Shown in pieces: positions 1 to 64,000 of a DNA stretch of 64,000 bases (position 1 is the first letter of the stretch; each line of letters begins with the position of its first letter). This stretch comes from a virus (lineage: Duplodnaviria; Caudoviricetes): the IMG/VR virus record IMGVR_UViG_2671180244_000004, positions 32,001 through 96,000 of that record; one strand, given 5' to 3'. The notes below the pieces were generated by a model. That model was given only the letters and a program-made list of their open reading frames with translations, ran no database searches and was not told the DNA's origin. The position numbers were made by a program, and so were the translations under genes.

Positions 1-609
1 TTTAACTCCGATTAATTGACCTGCAGCATTATGTATTGGAAAGGTCACTCTTTCTGATCTAATATCCAATCCAATTTGGAAGTACTTTTGAGTACTTATA
101 CGCAACCCACTTCTAAACCAGTCTAAATATGGCAGTATTCCATATTGGTTTTCATACGAGACTTCAATTATTTTATTCTCTATAGTATGAGGCGTTTCAC
201 TCCTTTTGTTTTTAAGACCAGTTAACCATTTATTTAAATTTGGTCTTTGTTCTTTTAAAGTGGTTTTGTAAAACTCATCTATGTATTCTAAATATCCATA
301 CTTTTTACATATCCAAAACTTACTTTTATTTAATGATTTTACTCTCTCTTCATCTGATTGAGCTTCAAATATTATGTATGAAATAACATCATAAATATCT
401 CCCGTTATACCCTTAGATCTGATGTTTGCAGTTAGGGACGGGGTGTTTTTAATCTGCACACTTCTTTCATTATCACCATCTGGTAAACCGGCAACAATCA
501 ACTTTCCCTTTTGCTCATTTTGAATGTTCCAACAACCGATATCATCTAATATTTCTTTAATTAGATTGTCATTAAAAATACGCTCTTTAATTGCCTTGAG
601 TTCAGACAT
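1..609 (-). CDS. yorJ: DNA primase (YorJ-like), 5' part, runs off the window
   Basis: ATG at 609 gives MSELKAIKERIFNDNLIKEILDDIGCWNIQ..., directly downstream of the helicase. Confidence 0.7.
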   Translation of the reverse strand, partial: MSELKAIKERIFNDNLIKEILDDIGCWNIQNEQKGKLIVAGLPDGDNERSVQIKNTPSLTANIRSKGITGDIYDVISYIIFEAQSDEERVKSLNKSKFWICKKYGYLEYIDEFYKTTLKEQRPNLNKWLTGLKNKRSETPHTIENKIIEVSYENQYGILPYLDWFRSGLRISTQKYFQIGLDIRSERVTFPIHNAAGQLIGVK

Positions 610-623
610 ATGTCATCTTCCTT

Positions 624-2147
624 TTAATGCGTTCCAATTCGTGGCACTTGGACTAATGCAACCTCTTTAAATGTATTTATTCCATAGCTAACTTCAAATA
701 AAATTTGCTCTTCTTCACTACCAAAACGGTTTTTAGCAAGAAATAAAACTAAGTATGTCTTTTTAGGATCGAGATCATAGTCTTCTCTGTAGTACGTTCC
801 TTTAAATTCATCCTTTTTGTAATTGTACGGGTGTAATATATAAGGACTGTTTTTTCCATTAGCTGTTTTAGCTCCTGGGTATTCATCGTCATAAAGCAAT
901 CTTCCCATCATTACAACTGCTGCAACTTCATTTATCTCCATACTCTTTCCTGTTGCATCTAAATCCAAGAACCTTGATTCCTTACCTAGCTTCAGCTGTA
1001 CAGTGGCCAAGGTGCCTACATTCTGATTATCTTCTTTAATTAAATCGTGTAGTTCCTGTGCTGAGTCAGAAAACGCCTCCCATCGAGCTTTATCTTTTGA
1101 AGACCTATCTGGTTTAAAAGTATCGATTATTAATTTTTTGTACCCTTTAGGTCTGTATAATTCCACCCTACTCAAAACATCTTCTATTCTATATTTCTTT
1201 AATTCAAGTGTTTTAATTAGACCTTGACCTTTTTCAACTGCCCACGCTTTGGCTTTGTTAAGTTTGTGGAGAGTATCTTTATCAAATTTACCTTCGTACA
1301 TTTTTTCCCTATTCAAAGGCATCTTTAATACTTTGGAACAAATTGTAGCCAACAAAAGTGATCTCCATTTCTTTACGCTCTCTTCGTTAATGGCCAATAT
1401 TGCTTTTTCTTGATTTTCAAATAAAGACAGTATGAATTTTTCCATTGCTATTGAACTTTTCCCAACACCAGATGCTAATACAAGATAATATAGAGAACCG
1501 TCCTTCCATCCTTTTATTTTCCTACTAAGTCTTGGTGAATCATGTAGAGGAATTCCCATTGACTCACCTGAATCCAGGTCTTCAATGGTTTCATCTAAAT
1601 CATCAACTAAATCATGCTCGATCACCTCTCCAGCGTTAACATGTGCAAACATTTCCTTATGCTTGAATTGAATGTACATTTGTAGCTGCTTTAAATTCAT
1701 TCGAGTTAATTTAACTATTTGTTCTTCGTTTCCAATATCAATTAGACCAATGTCTTGCATATTTCTAAGCACTTCGAATTTTTGAATTTCTGATAAATGA
1801 TATTCTTCATTATGGGTATCTTTCTGACACTCATTCATTATTTCTTCTATAGTTTCAAAGGCTCCGAAATCGTTATATGCTTCAATATAACTCTTCTTGT
1901 TTTTTTCTTTTGGTCTGGAAACAACAAAAGAGTATACTGTTTTATCATCAAAGTCCCGAATACCATTATCAAACATTTGAAGACCAACTGTGTAATAAAA
2001 AAACCAAGTTTGTTCTGTGAAGCTTTTATTTGTTATTTTATGTGTTTTATACCTTTGATACAATGCAGGATTACTCCAAAGATAACCTACAAATAAAGCT
2101 TCATGTACCTGCGAAGGATCCACGAATTCCGATAAGTGTTTTCTCAT
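624..2147 (-). CDS. yorI: DnaB-like replicative helicase
   Basis: 507 aa; Walker A ASGVGKS, Walker B LIIDT, C-terminal AKNRFG. Confidence 0.88.
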   Translation of the reverse strand: MRKHLSEFVDPSQVHEALFVGYLWSNPALYQRYKTHKITNKSFTEQTWFFYYTVGLQMFDNGIRDFDDKTVYSFVVSRPKEKNKKSYIEAYNDFGAFETIEEIMNECQKDTHNEEYHLSEIQKFEVLRNMQDIGLIDIGNEEQIVKLTRMNLKQLQMYIQFKHKEMFAHVNAGEVIEHDLVDDLDETIEDLDSGESMGIPLHDSPRLSRKIKGWKDGSLYYLVLASGVGKSSIAMEKFILSLFENQEKAILAINEESVKKWRSLLLATICSKVLKMPLNREKMYEGKFDKDTLHKLNKAKAWAVEKGQGLIKTLELKKYRIEDVLSRVELYRPKGYKKLIIDTFKPDRSSKDKARWEAFSDSAQELHDLIKEDNQNVGTLATVQLKLGKESRFLDLDATGKSMEINEVAAVVMMGRLLYDDEYPGAKTANGKNSPYILHPYNYKKDEFKGTYYREDYDLDPKKTYLVLFLAKNRFGSEEEQILFEVSYGINTFKEVALVQVPRIGTH

Positions 2148-2156
2148 TAAACCCTC

Positions 2157-2774
2157 CTATAAAAATTCTGAGATATCCAATACATCTTTTTTGTTATTGT
2201 TGTATTTTGCCGTTTCATCCATTGAGTAGGATATCTGATCAACTAAATTATTATCAATAATCGCCTCTCTACGATTCATTACTGTTTCTTTATTTGAAGC
2301 AGCACCGATTGAATCATTAATGTTATTTATAACAATTGCGAACACATAGGAAAATTCATTCCACTTTGCAGCGAAAACCATGTTACTTAAAGTTTTGTTT
2401 ATGTAGGTTTCATTTACCTCGTATGTATATAAAATGTCTCTAAAAGGCACTCCTTCTTTATACCTTTTAATTTTTTTCTTATTAAACACCACAGTTCCGT
2501 TTCTGAGATCTTGGATTTTCTCCATCATTCGACCATCAAGAGTATCAATTCTGTGCAACTTCTTAATATATGTAAACAATTCATCTAATTCTTTTAATTC
2601 TTTTTCTTTAAATGCTTCATTGTTCTGATACTCTTCATCACATTTTAAGTGGACATATTTTCTCGCTATCTTCTCAGAACCGTTTTTATTATACTTACCC
2701 GTAGGTTTTGAATAACATTTCATTTGCATATAGTCATTTTTTAAACCACAAAATCTACATTTATAGCCTTTCAT
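2157..2774 (-). CDS. yorH: YorH-like Zn-binding replication protein
   Basis: N-terminal CxxC...HxxC; position between yorG and yorI. Confidence 0.6.
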   Translation of the reverse strand: MKGYKCRFCGLKNDYMQMKCYSKPTGKYNKNGSEKIARKYVHLKCDEEYQNNEAFKEKELKELDELFTYIKKLHRIDTLDGRMMEKIQDLRNGTVVFNKKKIKRYKEGVPFRDILYTYEVNETYINKTLSNMVFAAKWNEFSYVFAIVINNINDSIGAASNKETVMNRREAIIDNNLVDQISYSMDETAKYNNNKKDVLDISEFL

Positions 2775-2814
2775 ACAGTCACCTCTTGTACATTGAAGAG
2801 GGGAATATCCCCTC

Positions 2815-3945
2815 TTAATTTAAAAATGATTTAACAATTTCAAGAGCTTTAGTCAATTCTTCAACAGTTTTGAGTTGCTTATAGTTACCTTCACCAAATG
2901 CCTCTTTAAACTTCTCTGACAACTCAAGTTTCTTGTCTCGTTCAATATCTGAAACAAGAGAATTAATTTCTTCGAGAATTTCATTAGGGTTAGGTTCATT
3001 TACTTTATCTACAAACTCTTTAGCCTTCTCTTCTCTAACTTGATCTTCTTCACTCTTGAGTTCTGTAATAGATTTAGTATTCTTTTTAAGTTGGCCTTTA
3101 ACTGCATTCTCAAAGACTTCTAAGAAGTTTTCCACACCGTAAGGGACTTTCTCAGGAAGATCTGTAAATCTCCCCCCTCCAATCCCAATATAACTGGAAG
3201 GAAGGAAGTACATATATGCTTCTGTTGAATGATGCTTAGCTGCTTGCTCTTTCCCTCCTTTATTCTTCAAATTTTCTTCGATTTCGTTTCCGTTTTTATC
3301 CATAACCGTTACTTCATTGTGCAGTGTAACAATTAAATCAGCTTGAGACTCAAAGATATCTGCCCCTGTTTTACTCATCTTTAGTTCAATAGAGTTATAT
3401 TTAAGATCATCTCTGGTTGTGGTTTCTTTTTCTTTAGTCCACGCTAACCAAATGATACCGTATCCTGCATTTTTCAATAAATCTATCTGTTTCCAAACCT
3501 CTTGCTTTAATAGCATGTAGCCATTCGTGCCTTTAATTGTCTCTGCAACTTCTTGAAGAGTTTTCATTTTCTTTCCGTACTTTTTATTTAATTCATCTAA
3601 AATATATTCTGTGGCCATGTCCATCAACCTATCAGCTGTATCAATACCGAGAACATTAGTCACCCGACCGTTTTTCGCTTCCTCAAGTAGCCCTTTCACT
3701 ACTTCGCCTTTAAAAAACCTCCAGTCATAATCATGCATCGGAATTACTGAATCTAATTCCCAGGTATTGTATCCTGGTTCAAAGGCTAATAATAGCCCTG
3801 CCTCCTTCTGCTCTGGATAAAAAGTTTCAATCAGCTCTTTCCATAATCTTGTTTTTCCTGACTTGTAACCCCCAGCAATCCCAATCATATAGGATTGCAA
3901 GTCAACTTTAGGTACAATGTTCTTAACCTTTTTTCTAAAACTCAT
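2815..3945 (-). CDS. yorG: AAA/Sak4-like ATP-binding protein
   Basis: Walker A GGYKSGKT, Walker B GIDTAD; synteny. Confidence 0.75.
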   Translation of the reverse strand: MSFRKKVKNIVPKVDLQSYMIGIAGGYKSGKTRLWKELIETFYPEQKEAGLLLAFEPGYNTWELDSVIPMHDYDWRFFKGEVVKGLLEEAKNGRVTNVLGIDTADRLMDMATEYILDELNKKYGKKMKTLQEVAETIKGTNGYMLLKQEVWKQIDLLKNAGYGIIWLAWTKEKETTTRDDLKYNSIELKMSKTGADIFESQADLIVTLHNEVTVMDKNGNEIEENLKNKGGKEQAAKHHSTEAYMYFLPSSYIGIGGGRFTDLPEKVPYGVENFLEVFENAVKGQLKKNTKSITELKSEEDQVREEKAKEFVDKVNEPNPNEILEEINSLVSDIERDKKLELSEKFKEAFGEGNYKQLKTVEELTKALEIVKSFLN

Positions 3946-3999
3946 ATATTCAAACCTCTCTATATTTGTTATTTTTATTTTATTTAGTATGTATTTGAA

Positions 4000-5334
4000 T
4001 TAAAATGGAAGCTCATCATCCGAAACAGAAACATTAGAAAAAGGATCTTGTTGCTCAGACTCTCCTGTAATCTCTTCTTCAGTAAGCAAATTTTTTGCGT
4101 ATGTACCTGTGAAAACATTTAGAATTTCTAAACCTTTTTTTGTACCAGTCGAAACTTGTTCATAGGATTTGACTTTTTCATCAACATCAGCAAAAGGATT
4201 GTCTTCTTCCTGTTCTTCAACCTCAACAGTAGCAAATTCCGCTCTGTTATTATCGATGCCATGCACTACTAAGAAATCCAGTCTGTTTAAGTTTGCAAAG
4301 GCCTCTGCAATTGATCTTTTCCCTTCCTCTGGTTCTTTATGATATACAGTTAACTCAACATCGTACACTTGACTTCTTTCTTTACCATAGCCAAGAAATG
4401 CAGCATTAACTTTGGTGTCTTTTGATCCCTCTTCTTGATACACACTTTTAATTCCCATTTGCATCTCAAACTCATTGATTTCAATAAAATTCTCTGATTT
4501 AAAATCTCGAATATATGGAATATATTCGTATGAACCATCTTCTTTGTTGATTCTTATTGTACTTTCTACATTATTAACAACTTTGATTCTATCTGTTTCG
4601 CTTGTATTTTCATTATAAGCAACTTTAACTCTTTTACCCTCTTCCCCATTACTGAGTTTAGTAATAAAGATATTACCGCCTTCTGGCGACAACCAACCAA
4701 CATTTATTTTAACTGTCTCCTCTTTAGCTTTACCGTATCCAAGAACCCTACCCTTTTCTTCTGAATCATAAATTCTATACTCTTCACCAGAATTCACATT
4801 GTTGATTTCAACTAGTCCGTTTTTCAAAGGATAAACTTGTTTAATAATTCTCTTTACAACATTAATTGTTTCACCTTCATTATTTTCGAAGGAGCTAAAT
4901 TCATAAACTCCTCTAACATCAACCCACATGTCAGGTTTAATAAATGTAGCCAGTTCATCACATAAGTCCCAATCGGTTGAAATCACTTTATAAGATTCGT
5001 CAGGAAATTTTGTTTTGTCGAATCTGTGTTCCCATTCTAGTTTAAAAGACTTTTTATGTTTAGAACTGTAAGGATAAACAAAAGCTTGTTCCATTCCAGC
5101 AAGCTCGACCTTAAGCTCATTTCTATGGGCTGTTTCTACAATAAACTGAACTACCTTACGATCTTTGCCTGTTTTTGTTTGCGTTAATTCAGAAATCGCT
5201 GCTTCCACCCAGCTATCTGTCGCATCATCCTTTTTCATAACAGGTTTTACTTTTCCTACAAATCTGAAAAAGTTGTTAAATTCTTTTCCTTCATGATTTT
5301 TATTGATTTTAATATCGCTTTTCTTTTTTGCCAT
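4000..5334 (-). CDS. yorF: YorF-like putative ssDNA-binding protein
   Basis: Acidic C-terminal tail ending DDELPF, typical of SSBs; synteny. Confidence 0.65.
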   Translation of the reverse strand: MAKKKSDIKINKNHEGKEFNNFFRFVGKVKPVMKKDDATDSWVEAAISELTQTKTGKDRKVVQFIVETAHRNELKVELAGMEQAFVYPYSSKHKKSFKLEWEHRFDKTKFPDESYKVISTDWDLCDELATFIKPDMWVDVRGVYEFSSFENNEGETINVVKRIIKQVYPLKNGLVEINNVNSGEEYRIYDSEEKGRVLGYGKAKEETVKINVGWLSPEGGNIFITKLSNGEEGKRVKVAYNENTSETDRIKVVNNVESTIRINKEDGSYEYIPYIRDFKSENFIEINEFEMQMGIKSVYQEEGSKDTKVNAAFLGYGKERSQVYDVELTVYHKEPEEGKRSIAEAFANLNRLDFLVVHGIDNNRAEFATVEVEEQEEDNPFADVDEKVKSYEQVSTGTKKGLEILNVFTGTYAKNLLTEEEITGESEQQDPFSNVSVSDDELPF

Positions 5335-5361
5335 ATGTATAATTAATCCCCTTTATATTTG

Positions 5362-5673
5362 TTATTTGTTTTTTAATTGCTTTTCAATTGCTTGAAACAC
5401 ACTGTCTTCTAAACGTTTTTCAATTCTAAGTTTATGAGGTAGATTAATAATGTCTACAATCTTCCCCAATCGAACTTTAATCATTAGATTTCCATAAAGA
5501 TAAACCCTACCTAATAATCCTTGCTTGATTATTCTTTCTGGCTCTCTTTCCTTTAAACAAATGATGTGTCGATTAAGTTTCATTTGAATTTTCTCATCCG
5601 ATAATTTGTAATTGCCTTTTACAGTATGCCTATATGTATCCACTGCTTTCTTTTTTACTTTCAATAGCTTCAT
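5362..5673 (-). CDS. hypothetical basic protein
   Basis: 103 aa ORF with RBS GAGGAGGTGA; first gene after a sigA-type promoter. Confidence 0.75.
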   Translation of the reverse strand: MKLLKVKKKAVDTYRHTVKGNYKLSDEKIQMKLNRHIICLKEREPERIIKQGLLGRVYLYGNLMIKVRLGKIVDIINLPHKLRIEKRLEDSVFQAIEKQLKNK

Positions 5674-5701
5674 ATATTCACCTCCTCGTTACTGTAACTC
5701 T

Positions 5702-5730
5702 ATAATATATGTAATTTGTATTTTAGTCAA
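5702..5730 (-). promoter_or_regulatory. sigA promoter with SPBRE-like operator in the spacer (replication operon)
   Basis: TTGACT-aaaatacaaattacata(17)-TATTAT. Confidence 0.8.
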
Positions 5731-5754
5731 TGACTTTTATGTATTATTTTTAAA

Positions 5755-5772
5755 TTAAAATGACAGTTTTAT
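5755..5772. repeat. 18-bp boundary palindrome
   Basis: TTAAAA-TGACAG-TTTTAT. Confidence 0.75.
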
Positions 5773-5779
5773 CTGAAAC

Positions 5780-5806
5780 AAAAAAAGAACGGCTTTAAGC
5801 CGCTCT
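5780..5806 (-). terminator. rho-independent terminator
   Basis: CGGC-tttaa-GCCG stem followed by a T run on the minus strand. Confidence 0.6.
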
Positions 5807-5813
5807 CCTCTTA

Positions 5814-6053
5814 CTAATTTTGTTTAGACGTTTTTGAAATGAGATAATTAATCAATGTTATTACCAAATAAAACAATGTTCCATAAAATACACCATTAAA
5901 CAAGCTCACACCAATAAATTTGCTTATTAACACCACATAGTATGATGCTGGTGTTCCAGGGAACACGGCCATGTTAAAAAGACAAATCATGAGTGTTAAT
6001 AAAAAGCATATTGAAAACACAACACGAAACAATTTTGATTTTAACATTGTCAT
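5814..6053 (-). CDS. small two-TM membrane protein (possible immunity protein)
   Basis: 79 aa, two hydrophobic segments, directly after a secreted protein gene. Confidence 0.7.
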   Translation of the reverse strand: MTMLKSKLFRVVFSICFLLTLMICLFNMAVFPGTPASYYVVLISKFIGVSLFNGVFYGTLFYLVITLINYLISKTSKQN

Positions 6054-6065
6054 TTTTAATTTCTC

Positions 6066-6872
6066 CTATAATCGATTTCCGTAGAATGAAACTTTCCCTT
6101 TGTTGTTGCAGTGGATTTCATTTGAAATGTGCCACTCCTCAAGTATAAGGTCAAATCCTCCAAATGAAAAGCCTGTTGTAAAGTTTCCTTGAGCATAGGC
6201 TACGGCTTTGCCATTTGTTTTCTTTGTCCCTTTTTTCCAGTTTTCAACTTTCCATGTAGAAGTTTGGCCTCTTTTATAATATGCATCTGTTTGAGTTGCT
6301 CTTGGTTCTTTACCCCCATGGACAAAATATGCAGAATTATAAACCCTAAACAATTGTAATCCGAACATATTTTTAGCTCTGTATGTCAATTCGTACTCTT
6401 TAGTAGTAGCCTTTGTAGAAACATCTCCACTGTTTGATTTTTTCTCACCTGCATAAGTAATAAAATACGTTGGTGAGTCGGTTAAAACAAGTTCGATGCC
6501 ATTACCAATTTTGTGAGCTTCAAATTGTTTAGAGCTAACATTCTCTTCTATGTACTGTCCAATGTCAAAACTGTCCCCAGATTTAATGTTAGGCAATAGA
6601 TTTCTATTTTTCTTATAGTAGCTTGCCAGAAACTCTTCTTTTATTTTATTTTCAGAATAAAATTCTTCAGCAATTTTGTTTGCTTCTTCCTCATTTTTTG
6701 GTTTAGCATTCTTTAAGTATGATAAAAACTCTTCTTGATTCTTTTTGATTTCTTTAATAGCATCCTCATACTTTGTTTCACTTGTACTTGCTGCAGCAGA
6801 AGCAGAACCACTAATCATGATTGAAAACAACATAACAAAGCTAACAATTGTAAATATAGATTTTTTTAACAA
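6066..6872 (-). CDS. secreted protein
   Basis: Sec signal peptide ending ASA-A; beta-rich basic C-terminal domain. Confidence 0.8.
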   Translation of the reverse strand: MLKKSIFTIVSFVMLFSIMISGSASAAASTSETKYEDAIKEIKKNQEEFLSYLKNAKPKNEEEANKIAEEFYSENKIKEEFLASYYKKNRNLLPNIKSGDSFDIGQYIEENVSSKQFEAHKIGNGIELVLTDSPTYFITYAGEKKSNSGDVSTKATTKEYELTYRAKNMFGLQLFRVYNSAYFVHGGKEPRATQTDAYYKRGQTSTWKVENWKKGTKKTNGKAVAYAQGNFTTGFSFGGFDLILEEWHISNEIHCNNKGKVSFYGNRL

Positions 6873-6992
6873 ATAATCACTCCTTTTTTTTAATTCAATT
6901 GCAATGATAGCACTTACAATTGTTAAATCAAGGGTAAAATGGAAAAATCACAAAATCTGAGACCTTGTGACTAATCTGTTCCTTTATGTAGT

Positions 6993-7544
6993 TCATTTGC
7001 TATACAAACATGATACTTCGGCCTTTATAATGCTTGTTAAAACTTTTGTGGATTCATTAAACTTTCCTGAATTATTCCTTACTACATAGTCGTAGTGCTC
7101 CTTATTTTTCATCTCTTGGTGGTATGTACTCAATCTTTGTTCAACTGTATCTAATGTATCTCCTCTTTTAATCATTTGTTTATAAGCTTGGTCGTAAGGA
7201 GTGTACAAAAACAATGTTACACAACTAGGATACATCTTTTTAATTTGCTGCATTCCGTGGTAATCAACAATAACAAATGCATTTCCTAAACTCATTTTAT
7301 TTTCAAATTCTTCTTGGTCAATTCCATAATAATTGCCACTATATTTAACTTGTTCGATTAATTTGCTCTGTTTCTTTAAATCCTCGAATTTTTCAAGACT
7401 GATAAATTTATAGTCCACTCCATCAATTTCGCCTTTTCTTGGTTTCCTAGTAGTAAATGACACAACTTCATTATTCATGATTTGACGCATTAATGATGTC
7501 TTACCGCTTCCACTAGGGCCTGATACCACAATGAGTTTATTCAT
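6993..7544 (-). CDS. guanylate kinase-like protein
   Basis: SGPSGSGKT P-loop, TTRKPRKGEIDGVDYKF and YYG motifs; probable start MNKLIV. Confidence 0.9.
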   Translation of the reverse strand: MNKLIVVSGPSGSGKTSLMRQIMNNEVVSFTTRKPRKGEIDGVDYKFISLEKFEDLKKQSKLIEQVKYSGNYYGIDQEEFENKMSLGNAFVIVDYHGMQQIKKMYPSCVTLFLYTPYDQAYKQMIKRGDTLDTVEQRLSTYHQEMKNKEHYDYVVRNNSGKFNESTKVLTSIIKAEVSCLYSK

Positions 7545-7929
7545 TATTTGCTGTAATCTCACTCCAGTTCCACATGTCCAATGTTCTCATATCAAAACCA
7601 AACGGGTACTTCTTCATGTCAAGCCAAACTATTTCACGTACCCCTGAATTCTTATGGAGAACCCTTAATTTCTCGCCATTATAGAACCTTACAATAGCTT
7701 CATTAAATTCAATTGGTCGATCTACAACATATCCATGCTTAAAAGCTGCAATAAAGTCTTCAGGCTTCTCTTTATAGAAATTATAAATCACCTCAGCAAA
7801 CTCAGCGTTTTTGTCTTTCATTACATCAAATTGGACTAATCCCAAGTAAAGATGCTTATCTGAATATCCAAGATTTTTCTTAAAGAATTCTACTGCGTCA
7901 TGAATCTCTGGACTTAAAACAACTGTCAT
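7537..7929 (-). CDS. hypothetical protein (YorC-like by size and position)
   Basis: 130 aa, RBS GAGGTGA. Confidence 0.7.
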   Translation of the reverse strand: MTVVLSPEIHDAVEFFKKNLGYSDKHLYLGLVQFDVMKDKNAEFAEVIYNFYKEKPEDFIAAFKHGYVVDRPIEFNEAIVRFYNGEKLRVLHKNSGVREIVWLDMKKYPFGFDMRTLDMWNWSEITANNE

Positions 7930-7957
7930 ACAATCACCTCTATATCTTATTTTTATT

Positions 7958-7975
7958 TTAAAACGAATGTTTTAT
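7958..7975. repeat. 18-bp boundary palindrome
   Basis: TTAAAA-CGAATG-TTTTAT. Confidence 0.75.
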
Positions 7976-8106
7976 CGTATTTCAATGAGTATCAATTCCT
8001 TTTATTTTTTAGCCGCTTGATAAAAGTCTTGTATGGATAAATATGAAAGTTATATAGATTTATAAACCCGTATCATGCTATACTTTTGACTTCTAGGAGG
8101 GATTTT

Positions 8107-8547
8107 ATGAAAAAGAAGTTATTATTTATATTTCTTACCTTTTTATTTACTCTTGTTTCATGTTCATCTGAAAGTGTTAAAAGCGATTCTCCAGATTATA
8201 TTAAAGAATCGTTCGATTACTTTATATCAATCAAATCATTAGTTAAATCAGTAAATGACGGTGAAGAAGTTGATAAAGCAGTTAAGTCAAATTTTGAAAA
8301 GCAGTCTGAATTCAATGAGTGGATTGACACTAACTATGATCCTAATGATGAACCGAGTGAAGAAGCTGTACTTATAAGTCATTTCCATTTAATTAAGACA
8401 CTGTTAGAAAACTTAGTTATTTTTAGTGCATCAAAATCATTGGGGGTTGAGGATGTAGATATTTCATCTCCAATCAGCTCTCTTGAAAACTCCCTGTCTA
8501 ATCTGGAATCAATTTATGAAGAATATGGATATGAACCTAAAGATTGA
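8107..8547 (+). CDS. lipoprotein (moron, opposite strand)
   Basis: MKKKLLFIFLTFLFTLVS-C lipobox; RBS AGGAGGG. Confidence 0.8.
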   Translation: MKKKLLFIFLTFLFTLVSCSSESVKSDSPDYIKESFDYFISIKSLVKSVNDGEEVDKAVKSNFEKQSEFNEWIDTNYDPNDEPSEEAVLISHFHLIKTLLENLVIFSASKSLGVEDVDISSPISSLENSLSNLESIYEEYGYEPKD

Positions 8548-8573
8548 GAATAGCATTTAGCTATTTTTTTCTT

Positions 8574-8591
8574 TTAAAAGATTATTTTTAA
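8574..8591. repeat. 18-bp boundary palindrome
   Basis: TTAAAA-GATTAT-TTTTAA. Confidence 0.7.
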
Positions 8592-8605
8592 TTTTTGTAA
8601 ATAAA

Positions 8606-8645
8606 TTTTTTACTGGGCTAATATTGAACTAGCCCAGTAGAAATA
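8606..8645. terminator. terminator hairpin between convergent genes
   Basis: TACTGGGCTA...TAGCCCAGTA stem. Confidence 0.75.
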
Positions 8646-8647
8646 AA

Positions 8648-8938
8648 TCAGTCTTCCTCTAAGCCATATTCTTTAGCACCTTCTACTACCAGCTTGTAAA
8701 CAGCCATTAAATGTTCATTGATTTGTTTCTTAGTTTCTTCCCCAAATACATTAAAATCCACTTTAATTTCATTTGAAAAGTCGATTTTTTTTGATCCTAC
8801 CTGAGCAATATTTTTCTTTATTAGATCTGCTTTAAAATAACCGTCTGCCTCCTTACCAGTCAGTTCCCATGTCTCTGTGTTAACTCCTTCAATTATTCGA
8901 AAATAATAGTCCTTGATCCTTAATGTTTGTTCAGTCAT
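8648..8938 (-). CDS. yorB: YorB-like SOS-inducible protein
   Basis: 96 aa from MTEQ with RBS GGAGAGG; upstream LexA box, as known for SPbeta yorB. Confidence 0.6.
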   Translation of the reverse strand: MTEQTLRIKDYYFRIIEGVNTETWELTGKEADGYFKADLIKKNIAQVGSKKIDFSNEIKVDFNVFGEETKKQINEHLMAVYKLVVEGAKEYGLEED

Positions 8939-8999
8939 ACTATCCTCTCCTTTTTGTAAAGTTTTGGTACTCTTACAGCATACAACATTACCCAAAACA

Positions 9000-9011
9000 G
9001 AACAAGTGTTC
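9000..9011. promoter_or_regulatory. LexA (Cheo) box
   Basis: GAAC-AAGT-GTTC. Confidence 0.8.
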
Positions 9012-9060
9012 TTTTTTATTTTGAATAATGTGGTTTAATCATTTCAATTTCAATTCCCCC

Positions 9061-9210
9061 TCAATAAATTTGTTTTCTTTTTAATTTGATGTCTCTTTCC
9101 ATTCCACGATGTTCAATATTACTTAGAAGTTGTTTCAATTTCTCATTTTCGATTCTCAACATTCTGTTATCTGTTTGCAATTTGTTAATTAATGCTTCTT
9201 TATTCAACAT
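9061..9210 (-). CDS. small coiled-coil protein (49 aa)
   Basis: MLNKEALINKLQTDNRMLRIENEKLKQLL..., RBS GGAGGG; not in the ORF track. Confidence 0.6.
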   Translation of the reverse strand: MLNKEALINKLQTDNRMLRIENEKLKQLLSNIEHRGMERDIKLKRKQIY

Positions 9211-9219
9211 GTATCCCTC

Positions 9220-10011
9220 CTAATAAAGTTCAGGTGAATTAAACTTAACCTCTCTATAACCCAAACCTTTTAAATGCTCTTCCCAAACTTCAAATATTTT
9301 GTCTATTTCAGGTTTTATTTCCTGCTGTTTTTCCCATGTCTCAAGATTTCTATTAATTTCTTTCTGACTAGATTTAATTCCACCTTCATGATTTTTAATT
9401 AATTGTGTAAGCATATCTATGTATTCTTTCTTTTTAAATGGATGTACCAGCAAGGTGAAACATTGAATTGCTATGTACTTAAATGGATTCTTGATGAATC
9501 GATTGTTATCTTTTAAAAGTCCAAATAAGGGACTTTTTAAAACTTCTGTGTATCGTTTAATAGAATCTTCAGACTCTCGAATTCTATCTCTAATATCTTG
9601 ATCCATTCTCTTGTAGTGCTTTTCTGAAGTCCATTCAACAGTTCGTCCGTATATTTTTGATTCCCAATTCACTCTAAGAACACTACCTTTATCGGTGATA
9701 ATTGTGAAAGGATTTAAGTTTGCTGTAGAAATTTTGACACTACATCCATCATATATGTTTCCCACATAGTCATTAAGAAGCTGTAAAACTCGCTGTCTAA
9801 TATCTATTGAAAACTTACTCTTTGCTTCCTTGTCTAAAGCATTAAATAAATTCTTTTGGTCAATGGTTAGACTTGCTAAGTATGTATTTAGGTTGCTTAA
9901 AACATTGTCTTTATCTTTGAGAATGGTTGAATATGCATTACACAAGTAATCTAGATCAGCTTGTTTATTTAATGTGGCCTGTTTTAATTCGCTTAACATT
10001 AAATTCCTCAC
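9220..10011 (-). CDS. hypothetical protein
   Basis: 263 aa ORF in the array orientation; start uncertain. Confidence 0.7.
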   Translation of the reverse strand: MRNLMLSELKQATLNKQADLDYLCNAYSTILKDKDNVLSNLNTYLASLTIDQKNLFNALDKEAKSKFSIDIRQRVLQLLNDYVGNIYDGCSVKISTANLNPFTIITDKGSVLRVNWESKIYGRTVEWTSEKHYKRMDQDIRDRIRESEDSIKRYTEVLKSPLFGLLKDNNRFIKNPFKYIAIQCFTLLVHPFKKKEYIDMLTQLIKNHEGGIKSSQKEINRNLETWEKQQEIKPEIDKIFEVWEEHLKGLGYREVKFNSPELY

Positions 10012-10016
10012 TTTCG

Positions 10017-10034
10017 TTAAAAGGTTGTTTTTAT
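10017..10034. repeat. 18-bp boundary palindrome
   Basis: TTAAAA-GGTTGT-TTTTAT; contains the stop of ORF 10031-10219. Confidence 0.75.
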
Positions 10035-10219
10035 CTAAAAATATAAATAATCAAAAGCCATATTAATATTGAAATTATGCTCACATTAATCAATGTAATC
10101 AGTATTAATTGTTGTCTTTTCCACCTTTCCATTGTATTAGATGTTGACTCAAGACTTCTCTCCAATTTCAAGAGTGATTTTTCTATCGACTTCACAATTA
10201 ATCTCCTTAATGATCTCAA
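10031..10219 (-). CDS. small membrane-anchored protein
   Basis: C-terminal TM helix; true start may be internal (GTG after AAGGAG). Confidence 0.5.
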   Translation of the reverse strand: MRSLRRLIVKSIEKSLLKLERSLESTSNTMERWKRQQLILITLINVSIISILIWLLIIYIFR

Positions 10220-10256
10220 TTGCCTTATTAAAAATAAGTAATCGTTTATTGAATGG

Positions 10257-10979
10257 CTACTTCAAATCATTTGGACTGATAACTATAGATTCTTCCCAGT
10301 TTGGAAAGTAAGTAAGGGTACTTTTTTTGATTTTTTCAGCAAAAGTATTTAAAAACACTTGAAGTTCTTCCACATGCTCCATTGTGTTTTCATATGCGTT
10401 TTCATGTAGTTCTTCTGTTGCACTTTCAATGATGGATTGAGCATCAAATGACAGAGACATTTGGTTTGTTTTAAAAAGCCTCATGTTAGGTATATTTGAT
10501 ATTTCTATATCGCCTTGCTCAATTTCGTCTTGCAAAAACTCAATGACATCATCTATACTCTCGAAAAACTGTCCGTAATTGTCTAAGTACAACATATATG
10601 TACAGTCTTCTTTTAAATGTTCTTCTACACTTGTTTTTATAGCTTTGTTCCACTTCTCCAAAGCCTTTAAATGCTGCTTCTCGCTTTGCATGTTTTTATA
10701 TCCTGTACAATCACACCAGCCTTTTCTTCCTAATAATTCATTGCAGTGTGTGCATTTATGCTGTACACCGTTATAGCAATGTGAGCAACCTGTAATAGTT
10801 TGTTTTTTATGAGGAAGCATCTCGGTATATTTATCTTTATCACTTGTCAACCCGAATGGATTATCAGAAACTTGTAATCCAGCACCTCCGCATTTAGGGC
10901 AAATTTCTTCATTTTCTCCCAAATCTTTTTTTAGTATTAAGTCAAAATTAACTTCTATATTTTCAGTACGAATACTCAT
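10257..10979 (-). CDS. Cys-rich (DnaJ-type CxxCxGxG) hypothetical protein
   Basis: CPKCGGAG, CSHCYNG, CTHC motifs. Confidence 0.75.
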   Translation of the reverse strand: MSIRTENIEVNFDLILKKDLGENEEICPKCGGAGLQVSDNPFGLTSDKDKYTEMLPHKKQTITGCSHCYNGVQHKCTHCNELLGRKGWCDCTGYKNMQSEKQHLKALEKWNKAIKTSVEEHLKEDCTYMLYLDNYGQFFESIDDVIEFLQDEIEQGDIEISNIPNMRLFKTNQMSLSFDAQSIIESATEELHENAYENTMEHVEELQVFLNTFAEKIKKSTLTYFPNWEESIVISPNDLK

Positions 10980-11486
10980 TTAAATTCCTCCGTTTCTTTC
11001 GTCAATCATATTCTTGTGTCTACCACAGCTTGGCGCCATCCATACGGTCATTGCATAAGTGTGGGCTTCATTAGTGTAATGACAGTGGTTTACTGAAATG
11101 TGTTGTCTAGCTTCTTCTTCTGTGAAGAAGATTGTATCGCTATGTGTAATTCGGGCTTTTTTCTCGAGGAAGAACTTTGCTCCTTCATCTTCGTATTTCT
11201 GTATCCATTCTAAAATTTCATCGTAGTCATTATTGCATTCATCCAGTTCCTTTAATTGTTCACCACTAAATTCTCCGTCTTCTTTTGCACTTTCGATGTA
11301 ATCTTCAACAGGATAAGATTCTTCTGCATTAGGTAAGTACACAGAATATCGCTCAGCGTTTCCTTCATTTGCTTCAACCCACTTATAGTCACCTACAACC
11401 CAAAATCTTGGTGCAGCCTGACAATCAACATCCTGTGTTTTCAATTCTTGTTGCAATTCTTTTAGAAATTGAATAGCTTCTTTCAT
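10980..11486 (-). CDS. hypothetical phage protein
   Basis: 168 aa, translationally coupled to neighbours. Confidence 0.75.
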   Translation of the reverse strand: MKEAIQFLKELQQELKTQDVDCQAAPRFWVVGDYKWVEANEGNAERYSVYLPNAEESYPVEDYIESAKEDGEFSGEQLKELDECNNDYDEILEWIQKYEDEGAKFFLEKKARITHSDTIFFTEEEARQHISVNHCHYTNEAHTYAMTVWMAPSCGRHKNMIDERNGGI

Positions 11487-11653
11487 ACCGTTCCCTCAAG
11501 TAATTCGAAAGACACTGAGGTAACGTGTGGATCATCGTATAAAGTGGATTCTATAGCTGCTAACTCACTCTCATTTGCAACAGTTCTTACATATGAATTT
11601 TCTATTGTTTCTCCCATGTAGTTTTGTTTGTAATGAACTATAAATTTTTTCAT
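11483..11653 (-). CDS. hypothetical protein
   Basis: MKKFIVHYKQ..., coupled to the upstream stop, RBS GGAGG. Confidence 0.65.
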   Translation of the reverse strand: MKKFIVHYKQNYMGETIENSYVRTVANESELAAIESTLYDDPHVTSVSFELLEGTV

Positions 11654-12060
11654 TTCGCTTCCTCCCATTCTCTGAAACTATACGGATAATCAGTTTTGGA
11701 AATAAAACCGATTTCCTTTGCCTTTTGACGAATCTTTTCACAGCCTTCACGGCTATACGCCCATATTTCTTTGTAATCTCTGAGAGCGCCATATCGACCC
11801 GTGATGATAAACTCCCTCATACTGTTGACCAGCTGCCACATGTTATCGCCGTGTGAAAATCCCTCTACTCTTCGTCCTCGTTCATATGGATAAACATATT
11901 CTCCTGTATAATCGTCAATGAAGAATAGCTTGGTTTTAAATCTAAATGAGGCAACCCGATCTTTTGATTTGCAATAAAAAGTCCTTCTATCAGTACTTGC
12001 TATGAGCTTGATAAGCTCGTTAATATCATTCATTCGCTTTATTTGTTCCTTACTGGCCAT
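11650..12060 (-). CDS. hypothetical phage protein
   Basis: 136 aa, RBS AAGGAGG. Confidence 0.75.
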   Translation of the reverse strand: MASKEQIKRMNDINELIKLIASTDRRTFYCKSKDRVASFRFKTKLFFIDDYTGEYVYPYERGRRVEGFSHGDNMWQLVNSMREFIITGRYGALRDYKEIWAYSREGCEKIRQKAKEIGFISKTDYPYSFREWEEAK

Positions 12061-12082
12061 TCATTTCCTCCTTTTAAATTGA

Positions 12083-12100
12083 ATAAAAAATTACTTTTAT
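12083..12100. repeat. 18-bp boundary palindrome
   Basis: ATAAAA-AATTAC-TTTTAT; contains the stop of ORF 12097-12768. Confidence 0.8.
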
Positions 12101-12768
12101 TGAGTTTTATTTAAAAAATCACAATAGCTTTGACACTCATCAGCAGTTTTGAAAAACGTATTATAACTATTCAATTGAACGAACTCCATCTCTAAACTAT
12201 AAATATTTTCGGCTCGAATCGAATGATCATAAGTAAAATACTCATCACGATCACTCCCGTTCATTCTGTAAAACGCATTTACATATCGATGACCGCCTGA
12301 GTTCACAAGTGAAAAAGAATAGCGTATGTATTCTTCTGGGGTATAAACTCTTTTTTCAATAGAACAAGAGCAATTTTCAAATGCTTTATTGCCAAGTGGC
12401 GTAATATATTCTATCTGTCTATTTTCATTACACTGAGAACACTTATCTTGCGCTACTTTTGATGGGTAAGCTTTGTACATAATAACTTCAGAACCATTCA
12501 TAAGTTCTGAGAGTCTTTTGTTTTTCAACTCCATTTCCATCTTGTGGCGTTCCCTGTCTAACCTTCTTGATTTCTCTTTGTATTCTTTTTCAATAGTATC
12601 TAAATTCTCTTTTACTACTTGGAGTTCTTTGTTTTCCTTCTTCAGTTGCTCCATTTCACTCAAATATTCTTGTTTTACTGATTTCAACAAACTTTCCTTA
12701 AATTCATTGATTTGTTTTTCAAACTCATTTGGCTCATTAAAAAATTCTTCCTTATAAAAATAGTCCAT
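12097..12768 (-). CDS. hypothetical coiled-coil/Zn protein
   Basis: Probable start MDYFY with RBS GAGGAGG; CxxC...CxC. Confidence 0.75.
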   Translation of the reverse strand: MDYFYKEEFFNEPNEFEKQINEFKESLLKSVKQEYLSEMEQLKKENKELQVVKENLDTIEKEYKEKSRRLDRERHKMEMELKNKRLSELMNGSEVIMYKAYPSKVAQDKCSQCNENRQIEYITPLGNKAFENCSCSIEKRVYTPEEYIRYSFSLVNSGGHRYVNAFYRMNGSDRDEYFTYDHSIRAENIYSLEMEFVQLNSYNTFFKTADECQSYCDFLNKTQ

Positions 12769-12788
12769 TTCAATCCTCCTCAATTTAT

Positions 12789-12806
12789 ATGAAATCTCTG
12801 TTTTAC
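12789..12806. repeat. 18-bp boundary palindrome
   Basis: ATGAAA-TCTCTG-TTTTAC. Confidence 0.65.
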
Positions 12807-12821
12807 TCTAATTGACATATG

Positions 12822-13037
12822 TTATTTTTTAATTAATCCGCCGTTATCTTCTTCAATATGTACCATCCACTGTTCATATAGCTCATCGTACCAGGCATTG
12901 CTAACCGCAGTATAAACACCAATACCTTCTTCATGAAGCATTTTAAAGATTTGCCCACTCTTCAAATTTTCAAATGACTGTTCAATCCATGTTCCCTCAA
13001 CATACACATGCACCTGTTCAGTTCCGACTACAGACAT
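12822..13037 (-). CDS. hypothetical protein
   Basis: 71 aa, RBS AAGGAAGTG, divergent from ligB. Confidence 0.65.
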   Translation of the reverse strand: MSVVGTEQVHVYVEGTWIEQSFENLKSGQIFKMLHEEGIGVYTAVSNAWYDELYEQWMVHIEEDNGGLIKK

Positions 13038-13147
13038 CGCATCACTTCCTTTTTAATTTTTCGTATTATTCACACTCACTAATGCATGTACAATCCCAGT
13101 AAGTACCACTGCCCTTTCGCTTTATATAACGCCTTCTCTTAGTTAAT

Positions 13148-13984
13148 ATGATATATGTAGGAGGTGATATTTTGTTCGTATCGCCAATGTTATTGCATTC
13201 GATCAAAGAACCATTCGATGACGATAGTTATATTACAGAGCTTAAATTTGATGGAATAAGACTCATTCTTTCCAAATTTAATGATCAGATAAAGCTATTC
13301 ACCCGACATAACAACGAAGTAACAAGCAAATTCCCAGAGCTCTTGGATTTAGATATCCCAAATGGTACAGTTCTCGATGGTGAAGTTATTGTAGCTGCTC
13401 CAAATGGTGCTCCTGACTTTGAGGCTATAATGGAACGTTTTATGTCCAAAAAATCAGATCATAGTATTGTTTACTGTGTCTTTGATATTATTTTTAAAGA
13501 TGGATATTCTATTGCAGTTAAACCGCTCAGTGAGCGTAAGAACCTTCTTTATTCACTTGAACTGAATCACCCTAATGTCTTTGTAATCTCAGGAATTCAA
13601 GGTAACGGTCTATCTTACTTTAACTTGATCAAAGAAAAGGACTTAGAAGGAATCGTACTTAAAAGAGCTGACTCTCCTTATGAAATAAATAAACGGTCTC
13701 ATAATTGGCTTAAAGTTATTAATTATGAATACACCGAAGTTCTCATTACGGGCTATACAAAAGAAGATATAAAATTCCTTCTTTCCTATCCAGATGGATC
13801 ACCAGCTGGATTTATGGAATTTATACCACGAGAAGAACGAAGTAGATTCCACTCTATGAAACAAGTAAAGTCTGAATCTGATGAATATGTATTTATTGAT
13901 CCTATTGTATGTAAGGTTAAGCACAGATTTAAGACTAAGCATGGCAAACTCCGCATACCTTCCTTCGATTCTTGGAGAGTATAA
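13148..13984 (+). CDS. ligB: ATP-dependent DNA ligase
   Basis: ELKFDGIR, LDGEV, EGIVLK, WLKV motifs; true start probably TTG at ~13172. Confidence 0.93.
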   Translation: MIYVGGDILFVSPMLLHSIKEPFDDDSYITELKFDGIRLILSKFNDQIKLFTRHNNEVTSKFPELLDLDIPNGTVLDGEVIVAAPNGAPDFEAIMERFMSKKSDHSIVYCVFDIIFKDGYSIAVKPLSERKNLLYSLELNHPNVFVISGIQGNGLSYFNLIKEKDLEGIVLKRADSPYEINKRSHNWLKVINYEYTEVLITGYTKEDIKFLLSYPDGSPAGFMEFIPREERSRFHSMKQVKSESDEYVFIDPIVCKVKHRFKTKHGKLRIPSFDSWRV

Positions 13985-14004
13985 CCTCTCCGTTACATAA
14001 CTCC

Positions 14005-14022
14005 TTAAAAACTATCTTTTAT
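14005..14022. repeat. 18-bp boundary palindrome
   Basis: TTAAAA-ACTATC-TTTTAT. Confidence 0.75.
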
Positions 14023-14181
14023 TTGAAATATTGCACAACTCCATAACTTTCAAAGTTAAATGGCTGTGGTGGCGGAGTTGATCCTAATAAGGCGTATGAT
14101 TTTCGTCGCATTTGTTTAAATGCCATAATTCCGATACACTCTCCTCTATTTTGTTACATTAGTTAATTTGGTTACACCAAA

Positions 14182-14892
14182 TCAATCATACTCAGTATTG
14201 GCAATCTCTAACTCCACGTTATCTTCATCAACAATCAATTTTGAACCCCGTGCATACATTTTAAACAGAATTTCTTCTAACCCACGGAATCCCCTCATGA
14301 TAGCCCGTGCATCAAATTCATTTACGTCTCTTGAATGACGTCTGTTCTCTTTGATTTGAATGTTGCTAATTTTACCCGTTTCCTTATCCACCCAAAATGT
14401 ATATTTACAATCATACTTTTCTTTGTCGTTTTCGCTATCAAGATAAATGATCTTTGATAAACTAAAAGTATCATCAATGATCATTGTCATTTCATGGTAA
14501 TCATCATATTCCAAGTCATCTGTCTCAACCTCTTTAGCCATTTCCTTTACAAGTTCAGATAGGCTGTATTCAGATTTTGCTGAATCTAATAATGAATCAA
14601 TTGTTTCGTTAATTCTCTTCACACCTTCACTTGCAATTGAATCATCCAACTTTTCTTTTACAGCTTTCATAATGAATGTATTATAAGAAGCTAAGTCTAG
14701 TTCTTTAAGATTCACTTGTAACTCCTCTTCTACTTGTTTCTTCAGGTTTTTAGAAAACTCACTCCAGTTACCAAAAAGATCTCCAACAATTGAACCAATT
14801 GTCTTAGCAATATGATTATCAACAATTTCTTGCACCTTTCCTTCTGTCTCCATCTTTGTCAAGCTCTTCATAACCATTTTATTTAAGTCCAT
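14182..14892 (-). CDS. hypothetical phage protein
   Basis: Probable start MDLNKMV with RBS AAGGGG. Confidence 0.75.
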   Translation of the reverse strand: MDLNKMVMKSLTKMETEGKVQEIVDNHIAKTIGSIVGDLFGNWSEFSKNLKKQVEEELQVNLKELDLASYNTFIMKAVKEKLDDSIASEGVKRINETIDSLLDSAKSEYSLSELVKEMAKEVETDDLEYDDYHEMTMIIDDTFSLSKIIYLDSENDKEKYDCKYTFWVDKETGKISNIQIKENRRHSRDVNEFDARAIMRGFRGLEEILFKMYARGSKLIVDEDNVELEIANTEYD

Positions 14893-14930
14893 TGCTATTC
14901 CCCTTTTCTTATATTTAAAATGTATTCTCC

Positions 14931-14948
14931 TTAAAATCACGATTTCAT
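14931..14948. repeat. 18-bp boundary palindrome
   Basis: TTAAAA-TCACGA-TTTCAT; abuts the stop of the 14949-15104 ORF. Confidence 0.7.
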
Positions 14949-15104
14949 CTAAACTGTTAAACCTGCTTGTCGATTATTCATCATGATTTTAATCAATTTG
15001 TTGTTTCTCATTTCTTCTTTCTCTTTCAGAATTGCTTCTTCATTAGCTGCCAGCTTCATTTTCAATTTAACGTTTTCTTTAATCAATTTCTTCATATTGT
15101 TCAT
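14949..15104 (-). CDS. small protein (51 aa)
   Basis: MNNMKKLIKENVKLKMKL..., RBS GGGAGG. Confidence 0.55.
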   Translation of the reverse strand: MNNMKKLIKENVKLKMKLAANEEAILKEKEEMRNNKLIKIMMNNRQAGLTV

Positions 15105-15130
15105 ATGTATTACCTCCCTCAAGATGTGTG

Positions 15131-15334
15131 TTATTTATATTCAAACAATGTACCTTCATCTGTCTTTGGAACTTTAGTACATTGATTTGAATTTGTTTTA
15201 TTTCTAACATAAATATATTCCTTATCCTCATCAAGAACTTCATATTCTTTATCCTTTATGAAATATAAAGTATATGGATACTCTGCAAGAGCAATGTCTT
15301 TTTTAAAAATTACCTTGTCCACTTCTTTCACCAT
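15131..15334 (-). CDS. hypothetical protein
   Basis: 67 aa ORF; start uncertain. Confidence 0.55.
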   Translation of the reverse strand: MVKEVDKVIFKKDIALAEYPYTLYFIKDKEYEVLDEDKEYIYVRNKTNSNQCTKVPKTDEGTLFEYK

Positions 15335-15486
15335 CCTTCTTATATTGTTTATAGGCTACATACGACTTCCAACTGCAGTTCTCAAATATGTTTATGTCTG
15401 CTTTATGGTGCACCTTATACCAGATAAGATTAAACTTCGCTGTTTGATATACAAAATATATGTAATTTATCATATTTTCACCTTAA

Positions 15487-15681
15487 TTACTCATCCCACT
15501 CAGAATCATCAAACGGTTCTAGATCAACCTTACTTTCCCATCCTTCAACAAAAATTGTTTCATTGTCTCTATGCTTCAATAGGAAATCCGCTAATCCTTC
15601 TGGAGTTCTAATCATTGTTTCTTCATCGATCATATCTAAAACAATCTCTCTTACCATTAAATTTGTTACAACTGTTTTCAT
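15487..15681 (-). CDS. hypothetical acidic protein
   Basis: 64 aa, RBS GGGAGGGG. Confidence 0.7.
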   Translation of the reverse strand: MKTVVTNLMVREIVLDMIDEETMIRTPEGLADFLLKHRDNETIFVEGWESKVDLEPFDDSEWDE

Positions 15682-15700
15682 ACTTCCCCTCCCAATTCTT

Positions 15701-15718
15701 ATGAAATAATCCTTTTAT
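15701..15718. repeat. 18-bp boundary palindrome
   Basis: ATGAAA-TAATCC-TTTTAT. Confidence 0.75.
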
Positions 15719-15719
15719 T

Positions 15720-15857
15720 TTAATCAATCGCAGATACTTCAACTTCAGTAAAATCTTCAATTTCAACGTATAACTCATCGTCTTCAAAATGAACAGTCTT
15801 TACTGGTGTAACAATTTTTCCGTTTTCTATCCAAATATCTTCTCCATTCTTATTCAT
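15720..15857 (-). CDS. small acidic protein (45 aa)
   Basis: MNKNGEDIWIENGKIVTPVK..., RBS GGAGGTGA. Confidence 0.55.
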   Translation of the reverse strand: MNKNGEDIWIENGKIVTPVKTVHFEDDELYVEIEDFTEVEVSAID

Positions 15858-15872
15858 TGTAAAACTCACCTC

Positions 15873-16548
15873 CTAGCTAGGCGTATAGTAAATGTCTAAT
15901 TGAAAATCATATTGCGGATACAGTCTCCATATTTCATGACCTAAATATCTATTCTGAGCATAGTATAAGCAGTTTGATGTAGCGCTCTTGCTCCCATCAT
16001 AAATCGCTACAATACTCTTACTGTGATCCACCATGTACTCATTTCTTCTACTTAGCTTTGCGACTGAGTATTCTCCAATTGGAACTGTATTGTCTTTGTA
16101 ATTTTCAATTTTATCAACTTTAATTACTTCATCTGCTTTATCAAGCATCTTTCTATACCAGGCCTTTTGTTCCGCAGACCATTTCTTATCTTGATTTTCA
16201 AATGGCACCGCAACAATATTTTTTATATGAGGATACTTCTCTTTCATAATATGTACACACCAGAACGCAGCAGTATCAGCACCTAAAGCACCACCAGTGA
16301 TAAATCGTTCGCTTTCATTTTCTTCAATCAATGTTTCAATCACTTCGAGAAGCTTTTCTTTTAACTTCAACATTGTAGGGTTCTTCATGTCATATCCACC
16401 TAATTTTTGTGGACGGTGGCCTGTGAAGCACACTGTTTTATGTCTTATTTTTTCACTTTCTTCATAGTTACGCCTTTCTTCTTCTCTCTTTTTCCCTATG
16501 CTGCTTTATCCACTCAGGATCAGAAAACTTTTTAAAATCAATAGCCAA
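15873..16548 (-). pseudogene. yoqJ: YoqJ/DUF1273 SLOG-family protein, apparent 1-nt frameshift near the 5' end
   Basis: CFTGHRP, GGALGAD, RRNEYMVD motifs. TTG at 16548 with RBS joins the ORF if one A of the run at 16489-16493 is removed. Confidence 0.7.
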
Positions 16549-16580
16549 TTCATCAACACCTTTCAATTGGTTCTGGAATA

Positions 16581-16853
16581 TTACCTTAGCAATCTCTGCA
16601 ATGAATCAATTTCACTTTTCAAACTTTTAATTTCTGTTTCAAGCTTCTTCTTTGTTTCATGATGTTCTTCCTCTTCAAGTTCAATCAACTTCTCATAAGA
16701 ATGATACGGCTGGTTGCCAATCCAAATTGAATATTCGTCAGTTTCTGGAATGTAGTTAACTGTAAAACATTGTGGATGATAATCTACGTCTTTAAGGAAC
16801 CCAACAACATCATCCCATTTCTTCAATCGATCATACATACTCATACAAGTCAC
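16581..16853 (-). CDS. hypothetical protein
   Basis: 90 aa ORF with C-terminal coiled coil. Confidence 0.7.
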   Translation of the reverse strand: MTCMSMYDRLKKWDDVVGFLKDVDYHPQCFTVNYIPETDEYSIWIGNQPYHSYEKLIELEEEEHHETKKKLETEIKSLKSEIDSLQRLLR

Positions 16854-16863
16854 ACCCTTTCCC

Positions 16864-16881
16864 TTAAAACAGTCTTTTTAT
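16864..16881. repeat. 18-bp boundary palindrome
   Basis: TTAAAA-CAGTCT-TTTTAT. Confidence 0.75.
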
Positions 16882-17001
16882 TTTAATATTGTACACGCTG
16901 CCAACGAATCATAATATTTAATCATCTTTGTATTAATTAATCTGTTGATTATGTTGCTTGGCAACGTGTAGAAGTTTCATTTTTAACAAACATTAATAGT
17001 T

Positions 17002-17592
17002 TTAGAATTTAGCATTGAGTTTTTCTATTTCTTTGTTGATGCCTTTTAAATTTTCAGTGACATCTTCTAAGGTTGCTTTATTAGTCCAAACTAATCCCCC
17101 TATATAGTTCAAATCAAAATCATAGCTCCTACTATATTGATTACCATTGATATCATAGTAACTAAAATTACATGTAAACACAGGATATCCGGAATCATCT
17201 TTAATGTCTGAAATCTCAGCTGCGATACCCTTGATCTCCTGGGTTGGGGCGAAAGTTTTTATAGTCGTATCAAAAAGACCATTTTTAATTTTGCACATAT
17301 GACTTTTGTGGAAATTGCCACTCTTCTCTTCTAAACTGGCGGTGATATTAGTCGCAACTCCATTGCCGATATTCTTCATTTTAAAATCTAATCTAGACTC
17401 ATTTAGCTCAAAATAGATTATTATTTCAGGTTCTTTCTTACTCTCATATTCTTTTTTAGCTAGTTGTGAAGCTTCTAAGCTAGCCTTTGAAGATTTTTTT
17501 GAATAAAATGCTATAAATATAGTTAATATAAACATCCCTAAATTTCCTGTGTTAGAAATGATCCAATTTAATACATCTAAGAATATGCCCAT
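17002..17592 (-). CDS. membrane-anchored hypothetical protein (moron)
   Basis: N-terminal TM, then a beta-rich domain (KNIGNGVA); own AT-rich upstream region. Confidence 0.75.
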   Translation of the reverse strand: MGIFLDVLNWIISNTGNLGMFILTIFIAFYSKKSSKASLEASQLAKKEYESKKEPEIIIYFELNESRLDFKMKNIGNGVATNITASLEEKSGNFHKSHMCKIKNGLFDTTIKTFAPTQEIKGIAAEISDIKDDSGYPVFTCNFSYYDINGNQYSRSYDFDLNYIGGLVWTNKATLEDVTENLKGINKEIEKLNAKF

Positions 17593-17753
17593 TATAAAAT
17601 CCCTTCCTTTTCATTGTTTAAGATTAAGTAGGACGTTTTGCTTTTAATTATATTATTGGTTAATTTTAATTAGACAGATTTTGGTTATGTATATTGGATA
17701 TTATACTATAGCCTTCTACTTTCTCACCATGAAATAGATTTGGATTTTTACTG

Positions 17754-17990
17754 TTAATCTAATTCCCTCATATCGTCTCTTTGTTTAATATAGCTCTTAA
17801 AACATTCCCAATCACGCTCAATTCCTTTAATATTTCCTGCAATAAAATTCTCTACTTTCTCTCCATCCACCATTTGGTTTACAGAAAGCTGATACATCAA
17901 ATCAATTTTATTGATCCTTTCCAAGAAACTCCGAGTATAATCTTTAGCTGTATTTAACCGTCCTTGACTCAATCCGTGTTTAGTCACCAT
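17754..17990 (-). CDS. hypothetical protein
   Basis: 78 aa, RBS AGGAG. Confidence 0.7.
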   Translation of the reverse strand: MVTKHGLSQGRLNTAKDYTRSFLERINKIDLMYQLSVNQMVDGEKVENFIAGNIKGIERDWECFKSYIKQRDDMRELD

Positions 17991-18019
17991 TGTTAATCAA
18001 TCTCCTATCCTAATTTAGA

Positions 18020-18037
18020 ATGAAATGCATCTTTTAT
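18020..18037. repeat. 18-bp boundary palindrome
   Basis: ATGAAA-TGCATC-TTTTAT. Confidence 0.75.
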
Positions 18038-18425
18038 TTAACGTTTTCGGCATATTTCTCAAAGAACTCTTCAATCGTTCTCAGGTATTTATATTTACTA
18101 GCATCCTCAGGATCCTCATATCTCTTTGTTAAGACAAGCTGCCAATTGAACTTAGTGGTGAAAATCTAGCCCATTTTTTAAAGCTAAGATGAAGTTTCAT
18201 CCACTCTCTTCCTGCTAATTCAGCAAGCTCTAAAATCATATCCTCTTTCTGATTGACATCATCTTCAAAAATTACATAGATTTCATCCATTGGCTCATGT
18301 CCAAAACAGCAGTGACGAGTTTTCAAACCCAGCTTAAAATTTAAAATGTCTATTAAGTTAATTAGTTGTTTGTCGATACGGTCGTATGGAATATTGTTTT
18401 CCAGAAACTTCTCTCTAATATTCAT
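18034..18425 (-). pseudogene. hypothetical phage protein with apparent 1-nt deletion
   Basis: Adding one base near 18152 extends the ORF to ...[38 protein letters not shown], with its stop inside the boundary palindrome. Confidence 0.55.
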
Positions 18426-18883
18426 GGTGTCACACTCTCAAGTTCATCCATTGCTTTGTTGGCCAACTCATCTGCCTTTTCATTCCCTGCATCTCCACTA
18501 TGTCCTTTTACTTTTAAGAATGTGACTGACGCTTGATTCTTAACAAGCTCGTTTAATTCCATCCAGAGTTCCTTATTTTCAACTGGTTTCTTGTTTGATT
18601 TACGCCAATTGTTTTTAATCCAATTCTTCACCCAGCTGTTCATACCATTTACAACGTATGCAGAGTCTGCATAAACCTCAATATGTATGTTATTTGTCTT
18701 TATGTGTTTTAAAGCTTCAATTACGCCTGTAAGCTCCATCACGTTGTTTGTTGTGTTTAGCTTGCCGCCTTTCAATTCAACTTCTTTCCCTTTATATGAT
18801 AAGACTGCTCCCCAGCCTCCAACATTTGTTTCGTTTTGGTTCCCTCTACAACCGCCATCAGTGTATACAATTACTTTTTCCAT
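18422..18883 (-). CDS. rnhA: ribonuclease HI
   Basis: [34 protein letters not shown] motifs. Confidence 0.93.
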
Positions 18884-18896
18884 AGCTCTCTCCTCC

Positions 18897-19208
18897 TTAA
18901 TAATGTTCAACAATTACTTTCCCCTTATTTATAAAGAACTGATTACCGTTATCTAAATGAATCCAGAACGCCTTCTCTGGCTCTTCACGATAGTCATAGA
19001 TAGAATATATCTTAGCTCCCATGAAGCCCTCTACACTATCTCCAATGGAATATGAGACATCTTCATCAATAAATCTAATTGACTTAATCAATGTATCCCT
19101 ACTTTCAGCTTCGCCATTTGCAATATTAAACATCTCAGTTATCATTTCTTCAGAATGAATGTAATTTGTATTTTTAATTCGAAAAAATATTCCTTTACGA
19201 TATAGCAT
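18897..19208 (-). CDS. hypothetical protein
   Basis: 103 aa, RBS GGAGGTGA. Confidence 0.7.
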   Translation of the reverse strand: MLYRKGIFFRIKNTNYIHSEEMITEMFNIANGEAESRDTLIKSIRFIDEDVSYSIGDSVEGFMGAKIYSIYDYREEPEKAFWIHLDNGNQFFINKGKVIVEHY

Positions 19209-19226
19209 TCACCTCCTAGAGTCTAA

Positions 19227-19244
19227 ATAAAACTTACATTTTAT
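19227..19244. repeat. 18-bp boundary palindrome
   Basis: ATAAAA-CTTACA-TTTTAT; stop of the 19234-19404 ORF lies in its core. Confidence 0.78.
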
Positions 19245-28330: not shown

Positions 28331-28564
28331 TCAATCTCTCCTAAAGTCAGATTTATCAATATAAACAGCGTCTTTAATGTCGTCATAATGCTCTGCGTTC
28401 ATGACTTTATAAATATCAATACCAAGTTTATTTTCCAATTCACTTTTAGCATTTAGAACAATCATATTGTCCGCATTTATGCCATTTCTCATTTGGGGCA
28501 CACGTGCATCTGTTTTAATTTCCACGCCTTCTATAGTAAAAGTTACCTTAACTGTATTGTTCAT
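28331..28564 (-). CDS. hypothetical protein
   Basis: 77 aa, RBS AAGGAGAG. Confidence 0.7.
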   Translation of the reverse strand: MNNTVKVTFTIEGVEIKTDARVPQMRNGINADNMIVLNAKSELENKLGIDIYKVMNAEHYDDIKDAVYIDKSDFRRD

Positions 28565-28647
28565 AATAATCTCTCCTTGGTTTTCTTTTATTTTCCTTTA
28601 TCTATGTTTTTATTATAGCACAGCACATCCTAATCAACAACAATAAT

Positions 28648-28665
28648 ATATGTAATTTGTATTTT
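28648..28665. promoter_or_regulatory. SPBRE-like operator
   Basis: ATATGTAATTTGTATTTT upstream of a minus-strand promoter. Confidence 0.75.
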
Positions 28666-28715
28666 ATTTTTTCTGGAATTCTAAAGAAAAAAGGAGCATT
28701 AGCTCATGGTTTACA

Positions 28716-28733
28716 TTAAAAACATCATTTTAT
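28716..28733. repeat. 18-bp boundary palindrome
   Basis: TTAAAA-ACATCA-TTTTAT. Confidence 0.75.
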
Positions 28734-29001
28734 TTTGTCTGTAATCAATCATAAAGCACGTTACAGGATGCAACACGCTTTAAAAAGGTCTTTCCTTTAT
28801 GTTCTCAAGCTCAGTAATTTAATTTGTTGTTTAAGTATTCCTCTACGCTGCCACCAAAGCCTTTATACCCTTCTTCAAGTTCATCTAATATTTGCTCTTG
28901 ATCTGCCCAACCTTTAAACATAAAGTGCATGTTTGGTTTTGAAAATTCTTTTTTAATTATATCTCGCATATCTTACACCTCTTATATATGTAATTTATAA
29001 T

Positions 29002-29115
29002 TCATCCAGAATAAACAAATGCACAAAGCAACATTATGGCCAATACGCTAAATACTGCAATATTGATTAAATCATCTCGCCTCTTTAATAACCGCTCCTG
29101 GATTGTTTTCAACAT
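29002..29115 (-). CDS. small membrane peptide (37 aa)
   Basis: MLKTIQERLLKRRDDLINIAVFSVLAIMLLCAFVYSG; RBS AAGGAGTG. Confidence 0.55.
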   Translation of the reverse strand: MLKTIQERLLKRRDDLINIAVFSVLAIMLLCAFVYSG

Positions 29116-29148
29116 CTTCACTCCTTATAGTATATGTTATTTATTTGT

Positions 29149-29166
29149 TTAAAACTCATGTTTTAT
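29149..29166. repeat. 18-bp boundary palindrome
   Basis: TTAAAA-CTCATG-TTTTAT; ORF 29149-29454 ends in it. Confidence 0.78.
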
Positions 29167-29454
29167 CTTATTTTCATTCAAACGTATTATTTCTTCTGAT
29201 CCCTTTTTTTTAACTTTTATTACTCCGCCCCACATAGGTATATAAGGCATTCCATCTTCATATCGAATATTGTATCGATAATGTAATACAACACTTCCTG
29301 TTGCCAAATTCACTAATATCCACCTGCTGTCATCCCAGCTATGGTATTCGCCTTTTTCATTGTAGCTGCCTTGACTTATTTTATTTTCGACAACCATACA
29401 TTCTTGACCGTCTTTGAATACAAGAATATCTCCTTTGTTTGCGATACTAATCAT
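29149..29454 (-). CDS. hypothetical protein
   Basis: 101 aa ORF. Confidence 0.65.
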   Translation of the reverse strand: MISIANKGDILVFKDGQECMVVENKISQGSYNEKGEYHSWDDSRWILVNLATGSVVLHYRYNIRYEDGMPYIPMWGGVIKVKKKGSEEIIRLNENKIKHEF

Positions 29455-29484
29455 CCCCCTTTATTAAAAACAATTCCATTATGT

Positions 29485-29502
29485 ATAAAAGAAACATTTT
29501 AT
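29485..29502. repeat. 18-bp boundary palindrome
   Basis: ATAAAA-GAAACA-TTTTAT. Confidence 0.78.
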
Positions 29503-29509
29503 TTAACTT

Positions 29510-29755
29510 TCACTTTTCAAATTCATCAAGATCGATTCCATAAATGCTTTTAATCCAATCCTTGATTGTAAAATCCCACCCCCCAAGAAAACCATTCCAC
29601 GCTAGAACATCTCTAAACACTTCTGATTTGGACATTTCTAGAATTTCTTTATCCATGGAAGCGTCTTTTTTATCTAATCCCTCTCTTTGTCTTACATACT
29701 GAATAATGCTATTTGGATACTTTTCTTCTAACAGTTTTGTGTAATCCATTATCAT
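29510..29755 (-). CDS. hypothetical protein
   Basis: 81 aa, RBS GGAGAGG. Confidence 0.75.
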   Translation of the reverse strand: MIMDYTKLLEEKYPNSIIQYVRQREGLDKKDASMDKEILEMSKSEVFRDVLAWNGFLGGWDFTIKDWIKSIYGIDLDEFEK

Positions 29756-29771
29756 TTTCCTCTCCTTATGT

Positions 29772-29789
29772 AGAAAATCAACATTTTAT
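29772..29789. repeat. 18-bp boundary palindrome (variant left arm)
   Basis: AGAAAA-TCAACA-TTTTAT; upstream stop in the core. Confidence 0.6.
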
Positions 29790-29984
29790 TTCAAATACAT
29801 TTTCATCTTCCATCATTCGTTCATTTAAAAACTCTAACCCATGACTCATTATTTCTTCATCAGTTAAAGTTCTGGGGTCAATCGATGCTCCGTTTGTTTC
29901 TTTATATGTTTTTTTAAGATATTCTTTACCATACTCCAACAATGTATAGGTTCTTTCATCCACTGAATACTTTCTTTCTCTCAT
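29778..29984 (-). CDS. hypothetical protein
   Basis: 68 aa, RBS AAAGGG. Confidence 0.7.
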   Translation of the reverse strand: MRERKYSVDERTYTLLEYGKEYLKKTYKETNGASIDPRTLTDEEIMSHGLEFLNERMMEDENVFEIKC

Positions 29985-30037
29985 TTTTTACAACCCTTTC
30001 TGCATAAAATTAAAAGAGAGTTCTAAGCATCTCCTAT

Positions 30038-30247
30038 TTAACAGCAGTCGCAATCACTCTCTGGCTCCTCACATTCTTCGCATATTTTTTCTATATGAAA
30101 GCCCATAAAAGTGAACCAAGGATAACAATAATACACCTTTTCACAGTGACTACATTTTACGATCCCAGAGCTGTCTTTATCCATATTTTCGTTGACTTCT
30201 TTTTTGTTGCAGTATGGGCATATCTGCACTTTCTTCAAATCTTCCAT
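30038..30247 (-). CDS. Cys-rich Zn-finger protein
   Basis: CPYC, CSHC, CEEC..CDCC; RBS AAGGAGG. Confidence 0.75.
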   Translation of the reverse strand: MEDLKKVQICPYCNKKEVNENMDKDSSGIVKCSHCEKVYYCYPWFTFMGFHIEKICEECEEPESDCDCC

Positions 30248-30285
30248 TTCATATTTCCTCCTTATATTATGGTCTGAATAAAATT

Positions 30286-30303
30286 AGAAAATTAATGTTT
30301 TAT
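30286..30303. repeat. 18-bp boundary palindrome (variant, compound)
   Basis: AGAAAA-TTAATG-TTTTAT overlapping ATAAAA-TTAGAA at 30278. Confidence 0.6.
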
Positions 30304-30308
30304 CCAGA

Positions 30309-30614
30309 CTATAATGCTTGTCTTGCCAATGTAATTAATTTTTTTAAATCGTTCACCGAAATGTTCACTTCATCTTCATTGCAGTAGTCATTTAATTCTA
30401 TAGATAAATCGCTTAAACCCTTTTCACTTATATTAATAATTTTCTTCTGAGTATCCTGTATCACCAAATCTGATTCATAAAACCATACAACTTTTGAGAC
30501 CCCTTCTATCTCCACTCCGACATTGGATGTTCTATCAGAAAATTTCTTAACAATGCCATTGTTACCAGAATAGCAGTCATTTGAATTAATTAAGACTTTA
30601 TCATTTATGTTCAT
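30309..30614 (-). CDS. SH3/KOW-like hypothetical protein
   Basis: MNINDKVLINS..G..G.V pattern; RBS AAAGGA. Confidence 0.65.
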   Translation of the reverse strand: MNINDKVLINSNDCYSGNNGIVKKFSDRTSNVGVEIEGVSKVVWFYESDLVIQDTQKKIINISEKGLSDLSIELNDYCNEDEVNISVNDLKKLITLARQAL

Positions 30615-30633
30615 ATCGTCATTTCCTTTCTGC

Positions 30634-30651
30634 ATAAAATTAGAATTTTAT
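30634..30651. repeat. 18-bp boundary palindrome
   Basis: ATAAAA-TTAGAA-TTTTAT. Confidence 0.78.
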
Positions 30652-30693
30652 TTAATGTGAAGTAGTCCAACCTCCAACTTCACACTAAAACAG

Positions 30694-30948
30694 TTATTCT
30701 GATGATCCGTTAAACCAGTTAAAAAATGCTTTTGCTGGAATACGGTATACCGTGCCAATCTTATGTGCTGGGAACAATCCTTTTTTTACAAGATCGTATG
30801 CTTGTCTCTTTCCAATGCCCATATAATTCTGAATATCTTTTACTTCAAGTGCTTTCTTCTCAAGAATGCCTGTCAACGAATCCTTTTCCCCCACTTCTGT
30901 TTCACCTGTTATATAATTGCCACACATTTCACATTTAATTTTCTCCAT
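30694..30948 (-). CDS. excisionase-like (HTH_17) DNA-binding protein
   Basis: LEVKDIQNYMGIGKRQAYDLVKKGLFPAHKIGTVYRIP; RBS GGAGGAG. Confidence 0.8.
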   Translation of the reverse strand: MEKIKCEMCGNYITGETEVGEKDSLTGILEKKALEVKDIQNYMGIGKRQAYDLVKKGLFPAHKIGTVYRIPAKAFFNWFNGSSE

Positions 30949-30965
30949 TAAGAATTCTCCTCCGT

Positions 30966-30983
30966 TTAAAATATTCATTTTAT
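30966..30983. repeat. 18-bp boundary palindrome
   Basis: TTAAAA-TATTCA-TTTTAT, between the array promoter and the first RBS. Confidence 0.75.
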
Positions 30984-31004
30984 TTCGTTCTTTTCTACAT
31001 CTTT

Positions 31005-31033
31005 ATTATATATGTTATTTGTATATTAATCAA
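31005..31033 (-). promoter_or_regulatory. sigA promoter with SPBRE-like spacer
   Basis: TTGATT-aatatacaaataacata(17)-TATAAT. Confidence 0.75.
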
Positions 31034-31269
31034 TACTTTTTATATGTTATTTTTAATTTATTTGAGTATTTTATTACGTCCTATGAGGGGTTTGGGGTGG
31101 TGTAGGACGAAAGGGCAATTCAACTTGTTGAAGTGACCAAAGTCAGCACCCCAAGGTCTTATTTTCAGTCTATATATTATTTATAATTTTAACTTCTTTT
31201 CTTTTACGAGAGACCCCCTAATAACCCTTGTGGCTGTTGAGTTTTTAAAATGATTTATTGCTTTTGTTT

Positions 31270-32502
31270 TCATAGGTCATTTTCTAACCACTCGATTAAT
31301 AGACGTCTCATTCTAAATGATGGGATGTAAATGTTGATTGATTTGTTATTCCTTATTGCTGATCTCCATATCCATTGAATCATCTCTGATAATGCGTAAA
31401 TGTCTTGATCTATATTTATGTTATTCTGCTTAAAGAAATCATTAATAGCTGGATTAACAAATCTGTTGATTGAATAAACTAATGATTTCTTGTGACTGTA
31501 TTCATTAGTCGCTTTAATATTACACGCTAAGAATCCTTTAGTGTATCCTTTACCGCTCAACTTCCCTTTATGAGATTTAAAGGTTGTCCATAGGTTCTCA
31601 TTTGATTTAGACTTTATGATATTTTGGTAATAGTTTAAGATGTTGTTTTTTAACCGCTTATGTAACACTGTTCTACTTTCAAACCAATTTTTAGACAATG
31701 CGTAATAGTCGTCACCTACCTTGTTCAGATCTCCTTCGTAAATCTTTATCTTATTCTTCAAAGCAGCTTTAACCTTTTGGTCTAGGGATTCATTATGTTT
31801 AATTAATTTATAATTTTTACTTTCTTTTATGACTGATAACAATTCATATTCAATACCGTGTAAGTCAAAATAATACTTTTGAATCTGAGCATTAAACAAA
31901 TATGTTAACACGTACACCTCGTTAAACTTAGCAAAGACATCGCTAGGGAATTCCCAGAACAAAACAGATTCATTGTGATAGATTAGATTATCACTTTTGG
32001 CCAGCTTCTTTAATGTCTGGAACTCTCCTTTGTATTCCCTATTCAACTTTTCTTCATTCTCAGAGTTCCACAATATCTTTCCGTTGTTGTTAATGATCCA
32101 GTTGTTTTTAAATAACATATCTAAATCATCTTTAGAAATATTGAATTTCTTAATCACTTCCATTGCTTCATCAAGTACCAAAGTATAATTGCCTGAGTAA
32201 ATTAAATCTTTGGTTGTTTGATCAGACATGCTAAATAATGCGTGAGTTGCAACAATGTCCTTGTTTTCTGAAAGTAACTTATGAAAGGAATCAATTTTAT
32301 ATAATACTTCTCCCTTTTCTGTGTGAACCTTTGGCTCATAAAACTTTCTGTTGCTACATGACTTCTTAATTCTTGATACTTCATCCAGATATGGCGTGAT
32401 AAAAATGAAATGCTTATCTAAAGATGCTTCATTCATGTGATCAATCATTAGACTCGTTTTACCGCTGCCCATAATCGAATCAATAATTTTTACTTTTGAC
32501 AT
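31270..32502 (-). CDS. yonV: YonV-like SF2 helicase-type ATPase
   Basis: DSIMGSGKT, LVLDEA, QWIWRSAIR motifs; 410 aa from MSKVK. Confidence 0.8.
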   Translation of the reverse strand: MSKVKIIDSIMGSGKTSLMIDHMNEASLDKHFIFITPYLDEVSRIKKSCSNRKFYEPKVHTEKGEVLYKIDSFHKLLSENKDIVATHALFSMSDQTTKDLIYSGNYTLVLDEAMEVIKKFNISKDDLDMLFKNNWIINNNGKILWNSENEEKLNREYKGEFQTLKKLAKSDNLIYHNESVLFWEFPSDVFAKFNEVYVLTYLFNAQIQKYYFDLHGIEYELLSVIKESKNYKLIKHNESLDQKVKAALKNKIKIYEGDLNKVGDDYYALSKNWFESRTVLHKRLKNNILNYYQNIIKSKSNENLWTTFKSHKGKLSGKGYTKGFLACNIKATNEYSHKKSLVYSINRFVNPAINDFFKQNNINIDQDIYALSEMIQWIWRSAIRNNKSINIYIPSFRMRRLLIEWLENDL

Positions 32503-32550
32503 TCGTTCTCCTCTATTCAAAATTTTATGTATGGCGAGCTGAGCTACCGC

Positions 32551-32736
32551 TCACCGTTTAAAACATTTAAATACAAAGTAAGACAACCATGAAACAATAA
32601 GGATCAATGTAGCAATAGCATATGTCCAGTTAATGATGTGTTGTGCGCTGCTACTAAATAACCCTTTGATAAGCCAGAATACAATGAATGTGATACCGAA
32701 AGTGATTAGTGAGTACCATAATTGTTTATGCTGCAT
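32551..32736 (-). CDS. yoyJ: YoyJ-like membrane protein
   Basis: Two TM helices, downstream of yonT. Confidence 0.55.
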   Translation of the reverse strand: MQHKQLWYSLITFGITFIVFWLIKGLFSSSAQHIINWTYAIATLILIVSWLSYFVFKCFKR

Positions 32737-32741
32737 ATATG

Positions 32742-32990
32742 TTTACAAAGTGCTGTAAGGTGCTATAATATAGGTGACAAAGGGAGAAGTATCTCCCAAT
32801 GTCTAATGATGTTTATCGGCGTATACGTTGGCGTGTCCTTGTCCGAGGTCGCTTATGTGTACGCTTTTTCTTTTGGCTTATACTTTTAGTGATACTTACA
32901 ACCTTTTCAATAATCACAAGCATATTGATTAAGATTGTAGTAAGACTGATAAGTAAAGCCATTATTATAGTCACCTTTTCAAGCACTTTT
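32742..32990 (+). ncRNA. SR6-like antisense antitoxin RNA with promoter (3' end uncertain)
   Basis: TTTACA-16-(TG)cTATAAT promoter antisense to the yonT 3' end, as in SPbeta yonT/SR6. Confidence 0.55.
32813..32986 (-). CDS. yonT: type I toxin YonT
   Basis: MLEKVTIIMALLISLTTILINMLVIIEKV...RTRQRIRR (57 aa); TM plus basic tail; RBS AAGGAGGTG. Confidence 0.88.
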   Translation of the reverse strand: MLEKVTIIMALLISLTTILINMLVIIEKVVSITKSISQKKKRTHKRPRTRTRQRIRR

Positions 32991-33926
32991 GCACCTCCTT
33001 TCCATACTTATATTATAACATATAATCTCGCATATGTATGTAATTTGTTGTTTATTAATTGAATTTATTCATCTTTATTTTTGTGCTTATATTCGTTTGT
33101 GTGGTGTGTTGTATATGATTAGATAGATTGGTTGTGTGATTAATTTAAACCTTTGTATGAGGATGTGAGTGTGCTTAGAATTGATGTGGTGATGTGAGGA
33201 ATAGAATATAGATAGATGGATGCGTGTGTTATCTTAATTAATTGATATACGTTAGTTAGGTTAGACAATGTGAGAATGCTGATGTAACTAAATTTGATTA
33301 GATAGAATATTAAACATTAAAAAAATAACACTTCGATTTCCTGTCCCCTGTTATTCATACGAAGAGTTCCGCATAATGGAACAAACTTTCAAAATTACAT
33401 CATTTTTTTAAAAATTTTAAAATTTAATCCAATAAAGTATTGATTTTCCTAATAAATTGTGCATCAAGTCAGTTGCAAATAAAAAAGCAGACTCACAAAG
33501 GAATCTGCATTATAACTATAATTATAAGACGCATTCATAACCATCTATTACCATATGGAGGGGGTATATTAACATCCAAAACGCTAAAACAAAGAACAAA
33601 TGTGCCCATAGCACTTCCATTTCCACACCCTATAAATTTTATCGATTTCAGCCTATTTTCTATCGTACTTGCTATCGTAAACGCCTTATATATCAACGTT
33701 TCCCCCTTACTCTACTCACCCATTTTTCACGATTTCCTCTAAATTTACCCACTTTTCCTTACTCTCACAACAACTTTACGATCACACACGACTCATAATC
33801 ATTGAATAATCGCCAAATCCATTGCTATTACTGTGTTTTTTCTCCTTTTGACCAATTTTACGATATCGTCCTCAAAAATTTACGATAACAAAAAATGAGA
33901 CAGTCAATTGACCATCTCACCTGGTT

Positions 33927-35039
33927 TTATCCCTTTAATGATTTAAGTCTATCTAAGTAACTCCCCTTACTTACCTGTTTCTCATCCTTATTAGCTTTAG
34001 TCTGTTGCCTTAAAAATGCTGACTTTGAATTAAACTTTGGAACATATACCTCTTCTTTAACTGGTTCAACTTTTCTTGATTCAATCAGGTCATCTAATTG
34101 CTTCATCCTGTCGTTAATCCATCCTAGTCCACTTAAAATTGAAATCACTTGATTCTTACCAGTATCATAATACCCTTTAAATAAATCTAATGGTTCACCC
34201 TCACTGAAAAGTCTCTTAAAGCTAATCTGATCAGTTAAATCTGCATTGCCGTCTATAATAACACCAGCTTTAACTAATGAATCAAAAGTGTCTGCACTAT
34301 AAATGGATTGCTGCCATGACTGTTTAATATCACCATGAAGAGTGTTTGCGAATTTTCCTTTGTTATAATCAGATAAATCCATTTTTGATATCACTGTAAC
34401 ACCTGGAGTATTGAAAATTTGATTTAAGTCCTTTTTGTCTAATGTACTGTAGCTAGATGGAAGGTTTGTATACCCTTCAACCTCTTCAAGCATATCAATA
34501 AATTGTTTATTTACCTTTTGATATAGGATAGGCTCTGAGAACGATTTAATGCCTTTTTGAGACACTTTAAAATTGTCTAGTGGAATTACATTCAGTTGTT
34601 TTTCTGACAGTTCCTGAAGGCATTCAACGGTGTTCAATTGATTCAATATCACTTCACTTTGATCAGGAAGTACAGGTACAGCAACTACGGTCTTGTTATC
34701 CAAATATTCATCTAATAGTTCAATTAATGTCGGTGCGATTCCTGATCCTGTACCTCCTGCAGTTGAAAAGACAACAAACACAATTTGAATCGATGGTTTT
34801 TCCATTGCTTCTTTAATGAATTCAACAGATGATTCCCAATTATTTTTAAAGTATTTGATAGCTGCTTCCCTATCCTTTCCTACTCCCTCAGATCCTACTA
34901 GCTTCAGTTTGTCTTCAACAACTTCCAAACTATTTAAATCTGAGCTAGAGTAATTGACAGCAATACTGAAATATCCTCTTTTCATTGCTTCGTCTGCAAT
35001 GCTCCCACCACATTGGCCAATTCCAACAAATCCATACAT
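33927..35039 (-). CDS. tubulin/FtsZ-family GTPase (TubZ-like)
   Basis: GIGQCGG, GVGKD, AGGTGSG signatures, VLP motif, basic C-terminal tail. Confidence 0.88.
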   Translation of the reverse strand: MYGFVGIGQCGGSIADEAMKRGYFSIAVNYSSSDLNSLEVVEDKLKLVGSEGVGKDREAAIKYFKNNWESSVEFIKEAMEKPSIQIVFVVFSTAGGTGSGIAPTLIELLDEYLDNKTVVAVPVLPDQSEVILNQLNTVECLQELSEKQLNVIPLDNFKVSQKGIKSFSEPILYQKVNKQFIDMLEEVEGYTNLPSSYSTLDKKDLNQIFNTPGVTVISKMDLSDYNKGKFANTLHGDIKQSWQQSIYSADTFDSLVKAGVIIDGNADLTDQISFKRLFSEGEPLDLFKGYYDTGKNQVISILSGLGWINDRMKQLDDLIESRKVEPVKEEVYVPKFNSKSAFLRQQTKANKDEKQVSKGSYLDRLKSLKG

Positions 35040-35335
35040 TAAACCATTTCCCCTTCCAAATGATATTCTAAGGCCATAATTCCATATGAAGTAATTATGA
35101 ATTTATGGTGCTTGCTTGATGAGTCTCTTTCAATAAGTAGTAGTGCCTCTAATTTACTTAAAGCTGATCTTATAGTCGCTTCTGAAAATTGAGTGTCTAG
35201 TTTAACTGATTCGATCTTGAAGTCTTCTTTTGTCATTCCTTTTATTAGCCTGTTCGCTCCGCATTCTTGCAGCAATGTTAACAGTGATACATCATCAATA
35301 TTTAATCGAGCAACGACTTCATCAAAATATGCCAT
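35039..35335 (-). CDS. winged-helix DNA-binding protein (TubR-like)
   Basis: SEATIRSALSKLEALLLIER...FIITSYG; coupled to the tubulin gene. Confidence 0.7.
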   Translation of the reverse strand: MAYFDEVVARLNIDDVSLLTLLQECGANRLIKGMTKEDFKIESVKLDTQFSEATIRSALSKLEALLLIERDSSSKHHKFIITSYGIMALEYHLEGEMV

Positions 35336-35451
35336 ACTGCACCTCCACTGATAGAGTAACAAAAGTTATTCATATAGACAACTTTTTTTATCTAATTAAT
35401 TAATATTTGTTGAACATTTGAATAAACCCATTACATAATATAAAATTCTCA

Positions 35452-35691
35452 TTGGGTGATATTATGAAATATAAGGTTAGAAGCAATTTAAAGGACTACC
35501 TAAACTCTAAAGGTATTAAACAGAAGTGGCTGGCTGACCAAATAGGCACTAACTCCAGTAGAATTTCTATTTGGTGTAATAATAATGATGAAGGTTTCTG
35601 TCCTAATCCCCCTTCACTTCCTTACGCTCTAGCATTATGCAAAACGTTGGAATGCGAAATACATGATCTCTTCTCTATTATTGAAGACTGA
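35452..35691 (+). CDS. XRE-family HTH regulator (YonR-like)
   Basis: KQKWLADQIGTNSSRISIW HTH. Confidence 0.8.
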   Translation: MGDIMKYKVRSNLKDYLNSKGIKQKWLADQIGTNSSRISIWCNNNDEGFCPNPPSLPYALALCKTLECEIHDLFSIIED

Positions 35692-35710
35692 TTACTCAGT
35701 CTTTCTTAAT

Positions 35711-35765
35711 AAAATACAAATTACATTTATTTTATATTGACTAAAATACAAATTACATATACAAT
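35711..35765 (+). promoter_or_regulatory. yonP-yonO sigA promoter with two SPBRE-like operators
   Basis: AAAATACAAATTACAT at 35711 and TTGACT-aaaatacaaattacata-TACAAT at 35737-35765. Confidence 0.82.
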
Positions 35766-35797
35766 CACCTTATAGCAAATTGAAATGAGGTGATTTA

Positions 35798-35977
35798 TTG
35801 GAATTATGGATCAAGCAGGACATCATTGAACTACTTGAGTATCGAATTGTTAATGATATTGCTACTCAAGAAGAAAACATGTTTTATGAAGACTACAAAT
35901 GGTTTAACAAATTTGATGAGACTTCTAATGTGTTTAAAAGTCTAGTATTACATATTGAAAATGAAAATAACAAATAA
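35798..35977 (+). CDS. yonP: YonP-like small protein (59 aa)
   Basis: TTG start, RBS GAGGTGA, immediately upstream of yonO. Confidence 0.65.
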   Translation: MELWIKQDIIELLEYRIVNDIATQEENMFYEDYKWFNKFDETSNVFKSLVLHIENENNK

Positions 35978-35989
35978 AGGAGAGCGCTT

Positions 35990-38500
35990 TTGGGGAGAAA
36001 AACAAATGATTTAAGCAAACAAGTGTTTATTTACAGTCTCGATACTTCGAGTTTTTATAATGATCGGGAAAATTTATTACATAGAAAGATTTTAAAGTCT
36101 TATAGATATAGAGATTTGCTTAAAACACATAATGGGGATACCAAAAAAAATAAGAAATACATAAAAAACAGAATCGCTAAATTAAAACAGGAGTTAAATC
36201 AAGCCTTCAGTGAACATGAAAGTGTACGAATGCTTAGAGCTGACACGTTAACTGACAATAAAAAGATCGCTATGTTTGATTCAGTTATGACTCGCACCCT
36301 GGGTATAAAAGAAAACAATTTTTCTGATGATGTAATTGTGGTTCAGGTTTACCACTTTCAGGTGTTCAAGAGTATTCTTGATAAGGGTTTTGTACATAAT
36401 AATGAACTTTATGTTTACTTTACAAGTTCAGCAGGACAAATCAGAACTAAAAAAGCTTGTTTTATTAAGAAATCTACATATGATAAATACCAAAATACTT
36501 TAACTTGTGGCCTAAGTCTTCAAGAAATTAATTCTAAAGGCGGCATGAATATAAACAAGTGGAATGCCTATCTAGCTTTATCGAATAGTGCAAGCAGCCA
36601 ATGGGATATTGATATAAGTAAAACTGTTGTTGTTGATGACTTAGAGACTAATGTAATGAGTGAAGTTGATTACATTGATAGAAATACATATGAGATTACT
36701 AGAAAGAAAATGAATATCCCTATTGAGCATACTGATGGTTGTGGGATTATATCACCTAAGCTCAGTAGTAAAAGCTTTATGGTCAGACTGCCGTGGGTTA
36801 AAGGATTGTTAGTGCCCTTCGACTTTCATCGTTTTGCAGAAATACATAATAAGAAACAAATTACAGATATATATGGTAAGGTGTGGGATATTAAGAAAGA
36901 TGATATCCAGATTATTTTCACTAAATCACAATTTAAGATGTGGAAATATTATAAGTCCTGGAGCGATTATCAAGAAAAGTTTGTTTTGCACGGTTGCCTA
37001 GGTGCAAAATTAAACGAAGAAGACCCTTCTGTTGAAGGCAAGCTTACATATCAAATGCTTCAAACTCTTACTGATATTACACATGAAGAGCTCAAGTTTA
37101 TTAGTAACAAAACTGTTGAGGAAATAAAAGCTATTGGGAATGATAAAGATGTAATGTTGAAAATTATGGGGGCTACTGAGAATCGAAAATTCAGATCGCC
37201 ATTACAAAATGCATTACTCCTCTATCCTCAGCTATTGAATGATGATCATGTCAAAGAAACCATTAAGAATAAGAAAAAGAGTCTTGTTAAAGACGCAAAA
37301 TCAGGCAAGCTGCAGGTTGAAAAGTCCAAGTACACATATCTATGCCCTGATTTATACGCATTTTGCGAAAAACTGTTTCTCGGTATCGATAAGCCAAGTG
37401 GATTATTGAATGGCAGCAATGTCTATTGTTCGTTATATGACGAAGGAGAAATTGACGTTCTTCGCTCCCCTCACCTTTATAGAGAACATGGGATAAGAAA
37501 TAATGTGAGAAGTAAGTTGTTAGAAGAATGGTTTATTACTAAAGGAGTTTATACAAGCGTGCATGATCCAATCTCAAAGTTGTTGCAGTTTGACAATGAT
37601 GGAGATAAAGCACTTATCATATCAGATCCCCACTTTGTTGAAATTGCAAAGAGACATGTAACCGACATCGTTCCCCTTTATTATGAAATGGGTGTTGCAA
37701 ACAAACAGATGATTAACAGTGAAAATCTCTATGAATCTCTAACAAATGCCTATGCAGTTAATATTGGCGAGTATAGTAACAATATAACGAAGATTTGGAA
37801 CAGTTCTTCAGTTAATATTGATGTTATCAAATGGCTATGCGCTGAAAATAACTTCGCTATTGACTATGCAAAGACGTTGTTTATGCCTACAAGACCAGAA
37901 AATGTTGACAAACAAATTAAAAATTACATAAAAGACAAAGTACCTTTCTTTTTTGTTCATGCTAAAGATAAGGATATCTCTTCTGTGCAGCCTATTAATG
38001 AGAGTACAGTAAATAAACTAGAAGAAATCATTCCAACTGATAGGATTAATTTCAAGGCTGTTGCTGGACATTTCGACTACAATTTTCTGTTGAAAAACAA
38101 ACGCATTAAAGAAGATGAAGAATTGGTTAATGAATACATAAAGCTTGATCGCAATAAAAAATGGCTTACTAATAATGAAGAAACTAAACCAAATCAGAAA
38201 TTATACGTGTATAAGCTCATTAGAGAAAAGCTGCTTGAAATAAACAGTGTTGAACAGTATGTGGTGGATGTTCTTGTAAAACATCTATATAAGAAGAAAA
38301 GCAGATACAAGGCCACCTTGTGGGAATGTTTTGGCGATGTGATTCTATCCAATCTCCAAAATAATTTAAAATCACACATGCCATGCCAGAAATGCGGCGT
38401 TATGATTAAAACATCTTCACGAAAAACCAAGTACTGTGTAAAGTGTGCAAAGGTAGAAAAAAACACTTTAAATAAAAAATACTATCATTTAGGAAAATAG
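35990..38500 (+). CDS. yonO: single-subunit two-barrel RNA polymerase YonO
   Basis: 836 aa; HTDGCG, RSPH and catalytic QFDNDGD. Confidence 0.93.
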
Positions 38501-38723
38501 AAAGTGTCTTGAGCCTTAGAGCCACAAGGGATACAGCGTTTTTGTGCAAAATAATCTCTAATAAAAAGTGGCTTCGACCTTACAGCCACAAGGGTTTAGA
38601 CCCCTTTTGGAGATAATCGTCATAAGGGAGGTAAAAAGCAAATATCCAAATTAAAAAGGTTAGTATATCTCCCCTCCCCATTTTTTAAAATACAAATAAC
38701 ATACATAAAACGGAGGAATTATA

Positions 38724-38999
38724 ATGAATAAAACAGAATTAGTATCAGCGGTGGTTGAAGCAACAGGATTAGCAAAGAAGGAAGTTGTAACAGTTGTTGA
38801 AGCAACATTAGATGCAATTGAATCTACTCTTAAAGAAGAAGGCCAAGTTAAGATCGCTGGGTTTGGCACATTTGAAGTAGCTACTCGTGCTGCACGCAAG
38901 GGTCGCAACCCTCAAACAGGTGAAGAAATTGAAATTCCTGAAACTAAAGCACCGAAGTTTAAAGCTGCTAAAGCCCTTAAAGATGCTGTAAAAGGTTAA
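38724..38999 (+). CDS. hupN: HU-like DNA-binding protein
   Basis: MNKTELV, GFGTF, RKGRNPQTGE. Confidence 0.95.
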   Translation: MNKTELVSAVVEATGLAKKEVVTVVEATLDAIESTLKEEGQVKIAGFGTFEVATRAARKGRNPQTGEEIEIPETKAPKFKAAKALKDAVKG

Positions 39000-39790
39000 T
39001 TTATTTATTTAAATACCATATATAGACCATCTTGGTTTTTAAGTTGAATGGCTTATGTCTTCCACGAAGAGGTAGGAGTCTTCGTGATCGACTAATGATT
39101 ATTAATAGAATAATAGTCATTAGTGGGTTGACTACCCTGTACAACTTTATTCTCCAAACTGTCTCACTCCCTTTCTTAAGATTGGTCTGGCTCTGTTTAT
39201 AGGAGATGGCTACTCCTGAGTCGGATAATATTCATTTACATAGGTTTGGACTCCCCCTCTTCAATTTATACCAAATGAATATTATCGGGCTTGTAATGCC
39301 AATAAGTCTTCACGCTCAAATGCGACTGTATCCTAGCAGGGGCTTATTATAGGAGGCGTTTCGCTCGAAAATTAAAACTAATTGCGGTGTTGAGCTTCGG
39401 CCTTCACTTAAGGTGATTGGATGCGTCCGATCTTCTTTTAAACTATATTTTCCCAAGCATGTACCTTCTCACACAAGGTAAAGAAAAACCATGCAGAATA
39501 AGAGACTGGCGATCTACACGCAATGTATGTAGATAAGGGCGTGTGACCTGACAAGCGCAACAGAATTTGTCTCAGGAAAGGTTTATTATGGGTCTTACCT
39601 TTCTTTTACTTAATATGATTGATTTCTATAGTGCATAACACTCGGTATCTAAGATGCCATGTCTTATGACAGAGTAGCTATTAATCAATCAATGTTTGAT
39701 TTCACTTGAGTAACTTGCTTCACTGAGTGACTTGCACTTGGTATTGGTACATATAAGAAAAATTATTTTCATATAAAAGGAGGATTATGT

Positions 39791-39952
39791 ATGGATAGAA
39801 CAAAACAAGAAGCTTTTAATGAATTAGTCACCTCGCTTTGCAAACAATGTCAGGAACATGGATTTACATTAAAAGAGCTAGAGCGTATTCCGTCATTGAT
39901 TAAAGATTTTTATTATAGCAACTCCACACCTTACAAGGCTAAAGCTAATTAA
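39791..39952 (+). CDS. small protein (53 aa)
   Basis: RBS AAGGAGG; MDRTKQEAFNELV... Confidence 0.6.
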   Translation: MDRTKQEAFNELVTSLCKQCQEHGFTLKELERIPSLIKDFYYSNSTPYKAKAN

Positions 39953-40332
39953 ACCAAAGATGTACACTTGTCCATGAGGTTTTTAGTGAAAAGACCATCA
40001 AGTAGCGATGGTTTCTCCGCTGGCGGGGAGTTAAAATACGTGCCAGAAAGTGTGTTCCACTAGCTACTATCCTATCGGCTTACTTAGAGTCTGCTGACTA
40101 CAAAGGTTTCTATCGCTGAACCCATAATCAGCGTACCTCCCTATCAAATAAAGATGGGGTTATTTTAGTTAGTAAATTCCTTCGGGTGTTTCCCCAGCAC
40201 CCTTCCGACATTTCTTCTTTATTGCTTCTTTTCAATCTCTCCTTTTTCGGGTGTTCCAGTGTGTCGGCATTGGGCATCCGAAGGAATTTATTCGGTTTAA
40301 ATAAAAATTACATATATTTTGGAGGTTTTATA

Positions 40333-40524
40333 ATGGCAAGTAAACAGACTGTCACTGTTGATTTAAAAGGTATTTTTGATATGGACGTTATGGAAGTTGT
40401 TGAGCAAACTAGAGAATCTGAAAAAAATCCGTATGACCTAAAAGAAATTTTATCTAAATTTAACGGAAAACAGGTAAGTATCTCCATCAAAGAAGTTAAT
40501 GAGCTTCCTGTTAAGTATGAGTAA
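40333..40524 (+). CDS. yonK: YonK family protein
   Basis: 63 aa from MASKQ, RBS GGAGG. Confidence 0.8.
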   Translation: MASKQTVTVDLKGIFDMDVMEVVEQTRESEKNPYDLKEILSKFNGKQVSISIKEVNELPVKYE

Positions 40525-40538
40525 AGGTTGGTGAATTA

Positions 40539-41759
40539 ATGATTGATCCAATTAAATTGAAACGTCACTCTGATGAAAATTTGAAGCAGTGGAAACTTCG
40601 GATTTGCGAGAACTATAAGGAATATGGTCTTAGTAACTGGAATGAAGTCGCTGATGTGATTAACAAGGAAACTGGTGACAAAAAAGGTGAATCGGCTTAT
40701 CGTAAATGGTTTACTAACTTCAATGAAGGTCGTGACTATCAAAAAGAAGTTGTCGCTGAAGAAAACGGAGCAATTGTTGAACTTGAACTGAAGAAAATTG
40801 AAGTGATGGAAGAACGGAAAAAGCTTCAAGCTATGAAGAATGAAATCCACAAAAAAACGAGGATCAAAGGCAGAAATGAATTAATGTACGAACATGTTAC
40901 TGCTGCTATTGAGAATCAACCTTCTCTCCCTCTCCCCTCTTTCAAAGTATTACAACCCAACCACAAACAAAGAGCTGCGATCTTAGGTTTTGGAGACGAG
41001 CACTTTGGTAAAGAATTCAAAAGTTTGAATAATGAATACAACGAACAAATCTACCTTGAAAGAATGGCTCAGCTATTAAGTGACACGGTTGAATGTATTC
41101 AAAAAGAGTCCTTAAATGAACTCGTGGTCTTAAATGGTGCTGATAGTGTTGAAGGTATGGCTTTACGTGTTTCTCAATTAACGCCTTTGCAATATGGCTT
41201 TATGGATCAAGTAATTAAATATTCACGTTACAAAGTTGAGTGGCTAAAAGAGCTATCTAAATATGTGAAGATTAAATACATACATATCCCCTCTGCTAAC
41301 CACACAGAACTAAGACTACATGGGACAAGTCGTGGTGAAATGCCTAAAGAAGATGTTGAACGCATTATTGCAACATACATTCATGACATGCTACAAGAAA
41401 ACAATCGAATTGAAGTACCGCTTTATGATGATGGCATTGTTGATTTTAATTTACTAGAGTTTGAGATTGTTGCTTGTCATGGACATCAGATTAAGAATAA
41501 AAAGAATGCTATACGTGATCTTTCACAGCTGAAAAGAAAATTCTATGACTATATGTATATTTCACATTTCCATCATGGGAACATGCTGACTGTTGGTGAA
41601 GCAGCTGGTCATAACGTACAAGTGATCCAACTCCCTTCTGTGATGGGATCAGATGAGTATAGTGACAGCTTAATGACTGGTGCAAAAGCTGGTGCTAACC
41701 TAACGATATTCGAATCTGGCAAAGGAAGAACAATTCAGTACGATTACATACTTAATTAA
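40539..41759 (+). CDS. yonJ: metallophosphoesterase-like YonJ
   Basis: GDEHFG, ANH, CHGH, SHFHH motifs; 406 aa. Confidence 0.82.
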   Translation: MIDPIKLKRHSDENLKQWKLRICENYKEYGLSNWNEVADVINKETGDKKGESAYRKWFTNFNEGRDYQKEVVAEENGAIVELELKKIEVMEERKKLQAMKNEIHKKTRIKGRNELMYEHVTAAIENQPSLPLPSFKVLQPNHKQRAAILGFGDEHFGKEFKSLNNEYNEQIYLERMAQLLSDTVECIQKESLNELVVLNGADSVEGMALRVSQLTPLQYGFMDQVIKYSRYKVEWLKELSKYVKIKYIHIPSANHTELRLHGTSRGEMPKEDVERIIATYIHDMLQENNRIEVPLYDDGIVDFNLLEFEIVACHGHQIKNKKNAIRDLSQLKRKFYDYMYISHFHHGNMLTVGEAAGHNVQVIQLPSVMGSDEYSDSLMTGAKAGANLTIFESGKGRTIQYDYILN

Positions 41760-41803
41760 TCATTACTTATAGGGTTGCGACCAATCGCTACAAAGGAGAA
41801 AAA

Positions 41804-42193
41804 ATGAAAACTATTGAATTTGTCAAAAAAAGTATCGCTGATACAATTCTTGAAATCGAGCATAAGTTCAATGAAAAGAAACTTCCGTATGTAGAGATTA
41901 AAACATTAGTTAAATCTGCAAAAGAATTTGCTTCAGTATTAAATCCCTCTTTAAATGTTGAGCAAAGAATGAAGCATTCTGATTTTCTCAATGCAACTTT
42001 AGAAAAGCTATGTAAAATTGAAATTGATCTACAAATCTCTATAGCAAATTCCCTATCAAAAAAAGATTATAAGGCTCACTTTGCCCTCTCTAATACTTAT
42101 AAAGATGTCGTTGAACTTAAAAAACAACTTTATGTACCTATTGTCTTTGAAACTGGTGGATGGAGTAAGTGTAATTTAGTTAGTTTGCTATAA
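41804..42193 (+). CDS. hypothetical protein
   Basis: 129 aa, RBS AAGGAG. Confidence 0.7.
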   Translation: MKTIEFVKKSIADTILEIEHKFNEKKLPYVEIKTLVKSAKEFASVLNPSLNVEQRMKHSDFLNATLEKLCKIEIDLQISIANSLSKKDYKAHFALSNTYKDVVELKKQLYVPIVFETGGWSKCNLVSLL

Positions 42194-42207
42194 AACTTTG
42201 ATTTTAA
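42190..42207. repeat. 18-bp boundary palindrome
   Basis: ATAAAA-CTTTGA-TTTTAA; contains the stop of 41804-42193. Confidence 0.75.
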
Positions 42208-42232
42208 CTTAAACTTATGATGAGGATGATGA

Positions 42233-42820
42233 ATGATGATTGAGAACCAAAGCAAAGACCATATTGAATTCTTGCGTGAACACTTGGGAATTCTAACTAG
42301 ACTAAAGGAAACTGGATATAGATGTGACCGTGAAATCAATGATGTTCTATCAAAATTACATGGAATTGTTTTTAAACAAAAACCTACCATTAGATTAGGT
42401 GACAATAGCTTTGTCTCCAATGGAGGAAAAGCAACAGATAAGCTCCGATTTGGTTTAGTGGACTCTGAATTAAATAAGAGGTTTAGGGAAGCACAGCCAG
42501 CATTGGCACAAGTTAATGCTAAAGATGACAGAGGCAAAGGTAAAACCACTATTCTTTTCAATTGCTGCTACGATGATAGTGCGTTGATTGTGGTGGGAAA
42601 TTTAACTATCGCTAAATTATATCGTGAATTATACCGAGTTCTTCTTGAGAAAAATGGTGTTTTTCAGCTCAAAGGAACAGCTGAATACATTCTAACAGTT
42701 GATCAGCTTAATGGTAGAAAAGGCAACGCTTATATTGATGAATCCGTCAGTGAAAAACAACTACAGATTATCAAAGAGAATCAAAATATTGAAATTTTAG
42801 GCGGATTCTATACTGCTTAA
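42233..42820 (+). CDS. hypothetical protein with P-loop-like segment
   Basis: RGKGKTT and YIDE motifs. Confidence 0.65.
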   Translation: MMIENQSKDHIEFLREHLGILTRLKETGYRCDREINDVLSKLHGIVFKQKPTIRLGDNSFVSNGGKATDKLRFGLVDSELNKRFREAQPALAQVNAKDDRGKGKTTILFNCCYDDSALIVVGNLTIAKLYRELYRVLLEKNGVFQLKGTAEYILTVDQLNGRKGNAYIDESVSEKQLQIIKENQNIEILGGFYTA

Positions 42821-42896
42821 ACACATTTTTAGAGCGCCTAGTTGATCTGGGCGTTTCGTAAGATGTGTTTTTATTTTTTATTGGAGGTGAGCAAAA

Positions 42897-43820
42897 ATGG
42901 CAGTTAGTAAATTGACATGCACGTGCTGCGGAAAAGAGCAAAGTACAATACAATTCTATAAATCTGAGTCACCCTTTAACAAAAACTCAGGGAAAATAAG
43001 TGTTTGTAAATCATGTTTACAGCAAGAATTCAAAAAGTCACCTGAAGACATTAAACACGTACAGAGTATCTTTCGAATGATTGACAGACCATTCATCTAT
43101 GATATTTGGATGTCTTCTCAAGAAGAGGCTAAATTAAAGAGTAAAAGTAATCAATTGAATGTTTTTGGTACTTATATGAAGAACATCGGTATGAAGGATT
43201 TCATTGCTAAGAATTGGTCAGACAGTGAATACGACGCAGAAGAACAAGACGAGTACACTAAACAGCTCTTGTTATCAAAAAGTGATAGTGATATATCCGA
43301 ACAAGATATTCAAGAATTGATTCACTTTTGGGGACGTGGTTTAGATTATGAAGACTACGTTTGGCTTCAAAATGAATATGTCGACTTTACTAATCGCTAC
43401 GAATGCGACTCTAAAGGTATGGAGCTATTAATAAGTCAGATATGTATGACAATGCTTGACATTAGAAAACGCAGAGAAAATGGAGAAAAAGTTGACCAAC
43501 AGCAGAAAACACTACAAGACCTACTCGGCTCAAGTAACCTAAAGCCTGTTCAAGAAACTGGAGCAAACGGGGCTGAACAAGAAACTTTCGGGACACTTCT
43601 TAAAAAATATGAGAATGAAAGACCTGTTCCTGAACCTGAAGAACGATGGAAAGACCCTGATAAAATTTCAAAATACATAAAGGTTTTCTTTTTAGGACAT
43701 CTATCTCGTATGTTAGGCGTTAATAATAAGTATGCGGATGAATATTGGGAAGAAATCGATCAGCTTACAGTAAATGAACCAATTGAAGAAGATGAGGAAA
43801 ATTCTGATGGCCTCAATTAA
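42897..43820 (+). CDS. yonG: YonG, probable terminase small subunit
   Basis: 307 aa, Zn-finger N-terminus, upstream of terL. Confidence 0.7.
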
Positions 43821-45576
43821 CAACTTCAAACCAGATAGCCACAAAAGAACCAAAGGTATAAACATTTTTAAAAAGACAAGACACTTTGAAAAGAAAACAA
43901 AGTCTGAAAGATTGATGGAAGGTATTGGAGTTTGGGCATCATTTTATAGAGCCAATCCTCATCGCTTTGTCAGAGAGTATTTAGGTATCACTCTGAAGTT
44001 GTTCCAATGTATCTTGATCTATATGATGGTTCATAATCACTATCTTATGTATCTTGCGAGTCGAGGTCAGGGAAAAACTTGGCTAACCTCAGTGTACTGT
44101 TGTGTTCAGGCTATCCTATTCCCTGGCACAAAAATTGTTATTGCCTCTGGGACTAAAGGTCAAGCAAGAGAAGTTATTGAAAAAATAGACGATCTAAGGA
44201 AAGAATCGATAAACCTGAAACGTGAAATATCTGACCTGAGAACTTCTTCTAACGATGCTAGAGTTGAGTTTCATAACGGAAGTTGGATTAAAGTTGTTGC
44301 TTCGAATGATGGGGCACGTTCGAAAAGGGCTAACCTTTTAATTGTTGACGAATTCCGAATGGTTGATTTCGAAATCATTAGTAAAGTTTTGAGGAAATTT
44401 TTAACCGCCCCCCGCTCCCCTCGTTATCTCGAAAAAGAAGAATATCAACATCTAAAGGAACGAAACAAAGAAATATACCTCTCCTCATGTTGGTACAAAG
44501 TTCACTGGTCTTACAATAGGTTTTTAACTTACTTTAATGCAATGATGAAGGGTTCACAGTATTTCGTATGCGGGCTACCATATCAAATCGCTATTAAAGA
44601 AGGCCTTTTAGATAAAGATCAAGTTAAGGATGAAATGTCTGAAGAGGATTTCGATTCTGTTGGTTGGTCAATGGAGATGGAAGCACTGTGGTTTGGTGAA
44701 TCAGAAAAAGCATATTTCAAGTATGAAGATTTAGAGAAAAACAGAAAATTGGCCTCTCCCCTATTCCCTCAAGATTATTATTCTTTGATTAAAGACTCCA
44801 ATTTTAAATATGAGCCGAAAAAACCTGGTGAGATAAGACTTGTATCAAATGATATTGCTACAATCGCTGGCAAAGAAAATGATGCGAGCGTCTATACTGT
44901 ATTTAGATTGTTACCTAATGCTACTGGTTTTGATAGACACATTGTATATATGGAAAGCTTGGTTGGTGGACATACAGGTACACAAGCAACAAGAATACGG
45001 CAATTACAAGAAGACTTCGAATGTGACTATATCGTTTTAGACACTCAAAACGCTGGAATTGGTGTTTATGACGCACTTTGCCAACCTCTTTATGATAAAG
45101 AAAGAGCGAAAGAATACGAGCCTATTTCTTGTATAAATGACGATAAACTAGCAGATCGTTGTACATATCAACATGCCAGCAAAATCATATATAGTATTAA
45201 AGCTTATGGTCAATTGAACAGCGAAATAGCAGTCTTGTTAAAGGATGGATTTAAAAGAGGAAAAATCAAAATGCCTGTTAGTGAAAATGAAGGCAAAGAG
45301 TACATGAAAAAATTCAAAGGATATGACTCATTGCCTGAAGAAACTAAAGCTAAGTTTATATCAAGTTATGCTCAGATAACATTGCTTATCAACGAAATGA
45401 TTAACCTTGAAGCTGAGTATGCAGACAACGGACAGGTCAAGTTAAGGGAGCCTAAAAGTAAAAGAAAAGACAGATATAGCTCTGTTGCCTACGGGAATTA
45501 TATCGCTTCTTTACTTGAACGAAATATGAACAAGAAACATGATTTTGACGAAGAAGATGATTTAGTATATTTCTAA
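43807..45576 (+). CDS. yonF: terminase large subunit
   Basis: [13 protein letters not shown]-terminal KDRYSS nuclease motif; 589 aa from MASIN. Confidence 0.9.
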
Positions 45577-45594
45577 AAGAATTGAGGTGAAAAA

Positions 45595-47121
45595 GTGGCA
45601 AAAAAGATCAAACAAGTGGAAATCGAAACTGAAGAACATAAGCAAATGCTGAATGATCTTGAAACATATGCATCTACCTTTGCTACAGGTTTTGTTTCAA
45701 ACTTGTTCTCCAAAGGAATTATAAATGATGTAACAGCTGAACAGCTAAAAGACTATTTCTCTTCTCCTGATGAACATCAAGAAGACATCGAGGATTTAGC
45801 CAACTATTTTTATGTATCCACTGCGGAAATTCATCAGCTTTTTGAACTCATTGAAGCTCTACCTACATTGAATTTCAAAATAGATTCCTTTGAAAACCCT
45901 GAGGCTTCAGAGAGCCATGTTAAAACCATAAAAAAAGTATTACATAAGAATAAGCACAAGCGATTAACTCGGGATTTGATGAAACAAACAGCTGCTTCTG
46001 GCACTTTAATTGGTATTTGGCTAGGTGATAAAAAATCCCCCTACCCCTTCATCTTCGATGGATTGAAATATGTGCAGCCCTCTTATCGTAGAAATGGCGA
46101 ATGGGTATGCACGTTGGATATGAGTTTTTTTGACGGTATTTCAGATAATGATGCCCACCGCAAAGACCTCATTTCGAATTTCCACCCCTATATTACATAT
46201 CAAGATTATCAAAACTTCAAAAAAGATACCGTTCAGTATAAATTTAAAGAGCTTCCTCAACATAGAACATTTTGTCTTAGAACTGGGACTCTTAAGAGAA
46301 ATCAAGGTTTAGGTACATCTTGGGTTGCTCCTGGTCTATATGATGTTCTACATAAGAAAAAACTTAAAGATGTTGAACAATCCATTGCGAATAAAATCAT
46401 TAATGCGGTTGCAGTATTGACAATTGGTACGGATAAAAATAATGGAGATTACAGTAACCAAAAACTTCCTAAGCCTATCAAACAAAAGATTCACTCGGGA
46501 GTAAAGCAAGCACTAGAGAAAAACCAAACTGACGGTGTAACTGTCGTTTCCATCCCAGATTATGCAAGCTTAGACTTTCCTGATGTTAAAACTGACGGGT
46601 TGGATGGCAAAAAATTCGATCATATAAACAACGACATTCAATCTGCATATGGTCTTTCTGGCTCTATGTTAAATGGTGAAGGTGGTAACTATGCAACTTC
46701 TTCATTGAATTTAGACACCTTCTATAAGCGTATTGGAGTTCTTTTAGAAGACATTGAACAAGAAGTGTATCAGAAGCTGTTTAATTTAATTTTGCCGAAG
46801 AGCCAAAGTGACAATTACTATATTGTATATGACAAAGAGAAACCGTTGACTCTCAAAGAGAAGGTTGACTTACTGTTGAAATTAAACGATAAAGGCTGGT
46901 CGATTAAACATGTAGTCGACAATATCCCTGGAGTGTCGTGGGAATCATATTTAGATCAAACACTTCATGAAACAGAAACATTACAACTGCAAGATAAAAT
47001 CAAGCCATACCAAACATCATATACATTCTCAGGTAACGATCCAGGGAATATTTCTGATGACACTTCGACTAATGAAAACACTTTAAAATCAAAATCATCA
47101 GACGGGAACAACACTCCATAG
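45595..47121 (+). CDS. yonE: portal protein
   Basis: 508 aa, directly after terL. Confidence 0.75.
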   Translation: MAKKIKQVEIETEEHKQMLNDLETYASTFATGFVSNLFSKGIINDVTAEQLKDYFSSPDEHQEDIEDLANYFYVSTAEIHQLFELIEALPTLNFKIDSFENPEASESHVKTIKKVLHKNKHKRLTRDLMKQTAASGTLIGIWLGDKKSPYPFIFDGLKYVQPSYRRNGEWVCTLDMSFFDGISDNDAHRKDLISNFHPYITYQDYQNFKKDTVQYKFKELPQHRTFCLRTGTLKRNQGLGTSWVAPGLYDVLHKKKLKDVEQSIANKIINAVAVLTIGTDKNNGDYSNQKLPKPIKQKIHSGVKQALEKNQTDGVTVVSIPDYASLDFPDVKTDGLDGKKFDHINNDIQSAYGLSGSMLNGEGGNYATSSLNLDTFYKRIGVLLEDIEQEVYQKLFNLILPKSQSDNYYIVYDKEKPLTLKEKVDLLLKLNDKGWSIKHVVDNIPGVSWESYLDQTLHETETLQLQDKIKPYQTSYTFSGNDPGNISDDTSTNENTLKSKSSDGNNTP

Positions 47122-47158
47122 CTCTCCCCTTTTTGTCTTTGGAAGGAGGTGAAAATAC

Positions 47159-48580
47159 TTGAAAGACAAACAAAAGAAAATTGATTATAAACTTCAATTG
47201 AATGAAATTAAGGCAAGCGATGATCCATCCAAATTATCTTGCACATTTGTCATTTTTGATTTTGAAAAGTCTCATAATAATACAGTAATTTCAAAAGAAG
47301 TAGCTCTTGAAACAGCCACTACGATTATCAATAAGCCAATTGTAGCAAAATACAATGAGGTTGATTCCATTGGAACAGCAACTGATTCATTTGGGTCTCA
47401 CGAGATGTATTTAAGCACTGATAAACACGGTGATTTAGAGGTGAAGATGGATACCGCAGCAATCGGTGTTTTCACAAGTGAGGGCTACATCATGGAAATG
47501 GTAGGCTCTAACGGAGAAAAGACTGAAGTGCTCGCTGCTGATGCCATTCTATGGAGATCACGTTTTAAAGATGCTTGTGATCTGCTTTTAGAGTGGAATT
47601 CCAGAGGTATAAATGTAAATACGAGTTGCGAACTACTTTATTCAAATTACACATTTAAAGATGGTATTGAATATCTTGAATCGCCTGTTTACTTAGAAGG
47701 TCATGCTATTTTGAACTCTGAAAAACGTGGAGATCAAGACATTGTTTTCCCTGCATATGATTCAAGCAAACTATTGAGTTTTAATGAAAAAAATAAATTT
47801 GAAAAGCTTATTGCACAGGCAATTATCAATGAAAAGGAAGGTGAAAATGTGAGTTTCAAGAAAGTGTTTGAGTTATCCCATGATGATGTTAGATCACTGT
47901 TATACTCCAAGCTAGATCCAGAATTAGGTGAGAATGTTCACTCATATATTTGTGATGTTTATGAAAATTACTTTGTCGTTAACATCGAAGATTACAACGC
48001 AAAGACAGACTCATACTATAAGTACAATTACACAAAAAATGATGACGTTATCGACATCCAATTCGACTCTAAACAAGAAGTGTTCCTTAAGAGAAATTGG
48101 GAAGAAGTTACTCCAGAAGAAGTCACGAATCAGCTTAATGCAAAAGATCAACAAATCAGTGATTTAACTACTAAACTGTCTGCTAAAGAAGATTTAGAAT
48201 CTAAATTCAATAGCGCAAGCGAAAAACTAGTACAGCTTAATCAAACGGTTGAAGAGTTAGCCCCTTTTAAAGAGCAATATGAGAAGGTTCAATTCGAAGC
48301 TCGTTTAAACGAAAAAAGTGAGCATTTCAAAGCCAAATTTAATGCATTGAATGCTTCGGATAAGTTTGAGACTGATGAAGTTCAAACACTTCTATCAGAA
48401 GTAGCGAAACAGGATGAGAATTCTGACAAAGCTCTGTTGCAGTTGAATTCTATTCTAGTTGATTTAGTTTCCACTAATATCTCCCCTACCGAGATCCCCC
48501 CTCTTAGAGAACAATCCAGTATTCGTAAAGAGTTAATTCCAAAAGACGATTCATTTGAAGCAAGATATTTTATTAAATAA
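47159..48580 (+). CDS. yonD: prohead protease/scaffold
   Basis: N-terminal protease-like domain, C-terminal coiled coil; synteny. Confidence 0.7.
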   Translation: MKDKQKKIDYKLQLNEIKASDDPSKLSCTFVIFDFEKSHNNTVISKEVALETATTIINKPIVAKYNEVDSIGTATDSFGSHEMYLSTDKHGDLEVKMDTAAIGVFTSEGYIMEMVGSNGEKTEVLAADAILWRSRFKDACDLLLEWNSRGINVNTSCELLYSNYTFKDGIEYLESPVYLEGHAILNSEKRGDQDIVFPAYDSSKLLSFNEKNKFEKLIAQAIINEKEGENVSFKKVFELSHDDVRSLLYSKLDPELGENVHSYICDVYENYFVVNIEDYNAKTDSYYKYNYTKNDDVIDIQFDSKQEVFLKRNWEEVTPEEVTNQLNAKDQQISDLTTKLSAKEDLESKFNSASEKLVQLNQTVEELAPFKEQYEKVQFEARLNEKSEHFKAKFNALNASDKFETDEVQTLLSEVAKQDENSDKALLQLNSILVDLVSTNISPTEIPPLREQSSIRKELIPKDDSFEARYFIK

Positions 48581-48597
48581 ATGGAGGCAAAATTAAA

Positions 48598-49134
48598 ATG
48601 GCAACAAAACTTCAAAAAGCTATTACTGAAGTAGGTAAACATACTACTGGCAATTTAAATTCATTAAAAATTAAAACAGTGGCGCATGGCGCTAAAGTGT
48701 CTGGTTCTGATATTGATAATTTCACATTGGTGGAACTAGGATTCAATTCAGACGGAGATCGTATTGCGAAAAAATTGTCTGATAAGACGAAAAAAGCTTA
48801 TTTGATTGCGACTCCAGAAACTCGTTACATGGGTGAGTCACTAAGAGACTTTTACAATGGTGACGGCGAACGTGCAAGAATTGTTATTTTAGAGCCCGCT
48901 TATACTCGCTTCGATGTTTCGGCATTCACGCTTAACACTGGTCAAACTGAAGTTAAACGTGGACAAGTAGCCCATTTCGACATTGCAACGGATAAATATA
49001 TTCTGAGTGATGCTGCAGCACCGCATGAAGACTATGAAGGCTCTTCAGCTAAATTCCTAGTAGTCAATGGTGAAGATGACCTTAGTTATACGATGGGTCA
49101 AAAACTTGTTCGACTTGAAGTAATTGAAGCTTAA
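48598..49134 (+). CDS. yonC: head decoration-like protein
   Basis: 178 aa, between scaffold and capsid genes. Confidence 0.65.
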   Translation: MATKLQKAITEVGKHTTGNLNSLKIKTVAHGAKVSGSDIDNFTLVELGFNSDGDRIAKKLSDKTKKAYLIATPETRYMGESLRDFYNGDGERARIVILEPAYTRFDVSAFTLNTGQTEVKRGQVAHFDIATDKYILSDAAAPHEDYEGSSAKFLVVNGEDDLSYTMGQKLVRLEVIEA

Positions 49135-49175
49135 GTAATTACATACAAAAATTTCTCAATAAAAGGAGCATTTTA

Positions 49176-50189
49176 ATGTTTGATAATGTAAAAGTTAGAG
49201 GCCTATTCAGCCGTGTTCTAAACAACCAAATGGAGCAAAAGGATGAATCGGATATCAAAGAATGTATTAAAAAAGTATTTGGTGATGGCACAGTAAATCC
49301 TGACCCTTCAATGTTACATCAATTCAACAATTTGGTTGTTGAACAAGCAGATGCCATTGCAAAGCCTAAAGTTACAGAGTTGTTTAAGCTTTTTGCTGAT
49401 ACTGACCAAGAAAAACCAGGAACGCTCAAACAACTTAAAATTCCGAAGAAAAACAAAGCTAAATTTGTATGGTCTGCATCTGGTTCAGGCGTAGATTTAG
49501 TTCGTGTTGAAGGTCGTGAGTCCATTACTGCAGTGCCACAAACACTTTCTACAGGATTCTACTACGAACCTCTAGATCTCGTTGCGGACACTGTTGTTGC
49601 TTTTGATAAGCTTGTTAATGACATTGCTGACGCAAAGGTTCGTCTATATTTAGATAAAATTCACGAATTAACCGCTTCGGCAGTTAGCTCTGGAAAAATC
49701 CCTGCAAAGAACGTACAAACTGGATCCAACCTAACTATTCAAAAATATAGTGAGTTAGCTTCTGTTCTTCAACGTTATGGAGGTCGCCCGGTATTTATTG
49801 CAGATTCATTGCTTATTGACTATTTTGCTAATCAACAAGGGACTGATCCGAAATACGTCAATCTCCTTTCTGACAAAATCAAAGAGGAGCTTCTTACAGC
49901 ACTAAACCCATCTACAATCGGAAGAACTACAGCTGTTAACTTGATTAACCCATTCACTGATGAAACAAATACAAAAGTTGAGTTGCCGGTAAATAAAGGG
50001 TACATGTTTGCTGGCGGAGTCTCACAAAAACCATTTTCTGTTGTGGAATATGGTGGTTTAAAACAAATGACTGAACAAGATATTGAAGACGAGCGAGTAA
50101 AAATGAAAATCACTCAATCTGCTTCTCTCGTTCTACTTTTCGGCGAAGCTATCGGCATCATCGAAGAACAGGCAGCAGTATCCATTTAA
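49176..50189 (+). CDS. yonB: major capsid protein
   Basis: 337 aa; synteny. Confidence 0.75.
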   Translation: MFDNVKVRGLFSRVLNNQMEQKDESDIKECIKKVFGDGTVNPDPSMLHQFNNLVVEQADAIAKPKVTELFKLFADTDQEKPGTLKQLKIPKKNKAKFVWSASGSGVDLVRVEGRESITAVPQTLSTGFYYEPLDLVADTVVAFDKLVNDIADAKVRLYLDKIHELTASAVSSGKIPAKNVQTGSNLTIQKYSELASVLQRYGGRPVFIADSLLIDYFANQQGTDPKYVNLLSDKIKEELLTALNPSTIGRTTAVNLINPFTDETNTKVELPVNKGYMFAGGVSQKPFSVVEYGGLKQMTEQDIEDERVKMKITQSASLVLLFGEAIGIIEEQAAVSI

Positions 50190-50225
50190 TTTAAGTTAAA
50201 AAGGATTAATTAGGAGGAATATTAA

Positions 50226-50696
50226 TTGACGGAAAAAGTTAAATTAGCACGTTATAGAAATACATCATACTTTGTAGGATACACCGGTGACGGTGCAAAT
50301 AAACAATATACTTGGACAGGAAGTAAAAATGGAAAAGTCGATGTCAAAGAAGTCCCAAGAGAACTAGTTGATTGGTTAACTATGAGTAGCGTATGTTTTG
50401 ACAAAGGTGAATTGGTTTTGATTGAGGAAAATGAGGAATCAAAAGAAATTACAGACTCTATTAATGATGTTGAGACTTATGTTAATAACACTCATACCAA
50501 AGAAGAGATTGAAGCTATGATTAAGTCGAGTACTGCTGCTCAGCTCAAGAAACAATTGACCGAGATCACTGTGGAAGCTGAAAAGCAATTTGTAATAGAT
50601 GTTGCATCAGAATTCAGTGATGATATCGCTAAAGGCAAACTTACAGTTTTAGCTGACTGGATGGGTGTAGAAGACAGTTCTATTCTTTTTGATTAG
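50226..50696 (+). CDS. yonA: virion morphogenesis protein
   Basis: 156 aa; synteny. Confidence 0.65.
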
Positions 50697-50706
50697 GTGG
50701 TAATTT

Positions 50707-51108
50707 ATGAATACTACATATGATCAAATTTGGCAATGTTTCTTAGATAATTGCAAAACCTCTGATATAAACCTCCCTACTGATGACGAAGGTATTTACT
50801 CTCAAATCAAGAATGCCTCCCTTCTCTTCAATAATCGGTTTAGAGATAATCGAATTAAGTGTGACAATGATACAGAGACTGTAGATCGTCTTCTAAATGA
50901 AGATGATCTGCTTATCTTGGGGAATTACATACGTTTGGTGTTTTTAAAAAATGAATTAACCTCTTATTCGAGTATATGGCAACCCTTCTCCAAAGACATT
51001 GGGGCAACTCATCTTTCAGCTCAGATTAAAGCACTTGAATCCCAGGTGAATGAGCAGCAAAGAACAATTGACAAAATAATTTTTAATACGGAGGTAGATT
51101 TCGTATGA
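50707..51108 (+). CDS. yomZ: head-tail adaptor-like protein
   Basis: 133 aa; synteny. Confidence 0.6.
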   Translation: MNTTYDQIWQCFLDNCKTSDINLPTDDEGIYSQIKNASLLFNNRFRDNRIKCDNDTETVDRLLNEDDLLILGNYIRLVFLKNELTSYSSIWQPFSKDIGATHLSAQIKALESQVNEQQRTIDKIIFNTEVDFV

Positions 51109-51341
51109 GATTATATGTAAACGATCAATTGTATTCTAGCTGCGTACCAATTAACGAACACCTTACTAGACTAAGTAAGAAAAATAATTCAGTGCTATAC
51201 AAACTGGAAGAATTTCTAGATAAAAAATTGATTGCCGATCCCTCTTTGTCTGAAATTAGAGACATTATTTTATCAGTAAGTGGTGATATCGTACGTTTGG
51301 AAAATTCTATTGTTTGTGGTGATCATGATGAGGAACTTTAA
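51105..51341 (+). CDS. yomY: hypothetical protein
   Basis: 78 aa, coupled; synteny. Confidence 0.55.
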   Translation: MRLYVNDQLYSSCVPINEHLTRLSKKNNSVLYKLEEFLDKKLIADPSLSEIRDIILSVSGDIVRLENSIVCGDHDEEL

Positions 51342-51972
51342 AAATTATCATAAATTTAATCCTAATCAGAAGATTTCTTTTGATGGACAGAGTATTTTCG
51401 AACGTGGACTAGAAGGATTTCAAGGTGAAGATGTTTTTATTGACGGTATTTCCGTGAAATGTCTGATTCAATCTAAATCAAATGATGGATTGTTTAGATA
51501 CATATTAGCTAAACCTGATGAGATTAAATTGGGTAGTGTTGTTGAATGGGATATCGGCAAATGGTTGATTGTAACACAACCCAGTGACAATAAGATTTAC
51601 AAAAAAGCAGAAATGCGACTGTGCAACAGTTCAATCAAATTATCTTCAGGTGACATATATGTAGATACAGGTAAAATCAATGAAATCACTGGAAAACCAA
51701 TAAAAAAACTTGTTCCTGGTGAAAGCATTGAAATCCCTTCCGTGTTTGAGAGAACTGTTTCAGTTAATGGCTCTGATCAACCTATCAATCTTCCTGATGG
51801 CCAAGCTCACATCACTCTCCCCTACTCAACTAATCCTCAATTAAAAATTGGGTTAAAAACGCAATTTTATTCAGAAGAGTATATTGTCCACGATATTGAT
51901 TATTCAAAAGTGATTAATGGCGTAGGTACTATTAAGCTCATTGCAAAAAAGAAAGTCAGTGATGCCAAATGA
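51325..51972 (+). CDS. yomX: head closure-like protein
   Basis: ~215 aa from MMRNF; synteny. Confidence 0.6.
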   Translation: MMRNFKNYHKFNPNQKISFDGQSIFERGLEGFQGEDVFIDGISVKCLIQSKSNDGLFRYILAKPDEIKLGSVVEWDIGKWLIVTQPSDNKIYKKAEMRLCNSSIKLSSGDIYVDTGKINEITGKPIKKLVPGESIEIPSVFERTVSVNGSDQPINLPDGQAHITLPYSTNPQLKIGLKTQFYSEEYIVHDIDYSKVINGVGTIKLIAKKKVSDAK

Positions 51973-52484
51973 GTATGATGGTTCAAGAAATGACTGAGTT
52001 GTTTAATAGAGCATGGCAGGATAACGATCTAAATCGTCTTCTCTACTATAAAGACACCCCCCTCTCCCCTAATCTTCCTAATGTACAAGAGTTGAATAAT
52101 TATTTTGAATCAACTCCCGATGAACAAACTCCAATATTCAAGACAATCTTCAAAAGGGCTGCTAAAACAAGCGATCTAACTGATGACAAGCCTATTTGTA
52201 GAGTGTGTATTTATTTTGGCCTCTCTTCACCGCTCCCTCCGCATTTAAGTGAAAAAGTTTTAGAGCGAGATTTGCATTTTGATGTATACACTCACATTGA
52301 CACATTCGAAGAAAACGAATTTAGAAGTCTTAAAATTATAGACAGACTTTCAAAGCTGTACTTAGGGAAGAATGTTGCTGGTTATGGGAAAACGCAGTTT
52401 GTAAGAGGGCAGCCAATCGCCAATCCTCCAAATGGTTACACTGGATACAAATTGATTTTAAAGATCGGTGGGCAAAAATGGTGA
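51969..52484 (+). CDS. yomW: tail completion-like protein
   Basis: 171 aa; synteny. Confidence 0.6.
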   Translation: MSMMVQEMTELFNRAWQDNDLNRLLYYKDTPLSPNLPNVQELNNYFESTPDEQTPIFKTIFKRAAKTSDLTDDKPICRVCIYFGLSSPLPPHLSEKVLERDLHFDVYTHIDTFEENEFRSLKIIDRLSKLYLGKNVAGYGKTQFVRGQPIANPPNGYTGYKLILKIGGQKW

Positions 52485-53206
52485 TCTCATTTAATCTTGA
52501 TTATTTAATCACTGGGCAGCCTATTAAAACTCCGTATGGCGAGTGTTCTTTTATAAAGATTAAAGATTATCCGCAATTCTACACCCATTTAGCTTTGTTC
52601 AAAATGTCCAAGAAAGAGATCATTTATAACTATAGCAAGAAAGAAAACAATCAATATGGTGAGTTAGACGATTTAATTGCTGAGTTAAAAACGATGACAC
52701 TATTTGAAATAACTGGTGAGCTTGAAAACTTCAAAGAAGCATATGAATCAGTCTTTAGTTACATGTTCGGGAAAAACATTTTAGAGGATATTTCTGAAGA
52801 TGACTTCAACGATATTAGAAATTTGATTTTAAAAATGTGTGTTCTCAAAGAAGAGAAAATCAGTTCTAACCCAGAAATACAAAGAGCAAACGAACGAAGT
52901 CGTAGGGTAAAACAAGCAGATTCGGGCAACGTTGAACTAGCTGACATTATAGACAGTGTTGCAATCGGTGCGAATACTCCTATTCATGTTATCAATGAGG
53001 GATCGATGTATCAGTTATATAGGCTGTATTATCGACTGGCACAATTTAAGAATTACGAAACCACTACTCTGTTTGCAACGGTAAGCCCAGAAGCTGGTAA
53101 AAATATTGAAAGTTGGAGTAAGTCTATTGACTTATTTGAGGAAGAAAAACACTACATGAGTAGAGAAAGCTTCTTTAATTCAACTAAAGGTTTCGCACAA
53201 GGATGA
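52478..53206 (+). CDS. yomV: virion morphogenesis protein
   Basis: 242 aa; synteny. Confidence 0.6.
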   Translation: MVISFNLDYLITGQPIKTPYGECSFIKIKDYPQFYTHLALFKMSKKEIIYNYSKKENNQYGELDDLIAELKTMTLFEITGELENFKEAYESVFSYMFGKNILEDISEDDFNDIRNLILKMCVLKEEKISSNPEIQRANERSRRVKQADSGNVELADIIDSVAIGANTPIHVINEGSMYQLYRLYYRLAQFKNYETTTLFATVSPEAGKNIESWSKSIDLFEEEKHYMSRESFFNSTKGFAQG

Positions 53207-53249
53207 TGCATTGCATCGTCTTTTTTTATTTTTAAGGAGGAATACATTA

Positions 53250-54041
53250 ATGAAAATGGTAATTCAAGACACAGCTGATGTTTATTTCAAACGTAAATCT
53301 GATGGACATACTGTGTTTACAACTGAAGCTCAATTAGCTTCCCTATCTGGAGCTATCTCCGAGGAAAAGCTATACGCTGGAATCGGCAACAAACCTGTCT
53401 ATATTCTCAAGACTCAAAAAGAACTTACCCTATCTGTTAGGAATGCTTTGTTTGACCTTGAGTTCTTAGCGATGTCACAAGGTGAAGGTGTCCGAGAGGA
53501 TGTCAGTGTTAAACTATTTGATCGTGAACACAGTATTAAAGTTACGGAAGACAATAGTGTTGAATTAAAAGGAAAGACTCTTGCGGATCACATGGTTACT
53601 TTTTACAACAAAAAGAATCAGACATATCAAGTCATTTCTAGCAGCGATGGAAAATACACGTTGCCAACTGCGTTTGTATCTCCGAAGGAAACTGTTACCG
53701 CAGTATTCCATGTTGAAAAAATGGGTAGAAGTATGAATATCAAGGCCTCTCGCTTTTCTGAGAGATATGAAGTTGAATATAGAACAATTGCTTACAATCC
53801 AGAAACTGAGCAAGTCTATTCTGATATCATTATTCAGTTCCCTAACGTATCTCCTTCAGGAGAATTCGAGCTGTCTTTAGAAAACGGTCAGGCGTTAACT
53901 CCAGAGTTCAAATTCGAAGCGCTTGCTGATATGGACACTGATAATATGGCTGTGATTTCAGAAATTCCACGTGATCAATCAGAGAATAAAACTCCTACTC
54001 AGCCAGACGAAGGTTCTACCGATGGTGATCTAGGAGAATAA
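53250..54041 (+). CDS. yomU: major tail tube protein
   Basis: 263 aa from MKMVIQDTA, RBS AAGGAGG; synteny. Confidence 0.7.
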   Translation: MKMVIQDTADVYFKRKSDGHTVFTTEAQLASLSGAISEEKLYAGIGNKPVYILKTQKELTLSVRNALFDLEFLAMSQGEGVREDVSVKLFDREHSIKVTEDNSVELKGKTLADHMVTFYNKKNQTYQVISSSDGKYTLPTAFVSPKETVTAVFHVEKMGRSMNIKASRFSERYEVEYRTIAYNPETEQVYSDIIIQFPNVSPSGEFELSLENGQALTPEFKFEALADMDTDNMAVISEIPRDQSENKTPTQPDEGSTDGDLGE

Positions 54042-54059
54042 TTAAAGGAGGTTATATTA

Positions 54060-54635
54060 TTGTCTGACTTTTTAAACCAGTCAAACGGACGATATACATC
54101 ATCTAAAGATGACGGGAATGGCAACCCTATCACCTCTGTTGAAGTGAACAACAAGAAGCCAATTGATGTAACTCTATCAAATGAAAAAATTTCTGTAGAA
54201 GTTTCTAACACATCTTCCGTTCCAGTTGTTATTAGAAATACAATCCCAATTAAAACAACTGTTCAAAAGGGTTATAAAGAAGCGCTACTTGCCGAAAATG
54301 TAGATATCACAAGTGGAGAGTCATCTGTATACACACTTGATTTGGTAGATGATTTTGGCTTGTTTAATACATATGGAGTTTCATTGTTAACAGCGCAAGA
54401 AGATGAATTAGGTAAGGTTGATTGTGCAATTTATGCAACCCCAAAAGTTAACTCCCAATTTTCTCCTTCTTCCCAAAGCGATAACACCATATTATTCAAA
54501 GACTCTACACTTACAAAAGACTCCCCTCTTTCTAAATCGATTCCTTTCAGATCGCCTAAGATTTCAATTGTTGTCAAAGCGAGTGGAAATGTTGATTTAA
54601 CAGGCTTAACTTTAGCTGTCTGGGGTATGGATTGA
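54060..54635 (+). CDS. hypothetical virion-associated protein
   Basis: 191 aa, beta-rich, RBS AAGGAGG. Confidence 0.7.
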   Translation: MSDFLNQSNGRYTSSKDDGNGNPITSVEVNNKKPIDVTLSNEKISVEVSNTSSVPVVIRNTIPIKTTVQKGYKEALLAENVDITSGESSVYTLDLVDDFGLFNTYGVSLLTAQEDELGKVDCAIYATPKVNSQFSPSSQSDNTILFKDSTLTKDSPLSKSIPFRSPKISIVVKASGNVDLTGLTLAVWGMD

Positions 54636-54676
54636 ATTATTTATGAGGAGGTCTCCCCTCCTCTTTTTTATAAGGA

Positions 54677-55042
54677 GTGATTATTATAGCAGAAGATACA
54701 GCTCCTATTGTCGTAATTCCTGATCGTGCATCATTTGTTTTTCATGAGAAGTCAGTCTCCCCTTCTGATGGTGAGCCATTTGAAGTTAAACACTACCAAA
54801 AACTAGCTATCACCATCACTGGGACATCTACTTCAAGGAAAATTTCGTTTGTCGGCTTAACGAATGATGATCAGGAAATTGAATTAGGAGGTACTCAGTT
54901 AAGTGATTACCGAATAGCAACTGGAACAGAAGGAATTAACGAGGCTTGGGAATTCTCAATTTTCCCTTTTAAAAAAGTGTTTTTTAAATTGGATGAAGTA
55001 ACTGATGGTGATGTTACCGTTTATGGGGAGGTATCCACCTAA
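54677..55042 (+). CDS. yomS: YomS-like protein
   Basis: ~120 aa; synteny. Confidence 0.55.
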   Translation: MIIIAEDTAPIVVIPDRASFVFHEKSVSPSDGEPFEVKHYQKLAITITGTSTSRKISFVGLTNDDQEIELGGTQLSDYRIATGTEGINEAWEFSIFPFKKVFFKLDEVTDGDVTVYGEVST

Positions 55043-56130
55043 TGCTCGACTCCAATATTAAAGGTCTCTTCAAAAAAATCGAATATCAACTTGCTAATTT
55101 AAAGGGTTTGTTTACTAAAAATGAAAAGCAAATGCTCGATAGCATCAAGGTGTTCAAAGAGGAAAATGATCAATTTAAAGAAGATCAAACCTTTTTGTTA
55201 AATGATCACATTAATAATAATGAAAACCCGCACAATGTAACAAAAGAACAGATTGGTCTATCAAACGTTTTGAATAAGGAACAGGCGACTAAAGAAGAGT
55301 TTAGTGAGCATTCAAATAATCACGAGATACATGTTACACAATCTCAGAAAGATGAGTGGTCGATCAAAGAGACAGTTGATGGCTCTCAAGAAAAAGCTGA
55401 TAAAGCCCTTGATGATGCAGCTAAGTTGCTATCACTCCATAAAAATGAACTGGGTATACATACTTCATTGGAAGAAAAACAGCATTGGAACGGGTATTCA
55501 AACCTTATTAACGAACTGGATCAAACTTTGCAAAATTCTCAGTTATATAGAATTACAACTGCTAATGGATATGCGACACAGATACAAAATTCAGTTGATA
55601 TATTTACGCTAAAAACTGGAGTCTACTTTGGGAAAAGTCTTGTTAATTCGCCTATTTCTACTGATGAAGATATATTTGTCATCGTTTTTGAAAAAGATGA
55701 AAACACCAAAAGTATTAATGTGGTAAGGCTGAACGATGGGGAAATGTGGACTTCAGCAACACAGAATCAAATTAACTCTGAATGGGTAAAAGCCATTTCA
55801 TTAAATGATTATAAGAGAAAATGGACAAACACAACCTTAATCAACGGAGCAGTCACTAATCCTCTTTATCCATTAAAACACAGTTTAAATACTTTGGATA
55901 ATTCACTTGATATACAAGGAACATTCACAGCTTCGGTTGGCACTACTATTGCAGCATTGTCTTACTATCCTTCTCAGAATATCGACTTTACTGGAGCAAC
56001 AATTGGATCCATCGGTATAGCTCGCATGACATTGAAAACAAATGGTGAGTTGGTTTATACAGGTTTGAATTCTAGTGACAATACTAAAGTCGAAAGAATA
56101 TCTTTGAATGAAAATATAAAGCTTACATGA
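55042..56130 (+). CDS. tail fibre/baseplate protein (YomR-like)
   Basis: HINNNENPHNVTKEQIGLSNVLN and IHVT repeats, C-terminal beta domain. Confidence 0.75.
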   Translation: MLDSNIKGLFKKIEYQLANLKGLFTKNEKQMLDSIKVFKEENDQFKEDQTFLLNDHINNNENPHNVTKEQIGLSNVLNKEQATKEEFSEHSNNHEIHVTQSQKDEWSIKETVDGSQEKADKALDDAAKLLSLHKNELGIHTSLEEKQHWNGYSNLINELDQTLQNSQLYRITTANGYATQIQNSVDIFTLKTGVYFGKSLVNSPISTDEDIFVIVFEKDENTKSINVVRLNDGEMWTSATQNQINSEWVKAISLNDYKRKWTNTTLINGAVTNPLYPLKHSLNTLDNSLDIQGTFTASVGTTIAALSYYPSQNIDFTGATIGSIGIARMTLKTNGELVYTGLNSSDNTKVERISLNENIKLT

Positions 56131-56142
56131 AGAGGCACAGCA

Positions 56143-56418
56143 ATGAAAACAATATTTTATTATGATGAAAACTTTGTTTACTCAAGACAGTATGACTATT
56201 TTGAAGGAGAAATTTTGCCAGAAATGAGCACAGATATCGCCCCTCCCCAATCACTTTATTTAGGAAAATTTGATCCTAAGAAAAAACAGTGGAATGAATC
56301 TGCTTCTCAGGAGTATAAAGATTCATTGCAAGTCGAGCTTAAACCTCCTGAAATTAACTTGGTTAAACAGCAAGTATCCGATCTTTATTATTTGATTGCG
56401 ATGGGAGGAGGAATTTAA
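56143..56418 (+). CDS. tail fibre assembly-like protein (YomQ-like)
   Basis: FYYDENFVY, TDIAPP, FDPKKKQWNE. Confidence 0.65.
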   Translation: MKTIFYYDENFVYSRQYDYFEGEILPEMSTDIAPPQSLYLGKFDPKKKQWNESASQEYKDSLQVELKPPEINLVKQQVSDLYYLIAMGGGI

Positions 56419-56574
56419 ATGAATACTGAGTTTGACTGGTATAAAGTAATTAAAGGTTTTTACGATGATGGACTTTGGACTAAAGAGAGAGTGTACAACA
56501 CTGTGGGCGCAGGAAGAATCACGCCTGAACAGTATGAAGAAATCACAGGAGAAAAATATACTCCACCACAATAA
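56419..56574 (+). CDS. yomP: XkdX family protein
   Basis: MNTEFDWYKVIKGFYDDGLWT..V..GRITPEQYEEITGEKY. Confidence 0.8.
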   Translation: MNTEFDWYKVIKGFYDDGLWTKERVYNTVGAGRITPEQYEEITGEKYTPPQ

Positions 56575-56588
56575 AATAAGAATTTTAT
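56571..56588. repeat. 18-bp boundary palindrome
   Basis: ATAAAA-TAAGAA-TTTTAT; contains the yomP stop. Confidence 0.75.
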
Positions 56589-56849
56589 TGAAATAGAAGG
56601 TTTAACTTGAACGTTCTTGCTAACTTTGTTGATGTGTCAGAGGACATTTTACTTTTGAAGGGTTTCTGCAAAGAATCTCTTAAAGGAAAATTAAAATGGC
56701 TTTTCTTTTTATACCCTTTGTGTCTATTAGCAGTGACACTGTTAAAGCTCACTTCCCTTGTTTATTCAATAAAACACAATAAATATTCTAAAAAACGCTA
56801 ACACCTCTCCCCTATTTGAGGTGTTTTTATTTTAATCATAAGGAGAGAT

Positions 56850-57332
56850 ATGATGACAACACAAAAATTAACACTTGATCACATTAAAGATGGGAATAAA
56901 AAATACGATGAGAAAGTCAAGGTTCAGTTAGATGAAAAGTTTCATGTACATATCTACCCTAACTTTGATCCAGTTAAGATTACTCAAATGATCAAAATGG
57001 CTTTGGAAGATGCAGCTGAAATTGAGTCGAATAAAAAGATTAAACACAAACTTAATTTCGTTGATCTTTTAAACATTTATACAATCCTCACCTTCAGTGA
57101 TATCGCTAATATCCCACAAGGAATCACATCGAAAGTTAACTTAATGAGTGAATTGGTTAAGTCCCCATACTATCAAATAATCAACGATTCTTTTCCTAAA
57201 GAGAGTTTCGAAAGCATTGATGAGAAATTGCGTTCAATGACAGAAGGTATGATCAAAACTCAAGAGGCACTTACTGATAAAGCGAACGAAGAAATCTTGA
57301 AAAAAGTTGAAAAACTAAATGCTGAAGCATAA
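56850..57332 (+). CDS. yomO: tail assembly chaperone-like protein
   Basis: 160 aa; synteny. Confidence 0.6.
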   Translation: MMTTQKLTLDHIKDGNKKYDEKVKVQLDEKFHVHIYPNFDPVKITQMIKMALEDAAEIESNKKIKHKLNFVDLLNIYTILTFSDIANIPQGITSKVNLMSELVKSPYYQIINDSFPKESFESIDEKLRSMTEGMIKTQEALTDKANEEILKKVEKLNAEA

Positions 57333-57754
57333 TGGCCAAAAATCATAAGGGATTAGCCGCTATGCTTGAAAAAGCAGCTTTAAAAGCCTTGCAGACTGGC
57401 AGTCATACAAAAGAGCTCTTAGTCAAAACAGGTCAAGAGCAAGTCCAAACAGTTGTATATGATTCATATAGTCCAGTGGAATATAACCGAACTGGTGAGT
57501 TAAAGGCTTATTTTGTTGTAGCTAATGAATCAAATGGAATCTCACTAGACAACGTAAGAGCAGACGATGGACGAGATGTTGCAACAGTTGTTGAGACTGG
57601 TGAAGGATACCAATTCCCTGACGAATATGGTTATGGCTATGGTGAGCCTCGTCCTTTTATGGGCAACACTGCTGAAAAGCTCAAACACAGTGGTGAATTA
57701 GTGGAAGCTGCTATGAAAGATGTTCGCAAGGCTGGTTACAAGACAATCAAATAG
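57332..57754 (+). CDS. yomN: HK97-gp10-like tail protein
   Basis: YNRTGEL and PRPFM motifs. Confidence 0.65.
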   Translation: MAKNHKGLAAMLEKAALKALQTGSHTKELLVKTGQEQVQTVVYDSYSPVEYNRTGELKAYFVVANESNGISLDNVRADDGRDVATVVETGEGYQFPDEYGYGYGEPRPFMGNTAEKLKHSGELVEAAMKDVRKAGYKTIK

Positions 57755-57773
57755 CCTGGCGGTGAATTTAAAA

Positions 57774-58775
57774 ATGAGTAAAGAAATTGAACAAAATATG
57801 CTCCGCAAAAGAGCACAGAAGCTCCCTGAAGTTACAGATGATATGTGGTCACAGGTCGATCAAGAACATCGAGACCTGGTTTCAGAGTTTCTAGATGCCA
57901 ACTCATTCAGGGATAAAACTAAAAAACAGTATCATTCTACACTACGTCAGTTTTTCTGGTGGGTACATACATCATTAAACGGCAAGAAGCTATACAAGAT
58001 CACTAAAAGAGATTTTATACGATACCAGAGCTTCTTGAAAAATCGTGGAATGTCTTCAAGTGGCATTGCACTAAAAAAAGCTTCTGTGTCTTCTCTTAAC
58101 AACTATCTTGAAAACATAGTGGCTGAAGACGATCCGAACTATAAGACTTTTCGAAACTTCACTCGCGGCCTCCCTGCTATACCTAAAACGGTGACTTATG
58201 AAAAAGTTAAAGTAACATACGATGATTACAAATTAATGATGGACACTCTAGAAGAAGATGAAAACTATCTTGGGATGGCATGGCTAGCCACTGCATTTAA
58301 TGTTGGTGGTCGTAGAGCAGAGTTAGTCCAGTTTAAAACAGAAATACTAGACTATCCTTTAAGTCAAGGTCAATCATATGTTATGAGTCATAAAGTGTTC
58401 GGAAAAGGCAGAGGCGAAGGGAAAGTTTTAGAATACATGGTGAATTTAGAGGCACTTAAGTACATGAGAATATGGCATGAGAAACGTGGATATGATCATG
58501 AGTACATCTTCACCACTCAATATGGCGGCGAGCCTAAGCAAATCTCAGAGTCGTGGGCAGATTATTTTTGTTCAGATGTACTTTCGGACATTCTCGGCAG
58601 ACGAATCAACCCTCACCTATTTAAAGCCTCTTGTATTACCTACCTTCTCGAAGTGAAAAAGATCAAGTTGGAATTGGTTAGTAAATACATTGCTCACCAT
58701 AAAGATGTATCAACTACAATCAAACATTACGATTTAAGAAACTTCGAAGAAGAAAAGAATCAAATCTTCGTTTGA
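57774..58775 (+). CDS. yomM: tyrosine recombinase YomM
   Basis: 333 aa from MSKEIEQ; GGRRAE, GKG, HLFK, HH..VSTT..HY. Confidence 0.88.
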   Translation: MSKEIEQNMLRKRAQKLPEVTDDMWSQVDQEHRDLVSEFLDANSFRDKTKKQYHSTLRQFFWWVHTSLNGKKLYKITKRDFIRYQSFLKNRGMSSSGIALKKASVSSLNNYLENIVAEDDPNYKTFRNFTRGLPAIPKTVTYEKVKVTYDDYKLMMDTLEEDENYLGMAWLATAFNVGGRRAELVQFKTEILDYPLSQGQSYVMSHKVFGKGRGEGKVLEYMVNLEALKYMRIWHEKRGYDHEYIFTTQYGGEPKQISESWADYFCSDVLSDILGRRINPHLFKASCITYLLEVKKIKLELVSKYIAHHKDVSTTIKHYDLRNFEEEKNQIFV

Positions 58776-58789
58776 AATCCCTCTTTTAT
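58772..58789. repeat. 18-bp boundary palindrome at the yomM stop
   Basis: TTGAAA-TCCCTC-TTTTAT; TGA stop in the left arm. Confidence 0.72.
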
Positions 58790-58914
58790 TCAGAATCAAG
58801 ATCCTTCTTATGAGGGATTTTGCTTATGATTGAAGTAAAATGTAAAAAAAGAAGGTAATTTATCCTATCATGTCGAAATGTTCTTATATAGAATAATGAT
58901 AGGAGAGAAAAAAG

Positions 58915-59415
58915 TTGCATTCCATTGGTATTAGAGTTTTAACCAAAAGAAAAGAATCAAAAGGGAAAATATTTTTTGCAGTAATCGAGATCGAGAATGG
59001 CAATCTAAATTTAATTAGAACATCCAGTATTACAATTCCAGCCTCTCTAGAAGTTCCAGAACAGTTGGCATATATAAGAACGAATCTTCTAGCACTAATG
59101 AAAGAATTTAACGTTAAATTCGCTGGGTTAAGAATTGTTGAGGGATCTGCGAACACTCAAATTTCATACCGGAAAAATATTGAGGGAGTTATCCAAGAGC
59201 TTTTTGCAAATAGTGAGATTAAAGCTTATGATCTATTGCTAATTAATAAATTCGCAAGAATATTTAGCAAAAGTACTGCTGAAATAAAAAGCGTAATCGA
59301 AGGCGAACTTGATTTTGCTGGCATCTCGAAAGAAGAGTGGAAATCGCATCCTAAAGAAATTAGAGAAAGCATTCTGGCTAGCCTTTCAATTGTCTCATGG
59401 GGGGAAGCTGTATGA
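58915..59415 (+). CDS. RNase H/RuvC-like fold hypothetical protein
   Basis: SIGIR beta strand, FFAVI, EGVIQ pattern; overlaps the kinase start. Confidence 0.6.
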   Translation: MHSIGIRVLTKRKESKGKIFFAVIEIENGNLNLIRTSSITIPASLEVPEQLAYIRTNLLALMKEFNVKFAGLRIVEGSANTQISYRKNIEGVIQELFANSEIKAYDLLLINKFARIFSKSTAEIKSVIEGELDFAGISKEEWKSHPKEIRESILASLSIVSWGEAV

Positions 59416-60464
59416 TAACTTATACTGACACTATTTTAAAACTAGAGCTCAAAAAAGAAATTGGGGTTGAGGGTAGAAACTCAACTGTTCATATAGCTTA
59501 TGACCCTCAGCTAGATACCGATTTAGTAATAAAGAAAATAAGTAAAACTGATTTCACAAAAGTTGAGGAATATTTCACCGAAGCTCAAATGCTTTATTTT
59601 ACACAGCACCCCAATATAATGCCAGTAAAGTATGCCTCACAGGATGAGCAAAATGTATATATTGCGATGGAATTTATGGAAAAAGGTTCTCTTAACAGCC
59701 TTATAGAAGAGCGCTTCTTAACACCTAGGGAAATAATTAAAATATCTTTAGAATTCCTTTCTGGTATACACTTTATGCATGCAAAGAAACTTGTGCACTT
59801 TGACATAAAACCAACAAACATCTTAATTAACAATGCTAACAAAGCGATCGTAACTGATTTTGGTACAAGTAAATATTTAAATGATTTTGGTTTAGCAAGA
59901 CCTGATAAATTATACAGTCTACACATCCCTCCAGAAAAATTCGATTTTGGGCACTTCTCATTCTTTAGTGACATTTACCAGGCCGGTCTTACAATATATA
60001 GAATGTGCAATGGCAACAAATTTTTCATCGAACAGCTAACAGACTTGAACCTAAAAAATGCAGAAGAACTTGCTGATGCTATTTCTTCCAACAAGTTTCC
60101 TAATAAGAAAATGTTTCTTCCGCATATTCCAAAAGAATTAAGAAATATTATAATTAAATCACTTTCGATAAATGTTGAGAATAGATACCAAAGTGTTTTG
60201 GAAATGATGAATGATCTTGCTAAACTTGAAAATAAGTTAGATTGGGGTTACAATGAAACAACAAACACACATTCGATTGTTTCGTATAAAACAGAAAACC
60301 ACATATCAGAAGTTACTATTCTAAGAAGTGAATTAGGTGAATGGTATACTGAAGGGTATAAAATAAGACTAGTCGATGGCAAACGAACAAAAATACATAA
60401 ATTCTTTATTAAAAATTTAAAAACCAGGCAAGAAGCTTTTGAAGCAGTCTTCAAAATTCTTTAA
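59412..60464 (+). CDS. Hanks-type Ser/Thr protein kinase
   Basis: VIKK, HPNI, HFDIKPTN, DFG, PPE, SDIYQAG motifs. Confidence 0.92.
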   Translation: MITYTDTILKLELKKEIGVEGRNSTVHIAYDPQLDTDLVIKKISKTDFTKVEEYFTEAQMLYFTQHPNIMPVKYASQDEQNVYIAMEFMEKGSLNSLIEERFLTPREIIKISLEFLSGIHFMHAKKLVHFDIKPTNILINNANKAIVTDFGTSKYLNDFGLARPDKLYSLHIPPEKFDFGHFSFFSDIYQAGLTIYRMCNGNKFFIEQLTDLNLKNAEELADAISSNKFPNKKMFLPHIPKELRNIIIKSLSINVENRYQSVLEMMNDLAKLENKLDWGYNETTNTHSIVSYKTENHISEVTILRSELGEWYTEGYKIRLVDGKRTKIHKFFIKNLKTRQEAFEAVFKIL

Positions 60465-60487
60465 TTCAAGAAAGGTGGGAATGAGTC

Positions 60488-60670
60488 ATGGGTTTTGAAC
60501 TCAAATTGAATACTAAGAAAAACAATACAGCTCCATACCCCCTTTGCACCTTGAAAGAAAGATTGATTAAAGATAAAGCAGTAGATATGAGGAATAATTA
60601 CCGAATAATTGATTTGGAAAATGGTTTTGTTAAAGTAGTACCAATTGATGAAAATAAATTAGTTAGATAA
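60488..60670 (+). CDS. small hypothetical protein
   Basis: 60 aa, RBS AAAGGTGG, followed by a terminator. Confidence 0.55.
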   Translation: MGFELKLNTKKNNTAPYPLCTLKERLIKDKAVDMRNNYRIIDLENGFVKVVPIDENKLVR

Positions 60671-60693
60671 ACCTCACTTAACATGGGGTTTTT
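60669..60693 (+). terminator. rho-independent terminator
   Basis: AAACCTCA-cttaaca-TGGGGTTT followed by a T run. Confidence 0.6.
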
Positions 60694-60753
60694 CTATGTC
60701 ATCATTTAACAACTTTCCCCTGCTGCCGATAATTCTGTTGAGGTGGTAAAGGA

Positions 60754-61272
60754 ATGAGTTGGTACCCGTTCAAAAATTTTAGGGAAAAGAAAGCTGCTAT
60801 AAAAAAGTTTAAAAACGAAGAGTTCAACAAAGCAAATCTTAGGAATAACTTAGTGAGCATGAAAACAAATGTGTTCGTTGAATATTTAGAATTTCACTTC
60901 TCTCTCGATGGACAGAAGTATCGATCTTATAGAAGTAAGCTTCGAGTAATAAATTCACTTGAAGAAGAAGTGCTGCTGATAGCCATTTCGAGAATTAAGG
61001 GGTTTGAAAAGGTATATGAAACTAAGTATATTACTTTCTATGTCGGTGCTATTCTCACAGCTGTAATACAAGTATTAACAACATTCGGCAATTTGTTTCC
61101 TGGTTACACTATTGTTGTTAGCCTTATTGTTATGGCTTTTTCCATTTTAACATTAAAGTTATTTTTAAATTTAATGATTAAGGATAAAAAATTCATAGCT
61201 GTGCTTATCTCATTTAGAGATTTATTAGAGAAAACTCTAGACAGAAAGAACCTGCTAGATGAAAGTGATTAA
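60754..61272 (+). CDS. two-TM membrane protein (paralog 1)
   Basis: EEFNKANLRNNLVSM, shared with the next gene; two TM helices. Confidence 0.75.
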   Translation: MSWYPFKNFREKKAAIKKFKNEEFNKANLRNNLVSMKTNVFVEYLEFHFSLDGQKYRSYRSKLRVINSLEEEVLLIAISRIKGFEKVYETKYITFYVGAILTAVIQVLTTFGNLFPGYTIVVSLIVMAFSILTLKLFLNLMIKDKKFIAVLISFRDLLEKTLDRKNLLDESD

Positions 61273-61378
61273 TTTCTCTCTCCCCTATTTCCACATGAAG
61301 ATTTCTATGTATTATAAATTATGATCACACTCAAAATTGCTGTCTTTCTTCCGATATTATCCATGAGGTGGTAAAGGA

Positions 61379-61924
61379 ATGCTATTTAAGTTATTGGAAA
61401 AAATATATGAAAAGAAATTCGAAAGGGAGATAGCTGATTTCAAGGACGAGGATTTCAATGCATACAACCTGAAACGTAATTTGGTAACCATGAGTTCAGT
61501 GTCTCTTACTAACTATTTAACACTCCATTTCCCAAGAAATGGGCAGGGGTATTCTAAACATAAAAGAAAATTTGAAAAAATTAAATCATTGGATCAAGAA
61601 GATATATCGGCTGCAATTGCAAGAATGGATAGGATCAATCATGTTAATGATCAGAAGAGATTCTTCTTCTTTATTGGAGCGCTGTTTACAATTATCGCTA
61701 CTGTAATAGCTACTATTCTTAGAAAAATAAAATTCGATCCTGATGCATCCAATTTAGAAATTGTTGCAACTATCTCTATGGTATACACTATCCCCATTAT
61801 TATTTATCTGATGTTTTCATGGGCTGTGATAATGGACAGCTTAAACAAAGCAACAGTTAATTATTTTAAGGACTTGCTTATCCTTGCAAGAGATGAGAAA
61901 AAGAATGATATTGAAATTGATTAG
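61379..61924 (+). CDS. two-TM membrane protein (paralog 2)
   Basis: EDFNAYNLKRNLVTM; same 5' leader TGAGGTGGTAAAGGAATG. Confidence 0.75.
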   Translation: MLFKLLEKIYEKKFEREIADFKDEDFNAYNLKRNLVTMSSVSLTNYLTLHFPRNGQGYSKHKRKFEKIKSLDQEDISAAIARMDRINHVNDQKRFFFFIGALFTIIATVIATILRKIKFDPDASNLEIVATISMVYTIPIIIYLMFSWAVIMDSLNKATVNYFKDLLILARDEKKNDIEID

Positions 61925-62307
61925 ATGCTCCCCTGCCCTTTTTATTCATACGGTTTTTCTTCATCCCAAATTGCAGTTTTACAAAGGGAGTAGTTTTAAA
62001 CGGCACTCTATCAGTATGACAGGAACACTATGCCGGTCATCACTATCATTTAAAATGAGGGTATTCAGCTGCCTAAGTTGAACTTAGGGACATATATAAA
62101 TCCACTCTCATTTAAAATGATAGTGGAAAAGTCCACTTTCCGAATACTGTCGTTTTAAACTACGGTATTATATTTAGAGTGAAATAGATTCTGGTGTCAT
62201 TTTAAATGACACCAGCTTCACGATTAAGAATGAGTATCCCCTGCCCTGTTCCTCTGAATTGGGGATCATGGTATACTATAGGAAAAATATACTGGTGGTG
62301 GGAATGA

Positions 62308-62934
62308 GTGGGTTGGTGGATAACACTTGCTGTAGTACTCATTGTTTGTTGGTTTTTAATCAAACTAGACATGTTTGCTGATAAAGAAAAGATTAAAGAA
62401 GATAACATAAGAAAAAATTTTCTAAGCCATGGCATTAAATCTGATGTGTCATGTATAGACCAAGATTTCAGAAGGAAAATTGTTCTCGATGAAGCAAATA
62501 ATCAATTTGTTATTTATGAAATGTTTGATGGAAATCGAATAGAAGAACAGCAAGTTTCATTTGAGAAAATTATTAAATCTGAAATCTTCTTTGATGATAA
62601 TGCAGTAACTAAGGTATCTAGAGGTGGACAGGTTTCAGGTGCATTAGTTGGTGGTCTTGTTGGTGGCGGGGTAGGTGCTCTCATTGGAGGTTTATCTTCT
62701 AGTACTACTCAAACAAAGACTTTTAAAAGTATTGACTTAAAATTAACAGTCGAAGACTTTAAAAATCCTATTGTGAAATTCCCTTTCATGCCAACAAAAA
62801 ATGAAATTGGATTTGAATTAATTAATGGTCTCAAAGCTGAAGATCCAAAAGTTAAACTAGCCCTACAAAATGCGGAAAAATGGCAAGGGATACTTGAGGT
62901 TGCTATTAGGAAAGCAAGTAGAGTCGCTCATTGA
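62308..62934 (+). CDS. membrane protein with glycine zipper (YomJ-like)
   Basis: N-terminal TM; GALVGGLVGGGVGALIGG. Confidence 0.7.
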   Translation: MGWWITLAVVLIVCWFLIKLDMFADKEKIKEDNIRKNFLSHGIKSDVSCIDQDFRRKIVLDEANNQFVIYEMFDGNRIEEQQVSFEKIIKSEIFFDDNAVTKVSRGGQVSGALVGGLVGGGVGALIGGLSSSTTQTKTFKSIDLKLTVEDFKNPIVKFPFMPTKNEIGFELINGLKAEDPKVKLALQNAEKWQGILEVAIRKASRVAH

Positions 62935-62950
62935 TTTGGGCGACTCTTTA
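62920..62950. terminator. terminator between convergent genes
   Basis: AGAGTCGCTCA-ttgatt-TGGGCGACTCT. Confidence 0.7.
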
Positions 62951-63178
62951 TTAATTATTTAAACGGCTTTCTACTTCAAACATTCTTTTATTCAACAGCT
63001 CTGTTTTATTTTCCACATTCTGCAGCTGTTTCAAATGGGCTTTTATGTCTCTAGGTTCATTCTCCTCAATGCGTCTTAAGGACTCTTCAATTCCGTCCAA
63101 TCTTTTGTTAACAGTTTCAAATCCGTCGCTTACTTCTTTACGCATCTCTTGAATTGCTTTTAAAATTTGATTTTCCAC
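62951..63178 (-). CDS. coiled-coil hypothetical protein
   Basis: 75 aa, RBS GAGGTGA. Confidence 0.65.
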   Translation of the reverse strand: MENQILKAIQEMRKEVSDGFETVNKRLDGIEESLRRIEENEPRDIKAHLKQLQNVENKTELLNKRMFEVESRLNN

Positions 63179-63225
63179 TTTGTTTCACCTCTCCGCTAAT
63201 TATAGCATCATTGCAATGCTTTTGT

Positions 63226-63441
63226 TTAAGACTCTTCCCTTACAAACTCAACAACCTCTTGAATAGCGCAATCTAAATAATCACATATTTTGTGAATTAC
63301 CGTTAATGCAACATACTCATTCTTATTTAATTTTGCAACCGTTGCGGGAGCAATCCCTAAATCAGCTTTCAAATCAGCAGTTGTTTTATCTTTTAGTACG
63401 AGTGTGATTTTTAAAGGTTTGTAACTTAATTTGGATTCCAT
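63226..63441 (-). CDS. Cro/CI-type HTH regulator
   Basis: SYKPL...ATVAKLNKNEYVAL..I.KICDYLDC. Confidence 0.85.
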   Translation of the reverse strand: MESKLSYKPLKITLVLKDKTTADLKADLGIAPATVAKLNKNEYVALTVIHKICDYLDCAIQEVVEFVREES

Positions 63442-63695
63442 TCGTATACCTCTCTATTCGCTTTCTTGAATTAATAATAACACATGTTAGTTTGATTATA
63501 AACAAACTTAAAAATAAATTCAAAAATATGTATTGACTACTTATTCACGTTAGCTTATCATTAATTCACGAAAGCGAAAAATTATTCACAAAAACTTAAA
63601 CAATGGAGGATTATATGAAACATTTGCAGTTTGGGTAACTGGGGAAGCCTATTACCTAGGCTAAACAAAAGAAATCGCTGTTAGGAGGAGCAGAA

Positions 63696-63932
63696 ATGTC
63701 AGTTAACAATGTTACTGGGACTATATTGTTAGACGTTTCAAAAAATGTTGATTCTAATAAAGAGGAATTGGCTATCTTGGAGTCTTACTACTCTATTTCA
63801 GAAGAAAGAGTACAACTAGACGAATTATTACTCGTGCACAAGAATGGCAAAAAATTAGGAACTGTAAAGGTACATAACGTTAGTATTTCTTGGAATAATT
63901 TTAATGGGGGAATGAAAAATGAATCAATTTGA
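63696..63932 (+). CDS. hypothetical protein
   Basis: 78 aa, RBS AGGAGG. Confidence 0.65.
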   Translation: MSVNNVTGTILLDVSKNVDSNKEELAILESYYSISEERVQLDELLLVHKNGKKLGTVKVHNVSISWNNFNGGMKNESI

Positions 63933-64000
63933 AAGAGCTTTTGATTATAAAGGGAATAATGTAAGAACGTTTATGAGAGATGAAGAAACTTGGTTTGTTG
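63919..64000 (+). CDS. BRO-N domain (antirepressor-like) protein, truncated by the window
   Basis: MNQFERAFDYKGNNVRTFMRDEETWFV matches the BRO-N start F.F....VR......EPWFV. Confidence 0.7.
   Translation, partial: MNQFERAFDYKGNNVRTFMRDEETWFV

Follow-up and report, generated by a model that had tools for sequence, protein, structure and literature searches.

Palindromic 18-mers with individual centres as probable crossover points for gene swapping in an SPbeta-like phage

Does a short interrupted palindrome, repeated between the genes of an SPbeta-like phage with a different centre each time, mark places where genes are exchanged, and what would read it? The first-pass annotation of the window, the whole 64,000-nt stretch analysed here, had proposed an integron-like system of mobile cassettes. 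From genome comparisons, we conclude that the 18-mer copies are probably fixed crossover points for gene swapping, and that the cassette proposal holds in part.

The motif and its place among genes

The motif, WTRAAANNNNNNTTTYAW (WTRAAA-N6-TTTYAW), has 25 exact matches in the window compared to 1.74 expected from 100 dinucleotide-preserving shuffles (sd 1.38, maximum 7), none of which reached 25, bearing out the claim of an excess over chance. The whole genome (133,201 bp) holds 38 exact copies versus 2.8 expected, whereas one-mismatch forms show no excess there (57 versus 52.8 expected), and hence the motif is sharply defined. Five SPbeta-like phages have 34-38 copies each and 1-3 of a reversed control pattern, and in an unbiased scan TAAAA-N6-TTTTA ranked top among interrupted palindromes in this phage, SPbeta, Geobacillus virus E3, Mammaliicoccus phi127 and Bacillus PJN02. 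All copies have the arms TRAAA and TTTYA in common, usually as ATAAAA...TTTTAW along the direction of transcription, around a six-base centre that is each joint's own; strong conservation of the arms covers just 5-6 bp, outside which a weak T-t-T-n-n-A is seen. The common arms imply one reader.

The first-pass annotation listed 24 positions, of which 21 are exact and three (12789, 29772 and 30286) have one mismatch and in each case precede a called start codon by 20-38 nt; the two that it called 'degenerate' (~17729 and 27127) bear no resemblance to the motif, and four exact copies (28939, 49159, 51853 and 56143) were missing from it. The copies in the window are:

5755..5772, minus strand: junction site, sense ATAAAACTGTCATTTTAA, exact, intergenic; a terminator-like hairpin directly precedes it and a sigma-A-like promoter (5730-5702) follows, the sole such promoter adjoining a site
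7958..7975, minus strand: junction site, exact; 28 nt 5' of the start of gene 7537-7929(-)
8574..8591, no strand: junction site of convergent genes, exact; flanked by the stop codons of 8107-8547(+) and 8648-8938(-)
10017..10034, minus strand: junction site, exact; 4-nt overlap with the upstream stop, next start 17 nt on
12083..12100, minus strand: junction site, exact, centre GTAATT; 20-nt island identical to SPbeta 95562 in unrelated flanks, present in Goe11 too
12789..12806, minus strand: one-mismatch variant, ATGAAATCTCTGTTTTAC on the plus strand; called start 20 nt downstream
14005..14022, minus strand: junction site, exact, centre GATAGT; 19-nt island identical to SPbeta 92393, also in phi3T, L3, Goe11, SPR and PJN02
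14931..14948, minus strand: junction site, exact, touching the upstream stop; centre common to lytic phage PJN02, flanks unrelated
15701..15718, minus strand: junction site, exact; upstream stop 1 nt before, next start 19 nt after
16864..16881, minus strand: junction site, exact, centre AGACTG; identical in 5/5 SPbeta-like phages compared, flanking genes unrelated
18020..18037, minus strand: junction site, exact, centre GATGCA, found in 5/5 phages compared; SPbeta homology (yoqC side) halts here
19227..19244, minus strand: junction site, exact, centre TGTAAG, found in 5/5 phages; overlaps the stop of 19234-19404(-)
26872..26889, minus strand: junction site downstream of aimR, exact, intergenic; the syntenic SPbeta position, 73668, is a one-base centre variant
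27923..27940, minus strand: junction site, exact, centre TCATTC, found in L3 and SPR; overlaps the upstream stop
28716..28733, minus strand: junction site, exact, intergenic
28939..28956, minus strand: exact match of uncertain standing, possibly chance; 13 nt into a doubtful 52-aa ORF
29149..29166, minus strand: junction site, exact; overlaps the stop of 29149-29454(-)
29485..29502, minus strand: junction site, exact; next start 30 nt on; same 18-mer in PJN02, flanks unrelated
29772..29789, minus strand: one-mismatch variant; called start 22 nt downstream
30286..30303, minus strand: one-mismatch variant; called start 38 nt downstream
30634..30651, minus strand: junction site, exact, centre TTCTAA, found in 5/5 phages compared and PJN02
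30966..30983, minus strand: junction site 5' of an HTH_17 gene, exact; start of 30694-30948(-) 17 nt on
42190..42207, plus strand: junction site in the late block, exact; overlaps the upstream stop, next start 25 nt on
49159..49176, plus strand: site with the RBS (GGAGCA) in its centre, exact; reaching the 49176-50189(+) start codon; one centre base is different at the syntenic SPbeta copy, 50181
51853..51870, plus strand: exact match within gene 51325-51972(+), probably chance
56143..56160, plus strand: exact match at a start codon, its ATGAAA starting 56143-56418(+); previous stop 12 nt before
56571..56588, plus strand: junction site, exact, centre TAAGAA, found in L3; overlaps the upstream stop
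58772..58789, plus strand: junction site at the YomM-like gene's 3' end, exact, centre TCCCTC; common to SPbeta 39885 and four other phages, with near-complete similarity to SPbeta on one flank and none on the other

By our gene calls, 23 of the 25 exact copies either lie between genes or overlap a start or stop codon; the other two, 51853 and 28939, both among the copies missing from the earlier list, are inside called ORFs. That none lies in the capsid operon was not quite right, with 49159, 51853 and 56143 falling within the late plus-strand block. At 10017, 12083, 19227, 27923, 29149, 42190, 56571 and 58772, the stop codon of the preceding gene, often TAA or TGA, is provided or overlapped by the left arm. 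Units are laid out as site, RBS, gene(s) and next site, and many sites lie 17-30 nt ahead of start codons, oriented with transcription and just 5' of the RBS. Such orientation and placement would suit a motif acting in RNA as a processing site, 5' stabiliser or translational operator before each RBS. We nevertheless consider this very improbable: the minimum free energy was 0 for five of ten folded sites, the rest being mostly no better than shuffles; the arms do not covary (G..T and A..C occur, G..C never); sites also stand in gaps between convergent genes (8574, 14005); and conserved centres, described below, would be left unexplained. A stable RNA hairpin is therefore rejected, and the RNA-processing signal raised earlier as an alternative is unlikely. 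Identity of the 18-mers with a sigma-A promoter or a terminator was likewise rejected.

Breakpoints and combinations of flanks

Mapping at nucleotide resolution agrees with the expectation that breakpoints of gene gain, loss or replacement between relatives coincide with the sites. In a comparison confined to variable neighbourhoods, a breakpoint was found at 49/71 site-bearing junctions versus 89/436 without a site (odds ratio 8.7); the excess was significant in each of five genomes (p <=0.014) and held against other short co-directional junctions as well. Block endpoints lay within 10 nt of a site in 95 of 681 cases, compared to ~1% of random positions. Homology blocks among five close relatives end at the 18-mer edges, upstream blocks finishing at site positions 15-19 in 26 of 75 cases and downstream blocks starting at positions -5 to +2 in 50 of 91. 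Between shared adjacent site pairs (164 evaluated in two-genome comparisons), the DNA was fully replaced in 42, partly replaced in 67 and the same in 55. In 50 viral contigs, 39 combinations of 21 upstream with 15 downstream alleles meet at the 18-mer of site 16864, and 17 four-gamete quartets are present; the site 14005 address has nine upstream and eight downstream alleles in 15 filtered viral contigs/loci, and another address 18 and 24 (36 loci).

These data bear on an improbable reading in which the palindromes would be operators of a global dimeric regulator, for example ParB/DndB-like YopQ acting like KorB of plasmid RK2, and have no role in recombination; the link to breakpoints would then be a by-product of sites standing in front of accessory genes. 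Palindromic arms, a fixed spacer, a sharp sequence and positions 17-30 nt before many starts are in keeping with it, as is the occurrence of motif and YopQ-like genes together in SPbeta, E3, phi127 and Staphylococcus SPbeta-like 2; PJN02, however, is rich in sites without a YopQ match. Moreover, the breakpoint excess survives within variable neighbourhoods and against short co-directional junctions, blocks end at site edges rather than across the gap, and neither the conserved centres nor the 39 flank combinations round one 18-mer would be explained. The sites are not SPBRE, the MrpR/SroF operator, whose sequence is different and where the ten ChAP-seq peaks of the master repressor MrpR were located. 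Regulator binding may be a second role of the sites, but does not account for the conserved cores.

Large crossovers in three laboratory phi3Ts x SPbeta hybrids lie within 1,365-18,196-nt tracts identical in both parents and hence cannot be placed. Those that can be placed are away from sites (Hyb3, 54013; Hyb1, 1254-1280 and 23599-23671), so ordinary homologous recombination clearly operates.

Six-base centres as probable addresses

Six genomes together hold 89 distinct centres, with no duplicate within any genome. Of this phage's 38 centres, 13 are also present in one or more other SPbeta-like phages, and 25 were not found in the five relatives. Recurring centres mostly keep genome order, site 30634 with its SPbeta partner 131161 being the sole shared site to break collinearity; compared to SPbeta, 11 identical-centre pairs occur in syntenic orientation and none in the control orientation. 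Flanks of shared sites are unalignable and the flanking proteins mostly unrelated. Centres kept joint by joint amid unrelated genes point towards like-with-like pairing, and run counter to the Tn916-type tolerance of differing 6-bp cores that had been invoked. Each relative has 6-9 isolated exact matches of at least 16 nt to this phage at sites and 41-45 elsewhere, the latter about what we estimated arithmetically from base composition alone. Centres also drift, with about seven syntenic pairs (synteny judged by eye) one base apart. A yoqU homolog lies downstream of site 12083, whereas SPbeta yoqU follows a different address; blocks therefore also change address. Centres are common to phages of B. 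subtilis, lytic PJN02 included (4-6 in common, control 0-1), and are shared with phages of other genera only at chance level, as would be expected of a recombining pool more than of a fixed functional sequence.

Least probable of all is a true integron-like system, with excised circles, insertion at a primary site and an IntI-type integrase on folded attC. Promoterless gene units between imperfect palindromes and the presence of tyrosine-recombinase genes are compatible with one; yet the 18-bp simple palindromes have no stable fold or attC-type structure, order is fixed and centres are unique across phages, no attI-like primary site, circles entering one attI or integrase-adjoining cassette array were seen, and the recombinase homologs score weakly against Phage_integrase. 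What stands of the mobile-cassette proposal is that sites bound accessory-gene units and that breakpoints map to them; its integron-like character and tolerance of different overlaps do not.

Proposed crossing-over at addressed joints

We lean towards the sites being individually addressed joints with crossing-over in matching copies, most likely via a dimeric recombinase that needs identical centres; our best guess for the protein is a tyrosine recombinase. The genes considered are:

57720..58775, plus strand: YomM-like gene of tyrosine-recombinase fold, candidate site reader (Pfam Phage_int_SAM_4, below cut-off)
23044..24126, minus strand: YopP-like tyrosine recombinase gene in the sro operon, candidate (Pfam Phage_int_SAM_1, Phage_integrase)
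2815..3945, minus strand: AAA_24 (Sak4-type) gene, candidate for a short-homology route (Pfam AAA_24, E 2.9e-19)

The YomM-like and YopP-like homologs are the only recombinases that we can name, and their assignment would be the weakest step. The YomM-like protein is 84-88% identical to SPbeta YomM, matches Cre weakly (E 0.004) and reads by eye as R..K..HxxK..H..Y; YopP has a XerC-superfamily domain of unknown role (PMC8612738). Both candidates have, by eye, HxxK instead of the family HxxR, which counts against a recombinase reading, as do arms of 5-6 bp, short for a tyrosine recombinase, and Lactococcus phage 949, with YomM-like and YopP-like genes but no motif. YomM homologs adjoin the tape-measure gene in many large siphoviruses, which suggests another job. 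Further points against addressed joints are the placeable hybrid crossovers away from sites, the change of address by blocks, the centres not found in the five relatives and the drift of centres.

The main rival to the site-specific model, which we judge rather unlikely, is that some other function, for instance DNA binding by a phage or host protein, maintains the sites, and that crossovers arise by general or phage short-homology recombination, the 18-bp island of identity in unlike DNA being used by a Sak4-type annealing protein and RecA. Sak4-type proteins anneal single strands, and AAA_24 genes are present in this phage and in phi127, PJN02 and Lactococcus 949. All the breakpoint data fit this route equally well, and the laboratory hybrids formed through ordinary homologous recombination. 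On the other hand, an 18-bp match is very little for exchange that depends on homology, and a reader of the arms only would leave the six central bases free, yet these are held amid unalignable flanks. The rival would have a counterpart in the PeSL regulatory cassettes known from T4-type phages, a precedent in that such repeats can drive modular shuffling (PMC2839356); unlike PeSLs, the sites are not promoters, terminators or stable hairpins.

We found no published account of such addressed joints in SPbeta-like phages. Under the site-specific model, two phages, or a phage and a prophage, would meet in one cell, the dimeric recombinase would bind the arms and exchange strands only between identical centres, and crossing-over inside matching sites would replace the gene block between two sites, slot by slot, with gene order undisturbed. 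The proposed joints would then work as a natural version of the recombinase-mediated cassette exchange that uses heterospecific lox/FRT sites.

Number, boundaries and distribution of the palindrome

The phage has an SPbeta-like gene set (MrpR/SroF-type repressor, YopQ-like, YopP-like, AimR, TubZ-like, YonO-type RNA polymerase, HU and YomM-like) and little DNA similarity to known SPbeta-like members. Two adjoining genes of this set lie in the middle of the window:

33927-35039: TubZ-like (tubulin/FtsZ-family) gene, adjoining the YonO region
35990-38500: YonO-type single-chain RNA polymerase gene (Pfam RdRP, E 4.3e-11)

The window contains 25 copies of the interrupted palindrome WTRAAA-N6-TTTYAW (arms TRAAA and TTTYA around a centre of six bases) where 1.74 would be expected, and a count of 25 was not reached in any of 100 shuffles. 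This agrees with the first-pass annotation, which had estimated only a few chance hits. The whole 133,201-bp genome, of which the window is bases 32001-96000, has 38 copies (2.8 expected); one-mismatch forms are not in excess (57 versus 52.8 expected), and the motif is therefore sharply bounded. By this definition, 21 of the 24 positions listed in the first-pass annotation are exact copies, whereas those at 12789, 29772 and 30286, though rightly placed, are one-mismatch forms; two further copies described there as degenerate proved on inspection not to be copies of the motif, and four exact ones (28939, 49159, 51853 and 56143) had been missed.

Palindrome counts in the close relatives SPbeta, phi3T, SPbetaL3 (L3), Goe11 and SPR are 34-38 each, compared to 1-3 for a control (reversed) pattern; those for five other phages are tabulated below.

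Copies of the palindrome and of the control pattern in five other phages
Phage	Palindrome	Control
Geobacillus virus E3	36	2
Mammaliicoccus phi127	36	5
Staphylococcus SPbeta-like 2	17	5
Lytic Bacillus phage PJN02	31	2
Lactococcus 949	5	2

When interrupted palindromes were scanned without bias (all 5-mer arms, spacers of 3-9), the top rank went to TAAAA-N6-TTTTA in SPbeta, E3, phi127, PJN02 and the present phage; this was not the case in Lactococcus 949. E3 also has, at 91911-91944, a pair of copies overlapping by two bases, perhaps a slot that is empty or a site in tandem. Among the 27 copies at 60-134 kb of SPbeta, one overlaps a stem_loop annotated in GenBank. We found no description of the palindrome in the literature, although subscription journals or supplements may mention it.

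Centres as addresses and breakpoints between relatives

Eleven sites of this phage have six central bases identical to those of an SPbeta site; 10 of the 11 are collinear, and the 40-nt flanks on either side are mostly unalignable. Identical-centre pairs with SPbeta number 11 in syntenic orientation versus 0 in the control orientation, compared to 14 versus 12 for centres differing by one base (about 7 of the 14 syntenic by eye). This phage and its five close relatives together have 89 distinct centres, none repeated within any genome, and 13 of the 38 in this phage recur in the others. The unique-centre sites stand in the same order across the six phages, and the genes flanking common sites are mostly unrelated in both sequence and length. 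Outside the 18-mers, isolated exact matches of at least 16 nt number 41-45 per relative, about what we estimate from composition by our own arithmetic. B. subtilis phages, the lytic PJN02 included, have 4-6 centres in common (control 0-1), and centre sharing with Geobacillus or staphylococcal phages is at chance level only. We refer to a site identified by its own centre as an address, and to the DNA between two adjacent addresses as a slot. A yoqU homologue (76% identity; window 11650-12060) follows address GTAATT here and address TATTTA in SPbeta, and gene blocks therefore sometimes change slot.

Pairwise comparison of the five close relatives yields, for each pair, 30-39 blocks with identities of 93-96%. 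The distinct block ends total 681, and 95 of them are no more than 10 nt from a site, versus ~1% of random positions; these counts are pooled over five related genomes and not independent. Breakpoints occur at 113 of 159 gene junctions with a site and at 231 of 810 without one; when only short co-directional junctions lying in variable neighbourhoods are counted, these become 49/71 and 89/436 (odds ratio 8.7), a contrast that is significant in each single genome. Of 75 blocks on the upstream side of a site, 26 terminate at site positions 15-19, and of 91 on the downstream side, 50 start at -5 to +2, so that the whole 18-mer belongs to both neighbours and similarity stops at its far edge. The expectation in the first-pass annotation that breakpoints among relatives coincide with the sites is therefore borne out.

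Adjacent-address pairs common to two genomes number 182, of which 164 were evaluated and 18, longer than 8 kb, left out. The intervening DNA was the same in 55 cases, similar in part in 67 and entirely unlike in 42; at the slot SPbeta 118469-118866, for instance, the inserts of SPbeta, L3, Goe11, SPR and this phage measure 280-379 nt and are unrelated. In a four-gamete test limited to the six genomes, no address gave a full quartet and 11 of 34 gave three of the four gametes. Six genomes being too few for this test, we moved to viral contigs, clustering alleles at 75% identity over 120 nt. The exact 18-mer of the window site at 16864 was found in 51 contigs, 50 with full flanks. In these 50, 21 upstream alleles meet 15 downstream ones in 39 pairings, and 17 quartets show all four gametes; the entropy of the sequence rises to 1-2 bits at the first upstream base. 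At two further addresses, 36 filtered loci gave 18 x 24 alleles and 15 loci gave 9 x 8. The A/T-only 18-mer address has many chance matches in metagenome and giant-virus contigs, and a crude filter was applied by which 36 of 61 loci, each with another motif copy, were kept. These comparisons show the sites as conserved hinges between unlike DNA, around which the flanks reassort freely.

The laboratory hybrids Hyb1-3 (phi3Ts x SPbeta) have crossover tracts of 1,365, ~4,850 and 18,196 nt that are identical in both parents and within which the large crossovers have no exact placement; those that can be placed are ordinary homologous exchange only. The parent-identical tracts start and end at palindrome sites; phi3Ts and SPbeta are themselves mosaics cut at sites.

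Exchange by a dedicated enzyme has one main rival, in which the sites are maintained for some other purpose and short-homology recombination takes place at them. This rival is compatible with all the breakpoint data, but leaves the conserved centres unexplained.

Site anatomy and comparison with known elements

By our own gene calls, made with a simple caller, 23 of the 25 window copies are at a gene boundary, either intergenic or overlapping a stop or start codon. Read in the local sense of transcription, the site is ATAAAA-N6-TTTTAW with a purine-rich RBS directly 3', and in 23 of the 38 genome-wide copies it ends 10-40 nt 5' of the start codon. Spacing from the upstream stop is more variable, from overlap to ~290 nt, and where the two overlap the TAA or TGA of the arm is the stop codon. 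Arm variants are independent, with G..T and A..C both found and G..C never. Of ten sites folded as RNA, five had a minimum free energy of 0 kcal/mol (no predicted fold), and stems were weak. Neither sigma-A-like promoters nor terminators are enriched around the sites: window 5500-20500 has 58 promoter-like sites (68.3 expected) and 8 terminator-like ones (4.6 expected), and only site 5755 adjoins a promoter there. Independent arms, lack of a fold and lack of promoter or terminator enrichment point to a DNA site for a two-fold symmetric protein, not an RNA hairpin, and the motif behaves like such a site in the sequences compared. Hairpin, sigma-A promoter and terminator readings were rejected on the fold and promoter/terminator scans. 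A look-up of RNA data sets for window 9001-19000 returned none. The inverted arms around a 6-bp centre, with a weak outer extension beside TRAAA and TTTYA, have the layout of a tyrosine-recombinase core site (inverted arms, 6-8 bp centre), and in five phages no other interrupted palindrome ranks above TRAAA-N6-TTTYA.

Two other readings were dismissed on the basis of E3, phi127, Staphylococcus SPbeta-like 2 and PJN02. All four bear the motif without a tblastn match to YonO, so the sites are not promoters or terminators of that polymerase, whose transcription start is described as one site upstream of yonK (PMC5467207). Cutting by an interrupted-palindrome nuclease with unique overhangs and rejoining by the phage ligase (13172-13984) is not a general explanation because these phages lack that ligase.

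SPBRE, to which the SPbeta master repressor MrpR/YopR/SroF binds as its operator, is likewise a repeated intergenic element of SPbeta-like phages, and its reader has a tyrosine-recombinase fold; according to PMC10516654 and bioRxiv 10.1101/2025.11.27.690993, the box is long, lacks a palindrome, is phage-specific and occurs in about ten promoter copies, with a 15-bp MEME motif and 24/26 bp read by a monomer. By contrast, the palindrome has 34-38 copies per genome and does not differ between SPbeta and phi3T. A AAATACAAAAAATATGTATA-like box, 35-120 nt 5' of the start codon, is common to the ten promoter regions bound by MrpR; it presumably is SPBRE and is clearly unlike the palindrome. A palindrome lies within 220 nt in only three of these ten regions. 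Given its different sequence, copy number and occurrence in bound regions, the palindrome is not SPBRE.

The first-pass annotation had proposed an integron-like cassette system, and mostly promoterless gene units between imperfect palindromes with a suspected tyrosine recombinase do recall one, but the match fails in structure, size and mobility pattern, and probably in the type of integrase. attC sites are ~55-140 bp long and act single-stranded, folded with extrahelical bases, whereas ours are simple 18-bp palindromes, half of those folded being without structure. Integron cassettes enter one attI beside intI, so that their order is the history of capture, and IntI has an extra domain; here, unique centres stand in a fixed order in six phages, and gene calls and Pfam revealed no array next to a recombinase gene in the window. 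The integron-like proposal is therefore not supported.

Closer in logic is heterospecific lox/FRT exchange by Cre or Flp, in which identical inverted arms enclose site-specific spacers, exchange is like-with-like only, and a cassette is replaced via two crossovers at flanking sites; this fits the present centres, slots and alleles. That exchange, however, is engineered, and its sites are 34 bp long (13-bp arms, 8-bp spacer), whereas here the arms have 5-6 bp (perhaps 11 with the weak outer part), the spacer 6 bp, and the reader is only putative.

PeSL cassettes of T4-type phages are also short intergenic repeats in variable regions of a large phage genome that mark points of insertion, deletion and replacement between relatives, and modular shuffling has been proposed for them; they have a strong sigma-70-like promoter and a terminator stem-loop (Arbiol et al., 2010; PMC2839356). 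PeSL copies are all alike, so that any pair can recombine, in contrast to the present sites, each with its own conserved centre. The lack of promoter enrichment and the weak stems noted here argue against a PeSL-type regulatory cassette. In Acinetobacter plasmids, many pdif core sites, also with two arms and a 6-bp centre, flank accessory modules found in different replicons; they resemble the host chromosomal dif, and host XerC/XerD are thought to act on them, but the modules move between plasmids and a fixed order of addressed centres is not part of the summary description (PMC6449649). None of PeSL, pdif and lox/FRT, as described, joins common arms, unique conserved centres and fixed order.

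Candidate readers and significance

In exchange by a dedicated enzyme, crossovers would take place inside matching sites. Since all sites have their arms in common, one reader is implied; since each joint has a conserved centre of its own, pairing would have to be between like and like, as in the strand-exchange rule of tyrosine recombinases and of engineered heterospecific lox/FRT cassette exchange. Besides the repressor, the phage has two recombinase-fold genes:

23044-24126, minus strand: YopP-like gene, 46% identical to SPbeta YopP
57720-58775, plus strand: YomM-like gene, 84-88% identical to SPbeta YomM

The tyrosine recombinase catalytic set is R-K-H-R-H/W-Y; in both proteins R, K, H, H and Y are present, with HxxK for the family HxxR, as read by eye from six-phage alignments. 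Pfam scans gave weak Phage_integrase/SAM-like matches for both, and PDB comparison a weak match to Cre for the YomM-like protein and none for the YopP-like one. We tentatively propose natural cassette exchange in which a phage tyrosine recombinase of the unusual HxxK type, YomM-like or YopP-like, may recombine ~35 heterospecific sites per genome, a reading to which we give somewhat less than an even chance. Weighing against both candidates as readers are the short arms, the placeable crossovers of Hyb1-3, and the motif-poor Lactococcus 949, which nevertheless has YomM-like and YopP-like genes; against the YomM-like one, homologues in many phages lie beside the tape-measure gene. Motif-rich genomes all have MrpR-like, YopP-like and YomM-like genes and Lactococcus 949 lacks the MrpR-like one alone, a profile that carries no weight since Lactococcus 949 is its single negative genome.

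In PJN02, phi127, Lactococcus 949 and Staphylococcus SPbeta-like 2, the tape-measure gene is immediately preceded by the YomM-like gene, of which 184 phage records, many from large siphoviruses that are lytic, contain homologues. It is a conserved, unexplained component of the structural module.

SPbeta is a model temperate phage whose accessory regions carry toxins and defence and counter-defence genes, and to our knowledge the turnover of these regions is not understood. The sites provide a base-exact map of the probable places of exchange with a simple rule, same centre, same slot, which predicts which phages can trade which genes. If the proposed cassette exchange is real, all large siphoviruses of a common Bacillus host, temperate and lytic, could trade accessory, defence and counter-defence genes one slot at a time without losing their common gene order, and the sites would be a physical form of the 'linker' sequences postulated by the modular theory of phage evolution. 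If, moreover, a dedicated enzyme reads ~35 mutually exclusive sites, this would represent a novel kind of plasticity in phage genomes and would supply ready orthogonal recombination sites for Bacillus genome engineering.
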